Assembly: GCA_963706575.1 (NCBI GenBank)
Contig: CAVPNL010000004.1
Location: 544,001 to 608,000 of the forward strand
DNA: 64,000 bases
Direction: 5' to 3'
Source: an uncultured delta proteobacterium
GTDB taxonomy: Bacteria; Desulfobacterota; Desulfobacteria; Desulfobacterales; JAHEIW01
The notes below the pieces were generated by a model, which saw only the letters and a list, made by a program, of their open reading frames with translations, searched no databases and had not been told where the DNA came from. The first letter of the stretch is position 1, and every line of letters starts with the position of its first letter. Below are positions 1-64,000 of the stretch, in pieces. The position numbers were made by a program, and so were the translations under genes.

Positions 1-411
1 ACGACCATTGAGACTGCTAATATACAGAAAATCCAGCCCTCCTCGGAAGATAACGGGATCAATGCAGCTGACAATCTAATAATATATTTCCCGCCTGATT
101 CAAATAATCTTACAGCGAAGGCATTTGAAAAGCTTGATCGAGTTTTTATGTTTATGGCTAAAAATCCTAAAACAAGAATCAATATCAAAGGATTTTCAGA
201 TTCGACTGAATCATCTTCTTATGATCAAATGGTATCCGAAAGTCGTGCGAATACAGTAAAAAATTATCTTATAGCAAAGGGGATTGACTCGGCAAAAATA
301 TCAACTTTGGGGGTGGGATCTCAGGCCGTCTCCGCAACCAAAGGCACTGAAGAGGAAAAACAAATGATTGGCCATGTTGTAATTGAATTTAATACTCCAA
401 CCACAAAATAA
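1..411 (+). CDS. OmpA/MotB-like peptidoglycan-binding domain protein, C-terminal part (5' end outside window)
   Basis: Frame is open from base 1; IYFPPDS...INIKGFSDSTE...SESRANTVKNYLIAKGI resembles the OmpA C-terminal motif. Confidence 0.8.
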   Translation, partial: TTIETANIQKIQPSSEDNGINAADNLIIYFPPDSNNLTAKAFEKLDRVFMFMAKNPKTRINIKGFSDSTESSSYDQMVSESRANTVKNYLIAKGIDSAKISTLGVGSQAVSATKGTEEEKQMIGHVVIEFNTPTTK

Positions 412-754
412 TCACTTTAAAAATCGCGTACACCTCATGCAGTTTCAAATTTTGATTTTATGATTTGTATTTATTTGCAATGAACCAGCTTTCTCAAAAT
501 CACAGATATTTCTAAAAAATCAGCACTTTTGAATCAATCAAAAAGTTGTGACATCGATTTCATAACTGCATAAATGTTCTTCTTTATAATTTTGTTGATA
601 TCCCTTCCACAGATTTGCCGAAAGATTCATCAAGATAGATTCAACCTCATTAAACCACACCCATCATAATTTTCGATTCTATTAAAGATTCTTTTAATGT
701 TGCCGATTTATTACTTACGCACAAAACCATCATTTTTTAAAGGGAGATAGCTTT

Positions 755-1225
755 ATGTATTGCACTTTTGCGAAAAGATTGTTTGTCGGTCTATCGATTG
801 TATTTTTTATTGTTCCCGCTATTTTTACAGTTGGTTGTACTGCCAAAAAAATTAAAGTGGTATATGATAAAGACGCCAATTCAGGGTATTCGGAGATGGG
901 CCATAAGCATAAGAAAGGAGGCCCCCCTTCACATGCACCTGCTCATGGGTATCGAGCTAAACACCAGTATCGGTATTACCCAAACTGTTCAGTCTACTTT
1001 GACTATGGACGGAAATTATACTTTTATATAAAAGGCGATCACTGGGAAGTTGGTGCTTCCTTGCCGAATCACCTTCGGTTCAGTTTGGGTGATTCTGTGA
1101 GTATTGAATTGGATACCGCTAAACCCTACATTCACCATGCGGAGCATGTAAAGAAATACCCACCGGGGCATATGAAGGACAAGTATAAAAAGAATAAGGG
1201 TAAAAAGGAACACAAATGGGGCTAA
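755..1225 (+). CDS. Hypothetical lipoprotein with His/Lys-rich GPPxHAPAHGYR motif
   Basis: GGGAG RBS; hydrophobic signal ending TVG-C; followed by a terminator. Confidence 0.75.
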   Translation: MYCTFAKRLFVGLSIVFFIVPAIFTVGCTAKKIKVVYDKDANSGYSEMGHKHKKGGPPSHAPAHGYRAKHQYRYYPNCSVYFDYGRKLYFYIKGDHWEVGASLPNHLRFSLGDSVSIELDTAKPYIHHAEHVKKYPPGHMKDKYKKNKGKKEHKWG

Positions 1226-1254
1226 GGCATATTTATTAAAATTTTATAGTTGAT

Positions 1255-1288
1255 AAAGGCAGGGCAAGTAATGGCTCTGCCTTTTTTT
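1255..1288 (+). terminator. Intrinsic terminator
   Basis: AAAGGCAGGGC-loop-GCTCTGCCTTT followed by a T run. Confidence 0.8.
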
Positions 1289-1490
1289 GTGATACAACTA
1301 ATCGCAAATCGGCCTAAATTGCAGATATCCCTTATAGTATCTGTACAAAATTTGACCTCCAAAAACTACAGATACTGTAAACTACAAGCTCTTGAAGACT
1401 TCTGAAATAGTGTGATATTAGACTGTCAATAGCGGTACTAACTCGCCTTTCAATTCTGCCCTATGTCCTCTGTCTTCTGACCTCTGATGC

Positions 1491-2951
1491 CTATTTAGAA
1501 GGTGCAATAAAATTTGCGACGTAATAGTCATCTATGATTCCCTTAGCCTTAAGCGATTCGCCCAAGTCCCTGGCGGATTTTTTATCCGGAAAATGCGAAA
1601 CGCGAACCTGATACCATTTTTTGTTGGCGCTGATCGCTTCCCGCCAGTAGGCGTCCAAACCCTGCTTTTTCAAATTTTCCACGAATTTTTTCGCATAGAC
1701 CGGCTTTAGATAGGCCGCTACCTGCAAGGTGAATGGATCTGTAATTTTTTCCGGCGCTTTTTCAATTTTTTGGGCAACCGGAGCCTCGGTCTTTACCAGA
1801 TGGCCCACCGTGTTGATCACCAGGACAACGACGGCCGCCGTCAATCCGGCCAGCAGAACGCCGGTGAACACCTGTCTCGATTTTTTTGACTGCCGGGCCC
1901 ACCGGCCAGCGGAACGTAATTGCCGGTAAATCCAGACCGGCAGGGCGGTAAGATCTTCATAAAATGTCTGCAGCACGGCACCGGTTGTTTGCAGAAAAGA
2001 CGGCTTTTTCTGAATCGACCGCTGAACGGCTTGTTGGTCGGCAAGCGGTACAGAGGGCTTAAACCCGGCACTCATCTTTTTTATTTCAGCCGGATCAATA
2101 CCATCCAGGTAAGCGTAAGCCTGTTTCAGCAACGGTTTGCTGCGCTCGGTAAGCGAAATCCATCGCACACACGCCGCAATACCCCTTAAGATTTCAGGGC
2201 GGTGATCACTTTTTTCAATTGCCTTGAGATAAATCGCAAGCGCCCATTCATCTGCGCGTCTCTCCCTTAGAAAAAGGCCGGCCAGGTCTTGGAGGAAGTC
2301 AACCGACAACGGTTGGTCGGCTGTCAGGATCCGCCGGTATGTTTGCAGTGCCGGAAAATCGGTCCTCTCCAGCGTTAGATAAAAGCGGGCAAGTACGGAT
2401 TGGATGGTTCGATTTTTTGGCTGGGCGCTGCCGATGAGATAAGCCAGATCCTGATGTTCTTCCTTCAAGCCTCCGCGGCTTTCGATCTGCTGTATCCAGT
2501 TTTCGGCAACTTCTTCATCTTGCGGATTGGATTGCAGATAGGATACCAGAAATATTTCAGCGTCGTAAGTTTTTCGGGCACGGGCCAGATAAAACCGGGC
2601 AACACGAGCGGTTAACGCATCGGTCTTTTGCTTTTTTACGAGCGGTGAAATCAGAAAACTGTCGAAAACAGCCATTGCCCGTCGAAACCGCTTTTCGGCC
2701 TGGTTAACCATGCCATCTCTTTCATAAACCCCGGCCTCATGGATGAGCCTTTCAAGCGAGCCAAGCCCCCATCGGTTCGAAATCCATCCGATCAGCAAAA
2801 ATGCTGTCACAAGGATGAGCGCAACCGGTAGCAGCACCCATTGGAGCCCCATCTGGGCCTGGAAAGACGGCAGCACCCACAGACAGGCCACACCGCCTAT
2901 AAGAACGGTCAGCCAGATGCGCACCGAGATATGTTTCAAAAAAGATAGCAT
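1491..2951 (-). CDS. Membrane protein with helical domain and C-terminal SPOR domain
   Basis: FTLQVAAY...A...L...G...WYQVRVSHF...A SPOR motif; start placed at ATG 2951 because the 5' extension is a 7-mer repeat. Confidence 0.8.
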   Translation of the reverse strand: MLSFLKHISVRIWLTVLIGGVACLWVLPSFQAQMGLQWVLLPVALILVTAFLLIGWISNRWGLGSLERLIHEAGVYERDGMVNQAEKRFRRAMAVFDSFLISPLVKKQKTDALTARVARFYLARARKTYDAEIFLVSYLQSNPQDEEVAENWIQQIESRGGLKEEHQDLAYLIGSAQPKNRTIQSVLARFYLTLERTDFPALQTYRRILTADQPLSVDFLQDLAGLFLRERRADEWALAIYLKAIEKSDHRPEILRGIAACVRWISLTERSKPLLKQAYAYLDGIDPAEIKKMSAGFKPSVPLADQQAVQRSIQKKPSFLQTTGAVLQTFYEDLTALPVWIYRQLRSAGRWARQSKKSRQVFTGVLLAGLTAAVVVLVINTVGHLVKTEAPVAQKIEKAPEKITDPFTLQVAAYLKPVYAKKFVENLKKQGLDAYWREAISANKKWYQVRVSHFPDKKSARDLGESLKAKGIIDDYYVANFIAPSK

Positions 2952-2955
2952 GGTT

Positions 2956-3054
2956 GGTGTAAAGTGTTTGGTGTTTGGTGTTTTGTGTTTTGGGGCCAAT
3001 CCGTAATTTTCAGCGGATCAGAAACTAAACACTAAACACAAAATACGAAACACC
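2956..3054. repeat. Inverted degenerate 7-mer repeat element (GTGTTTG / CTAAACA)
   Basis: gtgtttggtgtttggtgttttgtgtttt ... aaactaaacactaaacacaaaatacgaaacacc. Confidence 0.8.
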
Positions 3055-3063
3055 CGTTAATTA

Positions 3064-5233
3064 TTACTCGGGCGGCAGATCTTCCTCTTTAATCGTGGAA
3101 TCGTCTTCCGCTTCTACTGTTGGCTTGCTTGCCTCCTCAATTATGGGTTTACCCCCCTTTATTGTGGCGGGTTGATCCGGTACCTGATCGGCGGGCCTGT
3201 CCGCTACTTCTGTGGCGGACCCGTCCGGTAGGGTATCAGCAACCTGGCCGGAGCGCAAAGCGACTTTTACGGGACTGCGCGTCCATTGAGCGGCGATTTC
3301 ACCGCTAACCGGATCAACCGTTTCAAAGTGTATATCGGGCGGAACGGTAAATTCCCGCGGGGGTTCGCCGCTTGTGGCCTTTATCATGAAATCCGCCCAA
3401 ATGGGTGCAGCCCCGCGCCCGCCGGTAATGCCAACCCCGTTTACATCGCGCATGCTGATCCCGCGGTCATACCCCACCCAGACCGAAACGCTGAGCGTGG
3501 GGGTAAAACCGGTAAACCAGGCATCACGATAATCATCGGTTGTACCGGTTTTGCCCGCAGCCGGCAGATCGAAACCCATGCGCCGCGCGATTCGACCGGT
3601 GCCCGCAGTCAAAACACCGCGCATCATGTCGACCAGCTGAAAGCCGATGCCGGCATCCAGGGTACGCTGGCCTCGAACAATTTGTTCTTCCAACACGCGA
3701 CCCAGAGGGTCTTCGATCCGGCGGATCCAGAACGGTTCATGCCGCACGCCGCCGGTTGCAAAGGTGCCAAATGCCGAGGCCATCTCCAGAGGGCTGGCGC
3801 CGGAGGTCCCCAGCGCCAGCGAATAAACCGGGGTTAAGGCGCTTTTGATTCCGGAGCGACGCGCCACGTCGATCACCGCATCCGGACCGACACGTTCAAC
3901 CAGCTGGGCGGCAATCACATTAACGCTTTTCATAAGGGCCTGTTTTAAAATCATGGGCCCTTCATATTCGCGCCCGAAATTCTGGGGCCTCCAGTCACTG
4001 GCACCCTTGACCGGTATCGTAATGGCTTTGTCCACAAAAACGTCGGCCGGGGTCAAATCCAGCTTTTCAAATGCCGCATAATAAAGAAAAGGCTTAAAAC
4101 CGGATCCGGGAAGACGATTACTTTCCACTGCCCGGTTAAATTCCGTTTCGGAATAATCTCTTCCGCCCACAAGGGCTTTGACGGCACCGGAGTTACATTC
4201 GATGGCCACCAGTGCTCCCTGCGGGTGAGTCAGCGGGCTGGCGCTGGCGGTATCATCACCGTCGGAAATTCCCATCAGCCGATCCAGTTTTATCAATCCG
4301 TTTTGCAGAGACTCGGTTGCCCAGGCTTGCTGCTGGGGGTCCAGCGTGGTGCTGACCTTCAACCCGCCGTGGTAAACGACCTCCGGGCCGTAACGTTCTT
4401 CGAGATCGTTTAAGACCAGATCAAGAAAATAGCTGCCTTTAGTTGTGCCGGCAGCATGAGGCCATCAATTGCAGCTCGCTCTGAAAAGCAACCGTTGCTT
4501 CTTCCGCTGTCGTATAGCCCACAGCTTTCATGCGTTCAAGCACCAGTTGCTGTCTTTTTTTGGCGCGCTTAAAATACCGGTAGGGATTATAGCGGGTCGG
4601 CGATTTGGGCAGGCCGGCCAGCAAAGCGGATTCCGCCAGATTGAGCTCCAGCGCAGGCTTTCCGAAAAACGATCGGGCCGCCTGTTCAATTCCATAAGCG
4701 CCGACACCAAAGGGAATTTGATTCAGATAGGCTTCCAGTATTTCACGCTTGCTGTATTGCGACTCGATTTGAAGGGCCACCAGCAGCTCACGAAATTTGC
4801 GCATATAGGTTCGCCGATAGCTGAAAAACAGATTCTTGGCAAGCTGCTGGGTGATGGTTGACGCCCCCTGGATCCTGCCGCGCTCAAAAACAGTTATCCA
4901 CAGCGCTTTCAGGGTACGCAGTTTATCAAGGCCATGGTGCTCCCAGAACCGATGGTCTTCAGTGGCGATTACCGCTTCGATAAAGGAAGGGGAAATCCGG
5001 TTGAGCGGGACGACTTCCCGGCCGCCAATAACCATCAGCCTTTCGCCGGTCGCCGCAAATATTTCCGTAGGCGGCGTTTCGATGATACGCCCTAACGGCT
5101 GCGGTACCTGGGGCAATTCGCGCATCGCAATGAAAAACAGACCGGTCGTCAGCAAAGCCCCCAGACCTGCCAGGGTCAATCCCAGGTAAAAAAGGATGCT
5201 GAAACGACGCAAACTTACGGCAAATAGACTCAT
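3064..5233 (-). CDS. Class A penicillin-binding protein (PBP1A family), split by a one-base frameshift near 4462
   Basis: Transglycosylase motifs EDHRF and GASTITQQLAKN in 4439..5233; transpeptidase SGFK, SVN and KTG in 3064..4362; removing one base joins the frames. Confidence 0.85.
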
Positions 5234-6153
5234 TGACGGGTCCAGTTTTTTTTCTGCTCATTGGTTTGACCGGCAGCCTTATCCATATCCATACCTTCCA
5301 GATGTGATCGCAAGCGCCAGACCGCCCACTCATGACCTTGAACTAAAACGACGCGGTGCTGGGTGCCATCGAAGAATTCAAAGGCCAGCTCGATAAAGCC
5401 GGACAGGGTTTCATCAGATATGCCGATGCGCACAATTTTCCCGGATATTTGCAACAGCGTCTCCGGATGCGGCACCATGCTGCGGCGCACCTCTTCGGGA
5501 AAAGATTCCAGCGAATTAAAAAACTGATCGGCAGAATAGATACGATTTTTAAAAATCGGCAACTGATCCAGAGATTCTGCCAGAGCCACTTCACCGCGTT
5601 TCAATTGGGACAACAGAACCGAATCCAGTTCAAGTTGCCGCAACACCCGGTTGTTGGCATCCAGCAGATAGATCATCAAACCGGTAATGGATTTTTCAAA
5701 GTAGGTCCGACGCCAGCGCCCGTTGCTGACAAGTCCAAGTAGTTCAAGGGGGGAGATAATGTCATGGGCAATCGACGGTGCCAGCCGCGAATAGAGCTTG
5801 CGGAAATGACCGGCTGAAAGCATCACCCCTTTTCCGAGGGCCACATTGGCAGCAATTTGCGTAAAGGTGGCAGCACTGCGGGCTTCGCGCTGCAGTGCCT
5901 GACGGTCGGTTAGGATTTGTTCGAGGGTTTGCTGGGCGGTTCGGGTTTGATGGCTTTTTTCCCAGATAGAGCCGGATTCAGGGCGCTCTGAATTGGTGGT
6001 CACCAGATAAGACCCTAACAAGCGTTCCATCCAATCAAAGCGAAGTTCCAGGATAAAGATGCAGCTTAGCATCATGAGCAACAAAATAGGCCGCAGTGCG
6101 AATACTCTTTTCGCCCATTCTCTAAAATCTCTTGGCTCAGCCCATTCGGTCAT
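5230..6153 (-). CDS. Hypothetical membrane-anchored protein, coupled to the PBP gene
   Basis: One N-terminal TM; ATGA overlap with the PBP start; start ATG 6153 is my choice. Confidence 0.7.
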   Translation of the reverse strand: MTEWAEPRDFREWAKRVFALRPILLLMMLSCIFILELRFDWMERLLGSYLVTTNSERPESGSIWEKSHQTRTAQQTLEQILTDRQALQREARSAATFTQIAANVALGKGVMLSAGHFRKLYSRLAPSIAHDIISPLELLGLVSNGRWRRTYFEKSITGLMIYLLDANNRVLRQLELDSVLLSQLKRGEVALAESLDQLPIFKNRIYSADQFFNSLESFPEEVRRSMVPHPETLLQISGKIVRIGISDETLSGFIELAFEFFDGTQHRVVLVQGHEWAVWRLRSHLEGMDMDKAAGQTNEQKKNWTRQ

Positions 6154-6292
6154 GATAAAGGTAAAATTGCTGTATTGGAAATCAAAGGTTTTAAGTGGAG
6201 CCCGGAGGCCCGTTTGCGTTCTGTGCTGCAAAAAAAAATCGGATATTTTCCTTATTTTATGAAAACCAGTAAAAGGTGTCAAGAATGCGAAA

Positions 6293-7054
6293 ATGAAGGC
6301 TTGTCTGACAAAAAAAATGCAGTTTGCTTTAGTGATTGTCGGATTTTTAATTTTGCCCGCGGCTCACGGTCTGGGAGCCGTCATTGTTTATGACCGCGTG
6401 ACAACCGTTGGAACACCGGTTTATTTAAAGGTGTTAACCAAGGGAAGAATTTTTGCCGACGGCGGAAGACTGGCGGAGTTTTATCTGGATGATAAAAGCT
6501 TCGGTAAAAATTTAACCGGCGGAGATGGCTACGGATATTTGAAATATACACCCCGGCGTACGGGAATCATTAAAGTCAGGGCAACATCACAGGGGGAGAG
6601 CGGTGCCGGTCTCGTACTGGTAATGAAAAAAAGCGAGAAGGCGGTTCTGATTGAAATCGAAGGCGGGTTCAAAGATGTATTTATCTCAGATATCGCAGCC
6701 GGAGCCAGTCGCCAGGCTGTTAAACAGCTGCTGAAGAAATATCGCGTTATCTACTTGAGCCGGTATACGGGCATTCGGATGGCACGGAGCGCGCTGGATG
6801 AAATGGAGTTTCCGGAGGCACCGGTTTTACGTTGGCAGGGCGAGCAGACACTCAACGCCTTAAAAGAAAAAGGGGTCAATCTTTATGCCATCATCGGTCC
6901 GACCAGCGTGATTGACACAGCTGCCGACCATATAAAAAAACGATACACTTTTGATCAAAACCAAAAAGAACAGACCGTAAAAGACTGGCAAGAAGTGATG
7001 GAGCGGTTGTCAGAAAGCGCTTCCCGGAATCCCCAGAAAAGTAAAAAGAAATAA
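6293..7054 (+). CDS. Exported hypothetical protein, possible degenerate LNS2/HAD-like domain
   Basis: Signal peptide; beta-rich N-domain then VLIEIEGG...RVIYLSR...AIIG. Confidence 0.65.
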   Translation: MKACLTKKMQFALVIVGFLILPAAHGLGAVIVYDRVTTVGTPVYLKVLTKGRIFADGGRLAEFYLDDKSFGKNLTGGDGYGYLKYTPRRTGIIKVRATSQGESGAGLVLVMKKSEKAVLIEIEGGFKDVFISDIAAGASRQAVKQLLKKYRVIYLSRYTGIRMARSALDEMEFPEAPVLRWQGEQTLNALKEKGVNLYAIIGPTSVIDTAADHIKKRYTFDQNQKEQTVKDWQEVMERLSESASRNPQKSKKK

Positions 7055-7065
7055 GATAATTTTAT

Positions 7066-7195
7066 CTGCTTATCCGGAAAGTCCAAGTTCCATTAGATAA
7101 ACCCTCTGTGGGAGCGGCTTCCAGCCGCGAAATCAACTGTCGCGGATAGAAGCCGCTCCCACATTCAATACCAATTTTTCTTTCCGGATAATCAG
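7066..7195. repeat. REP-like doublet nested inside 16-bp outer inverted repeats
   Basis: Inner TGTGGGAGCGGCTTCCAGCCGCGA / TCGCGGATAGAAGCCGCTCCCACA (7107-7163); outer CTGCTTATCCGGAAAG / CTTTCCGGATAATCAG. Confidence 0.85.
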
Positions 7196-7201
7196 AAAAT
7201 T

Positions 7202-8563
7202 TTATTTTGGTCCCAGGTATTTGTGGATGGTTCCGTCGGCGGCCACAGCGTAAACCGCACCGTCATTTGCCAGGGCTATGGATGCCAGGCCGTTTCCGCT
7301 AAAATTGGTATCCTGGCTGCGGGTCGACATATCGTGGCTGAAGGTAAGCAACGAACGGGTAGATACATAGATACAGTTTTCAGTTACAGCCGGTGAAGCG
7401 TATGTTTGACCTGTCAAGGCAAATTTTCTCGGCAACTCTCCATCGTGAATAAGGGTGCCATCCTGTTGGCGCAGAACCTCAATATGATCCTTTGCGATAA
7501 TAAAGAGGTTCTCCTCGGGACCTGCCGCCGGAGTCGCAAAGACCGGCCGGCCGGCGTCATGCTCCCACAATTTGATACCGGTTACCGCATCATAGGCCAG
7601 CGTCTTTCCATCCTGTCGTCCGAAAACCATCATGCCGTTGCGTAACAGAGCGCTGGAGGAATGTTTTTCAAACGGGTGAAATTCCCGCCAGACGACAGAT
7701 AATTCATCGTCCCATTCATAGACGCCGATGCTGCAGAGGTTATCTGCAATTGCGATCAGCGGTAATTTTCCGTCCGTAAAAACAGCCGGAGTCGGATCGA
7801 CAAATACATCCGGCAGCTCACGGTCGCCGGTTTCAGCAGGATTGGCTAAAATAAATTCCTCGACCGCTGAAAAAGAATCGAACACATCTTGACTGTTGGC
7901 ACGCTGCTGGGCGCTGCCCCATTTGCAGCGGCCCAGGGTTTTGTCATCGAGTTTGTCGACCGTTTTGCCGTTGTCGCGCAAGACCAAAAGCGCTCCCTGG
8001 GGGTCATTACCAACGACAGCCGCCAGGTAAACAAAAATAAGCGTGTCTTCACCCCATTCCAAAACCTTGGGGGAGCCGGATGTAAACCCGTTATCCGCAA
8101 ATTCATATGACCAGCGAATTCTACTGAGTTCATCGACCTTGTGCAGAACACTTCTGTAACGCCGGTTGGCTAATGGGTGGAGCGTGATGACATAAACATC
8201 TCCGCTTCTGGAGACAGCGGGGGTGGAGACAATATGTGCAATTTTATCCTTGGAAGCGAATGAACGACGCCAGCGCTCATCACCACCCTCTGAATCGATG
8301 GCCACCAGTTCACCATCCACGGTACCGAGATATACGATTTGTTTTCCACTGATATCGTTCCCGATGACTGGAGAAGAGCTCGTAAGTTTATAGGGTCCGG
8401 CAACCCACGCCGAAGAAAGCGCAAAGCCGCTTTCCACAGGTATGTAGCCCTGGCCCGCTAAATTACCGTGAAATTGTCTCCACTGCGGGATACCGCCGCT
8501 GGCACAGCCAGTCAAAATCAGGAAACAGCATGTCAAGATAGCGCTGCGCAATAAAGAGGTCAT
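7202..8563 (-). CDS. PQQ-type beta-propeller lipoprotein (BamB-like repeats)
   Basis: Lipobox LTG-C; WRQFHGN; repeats such as SSPVI, G.LVAID...G..RW, LAYDAVTGIKLW; GGAGG RBS before ATG 8563. Confidence 0.8.
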   Translation of the reverse strand: MTSLLRSAILTCCFLILTGCASGGIPQWRQFHGNLAGQGYIPVESGFALSSAWVAGPYKLTSSSPVIGNDISGKQIVYLGTVDGELVAIDSEGGDERWRRSFASKDKIAHIVSTPAVSRSGDVYVITLHPLANRRYRSVLHKVDELSRIRWSYEFADNGFTSGSPKVLEWGEDTLIFVYLAAVVGNDPQGALLVLRDNGKTVDKLDDKTLGRCKWGSAQQRANSQDVFDSFSAVEEFILANPAETGDRELPDVFVDPTPAVFTDGKLPLIAIADNLCSIGVYEWDDELSVVWREFHPFEKHSSSALLRNGMMVFGRQDGKTLAYDAVTGIKLWEHDAGRPVFATPAAGPEENLFIIAKDHIEVLRQQDGTLIHDGELPRKFALTGQTYASPAVTENCIYVSTRSLLTFSHDMSTRSQDTNFSGNGLASIALANDGAVYAVAADGTIHKYLGPK

Positions 8564-8724
8564 GTTCAGATCCTCCCTCAGATAATTGTTCTGCAGGGAC
8601 ACTTTACCTAAAAGCTTTTTTTAAACTGGGAGGACAAACATGTCAATATCTTCCTGAAAAATCGGCTGATTAAAGAAAAACTGCAAAACCCCCACAGGGC
8701 CAAAAAACTGTGACTGGCTCACGA

Positions 8725-9042
8725 TTAAACCACCGGGTACCCGGCCGATTTCCAAGCTTCCACACCGCCCTTAACGACTTTTACGTTGCTGTAGCCATCG
8801 TTTTCTAATTTTACCGCCAGACCGGCGGCACTGGCCTCCTGCGATCAGGCACAGTAAAAAATCATCTCCTGATTTTTGGCAAGTCCGGGCAGTCTCGACC
8901 GGAATTCCGAAAAAGACAGTGCCCCCTCAAGGTGATTGGTTTTAAATTTGTCGGCATCGTCATATGCACAGACCAGAAGCGCCTGTCCGGCAGTAACTTT
9001 TTGCCTTGCTTCCTGCGGCGAAATTCGAATTGGTTCACTCAT
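8725..9042 (-). CDS. Rhodanese-domain selenoprotein (FYC-A-U motif), 105 aa
   Basis: In-frame TGA at 8845-8847; read-through gives SQEASAAGLAVKLENDGYSNVKVVKGGVEAWKSAGYPVV, completing the rhodanese C-terminal signature. Confidence 0.85.
8812..8830 (-). promoter_or_regulatory. Bacterial SECIS-like hairpin
   Basis: UGCCGCC-GGUCU-GGCGGUA starting 14 nt after the UGA. Confidence 0.75.
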
Positions 9043-9163
9043 TGATCGCTCCTTGGTTTATCGTAAAAAGTTCAATTTAGGTAAGAATAATATAGGCAGG
9101 ATTACTCCGAAAGCAACCATGGGATTCCTATTCTCAATTGGAATGAAGGGGGGGCATTTTAAA

Positions 9164-9260
9164 AGCATAGCGCAAAGCGCATGGCGCATAGCGTAAGTGA
9201 CATTAAAGGGGATGGCGAGCGTTTTTTAACGCTTTGCGCTCTGCTCTATGCGCTTAGCGT
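9164..9260. repeat. Inverted 7-mer repeat element (GCGCATA-like)
   Basis: agcatagcgcaaagcgcatggcgcatagcgt ... acgctttgcgctctgctctatgcgct. Confidence 0.8.
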
Positions 9261-9267
9261 TATCTTT

Positions 9268-10170
9268 TTACCATCGTCGATAGTGATAATGACCGGAATG
9301 CAGGGAGTGAAGAACTTCTACGGAAAATAGCAGTGCCATAGATGAGTAAAAAATCCACATTAAGATGACGATAACGGAGCTAAGGGAACCATACAATACG
9401 TTAACCTCGGTGATATGACTGATATACACGCTGAAAAGCTTCCGGGCCACGATCCACAGCAGGCAAAAGACAAATGCTGAAATCAGTCGGTGTCGCAGCT
9501 GTATTTTTATATTCAGAAACAACTTGATGGTGATAAGATAAAAAGCGATCAGCACCATTACAGATAATACATTGATTCGATGGGAAGTAAATGCGGTCAG
9601 GGCCATTTGGGAAATCTGATTAACATAAGGCGTACTGTTTATGGCATTTAAGATATGGGATATGACCGTTGAAAGAATAATCAGGATGAAATTGGACATA
9701 AAAAAAAGTAAGCCGGCAAAAACGCTGATAATGACATAAAACGCCTGCCCAAAAAGCAAATGCCGGGGGGGAAGCTGGAATATTTTGCGGTATGAGGTTT
9801 CAAGCGATTTGAAAAAAAGACCGCTGATGATCGGCAGCATTAAAAAATTAATGGCCTTAAAGGATCCGTAGGCATCCGGGTTAATAACATGGGATTTGAT
9901 CCAATTCTTGGTTACGAAGGGAATGATATGATTTATTTCTTCGGCAAGGACCTCAGAAATATTGCCGCTAAAGGCGCTATTGGCAATAAAGAAACCTTTA
10001 ATCAGATCAAAAATCAGAATACTTAAAGTGGAAAACGGAATGATCGATAGTAAAAAAACAAAAGACACCGATAATGACAGCGTCACACAGTCATCTTTAT
10101 CAAATTTGTTTAAAGCGGCTGAAAACAAATTGTATCCCGGGATGTTTAGCCGTAAAACTCGTGTTTTCAT
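9268..10170 (-). CDS. YihY/BrkB family membrane protein
   Basis: SF..LLSIIP and LYGSLSSVIVILMWIFYS motifs, multiple TMs. Confidence 0.8.
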   Translation of the reverse strand: MKTRVLRLNIPGYNLFSAALNKFDKDDCVTLSLSVSFVFLLSIIPFSTLSILIFDLIKGFFIANSAFSGNISEVLAEEINHIIPFVTKNWIKSHVINPDAYGSFKAINFLMLPIISGLFFKSLETSYRKIFQLPPRHLLFGQAFYVIISVFAGLLFFMSNFILIILSTVISHILNAINSTPYVNQISQMALTAFTSHRINVLSVMVLIAFYLITIKLFLNIKIQLRHRLISAFVFCLLWIVARKLFSVYISHITEVNVLYGSLSSVIVILMWIFYSSMALLFSVEVLHSLHSGHYHYRRW

Positions 10171-10232
10171 TACCCTTATCGGTGACCTCCAACCGGAGGC
10201 ACCCGCCCCCCTCGGATGTATTTCAGCCGATT

Positions 10233-10463
10233 CTAACTTTCCATGAGTTCGGCTGTCAGATCTTCACGCACGTCATAATCAAGTGATTTTATGCTGGGAA
10301 ATAGGTCAACGAGGATTTTTTTTGTTTTTTCGATGCCGCTGATCGCCTGATACATCTTGTTGTTTTCGGCTTTGGTCAGATCCAGTTGTCCGCTAATTTC
10401 ATCAATGTCATCCAGTATAAAATCCAATTCGTTGATGACTCGTAGAAAATCCTGAGTCTCCAT
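10233..10463 (-). CDS. Small acidic hypothetical protein
   Basis: AAGGAGG RBS before ATG 10463 (METQDF...). Confidence 0.7.
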   Translation of the reverse strand: METQDFLRVINELDFILDDIDEISGQLDLTKAENNKMYQAISGIEKTKKILVDLFPSIKSLDYDVREDLTAELMES

Positions 10464-10534
10464 AGTTGCCTCCTTTTTTTGAGTCCCCCCTACCAGGAAA
10501 TTTATCGGCAACTACAGGAAAAACTTAAGCATTT

Positions 10535-11173
10535 TTATTTCATAATCCTGGAATGCGGATGTTTCTTAACCCATTGTTTCCATTGGGTGTCCTCAAAGGC
10601 CAGCTTGGAGAGCTGTCTTTTAAAATAAACGCCCTGGATGCTCATCAGCCCTTGAGCGTTCGGATACCACAACGAACCGGTTTCTTTATCATATAAAACA
10701 AAGGTGCTGTCATAGGTCCAGCCTGCAGGCACCAGCGTTATATTGCGACCGTCGATCTGGCGGCTGTACACAGCCGCTAAATTTACAAGTGGTCAGTAAG
10801 CCGCTGCAATGGGACGGTCGCCGATAAAGCTGTTGGCCACCTCGTGGCGCCAGAGTTTTGATACAGCGTAAGCGTTGGCATGTTCGCCTTCGTTGATGCC
10901 GATAACGCGTTCGTTACGCCGCACCCCGGAGTTATCTCTGTTAAACTGTGAATCATCAAGCGGTGTAAATGCATTACGCCCGATTCCGTGTTGAAAACGC
11001 TGGGGCTCAAAACCAATCGACACGGCCTGGGTAACATCCCAGCGCTCGCCATGCTGATCGACAATATAGGTTTTGCCTTTTTCCTCGATGACGCTGGAAA
11101 ATGCCTGGCTCAGGGCAATGACCAGAATCAGTCCCAATAAAATTATCTTTAAAATTATCAATTTTCGAAACAT
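10535..11173 (-). CDS. DUF3179-family selenoprotein (Y-U-P-L), secreted, 212 aa
   Basis: ORFs 10793..11206 and 10535..10771 are in one frame separated only by TGA 10793-10795: WRHEVAN...AAAY-U-PLVNLAAVYSR...VLYDKETGSLW...W..W...HP. Confidence 0.85.
10760..10777 (-). promoter_or_regulatory. Bacterial SECIS-like hairpin
   Basis: GCGGCUG-UGUA-CAGCCGC starting 15 nt after the UGA. Confidence 0.75.
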
Positions 11174-11256
11174 ATTGGACCTCCCCAAAAAAAAATAAGG
11201 TTTCAAACAAAAAATTTCCCCAGAAATTGGTCGGCTATACGCCTTTATTCTTACAA

Positions 11257-11363
11257 TTCAGGTTTCAGGTGTCAGTGTTCAGGTGTCAGTTTTACGAACC
11301 TGATGACAGGAGAATTATCTGATTCCGCACTCTATCATCTGTTTGCTGACACCTGAAACCCGA
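11257..11363. repeat. Inverted 7-mer repeat element (TCAGGTG / CACCTGA)
   Basis: ttcaggtttcaggtgtcagtgttcaggtgtcag ... ctgacacctgaaacccga. Confidence 0.75.
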
Positions 11364-11641
11364 TGCCGAATTAGCACGTGAGGTGGAACGCGGCTGCCAC
11401 ATCCCTGCCCACAGCAACCAAGTGATCAAAATAAAATTAATCAAGTCTCGACAAAGGCGGCACCTAAAATTGCTTTCCACAAGATTATGTGCTTTAACAG
11501 GAACACTTCTGATTATTTTCGCCAATGAAACGAATATGTTGGCGGGGTCGGTGATATACATGACCACCCAAAATTTAAATATCGATTTAAACAAAAAGGT
11601 GCCGTTTGATCTGGTGCGTTCGTGGGTAAAAGGAGAGTGAG

Positions 11642-12574
11642 GTGACTGAAAGCATAGATTTTGATGGTGCAGGTATCGCAGATCAACTGGCCGGGGTGGC
11701 AGGCATCGAGGTAAAAACTGATGAAATGATCGCGCCCTATACCACCTATAGAATTGGCGGTCCGGCAGCGATCTGGGCTGCTCCCGCAAGCGAGGACGGT
11801 ATCGGTGAGGTGCTCGCGATCGTGCGCGAGACCGGCATCCCTATGTTTATCCTGGGTCACGGCTCGAATTTATTAGTTTCAGATAAAGGCTGGCCGGGGG
11901 TCATACTTTATCTGGGCGCCAATCTCAGCGGATGGCGTTTTGATAACACACGGGCCACCGTCATGGCCGGCACGCGTTTGCTGGACCTGATCCAGGATGC
12001 GGTTGACCAGGGGCTCGGCGGTATGGAACTGATGGCTGGAATCCCCGGTGGCGTTGGTGGAGCGCTACGGATGAACGCGGGAGCTTTCGGACAGGAAATC
12101 GAGCAGACAACGGTTGCGGTAAAAGGTTTCCGAATGGACGGCACGCCTTTTGAGGCCGCCAGAAAAGAAATTAATTTCAGCTATCGGCGGGTTCCGCAGC
12201 TGGAGCGGGTGGTGATCACCTCCGGGGAATTCCGCTTTAAAAAAACAGCTGCCAGCATATTAAAGCAACGGATGAATGATATCCTGGAATTACGCGCAAA
12301 AAAACAACCATTGAATTACCCTTCATGCGGCAGTGTTTTCAAGCGCCCTCCGGGTTATTATGCAGGCGCATTAATCGAAGAAGCCGGCTTGAAGGGTGAA
12401 CGCGTCGGTGATGCCATAATCAGTCCCAAACATGCCGGATTTATCCTGAACACCGGCAAGGCGAGCGCCGCCGATGTCTTCAGCCTGATCCGCAGAATCG
12501 AAGATAAGGTATGGGAGCGGTTTGGCGTAAAGCTTGAGAGGGAAGTAAAGCTCATCGGTGAGTTTAACGATTAA
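11642..12574 (+). CDS. murB: UDP-N-acetylenolpyruvoylglucosamine reductase
   Basis: TTYRIGGPA, G.GSNLLV, GIPG.VGGA..MNAGA, QP...PSCGSVFK.P, S.KHA.F, LE.EV. Confidence 0.95.
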   Translation: MTESIDFDGAGIADQLAGVAGIEVKTDEMIAPYTTYRIGGPAAIWAAPASEDGIGEVLAIVRETGIPMFILGHGSNLLVSDKGWPGVILYLGANLSGWRFDNTRATVMAGTRLLDLIQDAVDQGLGGMELMAGIPGGVGGALRMNAGAFGQEIEQTTVAVKGFRMDGTPFEAARKEINFSYRRVPQLERVVITSGEFRFKKTAASILKQRMNDILELRAKKQPLNYPSCGSVFKRPPGYYAGALIEEAGLKGERVGDAIISPKHAGFILNTGKASAADVFSLIRRIEDKVWERFGVKLEREVKLIGEFND

Positions 12575-12606
12575 AAAAAAGCTTCAGGATTATAAAAATA
12601 AAAATA

Positions 12607-12686
12607 CACCACGAAGATCACGAAGTACACAAAGAATGATTTAAAAATAATTGAAATCCTTCGTGAACTTCGTGCTCTTTGTGGTG
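12607..12686. repeat. Inverted 9-mer repeat element (CACGAAG family)
   Basis: caccacgaagatcacgaagtacacaaag ... cttcgtgaacttcgtgctctttgtggtg. Confidence 0.85.
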
Positions 12687-12699
12687 ATATAAATACAAA

Positions 12700-14031
12700 A
12701 TGAAATCTGACCCCCCCCGGAACAACCGGCAGCTCACTCGATTTTTCATCCCGCTGGCACTTCAAGCGGCATCTCAGGCCCTTTCCTATCCCCTGATAGC
12801 GATGGTTGCCTCGCGCGGCCCCGGCGGTCCGCTGAACCTTGCCGGGCTGGCCCAATCCACCACTATAATGATCTTTCTAGGAATGTTCTGCATCTCCTAT
12901 GTCACGACGGGTATGATTTATGCCACTTCCCGGGAAGGCTATCAAAAATTTAGGAATATCGTCCTGATGACAGGTTTCGGTGTGATTACTGTTCAGGCCG
13001 CCCTGTGTATTCCCTGGCTTTCGCACCTGCTGTTCGGCAATTTGATCGGGCTTCCGCCTTCGATCGCATCACCGGCAAAAATCACGCTGCTGGCCACCAT
13101 CCCGGTCCAGTTTTTATTCTTTCTGCGCACCCCCTATCTCGTCGTTATGTACATTGGCAGAGCCACTGGAAAGGCCAGTCTGGCAACCATAGCCCGAATT
13201 GTCGTAACCGCCGCCCTCTCCCCGCTTTTCTGTCTTATGGATCTGGTGGGGCCGGTCTGGGCAGTGGTCTGCCTGACGTTGCCTGCAGCCCTCGAATGCC
13301 TGCTGGCGAGATTATTTGCCCATCCATTTCTAAAAAGACTGAAATCTTCAACGACAACTCCGCCGGGGGCCGGTGAAATTTTCTTCTTCAATCTACCGCT
13401 GTCAATCGGCGGTTATTTACTGACTGCTTCGGCGATCATCATGGGTGCATTTATCGCCAGAGCGCCGGATCCCGAGCGCGTATTGCCGATCTGCTATCTG
13501 GCTCTGGGGCTGGCCAATCCGGTTGCATTTGCGGCAACGCGCATCCAGACAATGGTCCTGGCATTTCCACCGGCCGACCTCAAAGATCGCCTGACGTTTC
13601 GATTTGCTCTGGGAGCCGGAGTGGTTTTGGGGCTGCTGCCGCTGATTTTTATTCTACCCGGTCTGATTGAATTGTATTACATCACCTTGCAAAAATTGAA
13701 GCCGGCCGATATGGGACTGGTCAGGATCACTGCCATCGGCTTGATATTTTATCCCTTTAGTGTGGCTATCCGGGCGCAAAGTGAAGGGCTCGCTGCCTGG
13801 TTAAAAAGACCCACAACGGTGATGGCCGGACATACGATCTTCCTGGCAACCATTATCGCCTCCGGCTTCCTTTTGCTTTTGCTGGGTGCTCCCGGATTTA
13901 TCATCTGTGCGGCGATACTGCCCGCGGGAAGTCTGGCTTCCTCACTCACCATGCGGGCATTGATGAGCCGATCCAGGCCAAAGCCCACACCCGTCGCCCC
14001 GACAACGACCTCGGTGGGGCATGTAAGGTGA
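12700..14031 (+). CDS. About 12-TM MATE/MOP-superfamily-like transporter
   Basis: Two similar halves beginning FFIPLAL and FNLPLSI; hydrophobic throughout. Confidence 0.65.
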   Translation: MKSDPPRNNRQLTRFFIPLALQAASQALSYPLIAMVASRGPGGPLNLAGLAQSTTIMIFLGMFCISYVTTGMIYATSREGYQKFRNIVLMTGFGVITVQAALCIPWLSHLLFGNLIGLPPSIASPAKITLLATIPVQFLFFLRTPYLVVMYIGRATGKASLATIARIVVTAALSPLFCLMDLVGPVWAVVCLTLPAALECLLARLFAHPFLKRLKSSTTTPPGAGEIFFFNLPLSIGGYLLTASAIIMGAFIARAPDPERVLPICYLALGLANPVAFAATRIQTMVLAFPPADLKDRLTFRFALGAGVVLGLLPLIFILPGLIELYYITLQKLKPADMGLVRITAIGLIFYPFSVAIRAQSEGLAAWLKRPTTVMAGHTIFLATIIASGFLLLLLGAPGFIICAAILPAGSLASSLTMRALMSRSRPKPTPVAPTTTSVGHVR

Positions 14032-14073
14032 GCTGCCAGGATGATATGTCGAGGGCTCTGAAATGAGTTTTAT

Positions 14074-14300
14074 TAGAACCCATCTCAAAAATAGGATTTT
14101 GGTTCAAGATTCCGTCTTCGCCTAAAGGCTTCGCCGAGAAACGCGCGGCGGGGCCGAGCTTTTCCCGCTAAGCGGGACTTCCCACCTGATCTTAAAATCG
14201 TTGTGGGTCGAAACCGGAGGCATACTGTTGTATGTCGAGGATTTAAAGCGAGGCACCAACAAAGATATTGGGCCAAAAGACATTTTTGAGATGGGTTCTA
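14074..14300. mobile_element. MITE, copy 1 (227 bp)
   Basis: 19-bp terminal inverted repeats TAGAACCCATCTCAAAAAT / ATTTTTGAGATGGGTTCTA; second copy at 25402. Confidence 0.85.
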
Positions 14301-14495
14301 GGCGTCTTCCCAGAAAATGCACTCCACCGGACACGTCTCGATGGCTTCTTCAATACAGTCCTCCGGCCCGCCTTCGGGCAGGATGACCTCTGCTTTTTCC
14401 TCAGCTTCGTTAAACGCAAAGACCTCTGAGCAAAGTTCCACGCAGCTTTCACATCCGATACATTCATCGGCGTCGATAACAACTCGTTTGGCCAT
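14298..14495 (-). CDS. Single-cluster [4Fe-4S] ferredoxin
   Basis: CIGCESC...CPVECI; AAGGAG RBS; 65 aa. Confidence 0.92.
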
Positions 14496-14795
14496 AGTTG
14501 GATCTCCTTTTTGTGAGTTTTTAAGTAAATGATTTTGCTGTAGCCCAAATTGAATTCTTAAGATAATGTTTGCCACCGTAAAAGCAAGAAAATTAGCGTA
14601 ATCATTCAGCAACTTGCATTCAGATGGGCACGAATCGGCCTAAATGCCCTCCCATATCGCCGGGCAATAAACAAACAATTGAATTCCTGCTTGCCCTTTG
14701 CGCCTAAAATACAGTATCCAACATCGTGCATCGTACAACAACAATCATTATAGTCGATAGGCCCGATACCCCATAATAATCAGTAGCTGAATACC

Positions 14796-16028
14796 ATGAA
14801 ACTTTTCAATATCCTGGCCATCTTGATAACACTGTCTGCGGGCTTCAGCTATATTAACCATCGCTTTATCCGGTTGCCGACCACCATCGGTCTGATGACA
14901 ATAGCCCTTCTGGCTTCGCTGGGGCTGATCGCTTTGGGGCCGCTGGGGTTTGGCTTAAAAGAAGATGCCCGCCTTTTTCTCAACAGCATTGATTTCGATG
15001 AAACCTTACTCCACGGCATGCTCAGCTTTTTACTGTTTGCCGGGGCCTTACATGTCAACCTGGCAGACCTGGCCAGACAAAAATATATCATCGGCACTCT
15101 GGCAACTCTGGGAGTCATCGGATCTACCTTTATTATCGGATTTGCCAGCTGGTGGCTTCTGGGCTGGCTGGGTATTGAATTGCCTTTCATATACTGCCTT
15201 TTGTTCGGTGCCCTGATCTCACCCACAGACCCGATAGCGGTAATGGGTATCTTAAAAAGGGCCGGCGTACCGGAAAGTCTTGAAACCAAAATTACCGGCG
15301 AATCGTTATTCAATGACGGTGTCGCTGTCGTGGTATTTCTGGTTATACTGGAAATAGCGACCGGAACCCAAGGAATCACTGCCGCTTCAGTGGCGGCTTT
15401 GTTCTTGAAAGAGGTGGTGGGTGGATTGATTTTCGGGTTGCTGATCGGGGCCATTGCTTATTGGATGCTCAAAAGTGTGGAGAACTATCAGGTAGAGATC
15501 CTGATTACCCTGGCACTGGTAACCGGCGGTTTTGCACTCGCCGATGTGCTGCACCTTTCCGGCCCGATTGCCATTGTTGTGGCCGGGTTGCTGATCGGCA
15601 ATCACGGACGCATGCTGGCAATGTCCGACGAGGTCCGCGATCATCTTGATAAATTCTGGGAACTGGTTGATGAAATCTTAAATGGGGTGCTCTTTGTGCT
15701 GATCGGCCTTGAGGTTTTGATTCTAACCTTTAACCGGGCTTACATTTTAGCAGGAATCATTCTTATTCCCCTTTTACTGGCCGTTCGTTTTGTCTGTGTT
15801 GGAATACCGGTGGTAATTCTGAAGCGTTTCCGCACCTTCAGCCCTCATGTGATCAAAATCCTCACCTGGGGAGGCCTGCGGGGCGGCATTTCGGTTGCCC
15901 TGGCATTGTCCCTGCCGGCCGGTGAAAATCGCGAAGCCATTCTGGCGGTCACCTATGCCATTGTTGTATTTTCCATCATCGTCCAGGGTCTGACCATCGG
16001 CAAGCTCGTGAAATCAAAAGAACCTTAG
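14796..16028 (+). CDS. CPA1 Na+/H+ antiporter (NhaP-like)
   Basis: ISPTDPIAV, GESLFNDG, WGGLRGGISVALAL. Confidence 0.92.
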   Translation: MKLFNILAILITLSAGFSYINHRFIRLPTTIGLMTIALLASLGLIALGPLGFGLKEDARLFLNSIDFDETLLHGMLSFLLFAGALHVNLADLARQKYIIGTLATLGVIGSTFIIGFASWWLLGWLGIELPFIYCLLFGALISPTDPIAVMGILKRAGVPESLETKITGESLFNDGVAVVVFLVILEIATGTQGITAASVAALFLKEVVGGLIFGLLIGAIAYWMLKSVENYQVEILITLALVTGGFALADVLHLSGPIAIVVAGLLIGNHGRMLAMSDEVRDHLDKFWELVDEILNGVLFVLIGLEVLILTFNRAYILAGIILIPLLLAVRFVCVGIPVVILKRFRTFSPHVIKILTWGGLRGGISVALALSLPAGENREAILAVTYAIVVFSIIVQGLTIGKLVKSKEP

Positions 16029-16051
16029 ACTTTTAAAAATCAAATTTCTTG

Positions 16052-16137
16052 TACAAATTCATACAAAAAGATCGCCTGCTGAATTTGGGCCGAAATCTCG
16101 CTACGGCAAAATATTCATCATATTGTATGAATTCGTA
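16052..16137. repeat. Short element with 15-bp inverted repeats
   Basis: TACAAATTCATACAA / TTGTATGAATTCGTA, one mismatch. Confidence 0.55.
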
Positions 16138-16335
16138 AAACGATTTCAGGATTCCTGGCAAACCCTCAAAACCACGGGAAACAACGACCCCAAACAAGTT
16201 GCGTTATGCGTTTCGATCTGGTAGGCTGCGCCTTTAATTTATTGGTGATCATAATCCGGGTTGTTTTGCAGTTGATCATTAAGCCAAGATTGCATGACAA
16301 TTTGACAAACACAGGCAGTTTAAGGAGACCCAAGA

Positions 16336-16701
16336 ATGGCTGAAGAGCAAAATCCACAGGCGGAATTGAAGATCGATAGAAGCAATCTTTATAGAGAAGA
16401 AACTTTCACGGATCTTAAAGTGGGAATGATCAAACGGATGACACCCGTTAAGTCCGACGGTGCTGACGATAAAACCCGAAAATCGGTTTTCGTGGGCCAA
16501 ACCTCCCTGATGACACCCGGAGGGCCTTTGCCGCTTCAGGCGGTCATTCAGGCCAAGGATCTGCAGCAGGCGATTAAAAAATTCCCGGAGGCCATGAAGG
16601 TGGCAATGGATCGGCTGGCCGAGGAAGCCAAAAAATATCAGCAACAGGAACAGAGGCGTGCTGAACAATCGGAATCCCGCATTATCGTGCCCGGCAGATA
16701 A
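16336..16701 (+). CDS. Conserved hypothetical cytoplasmic protein
   Basis: AAGGAG RBS; LYREETFTDLKVG...SRIIVPG. Confidence 0.8.
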   Translation: MAEEQNPQAELKIDRSNLYREETFTDLKVGMIKRMTPVKSDGADDKTRKSVFVGQTSLMTPGGPLPLQAVIQAKDLQQAIKKFPEAMKVAMDRLAEEAKKYQQQEQRRAEQSESRIIVPGR

Positions 16702-16971
16702 ACCAAGGAATTTTGGCGTATTCAGATGAAAGGCATCGCAATCTAAGGTGCCTTCTTCTTTTTTCAATCAACTGCTTCTCGGACAAAAGATACCGCCCGA
16801 CCCAAGTTACTAGATTGAAAATTTTTCACCTTTCTTACTAGGTATTTTCTAGTAAGTTTATTAGCAGATCTATCTTTATAGGCCAAAATGCATCATTTAA
16901 TCCAAGCTCAGGGATAGTCTGTTTTATTTTTGGAAATTAATAAAACCCGCATGTCGCCCGGGAGAACAACC

Positions 16972-18216
16972 ATGTCCTTTTTAAAAATATTTTCGGGGAA
17001 GACCCCTGAAGCGCACGAACAAAAGGGTGATGAGCTGTTTGCGGATGATCTTTGGGGTAAAGCCAAGGTCGAATACGAACGGGCCCTGGACAAATTAGAC
17101 AAGGCCGTCCCGCAAAACGATAATCTAAAATTCCGGCTCCAGGAAAAAATCCAACGCACAAAAGCATCCCTGGCCCATAGCCACAAACACAATGCAGATG
17201 ACATGCTGGAAGCTGGCTTTTACCATGACGCGCGCGAATTGTACACACTGGCCCTGGAGCTTACCGAAGACGTCCAGCTTAAAACGGATCTGGCAGAAAA
17301 GCTTGAACAGCTCGATTTTAAGATGAGCAAAGAAGTTGAAGAAACGTACGTGGATTATGACGCTGACGAGGAGCAGGCCGGAGAGGAACAACCTATAGAA
17401 CCAAACGGACAGGGTGACGAATATTTCACGGCATTGTGCGGGACGTTGCCCGCGGATGTTCAAAAAGCATATCGCCGCTATGGTGATAATTTCAAAAAGG
17501 GGTATCTGGCTTTGAACCAGGGTGATTTTGCCGAGGCGGCGGCTTTTTTGAGCACGGCTATGGAAGAAAATCCAACAGCCGACAGCTATATCCCGCTGGA
17601 GCTGGCTACAGCCTATTTAAATCTGCAAAAGCACCCGGAAGCGCGACAGCTGCTGGAAACATTTATAGAAGACCAGCCCCAGGCGTTGCCCGCCTACCAA
17701 CTTCTGTGCGAAATCTATTGGGAGACCGGCGCGTTTGATCAGGCCGATGCCCTTCTGGATTCGGTGCCCGCAGAGCTGACCGACTCCGTAGCGGTGTTTA
17801 TCTTAAAAGGGGAGACACTGTTTCACTCCGGAAATCACAGCGGGGCAAAGGAATTATATCAAAACTTTTTCAAGACCTATAGCTGGAACGAGGCGGTTGC
17901 CCGGGCGCTGGCCAAAACCCATGAGGCCCTCAACGAGTTTGCCAATGCCCGCAATCTGTACCGCAACATAATGGATGAATGCCGCAGCTGTCATGCCCGC
18001 ATCGACCCGTTTATCAAACAACGTTACGCGGATCTTTGCTTTGATTCCGGAATGCTGAATACCGATATCTTGGATCTGTATATTTCCCTGGCCCAGGAAA
18101 TCCCCGACAATGCCGCCGCGTATTATGAAAAGGTCAGCCGCATCTATGCCGCCCAGGGTAACCATACTGAGGCCGGAAGATTCCGCGCCATCGCCGAAAA
18201 AATGGCCCAACAATAA
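16972..18216 (+). CDS. Tetratricopeptide repeat protein
   Basis: Repeated A...Y..AL helical pairs; GGGAG RBS before ATG 16972. Confidence 0.8.
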   Translation: MSFLKIFSGKTPEAHEQKGDELFADDLWGKAKVEYERALDKLDKAVPQNDNLKFRLQEKIQRTKASLAHSHKHNADDMLEAGFYHDARELYTLALELTEDVQLKTDLAEKLEQLDFKMSKEVEETYVDYDADEEQAGEEQPIEPNGQGDEYFTALCGTLPADVQKAYRRYGDNFKKGYLALNQGDFAEAAAFLSTAMEENPTADSYIPLELATAYLNLQKHPEARQLLETFIEDQPQALPAYQLLCEIYWETGAFDQADALLDSVPAELTDSVAVFILKGETLFHSGNHSGAKELYQNFFKTYSWNEAVARALAKTHEALNEFANARNLYRNIMDECRSCHARIDPFIKQRYADLCFDSGMLNTDILDLYISLAQEIPDNAAAYYEKVSRIYAAQGNHTEAGRFRAIAEKMAQQ

Positions 18217-18240
18217 CAGGTGTTTGAGATGTTTATATTT

Positions 18241-18323
18241 TACCACGAAGTTCACAAAGGACATGAAATAAGAAATCTAAATTATTTACAGCAATCTTTT
18301 TGCTCTTCGTGATCTTTGTGGTA
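18241..18323. repeat. Inverted 9-mer repeat element (CACGAAG family), second copy
   Basis: taccacgaagttcacaaagg ... cttcgtgatctttgtggta; same family as 12607. Confidence 0.8.
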
Positions 18324-18361
18324 AAAAAAACCTGGTTAAATAGAAGCTAAAGCGTAAATAC

Positions 18362-18559
18362 ATGGCCAACGAATACCTCATTGAGATACACAATTACATC
18401 AGCGAAAAAATCGTTTGCGCTCAAAACCGAAAAGTCGAGGCGAATGCCAATACCGAAATGGAATCACGACGGTTTTATGAAGGCCAGTTAAAAGAATGGC
18501 ATCACCTGCGCACATACCTGGCTGAAAAGGTGGACCTAAAGACCCAGAAATACTTCTAA
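18362..18559 (+). CDS. Small helical hypothetical protein
   Basis: 65 aa; similar to the next ORF. Confidence 0.7.
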   Translation: MANEYLIEIHNYISEKIVCAQNRKVEANANTEMESRRFYEGQLKEWHHLRTYLAEKVDLKTQKYF

Positions 18560-18561
18560 AA

Positions 18562-18777
18562 ATGGCTTATATTTATCTACTCGATATTTACAAACTGATA
18601 GATCAACGGATGGAAGATGCGAAAGCAGCCATGGGAAACGTATCCGCGGATCCGAATGAAATAAAATACGAGGAAGGTCGAATCAAAGCACTTACGGATT
18701 TTAAGGATTATCTGATACAAAATTTTAATCCCAAGCTTCCCCGCCGCATCAGAGAAGACTTCGAACTTAAAAATTAA
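18562..18777 (+). CDS. Small helical hypothetical protein
   Basis: 71 aa; 2 nt after the previous stop; shares YL..I...I / EG..K / YL. Confidence 0.7.
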   Translation: MAYIYLLDIYKLIDQRMEDAKAAMGNVSADPNEIKYEEGRIKALTDFKDYLIQNFNPKLPRRIREDFELKN

Positions 18778-18806
18778 TTGATTTGATTAATTAAATTTAG
18801 AAAAAC

Positions 18807-19616
18807 ATGCTGTTTAAACCAAATTTTAATCCACCTGCTGCTGAGCCTGCATCTGCCTTTTGGTTCATTTTTGATAAAAGCCGGTTGCTGATAAAAATCG
18901 AAAACGACAGCTGTTCCATTCCCGATACATCCGATCTAAAAAAAATCAAATCCGCTATTATTCGAAAACAGTACCTTGGAACATTAGATGACCGCCCGTG
19001 TTTTGCAGCCGAATTCTCCGGCAACTCGATTCGGGACACGGAATTGGCATTTAAAGATCTGCGGGGACTGTTCGGAATGCTGGAAGAGGACTTGATCTGG
19101 ATCGCCGGTCGTGCCAATCAGTTGGTGAACTGGAGTCAAACCCATCGGCACTGCGGAAGATGCGGCAAGCTTACCGAAGATAAGACAGACGAGCGGGCCA
19201 AAACCTGCCCGGAATGCGGCCTGGTTAACTACCCCCGCCTCTCTCCGGCCGTTATTGTTGCCGTGCTGAAAAATGATCGAATCCTGCTGGGCCGCAATAA
19301 ACGCTTTAGATTGCCGTTTTATAGTGTTTTGGCCGGCTTTGTGGAACCGGGAGAAACCCTGGAAGAATGTGTTAAGCGGGAAATCCGCGAAGAAGTCAGT
19401 ATAACGGTAAAAAATATCTGCTATTTCGGCAGCCAGCCGTGGCCGTTTCCGGATTCACTGATGATTGCGTTTGTTGCCGATTACGCCGGAGGTGAAATCA
19501 GCACGGATGGATCAGAAATCATCGATGCCGCCTGGTTTGCAAAAGACAATCTACCGCAAATTCCCCCCAAAATCAGTATTGCCCGGCAGCTGATCGATTG
19601 GTTCGTCCATAGCTAA
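18807..19616 (+). CDS. nudC: NADH pyrophosphatase
   Basis: CxxC..CxxC zinc ribbon, Nudix box GFVEPGETLEECVKREIREE, SQPWPFP. Confidence 0.95.
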   Translation: MLFKPNFNPPAAEPASAFWFIFDKSRLLIKIENDSCSIPDTSDLKKIKSAIIRKQYLGTLDDRPCFAAEFSGNSIRDTELAFKDLRGLFGMLEEDLIWIAGRANQLVNWSQTHRHCGRCGKLTEDKTDERAKTCPECGLVNYPRLSPAVIVAVLKNDRILLGRNKRFRLPFYSVLAGFVEPGETLEECVKREIREEVSITVKNICYFGSQPWPFPDSLMIAFVADYAGGEISTDGSEIIDAAWFAKDNLPQIPPKISIARQLIDWFVHS

Positions 19617-19621
19617 AGCAG

Positions 19622-19730
19622 GTTAGCCCGTTGAGTCCCGCTTTTAGCGGGATTGAGCGTGTTAAATAATGGATTCTGTCTGATTTATTTTTTACGGAAT
19701 AATGGGCTAACGGGCTCAACGGGCAACGGG
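19622..19730. repeat. Inverted 8-9-mer repeat element (AACGGGCT) with internal TCCCGCT-AGCGGGA hairpin
   Basis: gttagcccgttgag tcccgcttttagcggga ... gggctaacgggctcaacgggcaacggg. Confidence 0.75.
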
Positions 19731-19756
19731 AAAATCCGCCTAAACGCCAAAGGCAT

Positions 19757-20065
19757 TTATGTGGGTGCCATGACTTGAACGCTTAGATTTTCAACATAAT
19801 CGGCAACCGCATCGCGATAGGCGGCCATATGGGGCGTTTTGAGGTGCGCCACAAGATGTTCAAGGCTCTCCCAGGCTTCAACAATGGTCACCACGTTCTC
19901 CCTGACCGCCCCCTGGGCCGCTAAGCCGGAATCAACGTCAAGCACCGGCTCATAGGCCAAGCATCCCGCTTCGGCTTTTACGTTCGGAACATTTTCTTGC
20001 AAAACCGCCAGGTATGCTTTTCTGCAATTCGGCTTGAGCTCAATGGTGGCAATTACATGAATCAT
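19757..20065 (-). CDS. ABM-family putative quinol monooxygenase
   Basis: MIHVIATI...EAGCLAY...E.WESLE.L.AHL.TPHM. Confidence 0.88.
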   Translation of the reverse strand: MIHVIATIELKPNCRKAYLAVLQENVPNVKAEAGCLAYEPVLDVDSGLAAQGAVRENVVTIVEAWESLEHLVAHLKTPHMAAYRDAVADYVENLSVQVMAPT

Positions 20066-20279
20066 GTGTATTTTCCCCCTTTCACTAGAAGTGGTTTCAA
20101 AATCGCATTTATTTTAAAAAAAGTCTACCTCAGAAATAATCAAGCGGTCAGGCTTGAAAGACGAATCTAACCTTCATTCAATAATAAGCAATTGCCTTGC
20201 TCGTATCCAGTTTTTGCTTGCAACGAGCGCAGGCATCAATTATCCATATTCAATTCGTTTGCCGGAAAGGAATTTCCTT

Positions 20280-20960
20280 ATGTGTGGCCGCTTCGTGGGA
20301 TACCGCAATTTAGATGAACTCAAAGAATTCTTTCCCATTGACCGCTCCGCCTGTGAGGTCACCGCCAATTACAATGTGGCGCCATCGCAGGAGATCCTGG
20401 CGATTTTCAACCACCAGGGGCAAAATTGGCTGGATAAATTCCATTGGGGACTGGTGCCTTTCTGGGCCAAAGATCCCTCCATCGGGAACCGTATGATCAA
20501 TGCCCGGGCAGAAACCGTTGCCGAAAAACCTTCTTTCAAAAATGCCTTTAAAAACCGCCGCTGCCTGATCATTGCCGACGGCTTTTATGAATGGAAAGGC
20601 GCCAAAGGGCAAAAACTACCGCTGTTTATCACGCTACCAGACAGGAAACCCTTCGCTTTTGCCGGCCTATGGGAAACCTGGGGAAAAAAAGATCAGCAAT
20701 CGCAATCTCTTTATCGGTCATGCACCATCATTACGACCGAAGCCTGTGAGGCCATGCGCGACATCCACCACCGCATGCCGGCGATCCTCAAACCTGAAAT
20801 GTATGAATTCTGGCTAAATCCGGATAATCAGGATGCCACTGCATTAAAAAATATTCTGGCAACGGCACTCCTGACCGATCTGGTCAGCCACCCGGTATCC
20901 AAACAGGTCAACTCCACCCGCACTAACGACGCCTCCTGCATCGATCCAGTCGATTACTAA
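20280..20960 (+). CDS. SOS response-associated peptidase (SRAP/YedK/HMCES family)
   Basis: N-terminal MCGRF fixes the start; NARAET, GFYEW, IHHRMP. Confidence 0.93.
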   Translation: MCGRFVGYRNLDELKEFFPIDRSACEVTANYNVAPSQEILAIFNHQGQNWLDKFHWGLVPFWAKDPSIGNRMINARAETVAEKPSFKNAFKNRRCLIIADGFYEWKGAKGQKLPLFITLPDRKPFAFAGLWETWGKKDQQSQSLYRSCTIITTEACEAMRDIHHRMPAILKPEMYEFWLNPDNQDATALKNILATALLTDLVSHPVSKQVNSTRTNDASCIDPVDY

Positions 20961-20983
20961 ACCCAATCTACAAAATCCCAAAA

Positions 20984-21045
20984 TTTCATATTGCGTCAGC
21001 ACATCCTAAAAATATTCGTCCCTTCAAAATTTCAACTCAGGCACG
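20984..21045 (+). repeat. About 60-bp dispersed direct repeat, copy A
   Basis: TTTCATATTGCGTCAGCACATCC...TTTCAACTCAGGCACG; related copies at 36111 and 38492. Confidence 0.75.
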
Positions 21046-21535
21046 TAGTCCAAAATAAATTAAGGCCCAAAAAAGTGTGTATTTCCCCAGGCTAATCTGC
21101 AATTTCATAAACGCGATTTTAGTATGGTTTTTTTCCTATGTCGGATCATACCTTATCATGGTCCAGAAACGCTCTCGATATCACTTTGAAACATGTACTT
21201 TTATCTAAGTTGATTTCAAGGCAAAATTCAGCTAAACAATTATATCAATTTTTTTTTCTGAGTCTATGGATATCAAAACTTTACCGGAACCTTTGTTACT
21301 CTCAAAGTACCCTACAAGGACCAAACTTGAGGTTTGGTATCAGCATCACCGGTGCCAACATTCTCCATGAATTGATAGTATCACCATCGGCTAAATTGCA
21401 GGCTCGTTCAGACAACATGATTAAGTTATCCATGAGCAAACATTCGCATAGCCGCGGGATCAGGGAAACCGCCGGGACCGAGAGTGGTAATGCAGTGGTT
21501 CATGGCAACTAACCATGAGATCAAGGAGAGATATC

Positions 21536-23101
21536 TTGAGCAAACCAAAAACAAAAATAACGACTCGAAGGTGGCGTCGTGAAGACATTCCGGAGATCAT
21601 CACGTGCAGCCGGGCAACATACCACGATTATCCCGAAGAATATATATTCACGGAACGCCATTACGAAATGCAGTTCGCCGCGTTTCCCCAGGGGCAGTTT
21701 GTGGCCGTCTGCGGCAAAAAAATCATCGGGTACGCCACCTGCATGATTGTCAGCATCGATGATGATTTCTGGTACGACGTGGATGAGCTGACCGGGGCCG
21801 GCACTTTCAGCACGCACAACCAGGACGGCGACACCCTTTACGGTGCCGATATTGCAGTCCATCCGGACTATCAGCGCCGCGGCGTCGCCATGCTGCTGTA
21901 TCAGCGGCGGCGAAGCGTCTTGAAAAGATACAATCTGAGACAGATGATCGCCTACGGAAGGCTGTCCGGATATAAAAATTACGCGGGGAAAATGACAGCT
22001 GAACAATATGTTGAAAAGGTGACGAACGGAGAATTGCGGGACCCGGCCTTGAACGCCCACCTGAAAGCCGGATTCCACGTCAAAAAGGTTCAACTCGACA
22101 TTACGGTCGACCGTTCCAGTTTGAACTACTCGACATACCTCGTCATGCCCAACCCTGATTTTAACGTGGCCAAAAAAAAGATAGCTTCAGCCGTGTTTCC
22201 CAAAATTCAGGCCCGCAGGGTCAGGGTGTGCGCAGCCCAATACAGCATGCGGGCTATCCAGTCTTTTGAAGACCTCAAACGTTCAGTTGAATTTTTTGTC
22301 GATTCGGCAGATTCCTATCACTGCCACTTCCTGCTGTTTCCGGAGTACTTTACTTACCAGCTTTTAAGTTTCCAAAAACGGCTCTCCATGAAGGAGGCCG
22401 CCGAGAAACTTGCCGGTTATACGGACCGATACATCAATATGTTTAAGCGCTTCGCGCAGAAGTATAACATTTATATTATCGGTGGTTCCCATCCGGTATT
22501 GCGGGACGGCAAATATTACAACACCGCCCACCTGTTCACACCGGCCGGCAATGTCTATACCCAGGATAAGCTTCACATTACGCCGGTGGAGCGCAATGAA
22601 GGCGGCATCGAACCGGGGACAGCCCTCCGGATTTTCCGCACGCCTCTGGCCAGAATTGCGATCCAGGTCTGCTATGATATCGAGTTTCCGGAGGCATCGC
22701 GCCTCCTGACGCTTGCCGGGGCGGAAATCATTTTCGTGCCTTGTTACACCGAAGAAAAAAAAGCCTACTACCGTGTGAGGCATTGCGCCCAGGCCCGAGC
22801 TGTTGAAAACTTTATTTATGTGGTGATGACAGGAAGTGTCGGCAACATGCTAACCCCATCCGGTTCCTTTTTGAACTACAGCCAGGCGGCCATTCTTACC
22901 CCCAGTGATTTTTCCTTCCCGGAAAAGGGAATAGAAGGGGAGGCTGACCCCAATGTGGAAGCGGTTGTGGTATCTGAACTCGCCCTTTCTTCACTATCGC
23001 AGCAGCGGCATGTGGCAACGGTTCGACCGCTGCATGACATGCGCCCGGATCTCTATGACCTCCGTCCAAAAAATAAAATCGAAATTATTCAAGTCGAGTG
23101 A
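21536..23101 (+). CDS. GNAT acetyltransferase / carbon-nitrogen hydrolase fusion
   Basis: VHPDYQRRGVA; nitrilase triad FPEY, DKLH, VCYDIEFPE; AAGGAG RBS favours TTG 21536 (alternative ATG 21515). Confidence 0.9.
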   Translation: MSKPKTKITTRRWRREDIPEIITCSRATYHDYPEEYIFTERHYEMQFAAFPQGQFVAVCGKKIIGYATCMIVSIDDDFWYDVDELTGAGTFSTHNQDGDTLYGADIAVHPDYQRRGVAMLLYQRRRSVLKRYNLRQMIAYGRLSGYKNYAGKMTAEQYVEKVTNGELRDPALNAHLKAGFHVKKVQLDITVDRSSLNYSTYLVMPNPDFNVAKKKIASAVFPKIQARRVRVCAAQYSMRAIQSFEDLKRSVEFFVDSADSYHCHFLLFPEYFTYQLLSFQKRLSMKEAAEKLAGYTDRYINMFKRFAQKYNIYIIGGSHPVLRDGKYYNTAHLFTPAGNVYTQDKLHITPVERNEGGIEPGTALRIFRTPLARIAIQVCYDIEFPEASRLLTLAGAEIIFVPCYTEEKKAYYRVRHCAQARAVENFIYVVMTGSVGNMLTPSGSFLNYSQAAILTPSDFSFPEKGIEGEADPNVEAVVVSELALSSLSQQRHVATVRPLHDMRPDLYDLRPKNKIEIIQVE

Positions 23102-23505
23102 GCTGGTTCAAAAAAAGACACCGGGGTCAGATTTTGAATGCTGACGAAAATGCTGCGAAGCGCCGTGGCGTTTTCATGGTTCACGCACCTAATTCACCGG
23201 ATTGACACCCGTACATGCCGAATATTAAGATCATTTAATTTTAATCCAGAACCCATCAGTTTTATTTTTATTTCAGATTGTATATTAGGTTTACGCAATC
23301 GCCAAATTAGCGAAAGGTGCGATTGCGGCTATAAAGGGACAACCGCAATTTATTACATATATCTTCTGGTAGTCCTAAATATTTTCGAACCTAAAAACTT
23401 CAGATTACTCTAAAAAATCAGTCCTTTTGAATCCTTGAAAAAACTATGATTATTTTCTCAACCCGAAGAGTCAATTTCTAGTCATTTTGGTTGAAGCCGT
23501 TAATT

Positions 23506-23535
23506 AAAAAAAGGGCAGTGTTACCACTGCCCTTT
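23506..23535 (-). terminator. Intrinsic terminator
   Basis: AAAGGGCAGTG-GTAA-CACTGCCCTTT plus T run on the minus strand. Confidence 0.75.
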
Positions 23536-23851
23536 AAGGGAGGAGAAGTGTAATGCTTGGAGGTCAACTCCCATCAAGCCGCCTATTGCATGTTATTTAA
23601 CTCCGCTTCTCCGGCGCAAGCGCCTCGGAAACCAAATCCAGCTCCGGCCCCCTGCGTTTAAAAAGCAATATGACATTCAAAAAGCGCTGAAGCCTTTTTT
23701 CACCCACCAGATGAATGATCAGAAGCATCCCTGCTACGGCAGTCCCGATAAAAACCACGCTGACACAGCTTTTGAGTGTATGGCACTTGTCACAGTACCA
23801 TAATCTTTTAAACAAGAACGCTCGCCCCCTTTTTTCGCCGCGCCCGACCCG

Positions 23852-24031
23852 TTATTTTGTTTGGTCTTTGGAACCCCCCATGCCCAGGGCAAATTTTAAA
23901 AACTTTCGTTCGGCAATTTTATAATTTTCTTCGGAATAATGATTCATATTCTCGGCAATACGAAATTTCTTTCGATACTTTTCCACCAGTAATTTAATCC
24001 CCGTATTTTGACTGTAAGCGTTTCCCCCCAT
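23852..24031 (-). CDS. Small basic hypothetical protein
   Basis: LVEKYRKKFRIAEN.NHYSEENYK.AERKFLKFAL amphipathic pattern; start uncertain. Confidence 0.5.
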   Translation of the reverse strand: MGGNAYSQNTGIKLLVEKYRKKFRIAENMNHYSEENYKIAERKFLKFALGMGGSKDQTK

Positions 24032-24273
24032 AAAATAAAAAGGGAAGCAAAAATCGTGCAAACTTCCCGTCTGATCTCACCGTTATCGTTTCACTTTCGA
24101 TTTCAACTAGTTAATTGGAGTGCGTCAAATTGCACAATACAACAATATGAAACCCGCTACCCAATTTTTATGAAATCACTTTCATAACCAGCGTTTTAGA
24201 TGCTGAAAATTAGTATTATGTCTCACAAAAATGTTACAAAAGTCGGGGGATATATTTTAGTTCGGTCGACTTG

Positions 24274-25173
24274 CTACTCCGTCTGAAGCCCGGCCAGCGC
24301 CTTTTTGCTTAACACCAGCCAGTTGCCGACCAGCACGACTGCCATACCGATTATATTGTGGGGGGCCCATTGGTAGCCTTCGTAAACCGTCGAGATGCCA
24401 AGGGCGACAATCGGAAAGAGCATGGTGGCATAGGCTGCGCGATCCGCGCCGATTTTGCCGATGAGTTTCAGATAGCACCCGAAAGCGATAACGGTTCCGA
24501 AAAGAGACAGGTAAAAAAGGGAGCCGACGTAAGAAAGCGACATTTCAAAACTGAATGTTTTGCCGCTTATAAGGGAAATTGCTCCGATGATTACAGCGCC
24601 GTAGGCCATGCCGTAAGCATTGGTTTGAATGACCGGCAGATTATTTTGCTGGTGGCGGGCCGAAATGATATTACCCAGTGAAGCCATAAAGGTTGATACA
24701 ACGCTCAACACCAAGCCCAGGGCGCCTTGATCTGAAAGGCTGAAAGATATCAGCTGCGGCCAAAAAACAAGCACAATTCCCGAAACCCCGATTGCCCCCC
24801 CCAGCAAGACATTTGAACGAATCGGTGAACCCAGCAAAACGGCTCCGTTGATCATATTCATAAAAACAATACCGGAAAAAATCACCGCAACCAGCCCGCT
24901 GGTGACATGCACTTCGGCCAGATAGATCAACCAGTAATTGACCGAAAAAAGAACCAGGCCCTGCAGCGCCATAAAGATATGATCCTTCAGGCCAAACCGC
25001 ATCTTAAGGCTCCGCAATTTACAGTACAGGAACAGTGTCAGTGCTGCGGCCATAAAACGATATAGAACAGAAACCATCGGATCAACACTGCCCAGCTGAA
25101 ATTTAATCGCCAGCCAGGTTGTGCCCCATATGATAACGGTAGATCCATATAAGAAAAAGATGTTGGCATTCAT
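24274..25173 (-). CDS. DMT/EamA family transporter
   Basis: IWGTTWLAIK; ten TMs; IGADRAAY. Confidence 0.9.
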   Translation of the reverse strand: MNANIFFLYGSTVIIWGTTWLAIKFQLGSVDPMVSVLYRFMAAALTLFLYCKLRSLKMRFGLKDHIFMALQGLVLFSVNYWLIYLAEVHVTSGLVAVIFSGIVFMNMINGAVLLGSPIRSNVLLGGAIGVSGIVLVFWPQLISFSLSDQGALGLVLSVVSTFMASLGNIISARHQQNNLPVIQTNAYGMAYGAVIIGAISLISGKTFSFEMSLSYVGSLFYLSLFGTVIAFGCYLKLIGKIGADRAAYATMLFPIVALGISTVYEGYQWAPHNIIGMAVVLVGNWLVLSKKALAGLQTE

Positions 25174-25401
25174 TGCTTCGCCACCTTTCCTCCGACTCAT
25201 GCAAAATACAAGCTCTAATTTCCAACCTTTGCCTCGACTTCTTCCCGCTTTTCATTTCCGGTTGGCCCAGCAATACGCTGCACCCATTTCAGCGCCCGTC
25301 CATCGATAATGATCAGTCCCAGAAAAGTGAAAGGATGATCAGCAGTCCCCATTCATTTGGTTTCATTGAACCCATTTTACAAATTTTACCTCCGCTTCAA
25401 C

Positions 25402-25595
25402 TAGAGCCCATCTCAAAAATAGGATTTTGGTTCAAGATCGCGGCGGTGTCTAGCTTTCCAGCGTTGCTGGACTTCCCGCCTGATTAAATCCTCTTTGTGG
25501 GTCGTAATCCGGAGGCATACTGTTGTATGTTGAGGATTTAAAGCGAGGCACCAACAAAGATATTGGGCCAAAAAACATTTTTGAGATGGATTCTA
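25402..25595. mobile_element. MITE, copy 2 (194 bp)
   Basis: TAGAGCCCATCTCAAAAAT ... ATTTTTGAGATGGATTCTA; interior closely matches copy 1. Confidence 0.85.
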
Positions 25596-25760
25596 ATTAA
25601 ATTCGGGCCCCATTATAATTTCACAAAAAATATGTTTCCACCCGATTCTTGCGGTGTTTATTCAAAAAGGTGTTAACTATCAGAAGTGCTCGCCAAAGAA
25701 AAGTGCCTTTTCATGAGACCGATTGGGCCAGAATAAACACCCCCCGCTCCTGCTTCGGAT

Positions 25761-25846
25761 TTCTGTGTTCTGTCCTCGACTCGACTGAGCTCGCCGCAGG
25801 CTGGCTTCTGACGTCTATCCTCTGTCATCCGACCTCTGTCTTCCGA
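25761..25846. repeat. Degenerate 7-mer tandem repeat (TCCTCTG family); also at 1454-1487 and 27510-27587
   Basis: ttctgtgttctgtcc...tcctctgtcatccgacctctgtcttccg. Confidence 0.65.
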
Positions 25847-25964
25847 TAAAAGTGTGTAATTCAGGTAATAAAATTAGGTACTTTACTACCCAGTTTTTCG
25901 GATAAGTCAATTCTTAAATTCTTATAAGATTTTAATATTGTTTATAAAATAAAAATTGGCCTGA

Positions 25965-25981
25965 CTGGCATATTTTTTGCA
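25965..25981 (+). promoter_or_regulatory. Sigma-54 (-24/-12) promoter
   Basis: CTGGCATATTTTTTGCA, GG-N10-GC spacing, AT-rich upstream. Confidence 0.7.
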
Positions 25982-26173
25982 TTTTGCAAAAATGTCTGTC
26001 ACAACTTTGACTTTCTATTCTTAGGTCCGGTTGGCGGCAGACGCTTCTATCGGCTAGGGGCGGGTTCCCAATTTACCCCTTTTACCCTTTAAATTTAAAC
26101 CGGTAATGCCTTTGGGAACCCCAACCCCTTCTTCCCTTAAGATTCAAAAAATCTATGAGCGGGGGCTCAAGGG

Positions 26174-26225
26174 GGAGCGAGGCCTAGCAAGGTCGCAGAC
26201 AGGTTCGATTCCTGCACCCGCTCCA
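26174..26225 (+). ncRNA. tRNA-like mini-structure (acceptor stem, small hairpin, T arm); not a full tRNA
   Basis: GGAGCG/CGCTCC-A stem; GGCCT-AGCA-AGGTC; CAGG-TTCGATT-CCTG. Confidence 0.5.
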
Positions 26226-26240
26226 TTTCGATGTGAAGGT

Positions 26241-26441
26241 ATGAAAACATTGTTGGCATTTTTATTCACAGTTGTCGCTGTCTGCGCCCTTATCGGATTC
26301 GCCGAGGCAGGTATCCTTACAGGTATCATCACGTATATAAAAACCAGCGTGCCGATAAGCGCGGGTAAAATTCCCTGGCCGGCATTTATGATTCTGCTTG
26401 CAACCGGAATAATCGGCATACTGGGTATCAGGAGAAGATGA
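26241..26441 (+). CDS. Miniature PEP-CTERM-like protein (66 aa)
   Basis: Signal peptide ending AEA; C-terminus IPWPAFMILLATGIIGILGIRRR resembles VPEP-TM-RRR. Confidence 0.65.
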   Translation: MKTLLAFLFTVVAVCALIGFAEAGILTGIITYIKTSVPISAGKIPWPAFMILLATGIIGILGIRRR

Positions 26442-26830
26442 AAGAAGCCTTAATGGACGCACACAAACACCTGAAATCCAGAAAGGATGCTCGACTATTT
26501 TTTAGCAAGAACCAAAAAGTCGCGGTACGCTGTTTGACGGACACGTGTAATTTTGAGGCCAGAATTCAGAATGTAAGTTCTTCAGGTGTTTTTATTAAAA
26601 CAGACCAGCAGATGCCTGTCGGGGAAGAAATCGCTGTGTCTTTCACATTCCCCGATTCGGGAAATCAGGTCAACGCAACCGGCAAAGTTGTCAGAACCAC
26701 ACATTCCGGGATGGGTGTCGAAATTCAGGTCTATTTTAAGGAAAAACACAAAGAATATAAACCCCGCAAAATTGCCCGTAAAAAATCGCCGAAGCTTATA
26801 TTCCTGGGTCCTTCAAATCCGTCCAGGTAA
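26438..26830 (+). CDS. PilZ domain protein
   Basis: RKDAR (RxxxR) and NVSSSG (D/NxSxxG); GKVVR...GMGV. Confidence 0.85.
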   Translation: MKEALMDAHKHLKSRKDARLFFSKNQKVAVRCLTDTCNFEARIQNVSSSGVFIKTDQQMPVGEEIAVSFTFPDSGNQVNATGKVVRTTHSGMGVEIQVYFKEKHKEYKPRKIARKKSPKLIFLGPSNPSR

Positions 26831-27118
26831 ACCCATCTATTCGGGTATTTCTTCACCCTTTATCCCCCCACATATAAATACACATCTCTCTTCTGCCCGC
26901 TTTTCTGCTCGGCAGGCAAGCCGACACGCTGGCAGCGATGTAAGCATCATAGGCACGGACAGGTGCGTATAATTATTTAACAAATTGATATAATATACTT
27001 TTTCTTTTAATTTCTAACCGCTAAAAATAAAATATAACTTGTCAAAAATCCGAAAATTAGCTAAATTTTTATTATCTTTATATAAATTTACCAATCCCTA
27101 ACGAATCAACAGGTAATC

Positions 27119-27448
27119 ATGAGTGGCTTTTTTTCATTTATCTTCTTTGTGCTACTACCGCTGGCAATCGGAATACTGACAATCTATTTATCAATCGATT
27201 TTTTTGAATATTTGAAAAAATATCACCAGCCAAAATATAAGCAAATGTCTTTTGCAAGTCTCTTTGGGATTTCGAATGAAAGCTTCATTTTTCACCTTAT
27301 CAAACCACAGGAATTTTTCCGCTTTCTCCTTTCACCGGCTGATCTGCAGGATAATAACGTCAAAGTTTATAAAACCCGAATCCGGTTAAGCCTGGTTGCC
27401 CTCATGGGGTTGTTTGCGATTATCTTGTTGTGGTCCATCATTTTCTAA
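27119..27448 (+). CDS. Small two-TM membrane protein
   Basis: Hydrophobic N- and C-terminal segments. Confidence 0.6.
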   Translation: MSGFFSFIFFVLLPLAIGILTIYLSIDFFEYLKKYHQPKYKQMSFASLFGISNESFIFHLIKPQEFFRFLLSPADLQDNNVKVYKTRIRLSLVALMGLFAIILLWSIIF

Positions 27449-27603
27449 AAGGGCCGCAAACCCGTTAGCTGACGGTTACCATTCACCTTTTCTAAATTCC
27501 GCAATACGGCTTCTGACACTTCTCATCTGATCGGTGCCCGCTGTTATCCATCCTCTAATATCTGTCATCTGACTTCTGTCCTCTGGTATCTTGAGTATCA
27601 AAA

Positions 27604-27629
27604 TGCTATAATCTACCTACCGGTAGGTA
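27604..27629 (+). promoter_or_regulatory. Extended -10 plus perfect 16-bp palindrome, probable TetR operator
   Basis: TGCTATAAT followed by TACCTACCGGTAGGTA upstream of the TetR gene. Confidence 0.7.
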
Positions 27630-27738
27630 TTTTCCTTGACAAGCCTAAAATTTTGAAGTACGCATGGCCTTCATTTTGACATTTCCGGCTTGGAATGATG
27701 AGAAATAGTGCTAAGGAACACGGGTACACAGGCCCCCG

Positions 27739-28365
27739 ATGAAAAATACAAAGATGAAAAATACAAAAACGATTGGCGCTGCGCAACTCAATTCCAAAGA
27801 ACGGCTACTGGTAACCGCCATCGGCATGTTTGCTGAAAAGGGATATGCCGGTACGTCTGTACGCGAAATCGTGGGACGCGCCGGAGTGAGCAAACCGGTG
27901 CTCTACTATTATTTTAAGAGCAAAGAAGGGCTTTTTCTGGACATTCTCGATATGGCCGAAAATTTACAGAAACAATTGCTTTCGGAGGTTTTAAAAACGG
28001 AAGGCAACGTATTGGACCGGCTCCTGATGCTTTATCGTCGTGTATACGCGGGAATCGATGAACACCGCAGCCTTTATAAAATGATTCACGACCTCATATC
28101 CGGCCCTCCCCAGGGGGCGCCGGATTACGATTTTACGCGTTATCATCGTCACATGATCAACGCCATTTGCGAAATTTATAACGCAGGGATAGGCCGCGGC
28201 GAGGTTAAAAAGATCGCGGCCCAAGAGGTTGCCTATCTGGTACTGAGCCTGATCGATTTTTGCCTCCACATGGACCAGGTCCATCCGCAGTCATCGGATC
28301 CGCAACGCCCCGAACGGCTGCTGCGGATTGCTTTTAAGGGAATAAACAAAGGAACGGAAAATTAA
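27739..28365 (+). CDS. TetR/AcrR family regulator
   Basis: FAEKGYAGTSVREIV..AGVSKPVLYYYFKSKEGL. Confidence 0.93.
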   Translation: MKNTKMKNTKTIGAAQLNSKERLLVTAIGMFAEKGYAGTSVREIVGRAGVSKPVLYYYFKSKEGLFLDILDMAENLQKQLLSEVLKTEGNVLDRLLMLYRRVYAGIDEHRSLYKMIHDLISGPPQGAPDYDFTRYHRHMINAICEIYNAGIGRGEVKKIAAQEVAYLVLSLIDFCLHMDQVHPQSSDPQRPERLLRIAFKGINKGTEN

Positions 28366-29418
28366 ATGCAAACCCGACATTCATCTTTATTTTTGATCGT
28401 GCTGCTTTTAACGGGCCTTTTGGCGAGCGCTTGTGAAGAAAAAGCCGGCCTGGCAACCGCCGAAACCGATGCAACCCAGCCCCCGGCAATTCCAGTGTCT
28501 GTAATAACCGTTAAGACTGAAACCGTGCGGGATGTCATCTTTTTACCGGGCACAACCGAAGCCTGGCAGGATGTCCAGGTAGCAGCCGACACCGCCGGAC
28601 GTATTGAATGGATCGGCCCGCGCGAGGGTGAACGCGTGAACAAAGGCGACCTGTTGATTAAAATCGACGTCTCCGCCCTCAAAGCAGCCATGGAGCACGT
28701 AGAAGCGCAGTTCCAACTGGCCGATGATCTTTATCAGCGACGCCGTCGGCTTTATGAGCGCAAGATCATCGCCAAAGAGGAGCTCGATCAAAGTGCCACC
28801 CAGCGTAAACTGGCTGCCACCGATTTGGAACAGATCAAAGTCAAATATAATCATGGTTTCCCGCGATCCCCGATCAGCGGGATTATCAACCACCTGTATG
28901 TGGATGCCGGTGAGTTCATTGACACCGGCAAGCCAATCCTAGACATCGTGAATATTGATCGCATCAAAATAAATGTTCGAGTGCCGGAACTCGATATCCG
29001 CTACGTGCTGGAAGGCCAAAAGACACCTGTTAGAATCGATGCTTTTCCGGAAAGAACACTCAGCGGGGTGGTCGATTTTGTGGCCTTTAAAGCAGACCCG
29101 GCAACCAAAACCTTTCTGGTTCGCAGCCTGATTGAAAATTCATTCGCCGATATCCGGCCGGGAATGATTGGCCGGGTGGCCTTTGTGCGGCGCACAATTG
29201 CCGATGCATTGCTGGCACCGCTTTTTGCACTGGTGGACAAAGGCGGGGAGCGTCTGGTTTTTGTCGAAAAGGACGGCACGGCGCAATCGCGAACCGTTTC
29301 GATCGGGGTCATTGAAGGCGATCGGGTACAGATAACCAGCGGCTTGAATCCCGGCGATCATCTGATTGTCAAAGGGCATACCGAAGTCGAAGACGGAATG
29401 AAGGTCAGCGTGCAATGA
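28366..29418 (+). CDS. RND efflux periplasmic adaptor subunit
   Basis: Lipobox ASA-C; G.RV.KGD.L, SPISG, GLNPGD..IVKG. Confidence 0.92.
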   Translation: MQTRHSSLFLIVLLLTGLLASACEEKAGLATAETDATQPPAIPVSVITVKTETVRDVIFLPGTTEAWQDVQVAADTAGRIEWIGPREGERVNKGDLLIKIDVSALKAAMEHVEAQFQLADDLYQRRRRLYERKIIAKEELDQSATQRKLAATDLEQIKVKYNHGFPRSPISGIINHLYVDAGEFIDTGKPILDIVNIDRIKINVRVPELDIRYVLEGQKTPVRIDAFPERTLSGVVDFVAFKADPATKTFLVRSLIENSFADIRPGMIGRVAFVRRTIADALLAPLFALVDKGGERLVFVEKDGTAQSRTVSIGVIEGDRVQITSGLNPGDHLIVKGHTEVEDGMKVSVQ

Positions 29419-32400
29419 TTCTCAATCGGATGGCACTCAAACGACAGGTAACGGTCCTGGCGCTGCTGGTGATAATTGTCGTTGCCGGCCTTTACAGCTA
29501 TGCTACCTTACCGCGGGAATCCTTTCCGGATATCACCATCCCTTATGTGTTTGTGACCACCACCTATGAGGGCGTAGCGCCGGCGGATATGGAAGAGCTC
29601 ATTACCATTCCCATCGAGCGCAAGCTCAAAGGCATTGACGATGTTGAAGAAATCCGCTCCACCTCGGCCGAAGGTATTTCTACGGTGGCCATCAAGTTTT
29701 TACCCAAGGTCGATCTGGATGATGCCCTGCAGAAGGTCAGGGACAAGGTGGACCAGGCCGAAGGTGATCTCCCGGCCGATCTTCAAGATGACCCGGTAAT
29801 CAAAGAGGTCAATTTTTCAGACATGCCGGTCATCCGGGTGGTCTTGTCGGGGCCGTTCAGTTTAAGGCGGTTGCAGAATCTGGCCGAAGACATTCAGGAC
29901 CGTCTGGAATCCATCCCCGGCGTTCTGGAGGCTCGTTTGACGGGCGGATTGGAACGCGAAATCCATGTGGAGTTCGACCTGGATCGGGTGCGCGCCTATA
30001 ATGTCCCCTTTTCCAGTATCGTCGGTTCGCTGACGAACAGCAATGTGAACATGCCCGGCGGCAGCATGGATATCGGTGAAGGCAAATACCTGGTGAGGGT
30101 TCCGGAGGACTTCCAGCATCCGTCTGAAATTTTTTCCATCGTGGCCTTTGTGCGCGACGGCAAGCCGGTTTATCTGCGCGATTTGGCCACCATCAAAGAT
30201 GCTTATAAGGATCCGCTGACCCGCAGCCGCATCAACGGGAAAAAAAGTGTTACCATCGGCGTCCTGAAGCGCAGCGGCGAAAACATCGTGCGCGTCACCG
30301 ACGAAGTCAAGCGCGTGGTCAACGATATGCGCCCGCAACTGCCGCAAACCTTGCAGATCGATCTCACCGCCGACCAGTCCAATGACGTACGCTTGCTGGT
30401 AGCGGACCTGGAAAACAACATTCTTTCCGGCCTGATTCTGGTGCTGGCGGTTATTTTCTTTTTCATCGGCGGGCAATCCGCCATTTTCGTGGCCCTGGCC
30501 ATCCCCTATTCCATGTTTATCACCTTTTCGCTGCTGACCGGATTCAATGTCACCTTGAATATGGTGGTGCTGTTTTCCTTGATTCTGGCGCTGGGCATGC
30601 TGGTGGACAACGGCATTGTTATCGTCGAAAATATTTACCGGCACATGCAGCAGGGCAAACCCCGCCAGGAGGCGGCCGCCGCAGGGACCGATCAGGTTGC
30701 CTGGCCGGTGATCACCTCAACGCTGACTACCCTGGGGGCTTTTTCGCCCATGCTGTTCTGGCCGGGCATTATGGGCGAATTCATGGGATATTTGCCCATG
30801 ACGCTGATTATGGCGTTGAGTGCCTCGCTGTTCGTGGCCCTGGTGATCAATCCGGTGCTTTCGGCCCGCTATCAGAAGATCAAAACCGATAACCCGTCCA
30901 AAAAACGCGCCTCCCGTGAGCCCCTGATCAAGCAGTTTTATTTGTTCTTGCTAAAATGGTCGCTGCGGCATCGCTGGGCGGTCATCGTGTTGGCAGTCGT
31001 CTTGCTGATTAGCGCCACCCTGGCCTTTGTTTTTTTCGGCAAGGGGACCGAATTTTTCCCGGAAACTGAGCCGCGCCGCGCCTATGTCAATATCAAGATG
31101 CCGGAAGGGACCAATCTGGACACATCGGATCAGCTTGTCTCCCGGATCGAAAATATTGTGTCCGGGTATGAGGACATCCGTTATGTAATTGCCAATATCG
31201 GTGCCATCGGCGGAGACCCCTTCTCCCAGGGCGGCACCGGCACTCATATCAGCCGGGTGGTGCTGGACTTTAAAGATTTTCACGATCGCTCCCGGCCCTC
31301 ATCGCAAATCATAAAAGAAGTCCGGCAACGGATATTAAAAACCATCCATGGTGCCGAAGTGCAGGTGGAAAAAGAAGAAGAAGGCCCGCCCACCGGACCG
31401 CCGATCAATATAGAAATTTTCGGCGAGGATATCCTTATGCTGGGAGAGCTGGCAGCCCGCGCTCGCAAAGTCATCAAAGACATTCCGGGGCTGGTGGATT
31501 TAAAAGATAATTTTGTCAAAGGCAAACCCGAAATCCGGGTGCGGGTGGACAAGGAAAAATCGGCCCTCATGGGACTGGACACCTATACCATCGCCTACAC
31601 GGTTAAATCGGCCATCAACGGGGTTAAAGCCGGGGTCTACCGCGAGGGCAAAGATGAATATGACATTATCGCGCGCCTGCCCAAACGCGATCGCCAATCC
31701 ATTAAAAGCCTGAAGCGCATTACGGTTTCCGGCCCCCAGGGCGAGCCGATCCCCTTAACCAGTCTGGCCGAAGTGAAGCTGGGCAGTGGAATCGGCGCTA
31801 TCATGCGGCTCGATCAGAAAAGGGTCGTCACTATATCCGGTGACGTGTCGGGCCGATTGGCCAATGACGTGATTAAAGACATCGATGCACGCCTGTCGCG
31901 GCAAATCGACTGGCCCAGAGGGTACAGTTTCCGGTTCACCGGTGAGCAAGAGGAGCAGGCCAAGGCCCAGGCATTTTTAAGCAAAGCCTTTTTTGCCTGC
32001 ATTGCCATTATTTTGCTGATCCTATTAACCCAGTTTAACTCTTTAATCACCCCGTTGATTATCCTGGCTTCGGTGGTCTTTTCTTTGATCGGTGTCTTTC
32101 TCGGCCTGCTGATCACCGGTACTGCTTTCGGCATTATCATGACCGGTATCGGTGTGATCAGCCTTGCCGGCGTGGTGGTGAATAACGCTATTGTATTAAT
32201 CGACTATATCAACCAGCAGTTGGCCAAAGGCCTTTCATCAACCGAAGCGCTGCTGCGGGCCGGCTCGGTACGCTTTCGACCGGTGATGCTGACCGCCATC
32301 ACCACCATCCTGGGTCTGCTTCCGATGGCCACCGGTATCAGTTTTGACTTTGGCAAAATGGCTTTTGATATCGGCGGCGAGTCCTCCCAGTGGTGGGGTC

Positions 32401-32504
32401 CCATGGCGGTGGCGGTGATCTTCGGGCTGGGATTTGCCACCCTGCTGACCTTGATTCTGGTCCCGGTGCTGTGCTCCCTGGCTCACGGCTTCCGCAAACG
32501 CTAA
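29415..32504 (+). CDS. RND efflux permease (AcrB/AcrD/AcrF family)
   Basis: 1029 aa; GMLVDNGIVIVEN, RFRPVMLTAITTILGLLP. Confidence 0.95.
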   Translation: MILNRMALKRQVTVLALLVIIVVAGLYSYATLPRESFPDITIPYVFVTTTYEGVAPADMEELITIPIERKLKGIDDVEEIRSTSAEGISTVAIKFLPKVDLDDALQKVRDKVDQAEGDLPADLQDDPVIKEVNFSDMPVIRVVLSGPFSLRRLQNLAEDIQDRLESIPGVLEARLTGGLEREIHVEFDLDRVRAYNVPFSSIVGSLTNSNVNMPGGSMDIGEGKYLVRVPEDFQHPSEIFSIVAFVRDGKPVYLRDLATIKDAYKDPLTRSRINGKKSVTIGVLKRSGENIVRVTDEVKRVVNDMRPQLPQTLQIDLTADQSNDVRLLVADLENNILSGLILVLAVIFFFIGGQSAIFVALAIPYSMFITFSLLTGFNVTLNMVVLFSLILALGMLVDNGIVIVENIYRHMQQGKPRQEAAAAGTDQVAWPVITSTLTTLGAFSPMLFWPGIMGEFMGYLPMTLIMALSASLFVALVINPVLSARYQKIKTDNPSKKRASREPLIKQFYLFLLKWSLRHRWAVIVLAVVLLISATLAFVFFGKGTEFFPETEPRRAYVNIKMPEGTNLDTSDQLVSRIENIVSGYEDIRYVIANIGAIGGDPFSQGGTGTHISRVVLDFKDFHDRSRPSSQIIKEVRQRILKTIHGAEVQVEKEEEGPPTGPPINIEIFGEDILMLGELAARARKVIKDIPGLVDLKDNFVKGKPEIRVRVDKEKSALMGLDTYTIAYTVKSAINGVKAGVYREGKDEYDIIARLPKRDRQSIKSLKRITVSGPQGEPIPLTSLAEVKLGSGIGAIMRLDQKRVVTISGDVSGRLANDVIKDIDARLSRQIDWPRGYSFRFTGEQEEQAKAQAFLSKAFFACIAIILLILLTQFNSLITPLIILASVVFSLIGVFLGLLITGTAFGIIMTGIGVISLAGVVVNNAIVLIDYINQQLAKGLSSTEALLRAGSVRFRPVMLTAITTILGLLPMATGISFDFGKMAFDIGGESSQWWGPMAVAVIFGLGFATLLTLILVPVLCSLAHGFRKR

Positions 32505-32548
32505 TCCATTTTCCGGCTGCCAGCTGTCAGGCATTTGGCCTTACATCT

Positions 32549-32702
32549 GGTTAATTGGTTTGATTGATGAAACTGTTTTATTGGTTTTATTGGTTTCATT
32601 AGTTGCATTTGTTAAAGCGAACTAATTGAACCAATTGAACTAATCCAACCAATTTAACAAGTCGCTTTTCCTTGAACCTTTGAACGCTGAACCTTTGAAC
32701 CC
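32549..32702. repeat. Inverted 9-mer repeat element (ATTGGTTTT / AACCAATTG) plus TGAACCT tandem
   Basis: ttattggttttattggtttcattagttg ... aactaattgaaccaattgaactaatccaaccaat. Confidence 0.8.
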
Positions 32703-32806
32703 GGATCAAATACAATTTGACCGATTGGCCCACAATAGGGTATAGGACTTTTGTGCTGAAAGCGTTATCAATCCTGCCCTCACCTCTAACCAGCGGAAAT
32801 TGAAAA

Positions 32807-33691
32807 ATGAAACGAAAAAACGTATTCTGGCTGACTGCCGTTATGCTCGTCCTCCTGGCGCTTTACGGTGTCTGGCATTATAGCCCCCTGAGATATCTCA
32901 CCCGATCCAAATCCCAGCCCGATCCGACGTATAGTGTTAACATCAAAGGCCAGAACCAGCCGATTATTGTCACCAAAAAAATACTACCGGAAACTGCAGC
33001 CACTCAACAGACCAGCGATCTCCCCCAGCCACTGGTCGTATTGAAAAAACTTTCTCCCCAAAAAAAATCTCAACTTGTTAAACCGCAGGAAAAAAGCACC
33101 GACCTGACCGCTGCAGGGGAAAAGACGCCACAAGCAGCGCCCGAAGATTCCTTGTCTGCTAAAGTAAGTGCGTCGCCAGCCGCTCAATCGGACAAACCCT
33201 TGAAGCCGATTACTGTACAAAAAACAGCTGCACCTGTGAAGCAAAAGACCTATCACCCGTATTCCATCATGTTGTCCAGCTGCAGGCTGCCGCAAAGCGC
33301 CCGTAAAATCGTATCGAATTATCAAAAGGTGGGACTCGCGCCCTACGTCGTTAAAGTTAAATTTGATGAAGGCGACGAATGGTTACGGGTGCTGGCAGGC
33401 CATTATCAGACCCGCCAGGAAGCCCTTAAGGCCAAACAGAAACACCAGCTCTCAGGCGCCATTGTCAAAAGAACACCGTATACCAACCTTATCGGCACCT
33501 ATACATCCATGGATGAAATGCAAGTCGAACTGCGCCGTATCAAAGAGCTGGGATATTCGCCCTATTTCCTCAAAACACAGGCCGGTCAGCTTAAATTGGT
33601 GGTGGGCGCTTTTGTTACAAAAGAGGGCGCCGAAAACCAGAGAACAGAATTGCAGTCAAAGGGCATTCAAAACACGGTCATCATTCGCTAA
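32807..33691 (+). CDS. SPOR domain protein (two SPOR-like repeats, N-terminal anchor)
   Basis: YSIMLSS...WLRVLAGHYQTRQEA; LVVGAFVTKEGAE. Confidence 0.8.
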   Translation: MKRKNVFWLTAVMLVLLALYGVWHYSPLRYLTRSKSQPDPTYSVNIKGQNQPIIVTKKILPETAATQQTSDLPQPLVVLKKLSPQKKSQLVKPQEKSTDLTAAGEKTPQAAPEDSLSAKVSASPAAQSDKPLKPITVQKTAAPVKQKTYHPYSIMLSSCRLPQSARKIVSNYQKVGLAPYVVKVKFDEGDEWLRVLAGHYQTRQEALKAKQKHQLSGAIVKRTPYTNLIGTYTSMDEMQVELRRIKELGYSPYFLKTQAGQLKLVVGAFVTKEGAENQRTELQSKGIQNTVIIR

Positions 33692-33699
33692 GACGCATC

Positions 33700-34146
33700 A
33701 TGAAAGTTGAAAGTCAACACCATAACTATCAGGGATTGACCATAAAAGAATTGACGGTTGGTCAATCCTACGAAAAAACCTTTACGATTACGGCTGAATT
33801 GATCGAGCGTTTTGCCGAACTGACCGGTGATCTCAACCCGATCCACCTGAACGAAGACTACGCCGCCAAAAGCATTTTTAAACAGCGAGTGGCCCAGGGA
33901 ATGCTGCAGGCCGGCCTTTTGTCCGGAATTTTGGGTTGTTATTTTCCCGGAGTGGGAACCATCTATCTTTCTCAAACACTCAAATTTATCAAACCGGTCT
34001 TTATCAAAGATCAGATCACGCTGCGCCTGGAGATTTTGGAAATCATCAGCGAGAAAAACCGCGTTCGTCTCGAAACACGATTCACCAATCAGAACGGTGA
34101 AGCCGTCATCATTGGTGAGGCGCTCGTTAAGCCCCCGCCCGAATGA
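33700..34146 (+). CDS. MaoC family dehydratase
   Basis: FAELTGDLNPIHL....A...F..R.AQGML, PG.G.IYLSQ.LKF.KPV. Confidence 0.92.
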   Translation: MKVESQHHNYQGLTIKELTVGQSYEKTFTITAELIERFAELTGDLNPIHLNEDYAAKSIFKQRVAQGMLQAGLLSGILGCYFPGVGTIYLSQTLKFIKPVFIKDQITLRLEILEIISEKNRVRLETRFTNQNGEAVIIGEALVKPPPE

Positions 34147-34226
34147 TTAAATCCACCCTGCCCCATTGATTTTGTCGCCTTGTTGATTAGATTATACCTT
34201 TACGAAAACTGATTTAAAAATAGTTG

Positions 34227-34353
34227 GAAGTGCCTAAAGTGAGCTAAAGTGCCTATAGTTGAGGGGTCGCTATCGCTCCATCTTATATTATAAAAATGAT
34301 AGAATTCCTTAATTTTAGTCACTCTAGATCACTTTAGGCACTTTAGGCACTTC
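34227..34353. repeat. Inverted 9-mer repeat element (GTGCCTAAA / TTTAGGCAC)
   Basis: gaagtgcctaaagtgagctaaagtgcctatagt ... actttaggcactttaggcacttc. Confidence 0.85.
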
Positions 34354-34374
34354 TAAGAAAAGGATTCTGAACGA

Positions 34375-35070
34375 ATGACAACCATCTTAGTGGTTTCAGC
34401 CCATCCGGATGATGAAACCCTTTTTAGCGGCGGAACGCTGGCAAGGTATGCTCAAAAAGGACACGACATTTTCATCCTGGAAACCACCCGCGGAGAGGGC
34501 GGCGAGGTGGGTGAGCCGCCGTTAACCACCCGCGAAAATCTGGCTGCCTTCAGGGAGCAGGAGGTCCGCCAGGCCGCCGGCATCCTGGGTGCGCGCGATA
34601 TATTTTTCCTGCCTTACATTGACCCGTTCATGGAGATCAACGGCACCGCCCGTCGAATCGACGCTCCCCTGGCGGAATTTACCGCGGCGATTGCAACATA
34701 CGTTCAAAAGATTGCTCCCCAACTGGTCATCACCCACGGCTCAAACGGTGAATACGGCCACCCCCAGCACATCTACACCCATCAGGCGACCCGCATGGCC
34801 TTAAACAGTGCCCGGCCGGGCACCGCATTTATAACCTGGTCGGCCTGGCATACACCGGCCGATTACGAGCGCATATTAAATCAAGACGATCAAGCCGATA
34901 TCATCAGCGACATCAGCCCCTGGCACGATATAAAGGTTGACGCCGCCCTCTGCCACAAAACCCAGCACGCCATGTTTCTGCGAAATTCCGGCGCTCGTTC
35001 GGTTGCGGGCATGGTCCGGAAAACCGAAACCTTCCACATCTGGCAGGGCCCGTTACCGCAAGACTTATAA
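34375..35070 (+). CDS. PIG-L/LmbE family deacetylase
   Basis: AHPDDE, TRGEGG, YGHPQH, CHKTQ. Confidence 0.9.
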   Translation: MTTILVVSAHPDDETLFSGGTLARYAQKGHDIFILETTRGEGGEVGEPPLTTRENLAAFREQEVRQAAGILGARDIFFLPYIDPFMEINGTARRIDAPLAEFTAAIATYVQKIAPQLVITHGSNGEYGHPQHIYTHQATRMALNSARPGTAFITWSAWHTPADYERILNQDDQADIISDISPWHDIKVDAALCHKTQHAMFLRNSGARSVAGMVRKTETFHIWQGPLPQDL

Positions 35071-35325
35071 TAAGCGGTTATTCAGCCTCTCATTATTCCT
35101 CAAGATAAGGCCATCCATACCGATAATATATCTAAGGTTTCCAGGTTGAGCGCTTTGTCCAGTTACCCGTTAGCCGGCAAAAAAAATATTATCAGACATT
35201 TTCCAGCTTCAGCGCGTTCAATTCGCCTACGGCGGACCAACCAGAAACCGTGATCTATTGTTTTCCAAACAGACTCCAAATCGCTGGAATTTTTATATCG
35301 TCAATACGCCTCTTCGAGAAAATTT

Positions 35326-36091
35326 ATGACGGAAAATTTATTGAACTCAGCCCGGGGCCTTCAACCGGTCTGGAAGCGTAAGCTGAAGCGGGCAGGCCGC
35401 GCGATCCAAAATTGGCTGCGGGAGCTAATCCGTTCACTGATCGAAATCACAATCCTGTTTACCATCACGGCTGTAATGGTCGGCATCTTACTTTCAATTC
35501 TGGAGGCCTTCTGGTACCTCTATCTCGAAACCCCCGTCGGCATCAAATATACCGCGGACCCTGCCAGATTATCGCCGCACCTGTTGACGCAATTATTCAA
35601 ACAGGATCTGTTTTTGTTTTCCGTTGAAGTTGCCATAGCCGCTCTGACCGCCAGTCTGATAATAAGTGCTGCATTCCAGATTACCGCTTTGCGCCGCTAT
35701 TTTTATGTTGGCCGCGGCCTGTTCAACCGCGTCATTGTACTTTTGCTGTTCAGCGCCGCTGCGGGTTTTAAGCTGGCGCATACCGGCCTGATAGACCTGC
35801 CGGTCGCCCTCGGGAGTATCGATCGTTCCGAGCCTGTGCCTGTTTCCATCGTGTATGAATATTTCAGCCAGAATATTACCCGAATTGACTCCCTTGGGAA
35901 TTATGAAAATAATCATCAACGCAAAAAACTTTCTCATTCATTCCGGTGACCGGGCTATGCCGGAGCCGCAAGCATCCCTTTATCCGACGAGCCGCGGCAA
36001 TTCACAGACGCCCCCTGCCCTCAAACCTGCCACTGCAGTAAAAAACCGCGGTGCGGGCCGCGTCACGCCGGATGCGAGCGGAGCAGTTTAG
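35326..36091 (+). CDS. Hypothetical membrane protein with probable one-base frameshift at 35812-35814
   Basis: Deleting one G joins 35326..35949 to 35855..36091 and restores the hydrophobic ALGVSIVPSLCLFPSCM. Confidence 0.6.
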
Positions 36092-36110
36092 AAAAACAAA
36101 AATTCAAATA

Positions 36111-36173
36111 TTTCATATTGCGTTAGCACATCCAACAAATTTTCAACCTCTCCAAATTTTAACATCAGGCACG
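36111..36173 (+). repeat. About 60-bp dispersed direct repeat, copy B
   Basis: TTTCATATTGCGTTAGCACATCC...TTTTAACATCAGGCACG. Confidence 0.75.
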
Positions 36174-36473
36174 AAATTCCCAATTTTAGATAAGTCTAAA
36201 TTTTTTAGTTTGGCTAAAGCAATATACAATTCCCTTTAAGGATAATGAGCCACGGTATATTGTGGTATGCTCTTTTCCAAATCTCTTGAATTTCGTATTT
36301 GGATATGAAACAAATATCGTAGCAATCGGTACACAACGGAAACTCCATATAAAGCATGCAATCATTTTTTATAGGGAAAAAAACGATGATTGTGTTGTTT
36401 ATGTTGCCAAAAAAAAAGACCACATAAGACGATATTAAAAATACCTTAAAGATTGGAAACAGGAGACGAAAAA

Positions 36474-38168
36474 ATGATATTAAACCCCAGAGAAAATAAA
36501 TACGAATACCTGGATGAAAAATCCAGGTCGATTATGTTGAAAACAATTGAGTTTTTCGAAAACAAAGGGAAGGCCAAGCTCAAATCCGATTATCACGAAA
36601 AGGTGTGGTACGCGGATTTTATTGAATTTATAAAAAAGGAAATGGTGTTTGCCACCCTGCTGACACCCTCTGCCCACGGGGGGGAGGGGTGCCGTTGGGA
36701 CACTTACAGAAATTGCGCTTTCAATGAAATCCTGGGTTTTTACGGCCTGCCATACTGGTACACCTGGCAGGTGACCATTCTCGGTTTGGGGCCCATCTGG
36801 ATGGGGGCCAACGAAGCTGTGAAAGCAAAAACGGCCCGGCTGCTCAAGGAAGGCGGTATTTTCGCCTTCGGGCTATCGGAAAAAGGGCACGGGGCCGATC
36901 TCTACTCCAGCGAAATGTCCCTGACACCCCTGGGTGAGGGGAAATACGTTGCCGACGGCGGGAAATACTATATCGGAAACGCAAATGAGGCGGCCCTGGT
37001 GTCGACCTTCGGCAAGGATACGGAAACCGATGAATACGTGTTTTTCGTAGTCAATTCCAAGCACGACAATTTTGACCTGGTGAAAAATGTCGTCAGCTCC
37101 CAGAACTATGTTGCCGAATATGCGCTCCAGGGATACCCCATAACCAAAGAGGATATCCTCACCAGAGGGCAGGATGCGTGGGATTCTTCCCTCAACACCA
37201 TCAATGTCGGCAAATACAATCTGGGCTGGGCATCCATCGGCATCTGTACACATGCACTGTACGAAGCCATTACCCATGCCACCAACCGGATACTCTACGG
37301 CAAGCGCGTAACTGAATTCCCCCATATACGGCAGTTGTTTGTAGATGCCCACACGCGGCTTGTGGCCATGAAGCTTTTTGCCTTGAGGAATGCGGACTAC
37401 ATCAGGGCGGCCTCAGCGGAGGACAGGCGTTACCTGCTTTACACGCCCATGACCAAGATGAAGGTAACCACCCAGGGGGAAGAGGTGATCAACCTGCTGT
37501 GGAATGTCATCGCGGCCAAGGGGTTTGAGAAAGACATGTATTTTGAGATGGCGGCACAGGACATTCGGGCGCTTCCAAAACTCGAGGGCACTGTACACGT
37601 CAACATGGCCTTGATCATCAAGTTCATGGCCAACTATTTTTTTAATCCGGGTGAATTCCCGGAAATCGTCCAGAGAAACGGCACAGAGGATGACAGCTTT
37701 CTCTTCAACCAGGGACCCACCCGCGGTCTGGGCAAAATCCGCTTTCATGATTTCAACATCGCCTACAACAGCATCAATCTTCCCAACCTGACTGTGTTCA
37801 AAGAACAGATCAGGGTTCTGCAGGAGCTTTTAATGACTGCACCGCCCGAAAAAGATCAGCAGAGAGAAATCGATTTTCTATTGATTCTGGGGGAACTGTT
37901 CACCCTGGTGGCTTACGGCCAGTTGATCATTGAAAATGCAAAAATCTACAAGGTTGAGGATGAATTTATCGACCAGATTTTTGATTTCATGGTCCGTGAT
38001 TTTTCCAGATTTGCCCTTCAGCTCTATTCCAAAACAAGCAGCACGGAAGCTCAAATGGAAATCTGCCTGAAGATCATCAAAAAGCCAGTCAGAGATGCGG
38101 AAAGATTCGACCGCATCTGGAGCAGATATGTTGAACCGCTCAACAATGCCTACGAGATGAACCCATAA
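36474..38168 (+). CDS. Acyl-CoA dehydrogenase family protein
   Basis: AFGLSEK.HGAD, G.KYYIGNA, KLEGT.HVN; AGGAG RBS. Confidence 0.92.
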   Translation: MILNPRENKYEYLDEKSRSIMLKTIEFFENKGKAKLKSDYHEKVWYADFIEFIKKEMVFATLLTPSAHGGEGCRWDTYRNCAFNEILGFYGLPYWYTWQVTILGLGPIWMGANEAVKAKTARLLKEGGIFAFGLSEKGHGADLYSSEMSLTPLGEGKYVADGGKYYIGNANEAALVSTFGKDTETDEYVFFVVNSKHDNFDLVKNVVSSQNYVAEYALQGYPITKEDILTRGQDAWDSSLNTINVGKYNLGWASIGICTHALYEAITHATNRILYGKRVTEFPHIRQLFVDAHTRLVAMKLFALRNADYIRAASAEDRRYLLYTPMTKMKVTTQGEEVINLLWNVIAAKGFEKDMYFEMAAQDIRALPKLEGTVHVNMALIIKFMANYFFNPGEFPEIVQRNGTEDDSFLFNQGPTRGLGKIRFHDFNIAYNSINLPNLTVFKEQIRVLQELLMTAPPEKDQQREIDFLLILGELFTLVAYGQLIIENAKIYKVEDEFIDQIFDFMVRDFSRFALQLYSKTSSTEAQMEICLKIIKKPVRDAERFDRIWSRYVEPLNNAYEMNP

Positions 38169-38491
38169 AGTTTCATACTCAATCGCGTAAAAAAACGCAG
38201 GTTTATGGGTTTGCATTGAAAAGCCGCAGTTATGCAATAAATACAACGGATTAAAATTTATTGTGTCTTTGAAAACACCCAATTATTTATAGCGGATAAG
38301 GTGAGGCATAAGCTTCAGGGTGATGGTTTCGCCATCGCTCTAAAGGAGTATCCGGAGTACTACCTGGGGTCCGTGTTTCGGGCGTCTTCTACAGCAAGGA
38401 TGACGACCTCATTCAGGTGGCCTAAAAACTTCGAATTGTGTTTGTTTGACTTCGGCTATGTACCCGTCATCACGATAATATACAACTTGAA

Positions 38492-38542
38492 TCAGCACAT
38501 CTAACATATTTCAGGACCCTCCAAAGTTTCAACTCAGGCACG
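38492..38542 (+). repeat. Dispersed direct repeat, copy C (5'-shortened)
   Basis: TCAGCACATC...CCAAAGTTTCAACTCAGGCACG. Confidence 0.7.
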
Positions 38543-38837
38543 CTATCCACAATCCAAATCATTTAAAAATGGATTATGTTGCCGTATGAAGCCCAAAGTA
38601 TTGCAACTCGAGAACAAAAGGTAGTAGTGCTTCAGAATTTTTCTATCACAAAAGATACCACTATCTAGTAAATCTTTACCTTGGGTATTCTGATACCTTC
38701 AGTGAATTGTGGGAGTATTACCTTTTCGATTTTGAGATCGGTTTTTCTGAGAGGCATATCGGCGATGTCAAGAGAGTATTTGCGAAACAATGTTACCGCC
38801 GCAATTCCTATTTTAGCTGAGGTAAAGTGATCGATGA

Positions 38838-39752
38838 TCATTTACTCAATTTATTCTGTTTTATGTCAATTTCTCGCATCAGTTTGAGGACGGCCAGTTC
38901 TTTGGCTTTTGCTTCAACTTCCACGGTAATGTCCAGGTTCAGCCAGAATACCGGAAAGTCCTTGAGATTAATGTAATCATGATGATTTCGGTGATTTCCA
39001 TTCTCCCAGGGCTGTAAAGGACTCGAAATATGAAAAAGTGGCTCCCGGTTCCAAGTTTTCAGTACCTGATGAGTCGCGTCTTTAATGCTCAGACCGTCAG
39101 GCAGGCAGCGATGATGATGTAGGTCGTATACGAGAGGGATTTTCAATTTTTTGCAAATTGGCAGCAAATCTCGGGGCGTATACAGCCTATCATCGTTCTC
39201 CAGGGTAAGGCGACAGCGAATGCTTCGTGGTAGACTCCGAATTCCCCTAACCAGGCGTTGTAGGGCCTTATCCTTGTCTCCGTAAACACCACCGGCGTGA
39301 ATATTGATCACATCGGCGTTGACCCATTTCGCAACTTCCGTCTGATATCTAAGATCGGCAATTGATCTGCGGGTAACCTCTGGATTCGGCGATGATAATA
39401 GAATGAACTGATCGGGGTGGAAGCTCGTACGCATATCGTTTCTTCTGCAGAAAGTCCCGCATTTTTTGAATTTGTTCACGATTTCATTGGATTGGGGCAA
39501 CGCTTCTATGGTGTATCCTAGTTTAGGATGTGTTTTAAGTGGCAAAATCTGGCTGTTGATCCGAAAGGCGTTAATACCATTACGCCGACAAAATTTAAGT
39601 GCCGCGAGAAGAGAATTTGCGTTGTGCAGGCAGATACCGGAAATATAATCCATCCGCTCGTTCGGAGATAGTTTGCTTAAGTACCTTGCTGTCGTGCGGC
39701 GGAACTTTATTGGCTCTTCACGAAAAATACAACACAGACCCCATCGAATCAT
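38838..39752 (-). CDS. uvsE: UV damage repair endonuclease
   Basis: FRINSQILPL.THP, SFHPDQF, IHAGG.YG, LENDD, D.HHH, EAKAKE. Confidence 0.93.
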   Translation of the reverse strand: MIRWGLCCIFREEPIKFRRTTARYLSKLSPNERMDYISGICLHNANSLLAALKFCRRNGINAFRINSQILPLKTHPKLGYTIEALPQSNEIVNKFKKCGTFCRRNDMRTSFHPDQFILLSSPNPEVTRRSIADLRYQTEVAKWVNADVINIHAGGVYGDKDKALQRLVRGIRSLPRSIRCRLTLENDDRLYTPRDLLPICKKLKIPLVYDLHHHRCLPDGLSIKDATHQVLKTWNREPLFHISSPLQPWENGNHRNHHDYINLKDFPVFWLNLDITVEVEAKAKELAVLKLMREIDIKQNKLSK

Positions 39753-40203
39753 GACTGACCTTTCTTCAAAAAGATAGCTGGTCTAATTTTAAGTATCTTT
39801 TGGACCAACATATCGAGCTAACTGACATTTTTTGATTGATACTTAGATTAACTCTTATTTGAGCTCCGTCAACCAATCACGACCCATAGGGAAAGCGAGC
39901 TCATAGTGACCTATTGTTGGTGACGAGTCCCAGTCAAAGGTTTGATTTTTTTGCATTTGCGGAATAAACCAAACAAAAAGGGCAGCAATTGTAGACCGGC
40001 TATTTTGATTTTTTCGCCATCTGACTTGACTATGCAAAGCGAATTCTTAGAATTATTAATATTTTTGGGGTAGAGCTCACCCGTTAAGACGAAACATTGG
40101 AACATCTAAGGCCTGTGAATCCGGCTGAGCAGGATGTTGTTTGTGTTTTTGCGAGCCATATGTTAAGTGAGATAGAAACTAAACGGAAAAGAAAGGACTA
40201 GAC

Positions 40204-40506
40204 ATGCAAGTACAAGACTACTGCAAGGCGATGTTGGCTGAAGTTACAGCATGGAAAGAGAAGCTCGAGGCAATGAAAAAAGTCGCTGACAGCTATGGAA
40301 CAGAACAGAAAGAAAAGGTACTTCCGCTTATCGGGCAGATAGAGCAGGAAGTCGTGAATGCGCAAATGCGTGTGCAGAAGCTCGAAACTGAATGCCCGTC
40401 TGACTGGTCGCCGATGAAAAATGAGCTCGATGATCTCTTCGGTACCATCGGAAGCAGTGTCGACCGTGCCTGGCGCGACCTGTCTCCTGGCGAAGTTGGT
40501 GGTTAG
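40204..40506 (+). CDS. Coiled-coil hypothetical protein
   Basis: AAGGA RBS; DYC....E...WK, ECPSDWSP; hairpin at 40518-40541 follows. Confidence 0.75.
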   Translation: MQVQDYCKAMLAEVTAWKEKLEAMKKVADSYGTEQKEKVLPLIGQIEQEVVNAQMRVQKLETECPSDWSPMKNELDDLFGTIGSSVDRAWRDLSPGEVGG

Positions 40507-40639
40507 CAGAAATCCTGAGGAGAGGCTCCGGCCTCTCCTCTGAGGCTGGAATATTTTTTTATGTTGGCTTACCCTTTACAACCCCCACCTTAAAATTCTG
40601 ATTGTGGTAGTCGATCAGATTGACGAATCGTTATTGTTA

Positions 40640-40903
40640 CTAATCGCTAACATCTCTTTGTATCGCGAGGTAATGGGTAATTTCGTCTTTTTCTTTGCGG
40701 ATCGGAACAATTTTCCATTCCATCATGAATTCGGATCCATCTTTTCTATAATTAATTGCCTGACCGTGAAACAACCTCCCCTCGGAAGTATCCTGATTCA
40801 ACCGTTCGAGTACGGCTTGATCGGTATTCGGCCCTTGTAGTATAGTGATTTGCCGATGATTTCATGGGGCCCATAACCGGTAAGCTCGCAGAACGCTGAA
40901 TTT
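40640..40903 (-). pseudogene. PAS (LOV-like) domain remnant, 5'-truncated and frameshifted
   Basis: NSAFCELTGYGPHEIIGKS / ILQGPNTDQAVLERL...INYRKDGSEFMMEWKIVPI...THYLAIQRDV in two frames. Confidence 0.75.
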
Positions 40904-41106
40904 TTAAATAAAAAGGCTACAAAGCGGACAGCGGCAGTTCCTTTTTTGTGTGCTCAAATACTAACCTTGCATGTCCAGCTCTATAGCCAAAAAAAATATG
41001 GGCATTGCGCTAAACTGCTGGCGCTTCATCGAGGCGCTATTTTTTGCATTGGATTCTCTGAATTTTGTCCACAACGTGAAAAATTTTAAACTTCCGAATG
41101 AATAAC

Positions 41107-42048
41107 TCAGCCGTTTTGCAGCTTTCGCAAGTTGTCGATTGCTATTCTGAAGCTATCAACATCCTTTAAAATCTGCATTTCAGGTCCATCGAAAAAACCA
41201 GCCAGAGGCGATGCGCCCTGCCCACCAATGAAAATAGTAATATCATCGCCCAAATAACGCCTCAATTTCTTTATCTCTAGATTCAATTGATGGCTGTCCT
41301 CATAATAGGTGATGCTAAGCGCCACTGCTCGAGCATCCGCATATGCTACCGCCGCTGCAATTTCTTCTGCCGGCAAACTGGGACCGAAATACAAGGATTG
41401 CCAGTTGGATTCACATGCAATTAATGCAATTGCCAGCGCGCCGAGCTCATGCTGATGTCCTGCCGGGGTCGCAATGACAATCTTCGGTGATGTCTCTGAA
41501 ACTTCAGCTGAACGCAGCAGATTCCACAAAAAGGATCGGATGACCGTGGTTGTCATATGCTCATTGATGACTTTTAGCTCTCCGTGTTCCCATAACTCTC
41601 CGATTTTTTGGCATAGTGGTTCGATGACGGCCTTGATCAACTCCAATTTGCTCAGGTGTACCGCTGCTCGATCAAGGACAGATTCCAAACCTTTGGCATC
41701 AAAATTGAGGACGGTGGACAGCGATCGTTCGTAGAAATAGGTCGCATCCAATGAAGCGGATTCGCGAGCAGTAGAAACCTCGGAAGCAGCTGGCACATCC
41801 AACTTAACGAGCTCCATCAAATCCTCGGGAGATAGACCTGCAATCTGAGAAATGCTGTGGCCGATTTTTACACCTGTTTTCAGCATCTTAAGGCGCTCGA
41901 TATCCTTTCCGCAAAACATCCGCCGGTTGGTTTCTGTTCTTTTGGGCACAACCGCCTGGTAGCGCTTCTCCCAAATACGTATTACATGTGTCGAAAGACC
42001 GGTTTGCTGTGCAACATATCGAATTGGATATACATATTTAATTTTCAT
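41107..42048 (-). CDS. MerR-family regulator with B12-binding domain (CarH/LitR-like photoreceptor)
   Basis: MerR HTH (IR.WEKRY...P.RT..NRR.F); W-x9-EH (WEHGELKVINEH); HQHELG B12 motif; YFGPSLP. Confidence 0.88.
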   Translation of the reverse strand: MKIKYVYPIRYVAQQTGLSTHVIRIWEKRYQAVVPKRTETNRRMFCGKDIERLKMLKTGVKIGHSISQIAGLSPEDLMELVKLDVPAASEVSTARESASLDATYFYERSLSTVLNFDAKGLESVLDRAAVHLSKLELIKAVIEPLCQKIGELWEHGELKVINEHMTTTVIRSFLWNLLRSAEVSETSPKIVIATPAGHQHELGALAIALIACESNWQSLYFGPSLPAEEIAAAVAYADARAVALSITYYEDSHQLNLEIKKLRRYLGDDITIFIGGQGASPLAGFFDGPEMQILKDVDSFRIAIDNLRKLQNG

Positions 42049-42054
42049 GGCTGG

Positions 42055-42109
42055 AATATAACATTTTTCTTTGACATTGTCAAATTTTTGTTTAACTTAT
42101 GTCTAATTT
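42055..42109. promoter_or_regulatory. Divergent sigma-70 promoters with three 11-bp CarH-type operator repeats
   Basis: TTGACATTGTCAA back-to-back -35 boxes; minus TTGACA-N17-TATATT; plus TTGACA-N16-TAACTT; repeats TTGTCAAATTT, TTGTTTAACTT, ATGTCTAATTT. Confidence 0.75.
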
Positions 42110-42176
42110 AAAGTGCATTTATACCTTATTTCATTCAGACCTAAATTCAAAACCCTTAAATTGTTAGGATCTAAAA

Positions 42177-44675
42177 ATGACCAGAGATGCAAACTCAACA
42201 GCGGATAACGAAAAGATCTTTGAAGATCAAATGAATATTCCAGAAGAATTACCCATCTTGACCCTAAAGGAGCAGGTGGCATTTCCAACACTGAATATGA
42301 CCTTAGCGATTCAGGCGGAGGCAACTTCACTGATTGAAAAGGCCATGAAAGGCGATCGAATTATCGGGGCTGTGGGTATCCGGAATCCAGTTGATGATCA
42401 GTCCATGACCAAACGGGTCTTTGAAACCGGCACTGTGATCCGGATTTTGTATGCGACCCGTGCATCCGACAACACCACCCTGTTGGTTGCCAGGGGGTTA
42501 GAACGATTCCGTATCGACCAATGGCTCTCAGAAAAGCCTTACCTGAAGGCTCGCATTACACTGGCTCCTGAAATAACTGAGACGGATATTGAGACGGATG
42601 CATTGTTTCGCAGCCTACGCGGCCTCTCGCAGGAAGTATTTTCCTTGATGCCCAACATACCCAAAGAGGCGGTCGAAGGGCTGGCAAGCATCCGAGACCC
42701 TTTGCATTTAGCCTATATCGCTGCCGCCCATGCCGATATCGATTTTCAAAAACGGCAAAATCTACTGGAAGAAGACCGCCTCAAGGTAAAGCTGCGCGAA
42801 TCAGTGACGATCTTGTCCCGTGAAAAAGAGGTGCTGGCGCTCGGGAAAAAAATCCAAACCGAAGCCCAAGACGAAATGAACAAGTCACAGCGGGAATATT
42901 ATTTGCGGCAGCAACTCGAGGCCATAAAAAAAGAGCTGGGAGAAACCAATGGCGAGAAATCCGAATCCGATGAATACCGACAACGCATCGAAAAATCAGA
43001 CATGAGTGCCGAAGCGCGTAAAGAAGCCCTCAGAGAGCTGGACCGATTCGCCCAAATGACGCCCCAGTCGGCTGAGTACTCCCTGATCAAAACCTATCTG
43101 GACTGGTTACTGGATCTCCCTTGGAATCAACTAAGCGAGGATCAAGCGGATATTAAGGTCGCACGGGAAATCCTAGACGAGGATCACTATGGTCTGCAAG
43201 AGGTCAAGGATCGCCTTATTGAATACTTGGCGGTTCGAAATCTTCTGAAGATCCGAGGACCCCAGAAAAATAAGGAACCCAAGGCGCCATTTTCAACCGC
43301 CATGGGCGTCATATTGTGTTTTGCCGGACCGCCGGGTGTCGGTAAAACCAGCTTGGGACAGAGCATTGCGCGAGCCATGGGGCGTGAATTTACTCGCATG
43401 AGCCTTGGCGGAATACGGGACGAAGCTGAAATTCGAGGTCACCGTCGGACATATATCGGCGCAATGCCGGGACGAATCATTCAGGCGATTAAGCGCGCCG
43501 GCACCCGCAATCCTGTCTTTATGCTGGATGAAGTCGACAAGATCGGTTCGGATTGGCGCGGCGACCCCAGTAGTGCCTTATTGGAGGTATTGGATCCTGC
43601 TCAAAACGCCACCTTTCGCGACCATTACCTGGATGTCGATTTTGACCTGAGCGATGTAATCTTTATTGCCACAGCCAATCAATTGGAAAGTATTCCGTTG
43701 GCATTGAGGGATCGTTTGGAAATCATTCAATTAGAAGGCTATACCGAGTTTGAAAAAACTCAGATCGCCAAACGACACCTAATTCCCCGGCAATTGACCA
43801 GTCATGGCCTGATCGATAGCGAGATGACCTTTATGGACGAGGCGATCCGGAAAATTATTAGTAGCTACACCCGCGAAGCCGGAGTCCGTCAACTAGAAAG
43901 GCTTATCGGTTCCGTCTGCCGTAAATGCGTCGTCAACCTGACGACCCATGGTTGGTCGCATGTCATCGTTACTCCTGAGCAAGTGACAGAATACCTGAAG
44001 AAAGAGAAATTCGAAACCGAACATTCTGAAGTTATTGATATGCCGGGCGTTGCAACCGGTTTGGCGGTGACGGCAAACGGAGGTGACATTCTCTATATTG
44101 AGGCAACGCGAATGCACGGTGACGGGCAACTGCACTTAACCGGTCAACTCGGCGACGTCATGAAAGAAAGTGCTCAAATTGCCTACAGCTATATCCGTGC
44201 ACACGCCGAAAAGTTGGCGATTGAGCCCCAAGCATTTGATAAACGGAAAGTTCATTTGCACGTGCCGGCCGGTGCAATTCCCAAAGATGGTCCTTCGGCG
44301 GGAATCGCCATGACCATGGCCCTGGCGAGCCTGTTCAGCAACCGTCCCGTGCGCAGTGATGTCGGGATGACCGGCGAAATCACGTTACGCGGGCGCATAC
44401 TTCCGGTGGGTGGAATTAAGATGAAGGTTCTAGCGGCCCACCGCGCCGGGCTCACGACCGTGATTTTGCCCAAGCGTAATGCACGCGATCTGCACGACGT
44501 ACCCGAAGAGATTCGTAATGCCATGCAATTTATACCGGTGGATCGGATCGATGAGGCCATCGATATCGGACTGACACGATCAGAAAACAGCGCGGGAGGC
44601 GATTATCGCCCCATTGATCGTAACCTGGATCCACTCAACGAAGAGATTTCAGCGTTAGATTCTTCCGTTAGGTAA
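42177..44675 (+). CDS. lon: ATP-dependent Lon protease
   Basis: GPPGVGKTS, RGHRRTYIGAMPG, PKDGPSAG. Confidence 0.97.
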   Translation: MTRDANSTADNEKIFEDQMNIPEELPILTLKEQVAFPTLNMTLAIQAEATSLIEKAMKGDRIIGAVGIRNPVDDQSMTKRVFETGTVIRILYATRASDNTTLLVARGLERFRIDQWLSEKPYLKARITLAPEITETDIETDALFRSLRGLSQEVFSLMPNIPKEAVEGLASIRDPLHLAYIAAAHADIDFQKRQNLLEEDRLKVKLRESVTILSREKEVLALGKKIQTEAQDEMNKSQREYYLRQQLEAIKKELGETNGEKSESDEYRQRIEKSDMSAEARKEALRELDRFAQMTPQSAEYSLIKTYLDWLLDLPWNQLSEDQADIKVAREILDEDHYGLQEVKDRLIEYLAVRNLLKIRGPQKNKEPKAPFSTAMGVILCFAGPPGVGKTSLGQSIARAMGREFTRMSLGGIRDEAEIRGHRRTYIGAMPGRIIQAIKRAGTRNPVFMLDEVDKIGSDWRGDPSSALLEVLDPAQNATFRDHYLDVDFDLSDVIFIATANQLESIPLALRDRLEIIQLEGYTEFEKTQIAKRHLIPRQLTSHGLIDSEMTFMDEAIRKIISSYTREAGVRQLERLIGSVCRKCVVNLTTHGWSHVIVTPEQVTEYLKKEKFETEHSEVIDMPGVATGLAVTANGGDILYIEATRMHGDGQLHLTGQLGDVMKESAQIAYSYIRAHAEKLAIEPQAFDKRKVHLHVPAGAIPKDGPSAGIAMTMALASLFSNRPVRSDVGMTGEITLRGRILPVGGIKMKVLAAHRAGLTTVILPKRNARDLHDVPEEIRNAMQFIPVDRIDEAIDIGLTRSENSAGGDYRPIDRNLDPLNEEISALDSSVR

Positions 44676-44766
44676 ATCGAAAGCTTTTACACCGAATAAT
44701 GAGCCACTAAAAATCGGCCTGGTAAACGCATTGAGTCTTCGCGCGTAATAAAGAAAGGATTGACCC

Positions 44767-46632
44767 ATGCAGAATCAAAATCGGCTAAGAACATTAATAA
44801 TTATTGGTGGTATTTGGCTTGCCTTGCTGCTGTTTAATTTTCTATCGACGAATGCCGCCGTGAAGACAATACCATACAGCGAATTCTTACAACTCGCCAA
44901 AGAAGGAAAGGTTTCGGAAGTTGCGGTGTCAGACAATGTCATTCAGGGCAAAATGTTTACCGACAACTCCGACCCTGAACAGGGCGAATCCTTCCAAGCG
45001 GTACGGGTCGATGCGGAAATCTCTGATGTACTTGAGCAAAACGGCATTGAATATGCCGGAAAAATCCAGTCGAATTTTCTTTCAAATCTTTTTTCATGGA
45101 TTTTTCCAGTGCTCCTGTTTCTTGGCTTATGGTTTTTGATTATGCGACGATTTCAAAAACAGCAGGGGGGATTCATGACCCTGGGTAAAAATAAGGCCAA
45201 AATCTACATGGAAAACGACGTCGAGGTCAGATTCGAAGACGCCGCGGGCGTTGATGAGGCCAAAGAGGAACTGGTGGAGGTTATCGATTTTATAAAAGAA
45301 CCCGAGCGGTTTACACGCATCGGCGGACAGATTCCGCGCGGCATTTTGCTGGTCGGCCCTCCTGGCACCGGAAAAACCCTGTTGGCAAAGGCAGTGGCTG
45401 GGGAAAGCGGAGTGCCTTTTTTCAGTTTAAGTGGCTCGGAGTTCGTCGAAATGTTTGTCGGTCTGGGCGCAGCACGGGTAAGAGACTTATTTAAACAGGC
45501 CAAAGACAATGCGCCCTGCATCATTTTCATCGATGAACTGGACGCCCTGGGCAAAGCAAGGGGATTCGGCACCGTCGGCGGGCACGATGAACGCGAACAA
45601 ACTTTAAATCAGCTTTTGGTGGAATTAGACGGATTTGATCCGAATATCGGTGTCATCTTGATGGCGGCGACCAACCGCCCGGAGATCCTTGACCCCGCTT
45701 TGCTGAGGCCGGGTCGTTTTGATCGCCAGATACTGGTTGATCGACCCGACAAACAGGGCAGGAAAGAAATTTTAAAAGTTCATCTCAAAAAAATAACGGC
45801 CGCAGATGATCTGGACGTTGATACCCTGGCCGGTATGACTTCAGGCATGGTGGGAGCCGATCTTGCCAACCTGGTCAATGAGGCTGCCCTTTTATCCGTA
45901 AGAAGAAATAAGCCTGCAGTGGGTATGACCGAGTTTGAAGAGGCGGTTGAAAGGGTCGTTGCCGGTCTTGAGAAAAAGAATCGGTTGATCAACCCGAAAG
46001 AAAAAAAGATTGTCGCCTATCATGAACTCGGGCATGCGATTGTCGCCATGACACTGCCCGAAACCGATCCTGTCCAAAAGATCTCTATTATCCCGCGGGG
46101 TATTGCTGCCCTTGGCTATACCATGCAGGTGCCCACTGAAGATCGGTTCTTAATGCGCCGAACCGAGTTGTTGAATCGAATTGCGACGCTATTGGGCGGA
46201 CGGGCTGCTGAGGAAATTGTATTTGATGATATTTCCACCGGTGCACACAATGACCTCTCCAGAGCGACTGATATCGCGCGTAGCATGGTCAAGGAGTACG
46301 GCATGAGCCGTCAATTGGGGCAGGTCTATTTTTCCCGCAATAAGCAAAGCCCATTTCTCAATGCGAATCCGGACAGCGGTGGTGATTACAGTGAAATGAC
46401 GGCTCACTTAATCGACAAAGAGATTCGTCAAATCATCGATGAGCAGTATGAAAGAGTTCTGGGCATATTAAAATCCAGGCGGGATATTTTGGATGAGGCT
46501 GCGAAGAAACTGCTGGAAAGTGAGGTCATAGAGGGCGAGGAGCTCAAAGCACTGGCGGAGACCGTGTCACAAAGCGGAATGCCAGAAGACGATTCCGGTA
46601 TTTCACAAAGCAGTCATGCCCTGGCGGCTTAA
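44767..46632 (+). CDS. ftsH: ATP-dependent zinc metalloprotease FtsH
   Basis: Two TMs, [23 protein letters not shown]. Confidence 0.97.
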
Positions 46633-46708
46633 CCTGTCTGGGAGGGGTTTCAAAACCCCATCTGTTGGATGTAGCAAATAAATTAAAATCTTATCGGAGG
46701 TGAATCCC

Positions 46709-47200
46709 ATGAAAACGTTAATATCTATTATCATATTGATTCTGTTTATCGTCCCCAATGTAATGGCTGCAGGTAGTGCATCGTCCAGCCCTGCCGTTTC
46801 CAAGGATGTTAAAATCTATAACAAAGGGGTTAAGCTGATGCTGGACAAGAAATTTGCTAAAGCTGAAAAGCAATTCCGGAAAGCCCTGGAAATTAACGAG
46901 CGTTTCGCAGAAGCCCATAATAACCTGGCCTATACTTTAAGAAAGCAGGGGGCCGATCATTTCGACGAGGCCCTGATGAATTATAATCGGGCGATCGAGC
47001 TAAATCCGAATTTACCAGAACCGTATATGTATCGCGGGGTGCTGTATGTACAGATGGGAAACAAATCGTTCGCGCTGAAAGATCATGAAAAGCTGGTCAC
47101 GATGGGCCCACCCCTATCAGATGAACTGGAATACGTTGTGGTCAATGGACGCGAAAAAGAGCCTGAACAATTTTTCGGTGTATCGCGTAAGATGAAATAG
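46709..47200 (+). CDS. Exported TPR protein
   Basis: Signal peptide; AEAHNNLA, YNRAIELNP, YMYRG; GGAGG RBS. Confidence 0.85.
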   Translation: MKTLISIIILILFIVPNVMAAGSASSSPAVSKDVKIYNKGVKLMLDKKFAKAEKQFRKALEINERFAEAHNNLAYTLRKQGADHFDEALMNYNRAIELNPNLPEPYMYRGVLYVQMGNKSFALKDHEKLVTMGPPLSDELEYVVVNGREKEPEQFFGVSRKMK

Positions 47201-47404
47201 ATTCAGCTTCGCAACGATAACCTCTTGTTTTTCCGATATACAAAAAGAGGTTAAGCTATCATTTCTAAAATCTTTCTTGATTGACTAAAAATGGTGATTT
47301 ATATTCTATTTTTAATCAATTATTTTATTTTTTTCGGGTCAATTAATGTAATTATGAATTTGCTTCACGTTTGAAAAGCCGCTTAATGAAGGATATTGAA
47401 ATAA

Positions 47405-47767
47405 ATGAATAAAAAAAATCTCCAATACTTTAAGCGTAAGCTCACTGCACAGCTTCAAGATTTATTGACCGGCTCTGATTGTAATTTTGGCGACCTTAAG
47501 GCACCCGACGAGCATCTGGCGGATCCGGTCGACCGGGCAACTTATACCACCGAGCGTAATTTTTCCCATCATCTGTGCAGCAGGAACAACAGTGTCATCA
47601 AAGAAATCGAGCAGGCACTGCAGGATATTGAAAATGGTGATTACGGCATTTGTGACCGCTGCAACGAGGATATTCCCATCAAGCGGTTAAAAGTCCGGCC
47701 GATGGCGCGCTATTGTATCAGCTGTAAATCGCAGCTTGAAAATGAACAGATGCTCGCCGACAGTTGA
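47405..47767 (+). CDS. dksA: DksA/TraR C4 zinc-finger protein
   Basis: DPVDRA coiled-coil tip; YGICDRC...I..KRL..RP.A.YCISC. Confidence 0.85.
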   Translation: MNKKNLQYFKRKLTAQLQDLLTGSDCNFGDLKAPDEHLADPVDRATYTTERNFSHHLCSRNNSVIKEIEQALQDIENGDYGICDRCNEDIPIKRLKVRPMARYCISCKSQLENEQMLADS

Positions 47768-47792
47768 GCCTCAAATATTCAGGAGAACACCA

Positions 47793-48356
47793 ATGACAAA
47801 CTCAATAACAAGACCTATGCCAATTTTTGCGGCACGGTTTAAAATAATACCTTTTTTAGTGCTGTTTTTTGCGATAACGGGCTGTGCGACCGCCCCCCCG
47901 ATTGAAACGGTTGATTCGGTCAATATAGAGCGTTTCATGGGAGACTGGTATGTGATCGCCAATATTCCTCACGCTATTGAAAAAGATGCTTATAACGCCC
48001 TTGAATCTTATCGTCTGGCTGAGGATGGAACCATTGAAACAACCTTTACTTTCAACAAGGGCGGTTTCGATGGCCCACTCAAGACCTATAAACCCCGGGG
48101 GTTTATTCAGGATAAGGAATCAAATGCTGTTTGGGGAATGCAGTTTTTTTGGCCGATTAAGGCAGAGTACCGCATCATCTATCTTAACGAGGATTATACC
48201 CAAACGGTCATCGGTCGCACCAAAAGAGACTATGTCTGGGTCATGGCCAGAAAACCTTATATTCCGCACGATGACTACAACCGGATCTTGGATTTTATCA
48301 AATCGCAGGGCTACGACCTGAGTAAGCTGCAAAAAGTTCCACAGCAGGTTAGATAG
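47793..48356 (+). CDS. Bacterial lipocalin (Blc-like lipoprotein)
   Basis: Lipobox ITG-C; RFMGDWYVIA; YVWVMARKP. Confidence 0.9.
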   Translation: MTNSITRPMPIFAARFKIIPFLVLFFAITGCATAPPIETVDSVNIERFMGDWYVIANIPHAIEKDAYNALESYRLAEDGTIETTFTFNKGGFDGPLKTYKPRGFIQDKESNAVWGMQFFWPIKAEYRIIYLNEDYTQTVIGRTKRDYVWVMARKPYIPHDDYNRILDFIKSQGYDLSKLQKVPQQVR

Positions 48357-48504
48357 GATCATTTAACGGATATTTAACGTATTTGCCGTCAGATGATTGT
48401 GTAATGTGTTCGTAACACTATCCAAGATCCCGGTGGGGGATGTATTCTAATGACGGTTTGATTCTCTTTAAATACTGACCCTGCTTTATTGGAAGGACAA
48501 CAAG

Positions 48505-49083
48505 ATGAGCCTAAAACTTTACCGGTCCCTATATACCATCGTTGCGTTGATCGCGATGATTTTAATCCAGCCCCAGAGCAAAGCGGCAGAGGTTAATGGT
48601 ATCAACTTTGATGATCAGTATGCGGCCGGAGACACGGTGTTGAAAATAAGAGGTGCCGGTCTATTGCGCGTCATGGCATTTGCAAAGGTATATGTCAGCG
48701 CCCTCTATCTGCCGGAGGATTGTGCTTCTAAACTGGTGCTTTCAGATGTGCCCAAGCGATTGGAAGTTGAATATATGAGATCCATCGCGGGCAATGATTT
48801 CGGCCGTGTCACCAACAAAAAAATATCTGAGAATGTAGATTCGCAGACCTTTGAGCGGCTGCGACCCCGCATTCTATATCACAATTCACTGTATCAGGAT
48901 GTTCAACCCGGCGACCGGTATTCTTTGACATACATTCCCGGTAAGGGGACGGAACTGGCGTTAAACGGTGAACCCCAGGGTGTTATCGAAGGCGCTGATT
49001 TTGCGGCCGCCGTGTTTTCCATCTGGCTGGGGCCTAAACCCATCAGCGAATCCCTAAAAAAAGATCTCCTGGACTTATCGTGA
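48505..49083 (+). CDS. Chalcone isomerase-like protein
   Basis: GAGLLR....KVYVSALYL, F..AVFSIWLG.KP....LK..LL. Confidence 0.85.
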   Translation: MSLKLYRSLYTIVALIAMILIQPQSKAAEVNGINFDDQYAAGDTVLKIRGAGLLRVMAFAKVYVSALYLPEDCASKLVLSDVPKRLEVEYMRSIAGNDFGRVTNKKISENVDSQTFERLRPRILYHNSLYQDVQPGDRYSLTYIPGKGTELALNGEPQGVIEGADFAAAVFSIWLGPKPISESLKKDLLDLS

Positions 49084-50483
49084 AAACCCAGCATGCAGAT
49101 CCTGTCGCTTTGTCGAAAAAAATCGCCTATTCAGCGCCGGCCTTTGCCCTGGCGGTCGTCGGCATACCGGTTTACGTCTATATCCCCAAATTTTATACCG
49201 ACGTGGTGGGTATCAATATCGCGGTTTTAGGCACCCTTTTATTCAGCGTGCGCATTTTTGATGCCCTGACCGATCCCGCTATTGGGTATATCTCGGATCG
49301 GAGCCAAACCCGATTTGGCAGGCGCCGCCCGTATATTGCCATCGGATCGCTTTTTGTCGTCGTAAGCATGTATCTGCTGTTTACACCCCCGCAGGCGTCT
49401 GCTGATTTCGAGACCTGGTGGTTTGGCATCTGTATCTACGCGTTGTTTTTGTTTTGGACCGTGGTGGTGGTCCCTTTTGAATCCCTGGGTCCTGAAATCA
49501 CTTTCGACTATCATGAACGCACCTCCCTTTTTGGCATGCGCGACGGATTTCTCATCGCCGGCACCCTGATGGCGGCCAGCTCACCGGCAATCGTCGAATG
49601 GGCCTTTGATCTGACTTCAGACGCTGCAGGCGAGCGCGCTAAATTTTTCTGGATCGCAGTGATATATGCGCCTTTGTTAATCGGCTCCTGCTGGTGGTGT
49701 GTCTTCGCAATTAAAGAAAAACCAGCCGGCCAAGCCCTGAATCCCACCGGACTGTGGATGGGGTTTCGCTATGTGGCCCGCAATCGACCCTTTGTTATTT
49801 TGATCATCTCTTATACGATTGCGGCAATCGGCAGTAATTTGCCGGCAACTCTGATTTTATATTATGTCGAGTACGTCTTGCAGTCGCATCTGGCCGATAC
49901 CTTCCTACTGCTTTATTTTGTGACCGGAATCATCTTTCTGCCCGGTTGGATTTTGCTTTCGCGTCGCATCGGTAAGAAGGCGGCCTGGCTGACATCCATG
50001 GTCATCAATACCGGTGCATTTATCGGTGTCTTTTTTCTGGGCCCCGGTGATGCGCAGATCTACGGTATCCTGGTTGTTCTATCCGGCATCGGCTTTGGCG
50101 CCACCCTGGCGTTGCCATCCGCCATTCAGGCGGATGTCATTGATTACGATGAACTGCTTACCGGCCAGCGACGGGAGGGACAGTATATCGGCCTGTGGTC
50201 TATTGCCAAAAAATTTGCTGCTGCCATCGGTGTGGGCGCGGGACTGTCCATCCTCGGTTACGCCGGTTATGAACCAAATGTCGCACAAACCCAACAGGTG
50301 CAGCTGACCCTGAGAACTTTGTATGCGCTGGTGCCGTCGGCCTGCAATGTGATCGCCTTTGTCATCGTTTTGGCATACCCGATCAGCAGCCGCGTTCATG
50401 AGCAAATTCGCAACGCGATTGCTGAGCGCCAGGCCGGCAATCCGGTGGCAGATCCGTTGAAGCCGCAGCGAATGATCTCATAA
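49080..50483 (+). CDS. MFS transporter (GPH/MelB-like)
   Basis: DALTDPAIG.ISDR...RFGRRRPY; ADVIDYDE..TG.RREG. Confidence 0.9.
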   Translation: MKTQHADPVALSKKIAYSAPAFALAVVGIPVYVYIPKFYTDVVGINIAVLGTLLFSVRIFDALTDPAIGYISDRSQTRFGRRRPYIAIGSLFVVVSMYLLFTPPQASADFETWWFGICIYALFLFWTVVVVPFESLGPEITFDYHERTSLFGMRDGFLIAGTLMAASSPAIVEWAFDLTSDAAGERAKFFWIAVIYAPLLIGSCWWCVFAIKEKPAGQALNPTGLWMGFRYVARNRPFVILIISYTIAAIGSNLPATLILYYVEYVLQSHLADTFLLLYFVTGIIFLPGWILLSRRIGKKAAWLTSMVINTGAFIGVFFLGPGDAQIYGILVVLSGIGFGATLALPSAIQADVIDYDELLTGQRREGQYIGLWSIAKKFAAAIGVGAGLSILGYAGYEPNVAQTQQVQLTLRTLYALVPSACNVIAFVIVLAYPISSRVHEQIRNAIAERQAGNPVADPLKPQRMIS

Positions 50484-50512
50484 AAACGGATAGGGTGTCT
50501 GGAGTAATTAGA

Positions 50513-51301
50513 ATGGAAAATTTAATCACCATTTTCGGCGGAAACCTTGTCGCAGTGATAAGCATGATGATTTGCGGCTGGTCGATCAGCCTGATTTATA
50601 AAAACGTGTCTGTTGTCGACAGTCTCTGGGGACTGGGATTTGTCCTTATTGCCTGGTTGACCTTTGGCCTGGCTGAGGGATTCGCCGGGAGAAAAATTCT
50701 AATCGTTTTGCTTACCACGGCTTGGGGACTGCGGCTGAGTGCGCATTTGTCCTGGCGCAACTGGGGAAAGGGTGAAGATCCCCGCTATGGTGGCTGGAGA
50801 AAGGCCAGCGGCGACCAATTCTGGATCGTCAGTCTATTTAAAGTGTTTTTGCTCCAGGCTCTGTTTTTATGGGTGATCGCCCTGGCGATTCAATACGGTC
50901 AGGTATCACCCACACCTGCCCATTTGACCGGGCTCGATGTTTTGGGATCGATCATTTGGATGATCGGTTTTGTTTTTGAATCCGTCAGCGACTGGCAGCT
51001 GGCGCGATTTAAAGCGGATCAGACCAACGCGGGTAAGGTGATGGACCGCGGATTATGGGCTTATTCGCGTCATCCCAACTACTTCGGTGAGTGCTTAATC
51101 TGGTGGGGGATTTTTCTGGTTGCATTATCCACGCCAAATAGCTGGTGGACTGTAGTGAGTCCCATAGTCATTACCGCCGTCTTGCTCAAAATGACTGGCA
51201 TTCCGCTGACTGAAAAAACTATCATCAATACCCGGCCCGGGTACCGCGACTATATCAAGCGCACCCCGCCGTTTTTTCCCTGGTTTCCCAAAAAAAATTA
51301 A
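50513..51301 (+). CDS. DUF1295 family membrane protein (steroid reductase-like)
   Basis: VD.LWG, WGLRL, EDPRY, GLWAYSRHPNYFGE. Confidence 0.9.
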   Translation: MENLITIFGGNLVAVISMMICGWSISLIYKNVSVVDSLWGLGFVLIAWLTFGLAEGFAGRKILIVLLTTAWGLRLSAHLSWRNWGKGEDPRYGGWRKASGDQFWIVSLFKVFLLQALFLWVIALAIQYGQVSPTPAHLTGLDVLGSIIWMIGFVFESVSDWQLARFKADQTNAGKVMDRGLWAYSRHPNYFGECLIWWGIFLVALSTPNSWWTVVSPIVITAVLLKMTGIPLTEKTIINTRPGYRDYIKRTPPFFPWFPKKN

Positions 51302-51774
51302 TTTGAATTTGATCTGCGGTGAGCAGACAAGGTGCGAATTACCGGCTTTGAGGCGCTGTAGAGCATCAGGATCAGCAATGGGCTGATGACCAGCCATGTA
51401 AGAATTGCATACAGGGTCAAATCCCACAGGTTGGCCATGCTGCCCCAAAAATCATTTTGAAGTAAGCCGATCAAATCTGTATCGATCAATGGCAACCCCT
51501 GCTGTTTAAACAACCAGTTGCCGATGCCGTAAAATGGCGCCAGCATAACGAGCTGCAACGGGTAAACCATATAGTTCACGACCTGAATGGCCGGCAGATT
51601 CAACCGCAGCGCCAGGGCGGCAACGGTGCACAGCATGGTAGTTGTGCCCAAGATGGGAAATATGCCCAAAACAGTTCCAAAAGCAATGCACAGCGCTATT
51701 TTTTTCAGGCTCATACCCTCTTTGAGCATCGATTTTACCATACTCAATATCTTTGTCTTAATTGCTCTGATCAT
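51298..51774 (-). CDS. DUF2062 family membrane protein
   Basis: IAL..AFG..LGIFP.LG.TT, LRLNLPA.Q.VN. Confidence 0.8.
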   Translation of the reverse strand: MIRAIKTKILSMVKSMLKEGMSLKKIALCIAFGTVLGIFPILGTTTMLCTVAALALRLNLPAIQVVNYMVYPLQLVMLAPFYGIGNWLFKQQGLPLIDTDLIGLLQNDFWGSMANLWDLTLYAILTWLVISPLLILMLYSASKPVIRTLSAHRRSNSN

Positions 51775-51795
51775 GAGATGCTTTCATCAAATTTG

Positions 51796-52500
51796 TTAAG
51801 GGATTCTGTCCAAGACCGACTTCATCCGGATCATACGGGTCTCCTGAGCAGCACCCATCCACACAAAAAATGCGATGAATAAAAGTATCGGATTGTAAAA
51901 TAATCCAATAATCCCAAAAAGCAAGGCGATCGCCTGACCCAGATTGGCAGAAATCTGTGTGGCCCTGACATATGCCAGGCGCGTGGCAAGCAAAGCGCGG
52001 AAGACCCGACCGCCGTCCATCGGAAATGCGGGTATCATATTAAACAGGATCAAAAAAATGTTGACACCCATAATGCGCTCAACAAATGCTGCGGTGGTCA
52101 TCGTTAATTGATTATCCGGTGTAAGAGTATTGGTGATCCATAGGTAAACCGCAAGCAAGGCAACAATCACGACATTTACCGCCGGGCCAGCTAATGCCAC
52201 CCACAGTTCTTGAATGGGCTGGTTTGGCATTTTTTCCAGGCGAGCCACACCGCCGATCGGCAACAGGATAATATCTCGGGTTTTAATCCCATATTTTTTT
52301 GCTGCTAAGGCATGGCCTAATTCATGCAGAACAACGCATGAAAATATTGCCAGGATGAACACGACGCCTGAAAAGGCCGCACCAATGGATCCGTTTAATT
52401 TCAACTGAATCAACGCCACCCATGTTAACAATATAAAGAACGTAAAATGGATGAAAATATCAATTCCTGCCAATTTGGCTATTTTCAATGACCATCGCAT
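51796..52500 (-). CDS. Site-2 protease (M50 family), no CBS pair
   Basis: HELGH, AGPAVN, FNMIPAFPMDGGR. Confidence 0.9.
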   Translation of the reverse strand: MRWSLKIAKLAGIDIFIHFTFFILLTWVALIQLKLNGSIGAAFSGVVFILAIFSCVVLHELGHALAAKKYGIKTRDIILLPIGGVARLEKMPNQPIQELWVALAGPAVNVVIVALLAVYLWITNTLTPDNQLTMTTAAFVERIMGVNIFLILFNMIPAFPMDGGRVFRALLATRLAYVRATQISANLGQAIALLFGIIGLFYNPILLFIAFFVWMGAAQETRMIRMKSVLDRIP

Positions 52501-52532
52501 CGTATCACCACCTTCGTAATTGCTCGTTGAGC

Positions 52533-53534
52533 TTAACCGCCATAACCGCCTTCACTGTATGCGGCATAATCGGGCAATGCGTGCTTAAATGACGCTTTCA
52601 TTTTTGCGATGATGTTTTTTTGGATCTGACGGACCCGTTCTCTTGAGATCCCATATCGCTTGCCGATTTCCGCCAGTGTTTCAGGATCTTCTGCGAAAAT
52701 ACGCTGGTTAAAAATATCGAGTTCTCGTTGATTCATTTCCTTTTTGAATTCAGCAATTCGTTGATGAAGAATCGTTTCAAACTCTTTTTTTGATATCTTG
52801 TCTTCGAGTGGTTCGGCGGAAGTTTTCAAAAATTCTATTCGCGCTGTATCCGTGTTGTCTGTTAAAGGGGCATCCAGTGAAACATCCCAGCCATTGATCC
52901 GTTGGTCCATTTCAACCACTTCTTTTTTGGACACCCCCAGTCTTTCGGAGATAAGCTCCGCTTTGGGTTCAAAACCTTCATCCCGTAATTTTTGCTTTTC
53001 TTTTTTGAGACGGAAAAAGAGCTTTCGCTGCGCCTGGGTGGTTCCGATTTTTACCAGACGGAAGTTATCCATTAAGTGCTTGATAATGTAAGCTTTGATC
53101 CAAAATGAAGCGTAGTATGAAAACTTCACCTTTTTCTCTGGATTGAATTTTTCAACCGCTTTCATCAGCCCGATGTTGCCCTCCTGAATGAGATCCAGCA
53201 GATTCTGCATCCACATTCTGCGGTAATCCAAGGCAATTTTTACGACGAGCCGGAGGTTTGACGTCACCACCTTGTGGGCCGCTCGGCTGTCGCCCTGTTC
53301 CTTCAGTCTTTTAAAAAGGATTAGTTCTTCATTTCTGCTCAGCAACTTATACTGGCTGATGCTCGTCAGATAGCTCTGAAGCGTATTGGGAACAACCGGT
53401 CTTTCGGCCGGCGGCGCCGGCCTGGTCGAGAAGCTAGGTGCCTCTTTACGCCGATTTCGTTTCCCGTTTCCGCTTACATTACGGGTCTCCGGATTTTGCT
53501 TACCTCTTACAACCTTTTTTTTCTGACTCAGCAT
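52533..53534 (-). CDS. RpoH/sigma-32-like sigma factor
   Basis: SNLRLVVKIA, DLIQEGNIGLMKAV, RpoH box TTQAQRKLFFRLK, ISRERVRQI; no region 1.1. Confidence 0.88.
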   Translation of the reverse strand: MLSQKKKVVRGKQNPETRNVSGNGKRNRRKEAPSFSTRPAPPAERPVVPNTLQSYLTSISQYKLLSRNEELILFKRLKEQGDSRAAHKVVTSNLRLVVKIALDYRRMWMQNLLDLIQEGNIGLMKAVEKFNPEKKVKFSYYASFWIKAYIIKHLMDNFRLVKIGTTQAQRKLFFRLKKEKQKLRDEGFEPKAELISERLGVSKKEVVEMDQRINGWDVSLDAPLTDNTDTARIEFLKTSAEPLEDKISKKEFETILHQRIAEFKKEMNQRELDIFNQRIFAEDPETLAEIGKRYGISRERVRQIQKNIIAKMKASFKHALPDYAAYSEGGYGG

Positions 53535-54002
53535 TCTGTTCCTCCTCTGCCCATTCCCGCCTTAAGGTCTGCCGCATAAACCAATACCCCGTTAAGAGCC
53601 TTTGCATTTGATATGCTTTTCAGGGTATTGAAATCAGGCTAAATCGTTTATGCAGTCAGATTTTAAGCCTAATGGCTGTCGTTTTATAAGACATTGAATC
53701 TGTTATTGATAAAACTAAGTATTAAACAAAATATAAAATTTTTATTTTTGTCTAAGTTTTGTCTAAAAAAATAAACATTTTCATTGGCTTGTCAACCATC
53801 GCAACCCCTTTATTCTACTTTTACTTTGTTATTCTCTAGATTCAGAACTGAAGTGCTGATGGATCGTATAAATTGCATAAAACCGGCCTATTTTAAGCAA
53901 GATTCCGCAAACCTTGACTCAGGATTAGTAAGTGTTAGCTTAAAATCAGTAAACCAGCGGGTAGGAGCGGTGGCAACTTCAGACAAATCGAGCGAATTGG
54001 GA

Positions 54003-54881
54003 ATGGAAATGAAGAAATTTCAAAAACGCGCCAGAATTATTATCATCGCTGGCATCAATCTGCTTTTACTTTATGCGCTGGCCTGCACCTATCTCTGGGC
54101 CGAGCAGAGCCATTTTATTTTCATGCCGCGGCGAGAAATCAAAAAGACACCGGCAATTTACCAGTTGCCCTACGAAGACGTCTACGTCTCAATTGAACTC
54201 CCGAATGGTCAAAAAGAACGCATCCACGGGTGGTGGATTCCGGCACAAATACCATCTGACAAAACCCTGCTTTACCTGCACGGCAGTGCGCTCAACATCG
54301 GCGCCAATGTCGATCATGCGCGCCGCTTCCATAACCTGGGTTTTTCCGTTTTTCTGGTCTCCTATCGCGGATACGGGCTGAGTGACGGCGAATTTCCGTC
54401 AGAAGCGCAGATGTATGCTGATGCAGAAGCAGCCTGGAATTACCTGGTCAAACAAAAGCACATCAACCCCGATCACATTTTCATTTACGGACATTCCATC
54501 GGCGGTGCTATTGCCATCGACCTTGCCACGCGCCACCCGGAAGCGGCCGGGTTGATTGTCGAGGCATCATTTACGTCCATCTTCGATATGGCGCGGTTAA
54601 AATACAGATATCGTCTCTTACCCATGGGTCTCATTGTTGAGCAAAAGTTTGATTCCCAGAAGAAAGTCGGGCAGTTGAAAATTCCGGCGCTGTTTATCCA
54701 TGGTACAAAAGATGCTCTGGTTCCGCCTGAGATGAGCCGCCGCCTGTATGAAAAAACGTCATCTCCTAAACGATTAACATTTATCAAGGGCGGCGGTCAT
54801 AACAACAGTGCCGCTGTTGGTGGTGAGGATTATTTGCGCAGCATCAGACAATTCGAGGAATTTATCAGTCAAAAATCATAG
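54003..54881 (+). CDS. Alpha/beta hydrolase
   Basis: YRGYG.S.G, GHSIGG, IHGTKD, GGHNN; start uncertain. Confidence 0.88.
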   Translation: MEMKKFQKRARIIIIAGINLLLLYALACTYLWAEQSHFIFMPRREIKKTPAIYQLPYEDVYVSIELPNGQKERIHGWWIPAQIPSDKTLLYLHGSALNIGANVDHARRFHNLGFSVFLVSYRGYGLSDGEFPSEAQMYADAEAAWNYLVKQKHINPDHIFIYGHSIGGAIAIDLATRHPEAAGLIVEASFTSIFDMARLKYRYRLLPMGLIVEQKFDSQKKVGQLKIPALFIHGTKDALVPPEMSRRLYEKTSSPKRLTFIKGGGHNNSAAVGGEDYLRSIRQFEEFISQKS

Positions 54882-54903
54882 GAAAGATCTGCCTCTTCAC
54901 AAA

Positions 54904-55311
54904 TCATATCAGCCACTTGGCGATGTAAAAGCTTAGCGTCGCAACCAGCGTACATAGAACCACGCCCCAGAGAATATCGGCCACCACAATATTGAGCGGC
55001 CAATCTTTGAGCAGGGCTAAATTCGTCAGATCATAGGTTGCATATGTAAAAAACCCAAAAAGCGCACCCCACACCGCCGCGTGACGCACTGAATCTTTAG
55101 CGACGCCCGGCAGGACGGCGAAGATCAGAATCCCGGCAATATACATCAGATAAAAAATGATGGCGGCGGTCCAGTTGACATTCGGGCTGAGGATATATTT
55201 CAAGTTTTTCTGATAAAATCCCTTGGCTACAACTCCCAGCCAGATCAGGTCAATAATGAAAAAAACGGGTACGGTAAGTGCATACAGCTTAAGATAAAAT
55301 GAAATGTTCAT
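54904..55311 (-). CDS. DUF2177 family membrane protein
   Basis: IDLIWLG, YATYDLTNLA.LKDWP....D..WG. Confidence 0.88.
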   Translation of the reverse strand: MNISFYLKLYALTVPVFFIIDLIWLGVVAKGFYQKNLKYILSPNVNWTAAIIFYLMYIAGILIFAVLPGVAKDSVRHAAVWGALFGFFTYATYDLTNLALLKDWPLNIVVADILWGVVLCTLVATLSFYIAKWLI

Positions 55312-55350
55312 TGGAACCTCGACTAAAGTACAGTTATCCCAAACAGGTGA

Positions 55351-55788
55351 TTATTTTGCCGAATTTTCAAATGTCGCGCGTAACCGCTCCACCCGCCGGC
55401 GGTTGGCACCAAAGTCATAATAACCGGTGCGGGATGCAGACCTCACATGAATGATGCGATCTTCTGAAGAAAAGTAAAATTCGACGTCATCGACAAAGTT
55501 AAAAACTAATGAACGAAATTCAGCATGAATGTAATCCGTTTCAACGCGTATCAGCCGGGCACGTTTCGAGCCCTCCAGGAGGCCGATGAGTTTTTGCCTG
55601 GCATCGGCACGATTGCCGGTATAATGCAGCGGTTCGATAAAACGCGCTGGATCTTTGCTCTGGGAAGAAACACAGTTGGGCGAATCCAGACAGGGCGATA
55701 ACCTGTTGGTTCCGGCTGCCGCATGGGTTGCGCTCAACAGGATACAAACATACAGGGACAGGCGCTTTGTAAATAAGTCGTTCATCAT
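55351..55788 (-). CDS. DUF1499 family protein
   Basis: L.PC..SPNCVSSQ, FVDDVEF, RSASR.G..D.G.NR.R. Confidence 0.88.
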   Translation of the reverse strand: MMNDLFTKRLSLYVCILLSATHAAAGTNRLSPCLDSPNCVSSQSKDPARFIEPLHYTGNRADARQKLIGLLEGSKRARLIRVETDYIHAEFRSLVFNFVDDVEFYFSSEDRIIHVRSASRTGYYDFGANRRRVERLRATFENSAK

Positions 55789-56222
55789 ACCGGTATAATC
55801 ACAGTGGGGATTGATGTGCATTTAATCACACGGTCGGCAACACTGCCGAAATCAAAATGGGCCTCGCTGCCCTGGCTGGCCATAATGACCATGTCGATAT
55901 CCTCATTCTGGATCAGTTTGAGGATCTCTTTAACGGGATCACCGACACTGATGTGGCGAACATAAAGCGGGCAGGCGTTTAAAAAATTTTCGCAGATTTC
56001 GTCCAGCCGTTTTTCGGCGGTTTCCTGCTCCCATTGCCGCATTTTTTCGTAATCGCCGGGGTCACTGTAGCCATAAGATGCGCCGAATTCAGGATAATCT
56101 TTCAGCACGTATAGAATATGAATCTCAGCAGCATATTTTTGCGATAAGGATGTCACCAGCGGCAGCGCTGTTGCGGCGTTTTCCGATAAATCCGTTGGCC
56201 ACAAAATTTTTTTAATTTCCAT
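55785..56222 (-). CDS. Universal stress protein
   Basis: KKILWPTDLS, GDP..EI, FGSVADRVI. Confidence 0.92.
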   Translation of the reverse strand: MEIKKILWPTDLSENAATALPLVTSLSQKYAAEIHILYVLKDYPEFGASYGYSDPGDYEKMRQWEQETAEKRLDEICENFLNACPLYVRHISVGDPVKEILKLIQNEDIDMVIMASQGSEAHFDFGSVADRVIKCTSIPTVIIPV

Positions 56223-56660
56223 TGCTATGCCTTCCTCCGGGCTTATTAAGTTCATGTTGCGTCATTTACCCGACGAATGGTTAAAGGTTTATTAACCCAA
56301 TTAATTTAACACCATAAGCACTTCTTTTCTGTTCGCCAAATACTATTTTAAAATTCTGGTTTTTTGCATAGAAATGCCTCACAGTGGATGCAATAAGAGA
56401 ACACGGTCACCCTAAAATAGGGTCTGGAACTGATCGACGATGATGAGTGTTTTATCAAAGGTTCGCAATGCTTGTTTAGAATGTATGGTGGTTCAGTAGC
56501 TTGACCCAGCCGAGGAAAGGAGGAAACTCAGCGTAAACTGAACCAACACTGCGTAAACTGAACCACCACTGTATGATGGAGAAATAAGCAATCAATATGG
56601 AGATTATTAAAGAGACAAAAAAACAGACAGAAGTTACAGTATTTGGTCTTTGCTGCAAAT

Positions 56661-56807
56661 TTAATCGCTGTTTGCCGCCCCTTCGGTCGTTTTGATCATA
56701 TTTTCAAATAAGTCCCGAATGTCGCTGAGATAAGCCATACAGTGCGCGCCAAACCACCAGACTTCGACCAGCATCAATAACAGTAAAATCGGCACCCAAA
56801 CATTCAT
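56661..56807 (-). CDS. Small membrane protein (48 aa), below the ORF-track cutoff
   Basis: AAGGAG RBS; MNVWVPILLLLMLVEVWWFG...; directly after cfa. Confidence 0.5.
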   Translation of the reverse strand: MNVWVPILLLLMLVEVWWFGAHCMAYLSDIRDLFENMIKTTEGAANSD

Positions 56808-56833
56808 CGGTGTACGCTCCTTTCCGACAGGAT

Positions 56834-58120
56834 CTAATAAGCACTTAAATCAGGGATGAGTGGCTCACGCCGGCACATGGGTTTGGTGAACAGCATTTGC
56901 ACATCTCCGATATAGCGCTCTGCGAAACCCGCTTCACAATAGCTGAAATAATAATCCCACATGCGAATAAACGCTTCTGAATATCCCAGCGCTTTGACCG
57001 CATCGATATTGTTGAAAAATTGTGACCGCCAGCAGGCCAGCGTCCGGGCATAGTGAGGGGTAATATCTTCCAGATGAAATAGACGCAGGTCGGTGGCCGT
57101 GGCAATCGACTTCGTCATCGCCGCAATTGACGGGATGCAGCTGCCCGGGAAAATATAGCGTTTGATAAAATCAACCGAACGCTTGTGGCGCTCAAACACC
57201 TGATCGGCAATCGTAATCGCCTGCAGCAGCATCACTCCGTCCGATTTCAGCAACTGGCCGCAGGATCGAAAAAAGTCATCCAGATAGTGGTACCCGACGG
57301 CCTCGATCATCTCAATCGAAACCAGTTTATCGTATTTTCCTTTCAGATCCCGGTAATCTCTCATCACCAAATCAATGCGATCGGCCACGCCGGAATCCGC
57401 AATACGTTCTTTAGCCAGTTTAAATTGTTGGTCGGAAATCGTGGTGGTAGTGACCCGGCAGCCGAAGTTTTGGGCGGCATAAATGGCAAAGCCGCCCCAG
57501 CCGGATCCGATTTCAATCACCTCATCATCGGGGCCTAGCTCAAGTTTCTGACAGATGCGGTTGTATTTTGCAATCGAGGCATCGCGCATGGTGCTGGCTT
57601 CATATTCAAAAATACCGCAAGAATAGGTTAGGGTGTCGTCCAAAAACAGTCGATAAAAATCGTTGCCCAGATCATAGTGGGCGACGATATTTTTGCGACT
57701 GCCGCTGCGGGTATTTTTCCGCAGAAAATGCCATATCCGGTTCAGCGGGGCCGAAACCTTTGACCAGCCCTTGTCCAGGCGCTCAAAGCTATCGCGATTC
57801 AAGGCCATGATGCGCAGGGCGGTGGTGAGATCGTCTGCCGACCACAAACCGTTCATATAAGCTTCCGCAATGCCGATGCTGCCACCCAGAACGGATTTGC
57901 TGTAAAATCGGGGATGATAGACGTTTATGACCGCCTCGAGTGGATACGCACTGCTGGTTTCACCGAAAACATAACGATTGGGACCGTCGATGATGGTGAT
58001 TTGTCCGCGTTTTAATTTGCCCAGAATTCCAAGCAGAAACTTGCGGGCCAATCCATCCATCGAGCGAGCCTTAATGGTTTCCAGCGGCGGCGTATCTGAG
58101 GGCATAATCGATGTGGTCAT
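56834..58120 (-). CDS. cfa: Cyclopropane-fatty-acyl-phospholipid synthase family methyltransferase (UfaM-like)
   Basis: HYDLGNDFY, EIGSGWG, SIEMIEAVG, HYARTL..W. Confidence 0.9.
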   Translation of the reverse strand: MTTSIMPSDTPPLETIKARSMDGLARKFLLGILGKLKRGQITIIDGPNRYVFGETSSAYPLEAVINVYHPRFYSKSVLGGSIGIAEAYMNGLWSADDLTTALRIMALNRDSFERLDKGWSKVSAPLNRIWHFLRKNTRSGSRKNIVAHYDLGNDFYRLFLDDTLTYSCGIFEYEASTMRDASIAKYNRICQKLELGPDDEVIEIGSGWGGFAIYAAQNFGCRVTTTTISDQQFKLAKERIADSGVADRIDLVMRDYRDLKGKYDKLVSIEMIEAVGYHYLDDFFRSCGQLLKSDGVMLLQAITIADQVFERHKRSVDFIKRYIFPGSCIPSIAAMTKSIATATDLRLFHLEDITPHYARTLACWRSQFFNNIDAVKALGYSEAFIRMWDYYFSYCEAGFAERYIGDVQMLFTKPMCRREPLIPDLSAY

Positions 58121-58125
58121 GCGTC

Positions 58126-58899
58126 TTACCTTTCTGCAATCGGTTTGCGTTTTTTGGGATGATCGAACAATGGCGTTCTTTTAAGCAATAACCGCAGTGC
58201 CTGCCAGTAAATCATGGTGGTGACCTTGGCCGTCATCAGCGGATATTGGATCAACACCCGGTTCAGGGCCCCCGCACTGATCTCGCGTCGTTTCAATGCA
58301 AGGCTGGCATCGAAAAGCTTCTGTCCGTTTTCATAGTCGATCATATGCACGCGAATATCCGTGTCGGGTTCGCGAAAACGCCAGTCATAATCAATATTCA
58401 TATCGATAAACGGAGAAACATGAAAAACCTTTTCAAAACGATGCCGCCGCCAGTTTTTGACCGGATGTTCGTCTTGTTCCCGGCCCAGAACATAGCAATG
58501 CACTTCACTCCAGGGAGTGTTGTGTATTTCGACAACGATGGTTTCTACCGTTGAACCCGTGGCATCATAGCAATAATAAAAACTGGCCGGGTTAAAGCAA
58601 TACCCAAAATACCGCAGATGGGTCAGCATCCGAATGGGCCCCTCAGGCGGGCGTCCGGCTTTTTCGGCAACCAGACGACGCACCGCTTGTTCGATCGGCA
58701 GTTTAGGATCGCCGAAGTGATCTCTACGTCGAAAATATGCGATGTTCGGCCGCTGAAAAGACCAGAGGGGATGATTGTCGAACACGGCGGGCAGTTCTTC
58801 CAGGTCCAGATACATAAAGAACAGTCGATATCTAAAATGATTGGGCGTTGGCCTGAACCGACGATGTCGAACGGTGCCCTCGTAAATGCAGCTATGCAT
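58126..58899 (-). CDS. DUF1365 family protein (UfaO-like)
   Basis: G.V.HRR..P, FNP.SFY, NTPW.E.H.Y, K.FHVSPF, IYWQAL.L. Confidence 0.9.
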   Translation of the reverse strand: MHSCIYEGTVRHRRFRPTPNHFRYRLFFMYLDLEELPAVFDNHPLWSFQRPNIAYFRRRDHFGDPKLPIEQAVRRLVAEKAGRPPEGPIRMLTHLRYFGYCFNPASFYYCYDATGSTVETIVVEIHNTPWSEVHCYVLGREQDEHPVKNWRRHRFEKVFHVSPFIDMNIDYDWRFREPDTDIRVHMIDYENGQKLFDASLALKRREISAGALNRVLIQYPLMTAKVTTMIYWQALRLLLKRTPLFDHPKKRKPIAER

Positions 58900-59057
58900 G
58901 CGTCATCCTTTTTAAAATGAAATCTATTTCGCTAAACGTTTTCATTATAAGCATAAAATTAATTTCGTCAGCAAATAGATCGAGAATATTTTTAAAAGGT
59001 CTAAGGGAATTATGGATGTCTGTGTCCGGTCGAAATCAAATCATTCGAAAATAGTTC

Positions 59058-60302
59058 CTAAAGGGATTTGCCGAAATGTTTTCCAACCACCAGTGCGCTT
59101 TTGACACCATCCTCATGGAAACCGTAGCCCCAATAGGCGCCACAGAAATAGGTGCGATTGACTCCGTTGATCTCCTCATGACGGTTTCTCGCGGCCAGGC
59201 TTTTCGGATTATAGACCGGATGATGGTAATGCATTTCTTTGATTTTCTTGCCGGGATCAACGGTATGCGGCAAATTGAGCGTAACGCAGTATTCGACTGG
59301 GGCGCCCAGGCCTTGCAAGATGTTCATGTCATAAGTCAGGGCCACACGCCCCAGATCCTCTTGCGGTATATGGTAATTCCAGCTGGCCCAGGCTGCCTTT
59401 TTACGGGGTAAAATCGATTCGTCTGAATGCAGGATCGCATGATTGTCCTGATAGGGGATGGCTCCTAGGATTTCTTTTTCGCTGTCTGTCGGGTCCTGCA
59501 GCATTGCCAGGGCCTGATCGCTGTGGGTGGCAATTACCACCTGATCAAAATGTTCTGTGGGGCTGTTATCAGCTTGCACCTCGACGTGATCCGGATATCG
59601 CCGAACGGCTCTCACCGGGCAATTGATTCGGATTTGATCCCGATAACCCCGGGTGATCGGTTTGACGTATTGTCTGGAACCGCCATCGATGACCTGCCAC
59701 TGGGGCTGGTTGCGCACATTCAGAAAACCATGGTTTTTAAAAAACTGGGCAAAGTAAAGGGCAGGGAACTCGTTGAATTTGACGGGATCCGCCGACCAGA
59801 TCGCTTCACCCATGGGGATAATGAAATGTTCTATAAACAGCTTTGAAAATCCCTTTTCAGCCAAAAAATTTTCAAGCGTCAGCGTGTAGTCGTCACCTTT
59901 TAGAAGTTCTTCGGATTCTCGTCGAAATCGAAAAATGTCGAATACCATGCGGTAGAACGATGGGCGCAACAGATTTTTGCGCTGGATGAAAAGCGAATTT
60001 AAAGAACTGGGGCTAAATTCCAGCCCGGTTTTGTTACATTGCACACTGAAACTCATGTTGGAGGCTTTCCATGCCACCCCCAGGCGTTTCATCAGCTTGA
60101 CAAAATTCGGATACGTCTTTTCGTTAAATACAATAAAGCCGGTGTCTACGGCATAGGATGTGCCATTCAGGCTGACATCAATCGTGTTGGTGTGTCCGCC
60201 GACATAATCCTCTGCCTCATAGACGACCAGTTCATGCTCATCACTGAGCAGGTATGCTGCCACCATGCCTGCAATGCCGGTTCCGATGATAGCGATCCGC
60301 AT
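59058..60302 (-). CDS. FAD-dependent oxidoreductase, amine-oxidase-like (UfaD-like)
   Basis: GTGIAG, GGHTNT, VDTGFIVFN, WASWNY, GFHEDG. Confidence 0.9.
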   Translation of the reverse strand: MRIAIIGTGIAGMVAAYLLSDEHELVVYEAEDYVGGHTNTIDVSLNGTSYAVDTGFIVFNEKTYPNFVKLMKRLGVAWKASNMSFSVQCNKTGLEFSPSSLNSLFIQRKNLLRPSFYRMVFDIFRFRRESEELLKGDDYTLTLENFLAEKGFSKLFIEHFIIPMGEAIWSADPVKFNEFPALYFAQFFKNHGFLNVRNQPQWQVIDGGSRQYVKPITRGYRDQIRINCPVRAVRRYPDHVEVQADNSPTEHFDQVVIATHSDQALAMLQDPTDSEKEILGAIPYQDNHAILHSDESILPRKKAAWASWNYHIPQEDLGRVALTYDMNILQGLGAPVEYCVTLNLPHTVDPGKKIKEMHYHHPVYNPKSLAARNRHEEINGVNRTYFCGAYWGYGFHEDGVKSALVVGKHFGKSL

Positions 60303-60351
60303 TTGAATTTCTCCTCAATGGTTTAGCGAAACATTCACGTTCTTATTTAGG

Positions 60352-61317
60352 TTAAAGGGTCTCGGCGACCGCTCGATTTTGTTCTCGCAAACCCTCCGGC
60401 AAACCCCGCAGATCCCGGACGATGCCCAGCAAACTCAGGAGCTTGAGCAAATAATAGGTAATATCAATTTCCCACCAGTAAAATCCCTGGCGCGCGGAAA
60501 TCGCATAATGATGGTGATTGTTATGCCACCCCTCGCCCAAGGTAATCAGCGCCAAAATCGCATTGTTGCGACTGGTATCCGCAGTATCATAACGACGGCT
60601 GCCGATCATGTGATCAAAAGAGTTGATGGTCACCGTTCCGTGAAAAAGCACCACCGAAGAAATAAAAAACCCCCAGATCAGCAGCTGGGGACCGTTGGTC
60701 CCCAAACCGGGTGCATATTTTTGCAGTAAATTGCCCCCCAAAAATAATATAACGGCCAATAGAACCGGAATGACAGTGTCGAAGCGATTGATCCAGCGCA
60801 GCTCGGGATATTTGGCCCAATCTTTCACATATTGCATTTTGGTCGGAAAATTCGCGGGCGACGTTAGCCACCCGATGTGGCTCCAGATAAATCCGTGCCG
60901 GCTGGGTGAATGGATATCTTTTTCAGTGTCCGCGAAGCGGTGGTGATGGCGATGATGCGCTGCCCACCACAACGGGCCGCGCTGAACCGAAGAATTGCCG
61001 ATGACAGCAAAGATGAATTGCCAGAACCGATTGGCTTTAAACGCTTTGTGGGAGAAATAACGATGGTAAAATCCGGTAATGCCAAACATGCGGATAAAAT
61101 AAAGCCCGGCTGCCGTCAAAACGGCAAACCAGCTCCACCCCACCCAGATGACCCCCAAACACATCAGGTGCAATATCACAAATGGAATGATCCGAAACCA
61201 ATCGACTTTCTTGACAGGTGCGTTGGATATTTGATCAGCATACGCATCCGCGTCAAACCAGCGCCAGAGCGATAGCAGAAAATTGGATTTCTTTGAAGTG
61301 TTCCCCACTTTTTTCAT
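60352..61317 (-). CDS. Acyl-CoA/delta-9 fatty acid desaturase
   Basis: His boxes HRYFSH, HRHHH, GEGWHNNHH. Confidence 0.92.
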   Translation of the reverse strand: MKKVGNTSKKSNFLLSLWRWFDADAYADQISNAPVKKVDWFRIIPFVILHLMCLGVIWVGWSWFAVLTAAGLYFIRMFGITGFYHRYFSHKAFKANRFWQFIFAVIGNSSVQRGPLWWAAHHRHHHRFADTEKDIHSPSRHGFIWSHIGWLTSPANFPTKMQYVKDWAKYPELRWINRFDTVIPVLLAVILFLGGNLLQKYAPGLGTNGPQLLIWGFFISSVVLFHGTVTINSFDHMIGSRRYDTADTSRNNAILALITLGEGWHNNHHHYAISARQGFYWWEIDITYYLLKLLSLLGIVRDLRGLPEGLREQNRAVAETL

Positions 61318-61431
61318 TGAGCAAGCTTATCTGAAAATAGTGATTTCAGTTTACTCCAAATATCCCCGATGATCGCATTCACAACTTTTCTGTAATGGAA
61401 TTTATTAAAAAATACAACAATCATATCATTG

Positions 61432-62148
61432 TTACCGAAAGGTTCTCAGAGCGCTCATGCCTCCATCGATGTGAATAATCTGACCGGTCAGCCAGGTACT
61501 GGCATCCGAGAGTAAATAGATGGCTAAACCGGCAATTTCCTGTGGTGTTCCGATGCGTTTTAAGGGATGACGATCAGCCGATGCCTGACGTTTTTCTTCG
61601 CTGGACAATAAATTTTGGGCCAGGGGCGTATCGGTCAAAGACGGGGCGATGGCGTTAAATCGGATACGGGGCGCAAATTCAGCGGCCAATGATCGCGTAA
61701 GTCCCTCCACAGCCGCTTTGGCGCCGGCGACGGAGGCATGAAATGGCATGCCCGTTTTTACAGCCACCGTGCTGAATAAGACAACCGACGCTCCTGTTTT
61801 TGACTTTCTTAGACGGGTTAAGCAGGCTTGAATGGTCCTCACCGCGCCCAGAAAATTAACCTGAAGATCTTTTAAGAAATCATCGATCGTCAGACGCTGA
61901 AAGGGTTTGAGCTGGATGGTCCCCGGACAATAAACGATTCCATTTAATACTTCTGGTAGTCCTTCGAGATTAAGCGGGTCCGCCGTCACATCCAGCGGCA
62001 AATGATGCACGCCAGCAAGTTCGGCCAGTTGATCATTGGTTCGTGAACCCACGTAGACTTCGTTACCTTTTTCATGAAGCGCTTTGACAATTTCCAGACC
62101 AATGCCGGAACTGCCACCCACAATAAGAAAATGTTTCTCGTCCATCAT
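61432..62148 (-). CDS. SDR family oxidoreductase
   Basis: GGSSGIG Rossmann motif; PLKRIG.P; catalytic Tyr position reads V (VAGAK). Confidence 0.88.
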   Translation of the reverse strand: MMDEKHFLIVGGSSGIGLEIVKALHEKGNEVYVGSRTNDQLAELAGVHHLPLDVTADPLNLEGLPEVLNGIVYCPGTIQLKPFQRLTIDDFLKDLQVNFLGAVRTIQACLTRLRKSKTGASVVLFSTVAVKTGMPFHASVAGAKAAVEGLTRSLAAEFAPRIRFNAIAPSLTDTPLAQNLLSSEEKRQASADRHPLKRIGTPQEIAGLAIYLLSDASTWLTGQIIHIDGGMSALRTFR

Positions 62149-62238
62149 TCACCTTCCTCAAATTGTCGTTTTCTTTATTTGCAGTAAATTGGCATCTTTT
62201 ATGATGCTAAATTCATTTTCTGTACAGAAAATTCAAAA

Positions 62239-62685
62239 TCATTGATTTTTCCGCTGCATTTCTCTTTGGCGCATCGGCATCGAGTCGATCAATCCAAAAA
62301 CGTCGCTTAAATCAACTCGATCCTCACTTTTGAGTTTGATGCCGCCGTCTTTGCCGACCAGAATGAGGTTGAATGTATTGCTGGGTATGGCAAAGTGAGT
62401 GCGTATCGAATCGGCTTCCTTTCGATCCAAAGGACTATTATTCATTCGGGCAGGACCTTGCGCCGGCACCTCAAAAACAATCAAATCCCGGTCGTCTACT
62501 TCAGCTTTTTGAGCCATAATTTGGCCTTGTAGATTCTTAAAGAAAGGATCGTTGGCATCTTCGGCAAAAAGAAAAAGCAGCCGGTTTTTCCACTGGAACT
62601 GCGTTAAATCCATAGACAATGCCTCCTCGGGAGCCCAAACAGTTAAACCAATCAAAATCAAAAAAACAACGACAAATCTTCTCAT
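62239..62685 (-). CDS. DUF4174 family secreted protein
   Basis: WKNRLL, LVGKDGG.K, IDSMPMRQREM. Confidence 0.88.
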   Translation of the reverse strand: MRRFVVVFLILIGLTVWAPEEALSMDLTQFQWKNRLLFLFAEDANDPFFKNLQGQIMAQKAEVDDRDLIVFEVPAQGPARMNNSPLDRKEADSIRTHFAIPSNTFNLILVGKDGGIKLKSEDRVDLSDVFGLIDSMPMRQREMQRKNQ

Positions 62686-62839
62686 AGCTATATTTCGCCC
62701 TTTTTTTGTATGAATTCTGTTTGCAAATTCTAATTTACTGCGCATTATTGTTTATACATTAACGCATTACTTTGACTTGTAAAGATCTTTTCACTAACCG
62801 GAATCTGAATCAATAAGACCTTAGCACTTACGTAAGCCA

Positions 62840-63862
62840 ATGAAACCCATTACCATCGGTTTTTCTATTCATCGGTCGGAAGTTATCGACATAGCAGCTG
62901 ATTTAATGCAGCGCCACGATGTCATTTTCCTGGAAGAACCGCCCGTAAACGGATTACAGGAAATGCTTCAAGGCGCCCTGTCAATTGACGACTATTTGTT
63001 GCCCGCCGAGGTCGAATACCCGGAATTTAGCCGCCGCATGTGTCGGCTGTTGCGTGAGCTTTATCAAGATGGCAAGAAAATCATTCAGGTGGAGCCGTTT
63101 TTAGAACATCTTCTGGCGATTCATACCTTTTTTTCACTAGGGCATCAGCCTAAAGAACTGCGGCCGGACTCGGTTCACCATCAGGTGTATCGGGCAGAGC
63201 GAGATGCCACCAAGGCCCTTTTGGATTACTACCAGATCGTGATGAACGGTTCATTTAAGGCCGCCATTCAGGCCATCATCCGCTTTGCGCGCTTTGATGC
63301 GGCCCGATTTCGATTGCGTGACAGTCTGCGGGCCCAGGCCTTAGCCGCTGAACTAAATAAAGGGTCTTCTGTATTTATCGAAGCCGGTGTGATTCATCTT
63401 GCGTTGTATCATCTGCTGAAAAAAAGATTGCCGCAATCGCTTCAACTCAAACCCTTATTTATAACCCGTAAAGCGCTGAAAATCCTCGGCGCCAAAGGGC
63501 ACCTGTTTGGCCCCGGTGATCAGTTGACGCTTACCTATATATTTCATCCCAAAACTCATGGAACCTTCAGAGCAGAGCTGCTTGCAGCGCGATCATTGAT
63601 CTATTCGAAACTAATTGAAAAAGAAGAAGTCTCGGCCGGCTTAGAAACGTTTCCCCATATTCGCAACGAGCTCGCCTGTATTCGCACCGTCAAATTGCTG
63701 ACTTTGGTGGATTGCGATCGACTATTTCCGTTGATCCGCTGCATTAAAACCGAACACGCCCGGCAGCTTGTAGATGATTATTTGGTCCGCATTAAAAAGC
63801 TTCCCCGGCAAAGCTGGAAGCGTCAATCATTTAAATCGCAGACTGAAGGAGAATATATTTAA
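62840..63862 (+). CDS. Hypothetical protein, possible EreA/ChaN/TraB-like fold
   Basis: GFSIH, VIFLEEP, RD..RA, EAGVIHL in the expected order. Confidence 0.6.
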   Translation: MKPITIGFSIHRSEVIDIAADLMQRHDVIFLEEPPVNGLQEMLQGALSIDDYLLPAEVEYPEFSRRMCRLLRELYQDGKKIIQVEPFLEHLLAIHTFFSLGHQPKELRPDSVHHQVYRAERDATKALLDYYQIVMNGSFKAAIQAIIRFARFDAARFRLRDSLRAQALAAELNKGSSVFIEAGVIHLALYHLLKKRLPQSLQLKPLFITRKALKILGAKGHLFGPGDQLTLTYIFHPKTHGTFRAELLAARSLIYSKLIEKEEVSAGLETFPHIRNELACIRTVKLLTLVDCDRLFPLIRCIKTEHARQLVDDYLVRIKKLPRQSWKRQSFKSQTEGEYI

Positions 63863-63863
63863 A

Positions 63864-64000
63864 ATGAAACCCATACCCTTTAATTCGCAAAAAGATTTAG
63901 CGCCTGTCGTTTTTGACACCCAAACCTGCCGTCTGGCAAACGAATTAAAACAACTGGGAATACCCTGGCAACCGCACGTGGGATGTTTCGTATGGGACCC
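63864..64000 (+). CDS. Hypothetical protein, partial (runs off window)
   Basis: ATG 1 nt after the previous stop; MKPIPFN...WQPHVGCFVWD open to the end. Confidence 0.6.
   Translation, partial: MKPIPFNSQKDLAPVVFDTQTCRLANELKQLGIPWQPHVGCFVWD

Follow-up and report, generated by a model that had tools for sequence, protein, structure and literature searches.

A CarH-like regulator with predicted operators at lon-ftsH and at an rpoH paralog in sulfate-reducing Desulfobacterales: a candidate light switch

A marine sulfate reducer of the Desulfobacterales encodes a regulator with the domains and motifs of the CarH/LitR family divergently from lon and ftsH, the Lon belonging to a dedicated clade; a conserved CarH-type operator lies between carH and lon, and a second such site precedes a paralog of rpoH. 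Based on sequence, direct light control by CarH of carH, lon-ftsH and rpoH is considered quite probable. The best explanation as a whole, in which this CarH-like light switch would also set off downstream defence functions, is put forward with moderate confidence.

The window, i.e., the whole stretch of DNA analysed here, spans 64,000 nt (Table 1). The first-pass annotation had listed a series of genes over 38838..62685, and every one of them was found where it had been placed and was backed by Pfam/NCBIfam profile matches: uvsE, the MerR and B12-binding regulator, lon, ftsH, dksA, a lipocalin, Chalcone_3, MFS_2, DUF1295, an M50 peptidase, an RpoH-like sigma factor, DUF2177, USP, a CMAS methyltransferase, DUF1365, an FAD oxidoreductase, a desaturase and an SDR. 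Its list lacked the TPR, DUF2062, alpha/beta hydrolase, DUF1499 and DUF4174 genes, a sll1863-like ORF and a broken PAS gene. The host genome (5.67 Mb, 91.8% complete, bin contamination 6.4%) has Desulfobacterales as its closest named records, carries dsrAB and dsrD, which identify a sulfate reducer, and encodes tRNA-Sec and tRNA-Pyl. Thus the earlier picture of a selenoprotein-using anaerobe of the Desulfobacterota holds as to lineage, sulfate reduction and selenocysteine usage; strict anaerobiosis is unsupported because the genome also encodes oxygen-scavenging terminal oxidases (cytochrome bd and two heme-copper oxidase-family genes).

Table 1. Features of the locus (positions in the window unless prefixed C4, the host contig).
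Feature	Position	Strand	Evidence or remark
uvsE, UV-damage endonuclease	38838..39752	-	TIGR00629, 192 bits, above cut-off
sll1863-family stress protein, 100 aa	40204..40506	+	NF052504, 35.6 bits (cut-off 35)
Remnant of short LOV-like PAS gene	40643..40938	-	5' part lost, frameshifted
CarH/LitR-like regulator, carH	41107..42048	-	MerR HTH, four-helix cap, B12 Rossmann domain
carH promoter-like site	42055..42083	-	TTGACA-17-TATATT; end 6 nt before ATG, predicted leaderless mRNA
lon-facing promoter-like site	42071..42098	+	TTGACA-16-TAACTT; read from sequence, unlisted by consensus scan
CarH-type operator	42077..42109	-	three tandem 11-bp direct repeats, each fitting nAnnTnnACAn
Lon protease, clade found beside carH	42177..44675	+	TIGR00763, 912 bits (cut-off 608)
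FtsH protease	44767..46632	+	TIGR01241, 809 bits (cut-off 600); Walker A and HExxH motifs
TPR protein, hydrophobic N-terminus	46700..47200	+	profile matches
DksA paralog, four-Cys zinc finger	47405..47767	+	Pfam/NCBIfam
Blc-like lipocalin	47736..48356	+	Pfam/NCBIfam; true start probably further downstream
Chalcone-isomerase-like protein, MFS_2 transporter, DUF1295 membrane protein	48505..51301	+	Pfam
DUF2062 and M50 site-2 peptidase	51298..52500	-	Pfam
Second RpoH-like sigma factor (paralog)	52533..53534	-	NF005143, 264 bits (cut-off 241)
Promoter-like site upstream of rpoH paralog	53748..53795	-	TTGACA-16-TATTTT, with a pair of 11-bp operator repeats (53748-53769) directly after it
Alpha/beta hydrolase, divergent from rpoH paralog	53784..54881	+	Pfam
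USP, DUF1499, DUF2177	54904..56255	-	Pfam; gene order kept in relatives
ufaM/cfa-like methyltransferase	56834-58120	-	Pfam
ufaO-like DUF1365	58126-58899	-	Pfam
ufaD-like FAD oxidoreductase	59058-60302	-	Pfam; family and gene numbering of the three ufa-like genes as in PMC7380195
DUF4174, SDR, fatty-acid desaturase (5' part of lipid operon)	60352..62745	-	Pfam
340-aa protein, no Pfam family	62840..63862	+	conserved next to lipid operon
Photolyase-related DPRP gene	C4:616606-618153		beyond window
CobA/CobO adenosyltransferase (B12)	C4:618785-619342		beyond window

By Pfam, the regulator consists of PF13411, PF02607 and PF02310; the top Foldseek matches of its model (pLDDT 86) are all T. thermophilus CarH (TtCarH), and in the PDB, T. 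thermophilus CarH/LitR is the closest match both in sequence and in fold. Compared with this protein (PDB 5c8d, 5c8e and 3whp) and with the CarH proteins of M. xanthus and B. megaterium, it is alike in domain order, fold, the Wx9EH motif and the cobalt-binding His, so that its earlier description as CarH/LitR-like is upheld. Its motifs read G150xxW153-x9-E163H164 and G197-H-Q-H200; Wx9EH (W153-x9-E163-H164) is kept in 39/40 clade members, H200 provides the cobalt ligand, and all four SignatureFinder light-response motifs (GxxW, EH, GxxH and GxxxP; PMC11796333) are present. The classic CarH B12 motif, ExHx2Gx41SxV/Tx22-27GG (PMC8156234), is incomplete: H200, G203, S245-x-T247 and G275-G276 have the right spacing, whereas its first residue is His198. 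None of the 40 clade members has the Glu of the classic ExH (equivalent to Glu175), Gln or His being found instead, and the regulator is therefore filed as a CarH-like variant; it also scores below the cut-off of the NCBIfam CarH equivalog NF052513 (113 vs. 400 bits). The equivalent of His132, which supplies the upper ligand when TtCarH is in its light state (H132A TtCarH remains mostly tetrameric; PMC10442372), is Glu154 in the host and His in a single one of the 40. This and the loss of Glu175 set the clade apart from the class I CarH/LitR proteins, although the His132 position varies in confirmed photoreceptors too, others of which do without that His. Adenosyl-B12 binding is likely from these sequence features, and the host has a cobalamin supply in cobS and in cobA, which adjoins the island.

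The two proteases pass their family cut-offs and have their catalytic motifs. Elsewhere, the host genome has three further lon and two further ftsH genes, and 15 carH-linked Lons cluster separately from these three other Lons. carH is divergent from lon in 11 and from ftsH in 10 of 20 fetched loci, spread over seven families. Accordingly, the check proposed earlier on the synteny of carH-lon-ftsH came out in its favour: the unit recurs across the order. The full 24-kb gene order was found in no other fetched locus, and in one relative (G007) carH-lon-ftsH has unrelated neighbours, apart from lipid genes.

This synteny largely answers the question of whether the island could be an assembly artefact or the DNA of an aerobic contaminant of the bin, which we judge very improbable. 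The bin contamination, some frameshifted genes and the lack of a single read contig across the entire island speak for an artefact. Against it, the left flank is 51-92% identical to same-genus loci, many relatives repeat island blocks in the same order, and 14 DNA runs from 7 studies contain at least 0.76 of the carH-lon-ftsH words, two of these runs covering all 30 bins of 37500-57400.

The divergent neighbour was indeed a protease operon, as had been claimed, lon/ftsH being separated from carH by 128 bp in which the operator lies. As in class I CarH/LitR repressors, three tandem 11-bp repeats cover a -35 element. Under the published consensus (PMC8156234), this operator is the sole 15/15 match in the host genome, and it scores 44.6 bits under a matrix trained on the carH sites of relatives, vs. 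at most 25.0 bits under 20 column-permuted matrices. It overlaps the back-to-back carH and lon promoter-like sites and is conserved in relatives. The carH site is the top-scoring sigma-70-like site within 38000-57000, with a -35 position conserved in relatives; the -35 of the lon-facing site forms an inverted repeat with it, which is seen in 12/12 lon-linked loci vs. 1/8 other loci. Held-out carH loci had an operator site in 15/20 cases vs. 1.2% of random windows, such counts being drawn from related, not independent, genomes and from loci chosen by best score. The operator is absent from all four homologs in which Cys replaces the cobalt His, and the repeats are nonetheless kept by a lon-linked homolog with Tyr at the cobalt ligand (L009). 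The placement of the operator makes the predicted direct control of lon/ftsH by CarH a stronger proposition than the first-pass annotation could offer.

Beyond the protease operon, the rpoH paralog is a predicted second CarH target. The housekeeping rpoH copy sits on another host contig (C3). The site before the paralog is the best in the host genome after the carH-lon operator, although by itself it is not beyond chance genome-wide, 2/20 permuted matrices having given a site of at least 25 bits. Among relatives, an operator site precedes the island-type rpoH in 11/11 (17.8-31.4 bits) and other rpoH genes in 0/29 (at most 11.9 bits), against a background of 11/4070 ORFs. The analysis yielded no distinct RpoH-type promoter. 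The adjoining M50 peptidase is C-terminally shortened (234 aa vs. 358-365 aa in 9/10 relatives).

A CarH-like repressor would thus occupy the three-repeat operator across the carH and lon promoters and the second site at the rpoH-paralog promoter. In the dark, the repressor with adenosyl-B12 would keep carH, lon-ftsH and rpoH off; light, probably together with O2, would cleave the cofactor, upon which the repressor would leave and the genes would come on. TtCarH completes its switch only with O2 as well as light (PMC10442372). Light would then derepress carH, lon-ftsH and rpoH-M50-DUF2062, as well as the TPR, dksA, lipocalin, chalcone-isomerase-like, MFS and DUF1295 genes if these are co-transcribed. 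RNA contigs from two runs of one study cover the lon-lipocalin stretch and rpoH-M50, with near-identical pieces. Photo-oxidised proteins, whether soluble or in the membrane, would be degraded by Lon and FtsH, which would probably also eliminate photolysed CarH and the RpoH paralog and so return the circuit to its starting state; in E. coli, FtsH turns over sigma-32. The RpoH paralog would in turn switch on the genes lacking an operator, for furan-fatty-acid synthesis, UvsE and photolyases. In surface sediment, light would warn a sulfate reducer of singlet oxygen and of O2 from photosynthesis.

The altered cobalt pocket invites another reading, which we consider improbable, namely that the regulator mainly senses O2, redox state or B12 supply, so that oxidation or loss of AdoCbl would free the DNA in dark sediment and turn on proteases and oxygen defence. 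The clade-wide changes at the Glu175 and His132 positions fit such a sensor, as do a divergent cydAB (L019) and catalase-peroxidase (L097, L100 and L102) among the neighbours; moreover, cobalt redox drives CarH switching (PMC10442372). On the other hand, Wx9EH, which caps the adenosyl group that light cleaves off, persists in nearly the whole clade, and CarH co-occurs with photolyases and with rhodopsins: of 401 genomes, 8 have a rhodopsin and 41 have CarH, and every one of the 8 belongs to the 41. Operator-type repeats lie upstream of 4/9 rhodopsin genes (15.0-24.1 bits; in L118 as a tandem set of three), including the sodium-pump rhodopsin of some relatives, and rhodopsins are functional in light only.

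Light switching by CarH is harder to extend to the lipid genes. The genes at 56834..60302 are predicted furan fatty acid genes, with the layout of the Ufa pathway, DUF1365 (UfaO) standing beside an FAD oxidoreductase (UfaD) and a CFA-family methyltransferase (UfaM), the last of which falls below every NCBIfam cfa cut-off. In a matrix scan, neither uvsE nor the lipid operon nor the photolyases had an operator upstream. Light control of the furan-lipid genes is unproven because of this absence and because DUF1365 is far more widespread (133/401 genomes) than CarH (41/401); nor can the photoreceptor be said to head the whole 24 kb, as first proposed, since 98 of the 133 DUF1365 genomes have no CarH match. 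The island may instead be a mosaic, in which CarH would govern just carH, lon-ftsH and rpoH, and the furan-lipid, UvsE and photolyase genes would form a separate oxygen/ROS defence set under other control that merely adjoins it in this lineage. This we hold to be rather unlikely. It would account for the missing operators and the wider range of DUF1365, for the separation of carH-lon-ftsH from the lipid genes in G007, for lipid genes with a photolyase and no CarH match in G022, G023 and G025, and for the LuxR-family gene that flanks the desaturase in these three and in the host's second copy on contig C14. It sits less well with the enrichment of DUF1365 in CarH genomes (35/41 vs. 98/360 others), with the placing of the operator-bearing rpoH paralog, which has island genes around it in each of the 12 island-type loci, and with P. 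putida, whose ufaM and photolyase genes are under LitR-type regulators (PMC9758184). Within the favoured light switch, the step from the RpoH paralog to the lipid operon is an even call.

The earlier remark that no carotenoid or photolyase gene lies in the window is true, and no crtB/crtI orthologue was found in the 91.8% complete genome; the cluster, however, runs on past the window, where a SOUL haem-binding gene and a photolyase-related gene follow; contig C18 has a class II photolyase. Class I CarH/LitR proteins usually regulate carotenoid genes, whereas in this sulfate reducer the predicted targets are proteases and an RpoH paralog, a combination found in none of the literature searched. 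The architecture is therefore new only in part, LitR beside ufa genes (PMC9758184) and a LitR-to-sigma cascade (PMC11519972) having been published. In the Streptomyces LitR-LitS cascade (PMC11519972), a B12 repressor over bidirectional promoters likewise frees a sigma factor that drives effector genes; here, the sigma factor is of the RpoH rather than the ECF type and lies 10 kb off with its own operator, lon-ftsH being the divergent partner. A second RpoH takes part in photo-oxidative defence at the Rhodobacter RpoHII step. So does Azospirillum RpoH2, as cited in PMC12627116. The furan fatty acid gene families resemble those of the Rhodobacter RpoE/ChrR singlet-oxygen regulon (UfaM, UfaD and UfaO), as given in PMC7380195; ChrR (TIGR02451) had no match in the 91.8% complete host genome, a Caulobacter control being positive, and a B12 photoreceptor would stand in for RpoE/ChrR upstream of the RpoH paralog.

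Desulfobacterales are viewed as specialists of dark, anoxic sediment (PMC8443593). If the favoured light switch is right, a conserved light regulon, defined by its operators and present in roughly one in ten of the sampled genomes of the order, would mean that many of them read light, probably so that cells in surface sediments are ready for the O2 and singlet oxygen of the day, with a bearing on the diel sulfur cycle. To CarH research it would add proteases and RpoH as direct targets and a candidate answer as to how the irreversible CarH photoproduct is cleared, while a natural clade without Glu175 and His132 offers a test of the need for O2 and bis-His ligation in switching. The operator being short and exact, all these points are testable in vitro without host culture. 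A more far-reaching version is offered only tentatively: in a marine lineage of sulfate reducers, light would directly turn on a dedicated Lon/FtsH pair and an RpoH paralog, leading to O2-dependent furan-lipid and DNA-repair defences and to proteolytic reset of the irreversibly photolysed sensor, and several relatives, in which this switch would control a light-driven sodium pump as well, would be photoheterotrophic sulfate reducers using light as both O2 warning and energy.

The Pseudomonas class II LitR proteins (PplR/PmlR; PMC9758184) share with this locus a LitR-family gene with ufaM, an FAD oxidoreductase, an SDR and a photolyase, and a short LOV/PAS gene nearby. They have no B12 Rossmann domain and are switched by a LOV protein, whereas the regulator of this locus has its B12 domain in full, and its PAS partner, broken in the host, is without the LOV cysteine in the intact copies of relatives (137-169 aa).

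Among the smaller features of the island, the DksA paralog has a DxxDxA motif at its tip. The block of chalcone-isomerase-like, MFS_2 and DUF1295 genes is kept in relatives, and a sll1863-family gene lies near carH in eight of their loci (L001, L003, L012, L091, L093, L097, L100 and L104).

A CarH-like regulon is real and conserved in sulfate reducers of the Desulfobacterales, and the proteases Lon and FtsH, together with an RpoH paralog, are likely, on sequence grounds, to be direct targets of its regulator. Three tandem 11-bp repeats of the form nAnnTnnACAn lie between the divergent carH and lon genes, match the consensus at 15/15 positions, span both the -35 of the carH promoter and the -10 facing lon, and constitute the sole such site in the source genome. 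The operator is found about 60 nt upstream of the carH start in most relatives, and a matrix trained on the carH sites of 14 relatives gave the carH-lon operator 44.6 bits, against at most 25.0 bits for 20 permuted matrices. A two-repeat site of at least 16 bits was present in 15 of 20 held-out carH loci vs 1.2% of 1796 random windows. Other two-repeat sites of the source genome (16-23 bits) were rejected, being inside the range of the permuted matrices; judged by the N-termini encoded, they lie before sat, a thioredoxin-like gene and the oxidase region.

The first-pass annotation had proposed a protease operon as the divergent target of a B12 photoreceptor. In loci selected by best score from related, hence not independent, genomes, lon and/or ftsH stands divergent to carH in 11/20 loci of close relatives, one of them with only a remnant of lon, and in 10/20 loci of the wider order; the unit occurs in seven families, locus L022 included. 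An inverted -35 pair accompanies all lon-linked loci (12/12) vs 1/8 others, the single case facing cydAB. The carH-linked Lons cluster together, separate from the three other Lons of the source genome, and contigs of two RNA runs from a single study, which indicate presence only, span lon to the lipocalin gene as well as rpoH-M50. A phylum-wide search (threshold E 1e-30) recovered CarH in 4/401 genomes; lon was absent near carH from all three outside loci of that search (3.8 kb each), one of which has carH adjoining uvsE. Other neighbors were also observed: carH is divergent from cytochrome bd genes in one locus and adjoined by catalase-peroxidase in three, a 170-197 aa TPR gene is often nearby, with its own operator in several cases, and an aprB-like gene also has nearby repeats in two.

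The regulator comprises MerR, four-helix and B12-binding domains, and Thermus thermophilus CarH (TtCarH) is its best match both by sequence and by fold. Wx9EH and all four SignatureFinder motifs (PMC11796333) are kept. Among 40 clade members, the position of TtCarH Glu175 is occupied by Gln (20), His (19) or Asp (1) and never by Glu, an equivalent of His132 occurs in one, and the cobalt-binding His is retained in 35, the others having Cys (4) or Tyr (1). PMC8156234 defines CarH by both Wx9EH and the B12 motif that begins with this Glu, and because this definition demands both, the regulator is filed as a CarH-like variant. The four homologs with Cys at the cobalt-binding His lack the operator, a two-repeat site of at least 16 bits being found at 0/4 of these carH loci.

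The next-best operator site of the genome lies upstream of the rpoH paralog, immediately 3' of a TTGACA-16-TATTTT element. Sites of at least 25 bits arose somewhere with 2 of 20 permuted matrices; the argument for this site therefore rests on conservation, since the site alone is not beyond chance. It precedes rpoH in 11/11 island-type loci with enough upstream DNA (L062, with only 213 nt upstream, was left out) vs 0/29 other rpoH loci, with a background of 11/4070 ORFs. Little upstream DNA was available for L068, L071 and L078, and that of L079 was mis-cut. In 7 of the 11 island-type loci the site is about 300 nt further upstream, mostly before a small ORF. A quick tree placed 12 island RpoH proteins together, with a rhodopsin-linked group as their sister and the 25 other copies apart.

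Every gene named in the first-pass annotation was recovered, along with TPR, DUF2062, alpha/beta hydrolase, DUF1499, DUF4174 and sll1863-like genes and a LOV-like PAS gene that is 5'-truncated and frameshifted. The cluster also continues past the window. Its order over the whole 24 kb, which had been presented as a single architecture, was not seen in any other fetched locus; the conserved part of the island is a set of blocks plus the operator logic.

Locations of the regulon features and of related loci. G000, source genome; C, its contigs; other G numbers, sampled genomes; L, loci fetched for comparison; bare coordinates, positions in the window, which is G000:C4:544001-608000.
Feature	Location	Remarks
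carH	41107..42048 (-)	
lon	42177..44675 (+)	
ftsH	44767..46632 (+)	
carH-lon operator	42077-42109	
rpoH paralog	52533..53534 (-)	
Second operator-like site	53748-53769	
Gene cluster	38838-62745	
Cluster extension	G000:C4:608000-619342 (L029)	FAD oxidoreductase, split ADP-ribosylglycohydrolase-like gene, SOUL, SDR, DPRP photolyase-related, CobA adenosyltransferase
Second copy of lipid, uvsE, MFS and RudS genes	G000:C14:141600-161600 + start of C13 (L027)	
Flanking genes	14796-35070	
~815 aa photolyase-like/FAD oxidoreductase fusion	L032:2-2257, L036:2954-5401, L056:1515-3953	
carH divergent from cytochrome bd genes	L019:9482-12965 (G056)	
Catalase-peroxidase next to carH	L097, L100, L102	
TPR gene near carH	L012-L014, L016-L018, L093, L094, L096, L102, L104, L106, L108, L109	
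aprB-like gene with repeats	L096, L104	
Cys-variant CarH homologs	L106-L109	
KR2-like NDQ rhodopsins	L050:14693-15493 (G015), L086 (G007), L087 (G008), L089 (G027), L115, L116, L117, L118	
Second rhodopsin	L114:1465-2202 (G374)	
Second candidate light circuit	L050:6260-14363, L051, L052	

A PF03441 search of the source genome gave no match, a misleading blank because a PF00875 search reveals a class II photolyase on contig C18. Neither crtB/crtI orthologues nor ChrR were found in this genome, which is 91.8% complete; an SQS_PSY match on contig C15 was unconvincing as crtB and has no adjoining crtI. The lipid, uvsE, MFS and RudS genes recur in another copy, partly frameshifted, which carries a LuxR-family gene, resembles loci of genus g2 in its arrangement, and may have been acquired separately or stem from contamination or from an error of sequencing. 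The genes flanking the island match the relatives' neighborhood of a second carH copy with its TPR gene (L014-L018), and no such copy was seen in the source genome. Islands of relatives also encode a protein of about 815 aa in which a photolyase-like N-terminal domain is joined to an FAD oxidoreductase.

The ufaD/ufaO/ufaM-like genes are consistent with the furan fatty acid pathway, which is O2-dependent (PMC7380195). DUF1365 occurs in 133/401 genomes, namely 35/41 with CarH vs 98/360 without. No operator was found before these lipid genes, uvsE or the photolyases. Their position, and the analogy with Azospirillum RpoH2 (PMC12627116), suggest that they could be controlled through the RpoH paralog, and the chances that the regulon reaches the lipid genes are about even. 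A TTGA-gap-TG(A/C)TTA pattern precedes the lipid, USP, PAS and RudS genes and likewise hsp20 and hflK; it was rejected as an RpoH-type promoter, having 114 genome hits and being indistinguishable from an extended sigma-70 promoter. No distinct RpoH-specific promoter was definable in the source genome, and a literature search for a deltaproteobacterial RpoH consensus returned nothing useful. The two RNA runs touched 2/30 and 0/30 bins of the lipid operon plus extension and none of uvsE; as contigs cannot rank expression, this counts neither for nor against control of these genes.

The placement of the host among the Desulfobacterota held, Desulfobacterales being its nearest named records and dsrAB, dsrD and cobS being encoded; tRNA-Sec and tRNA-Pyl were both called by ARAGORN. 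Two genes of the heme-copper oxidase family, together with cytochrome bd, suggest that this sulfate reducer tolerates O2, and oxidases of such kinds are reported for Desulfobacterales (PMC8443593). At least 0.76 of the carH-lon-ftsH words were present in 14 DNA runs of 7 studies, the specifically labelled ones being marine, sediment or seawater metagenomes. The source genome also has ten B12-cap (corrinoid-protein-like) genes that stand alone.

The regulon is predicted to be under light control. TtCarH is described in PMC10442372 as requiring O2 after light for switching to complete, a need that, by analogy, would suit a sensor for singlet-oxygen-generating conditions. In Pseudomonas, LitR-family genes are known to cluster with those for UfaM, FAD oxidoreductase, SDR and photolyase (PMC9758184), and RudS is known from such operons (PMC11417400); Streptomyces has a LitR-to-sigma cascade (PMC11519972). 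A literature search that took in few subscription papers found no description of CarH with Lon/FtsH, or of CarH in Desulfobacterales.

CarH occurs in 41/401 genomes of the order, and in a first sample a full match was found in 4/36 other-family genomes, all four with DUF1365 and photolyase. Rhodopsins occur in 8/401 Desulfobacterales genomes from five families, every one with CarH (8/8), and dsrD was confirmed in the four rhodopsin genomes tested; the source genome has no rhodopsin. The NDQ sodium-pump motif is present in 8 of 9 rhodopsin proteins, and these are candidates for Na+ pumping driven by light in sulfate reducers; the partly accessible literature searched yielded no description of rhodopsins in such hosts. 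Operator-like repeats lie upstream of 4/9 rhodopsin genes (clearest in L118), and crtI/crtB/crtY/blh genes adjoin rhodopsin in several loci. A second candidate light circuit was observed upstream of rhodopsin in three loci, with no CarH operator. Its B12-binding protein stands alone and has Wx9EH; alongside it are two histidine kinase-like proteins and two response regulators, hemerythrin, encapsulin and, in L051, heme oxygenase, as well as an rpoH paralog whose sister is the rpoH of the island. One genome carries a second rhodopsin, whose best match is PDB 4hyj, the Exiguobacterium proton pump, and whose gene has weak operator-like repeats upstream.
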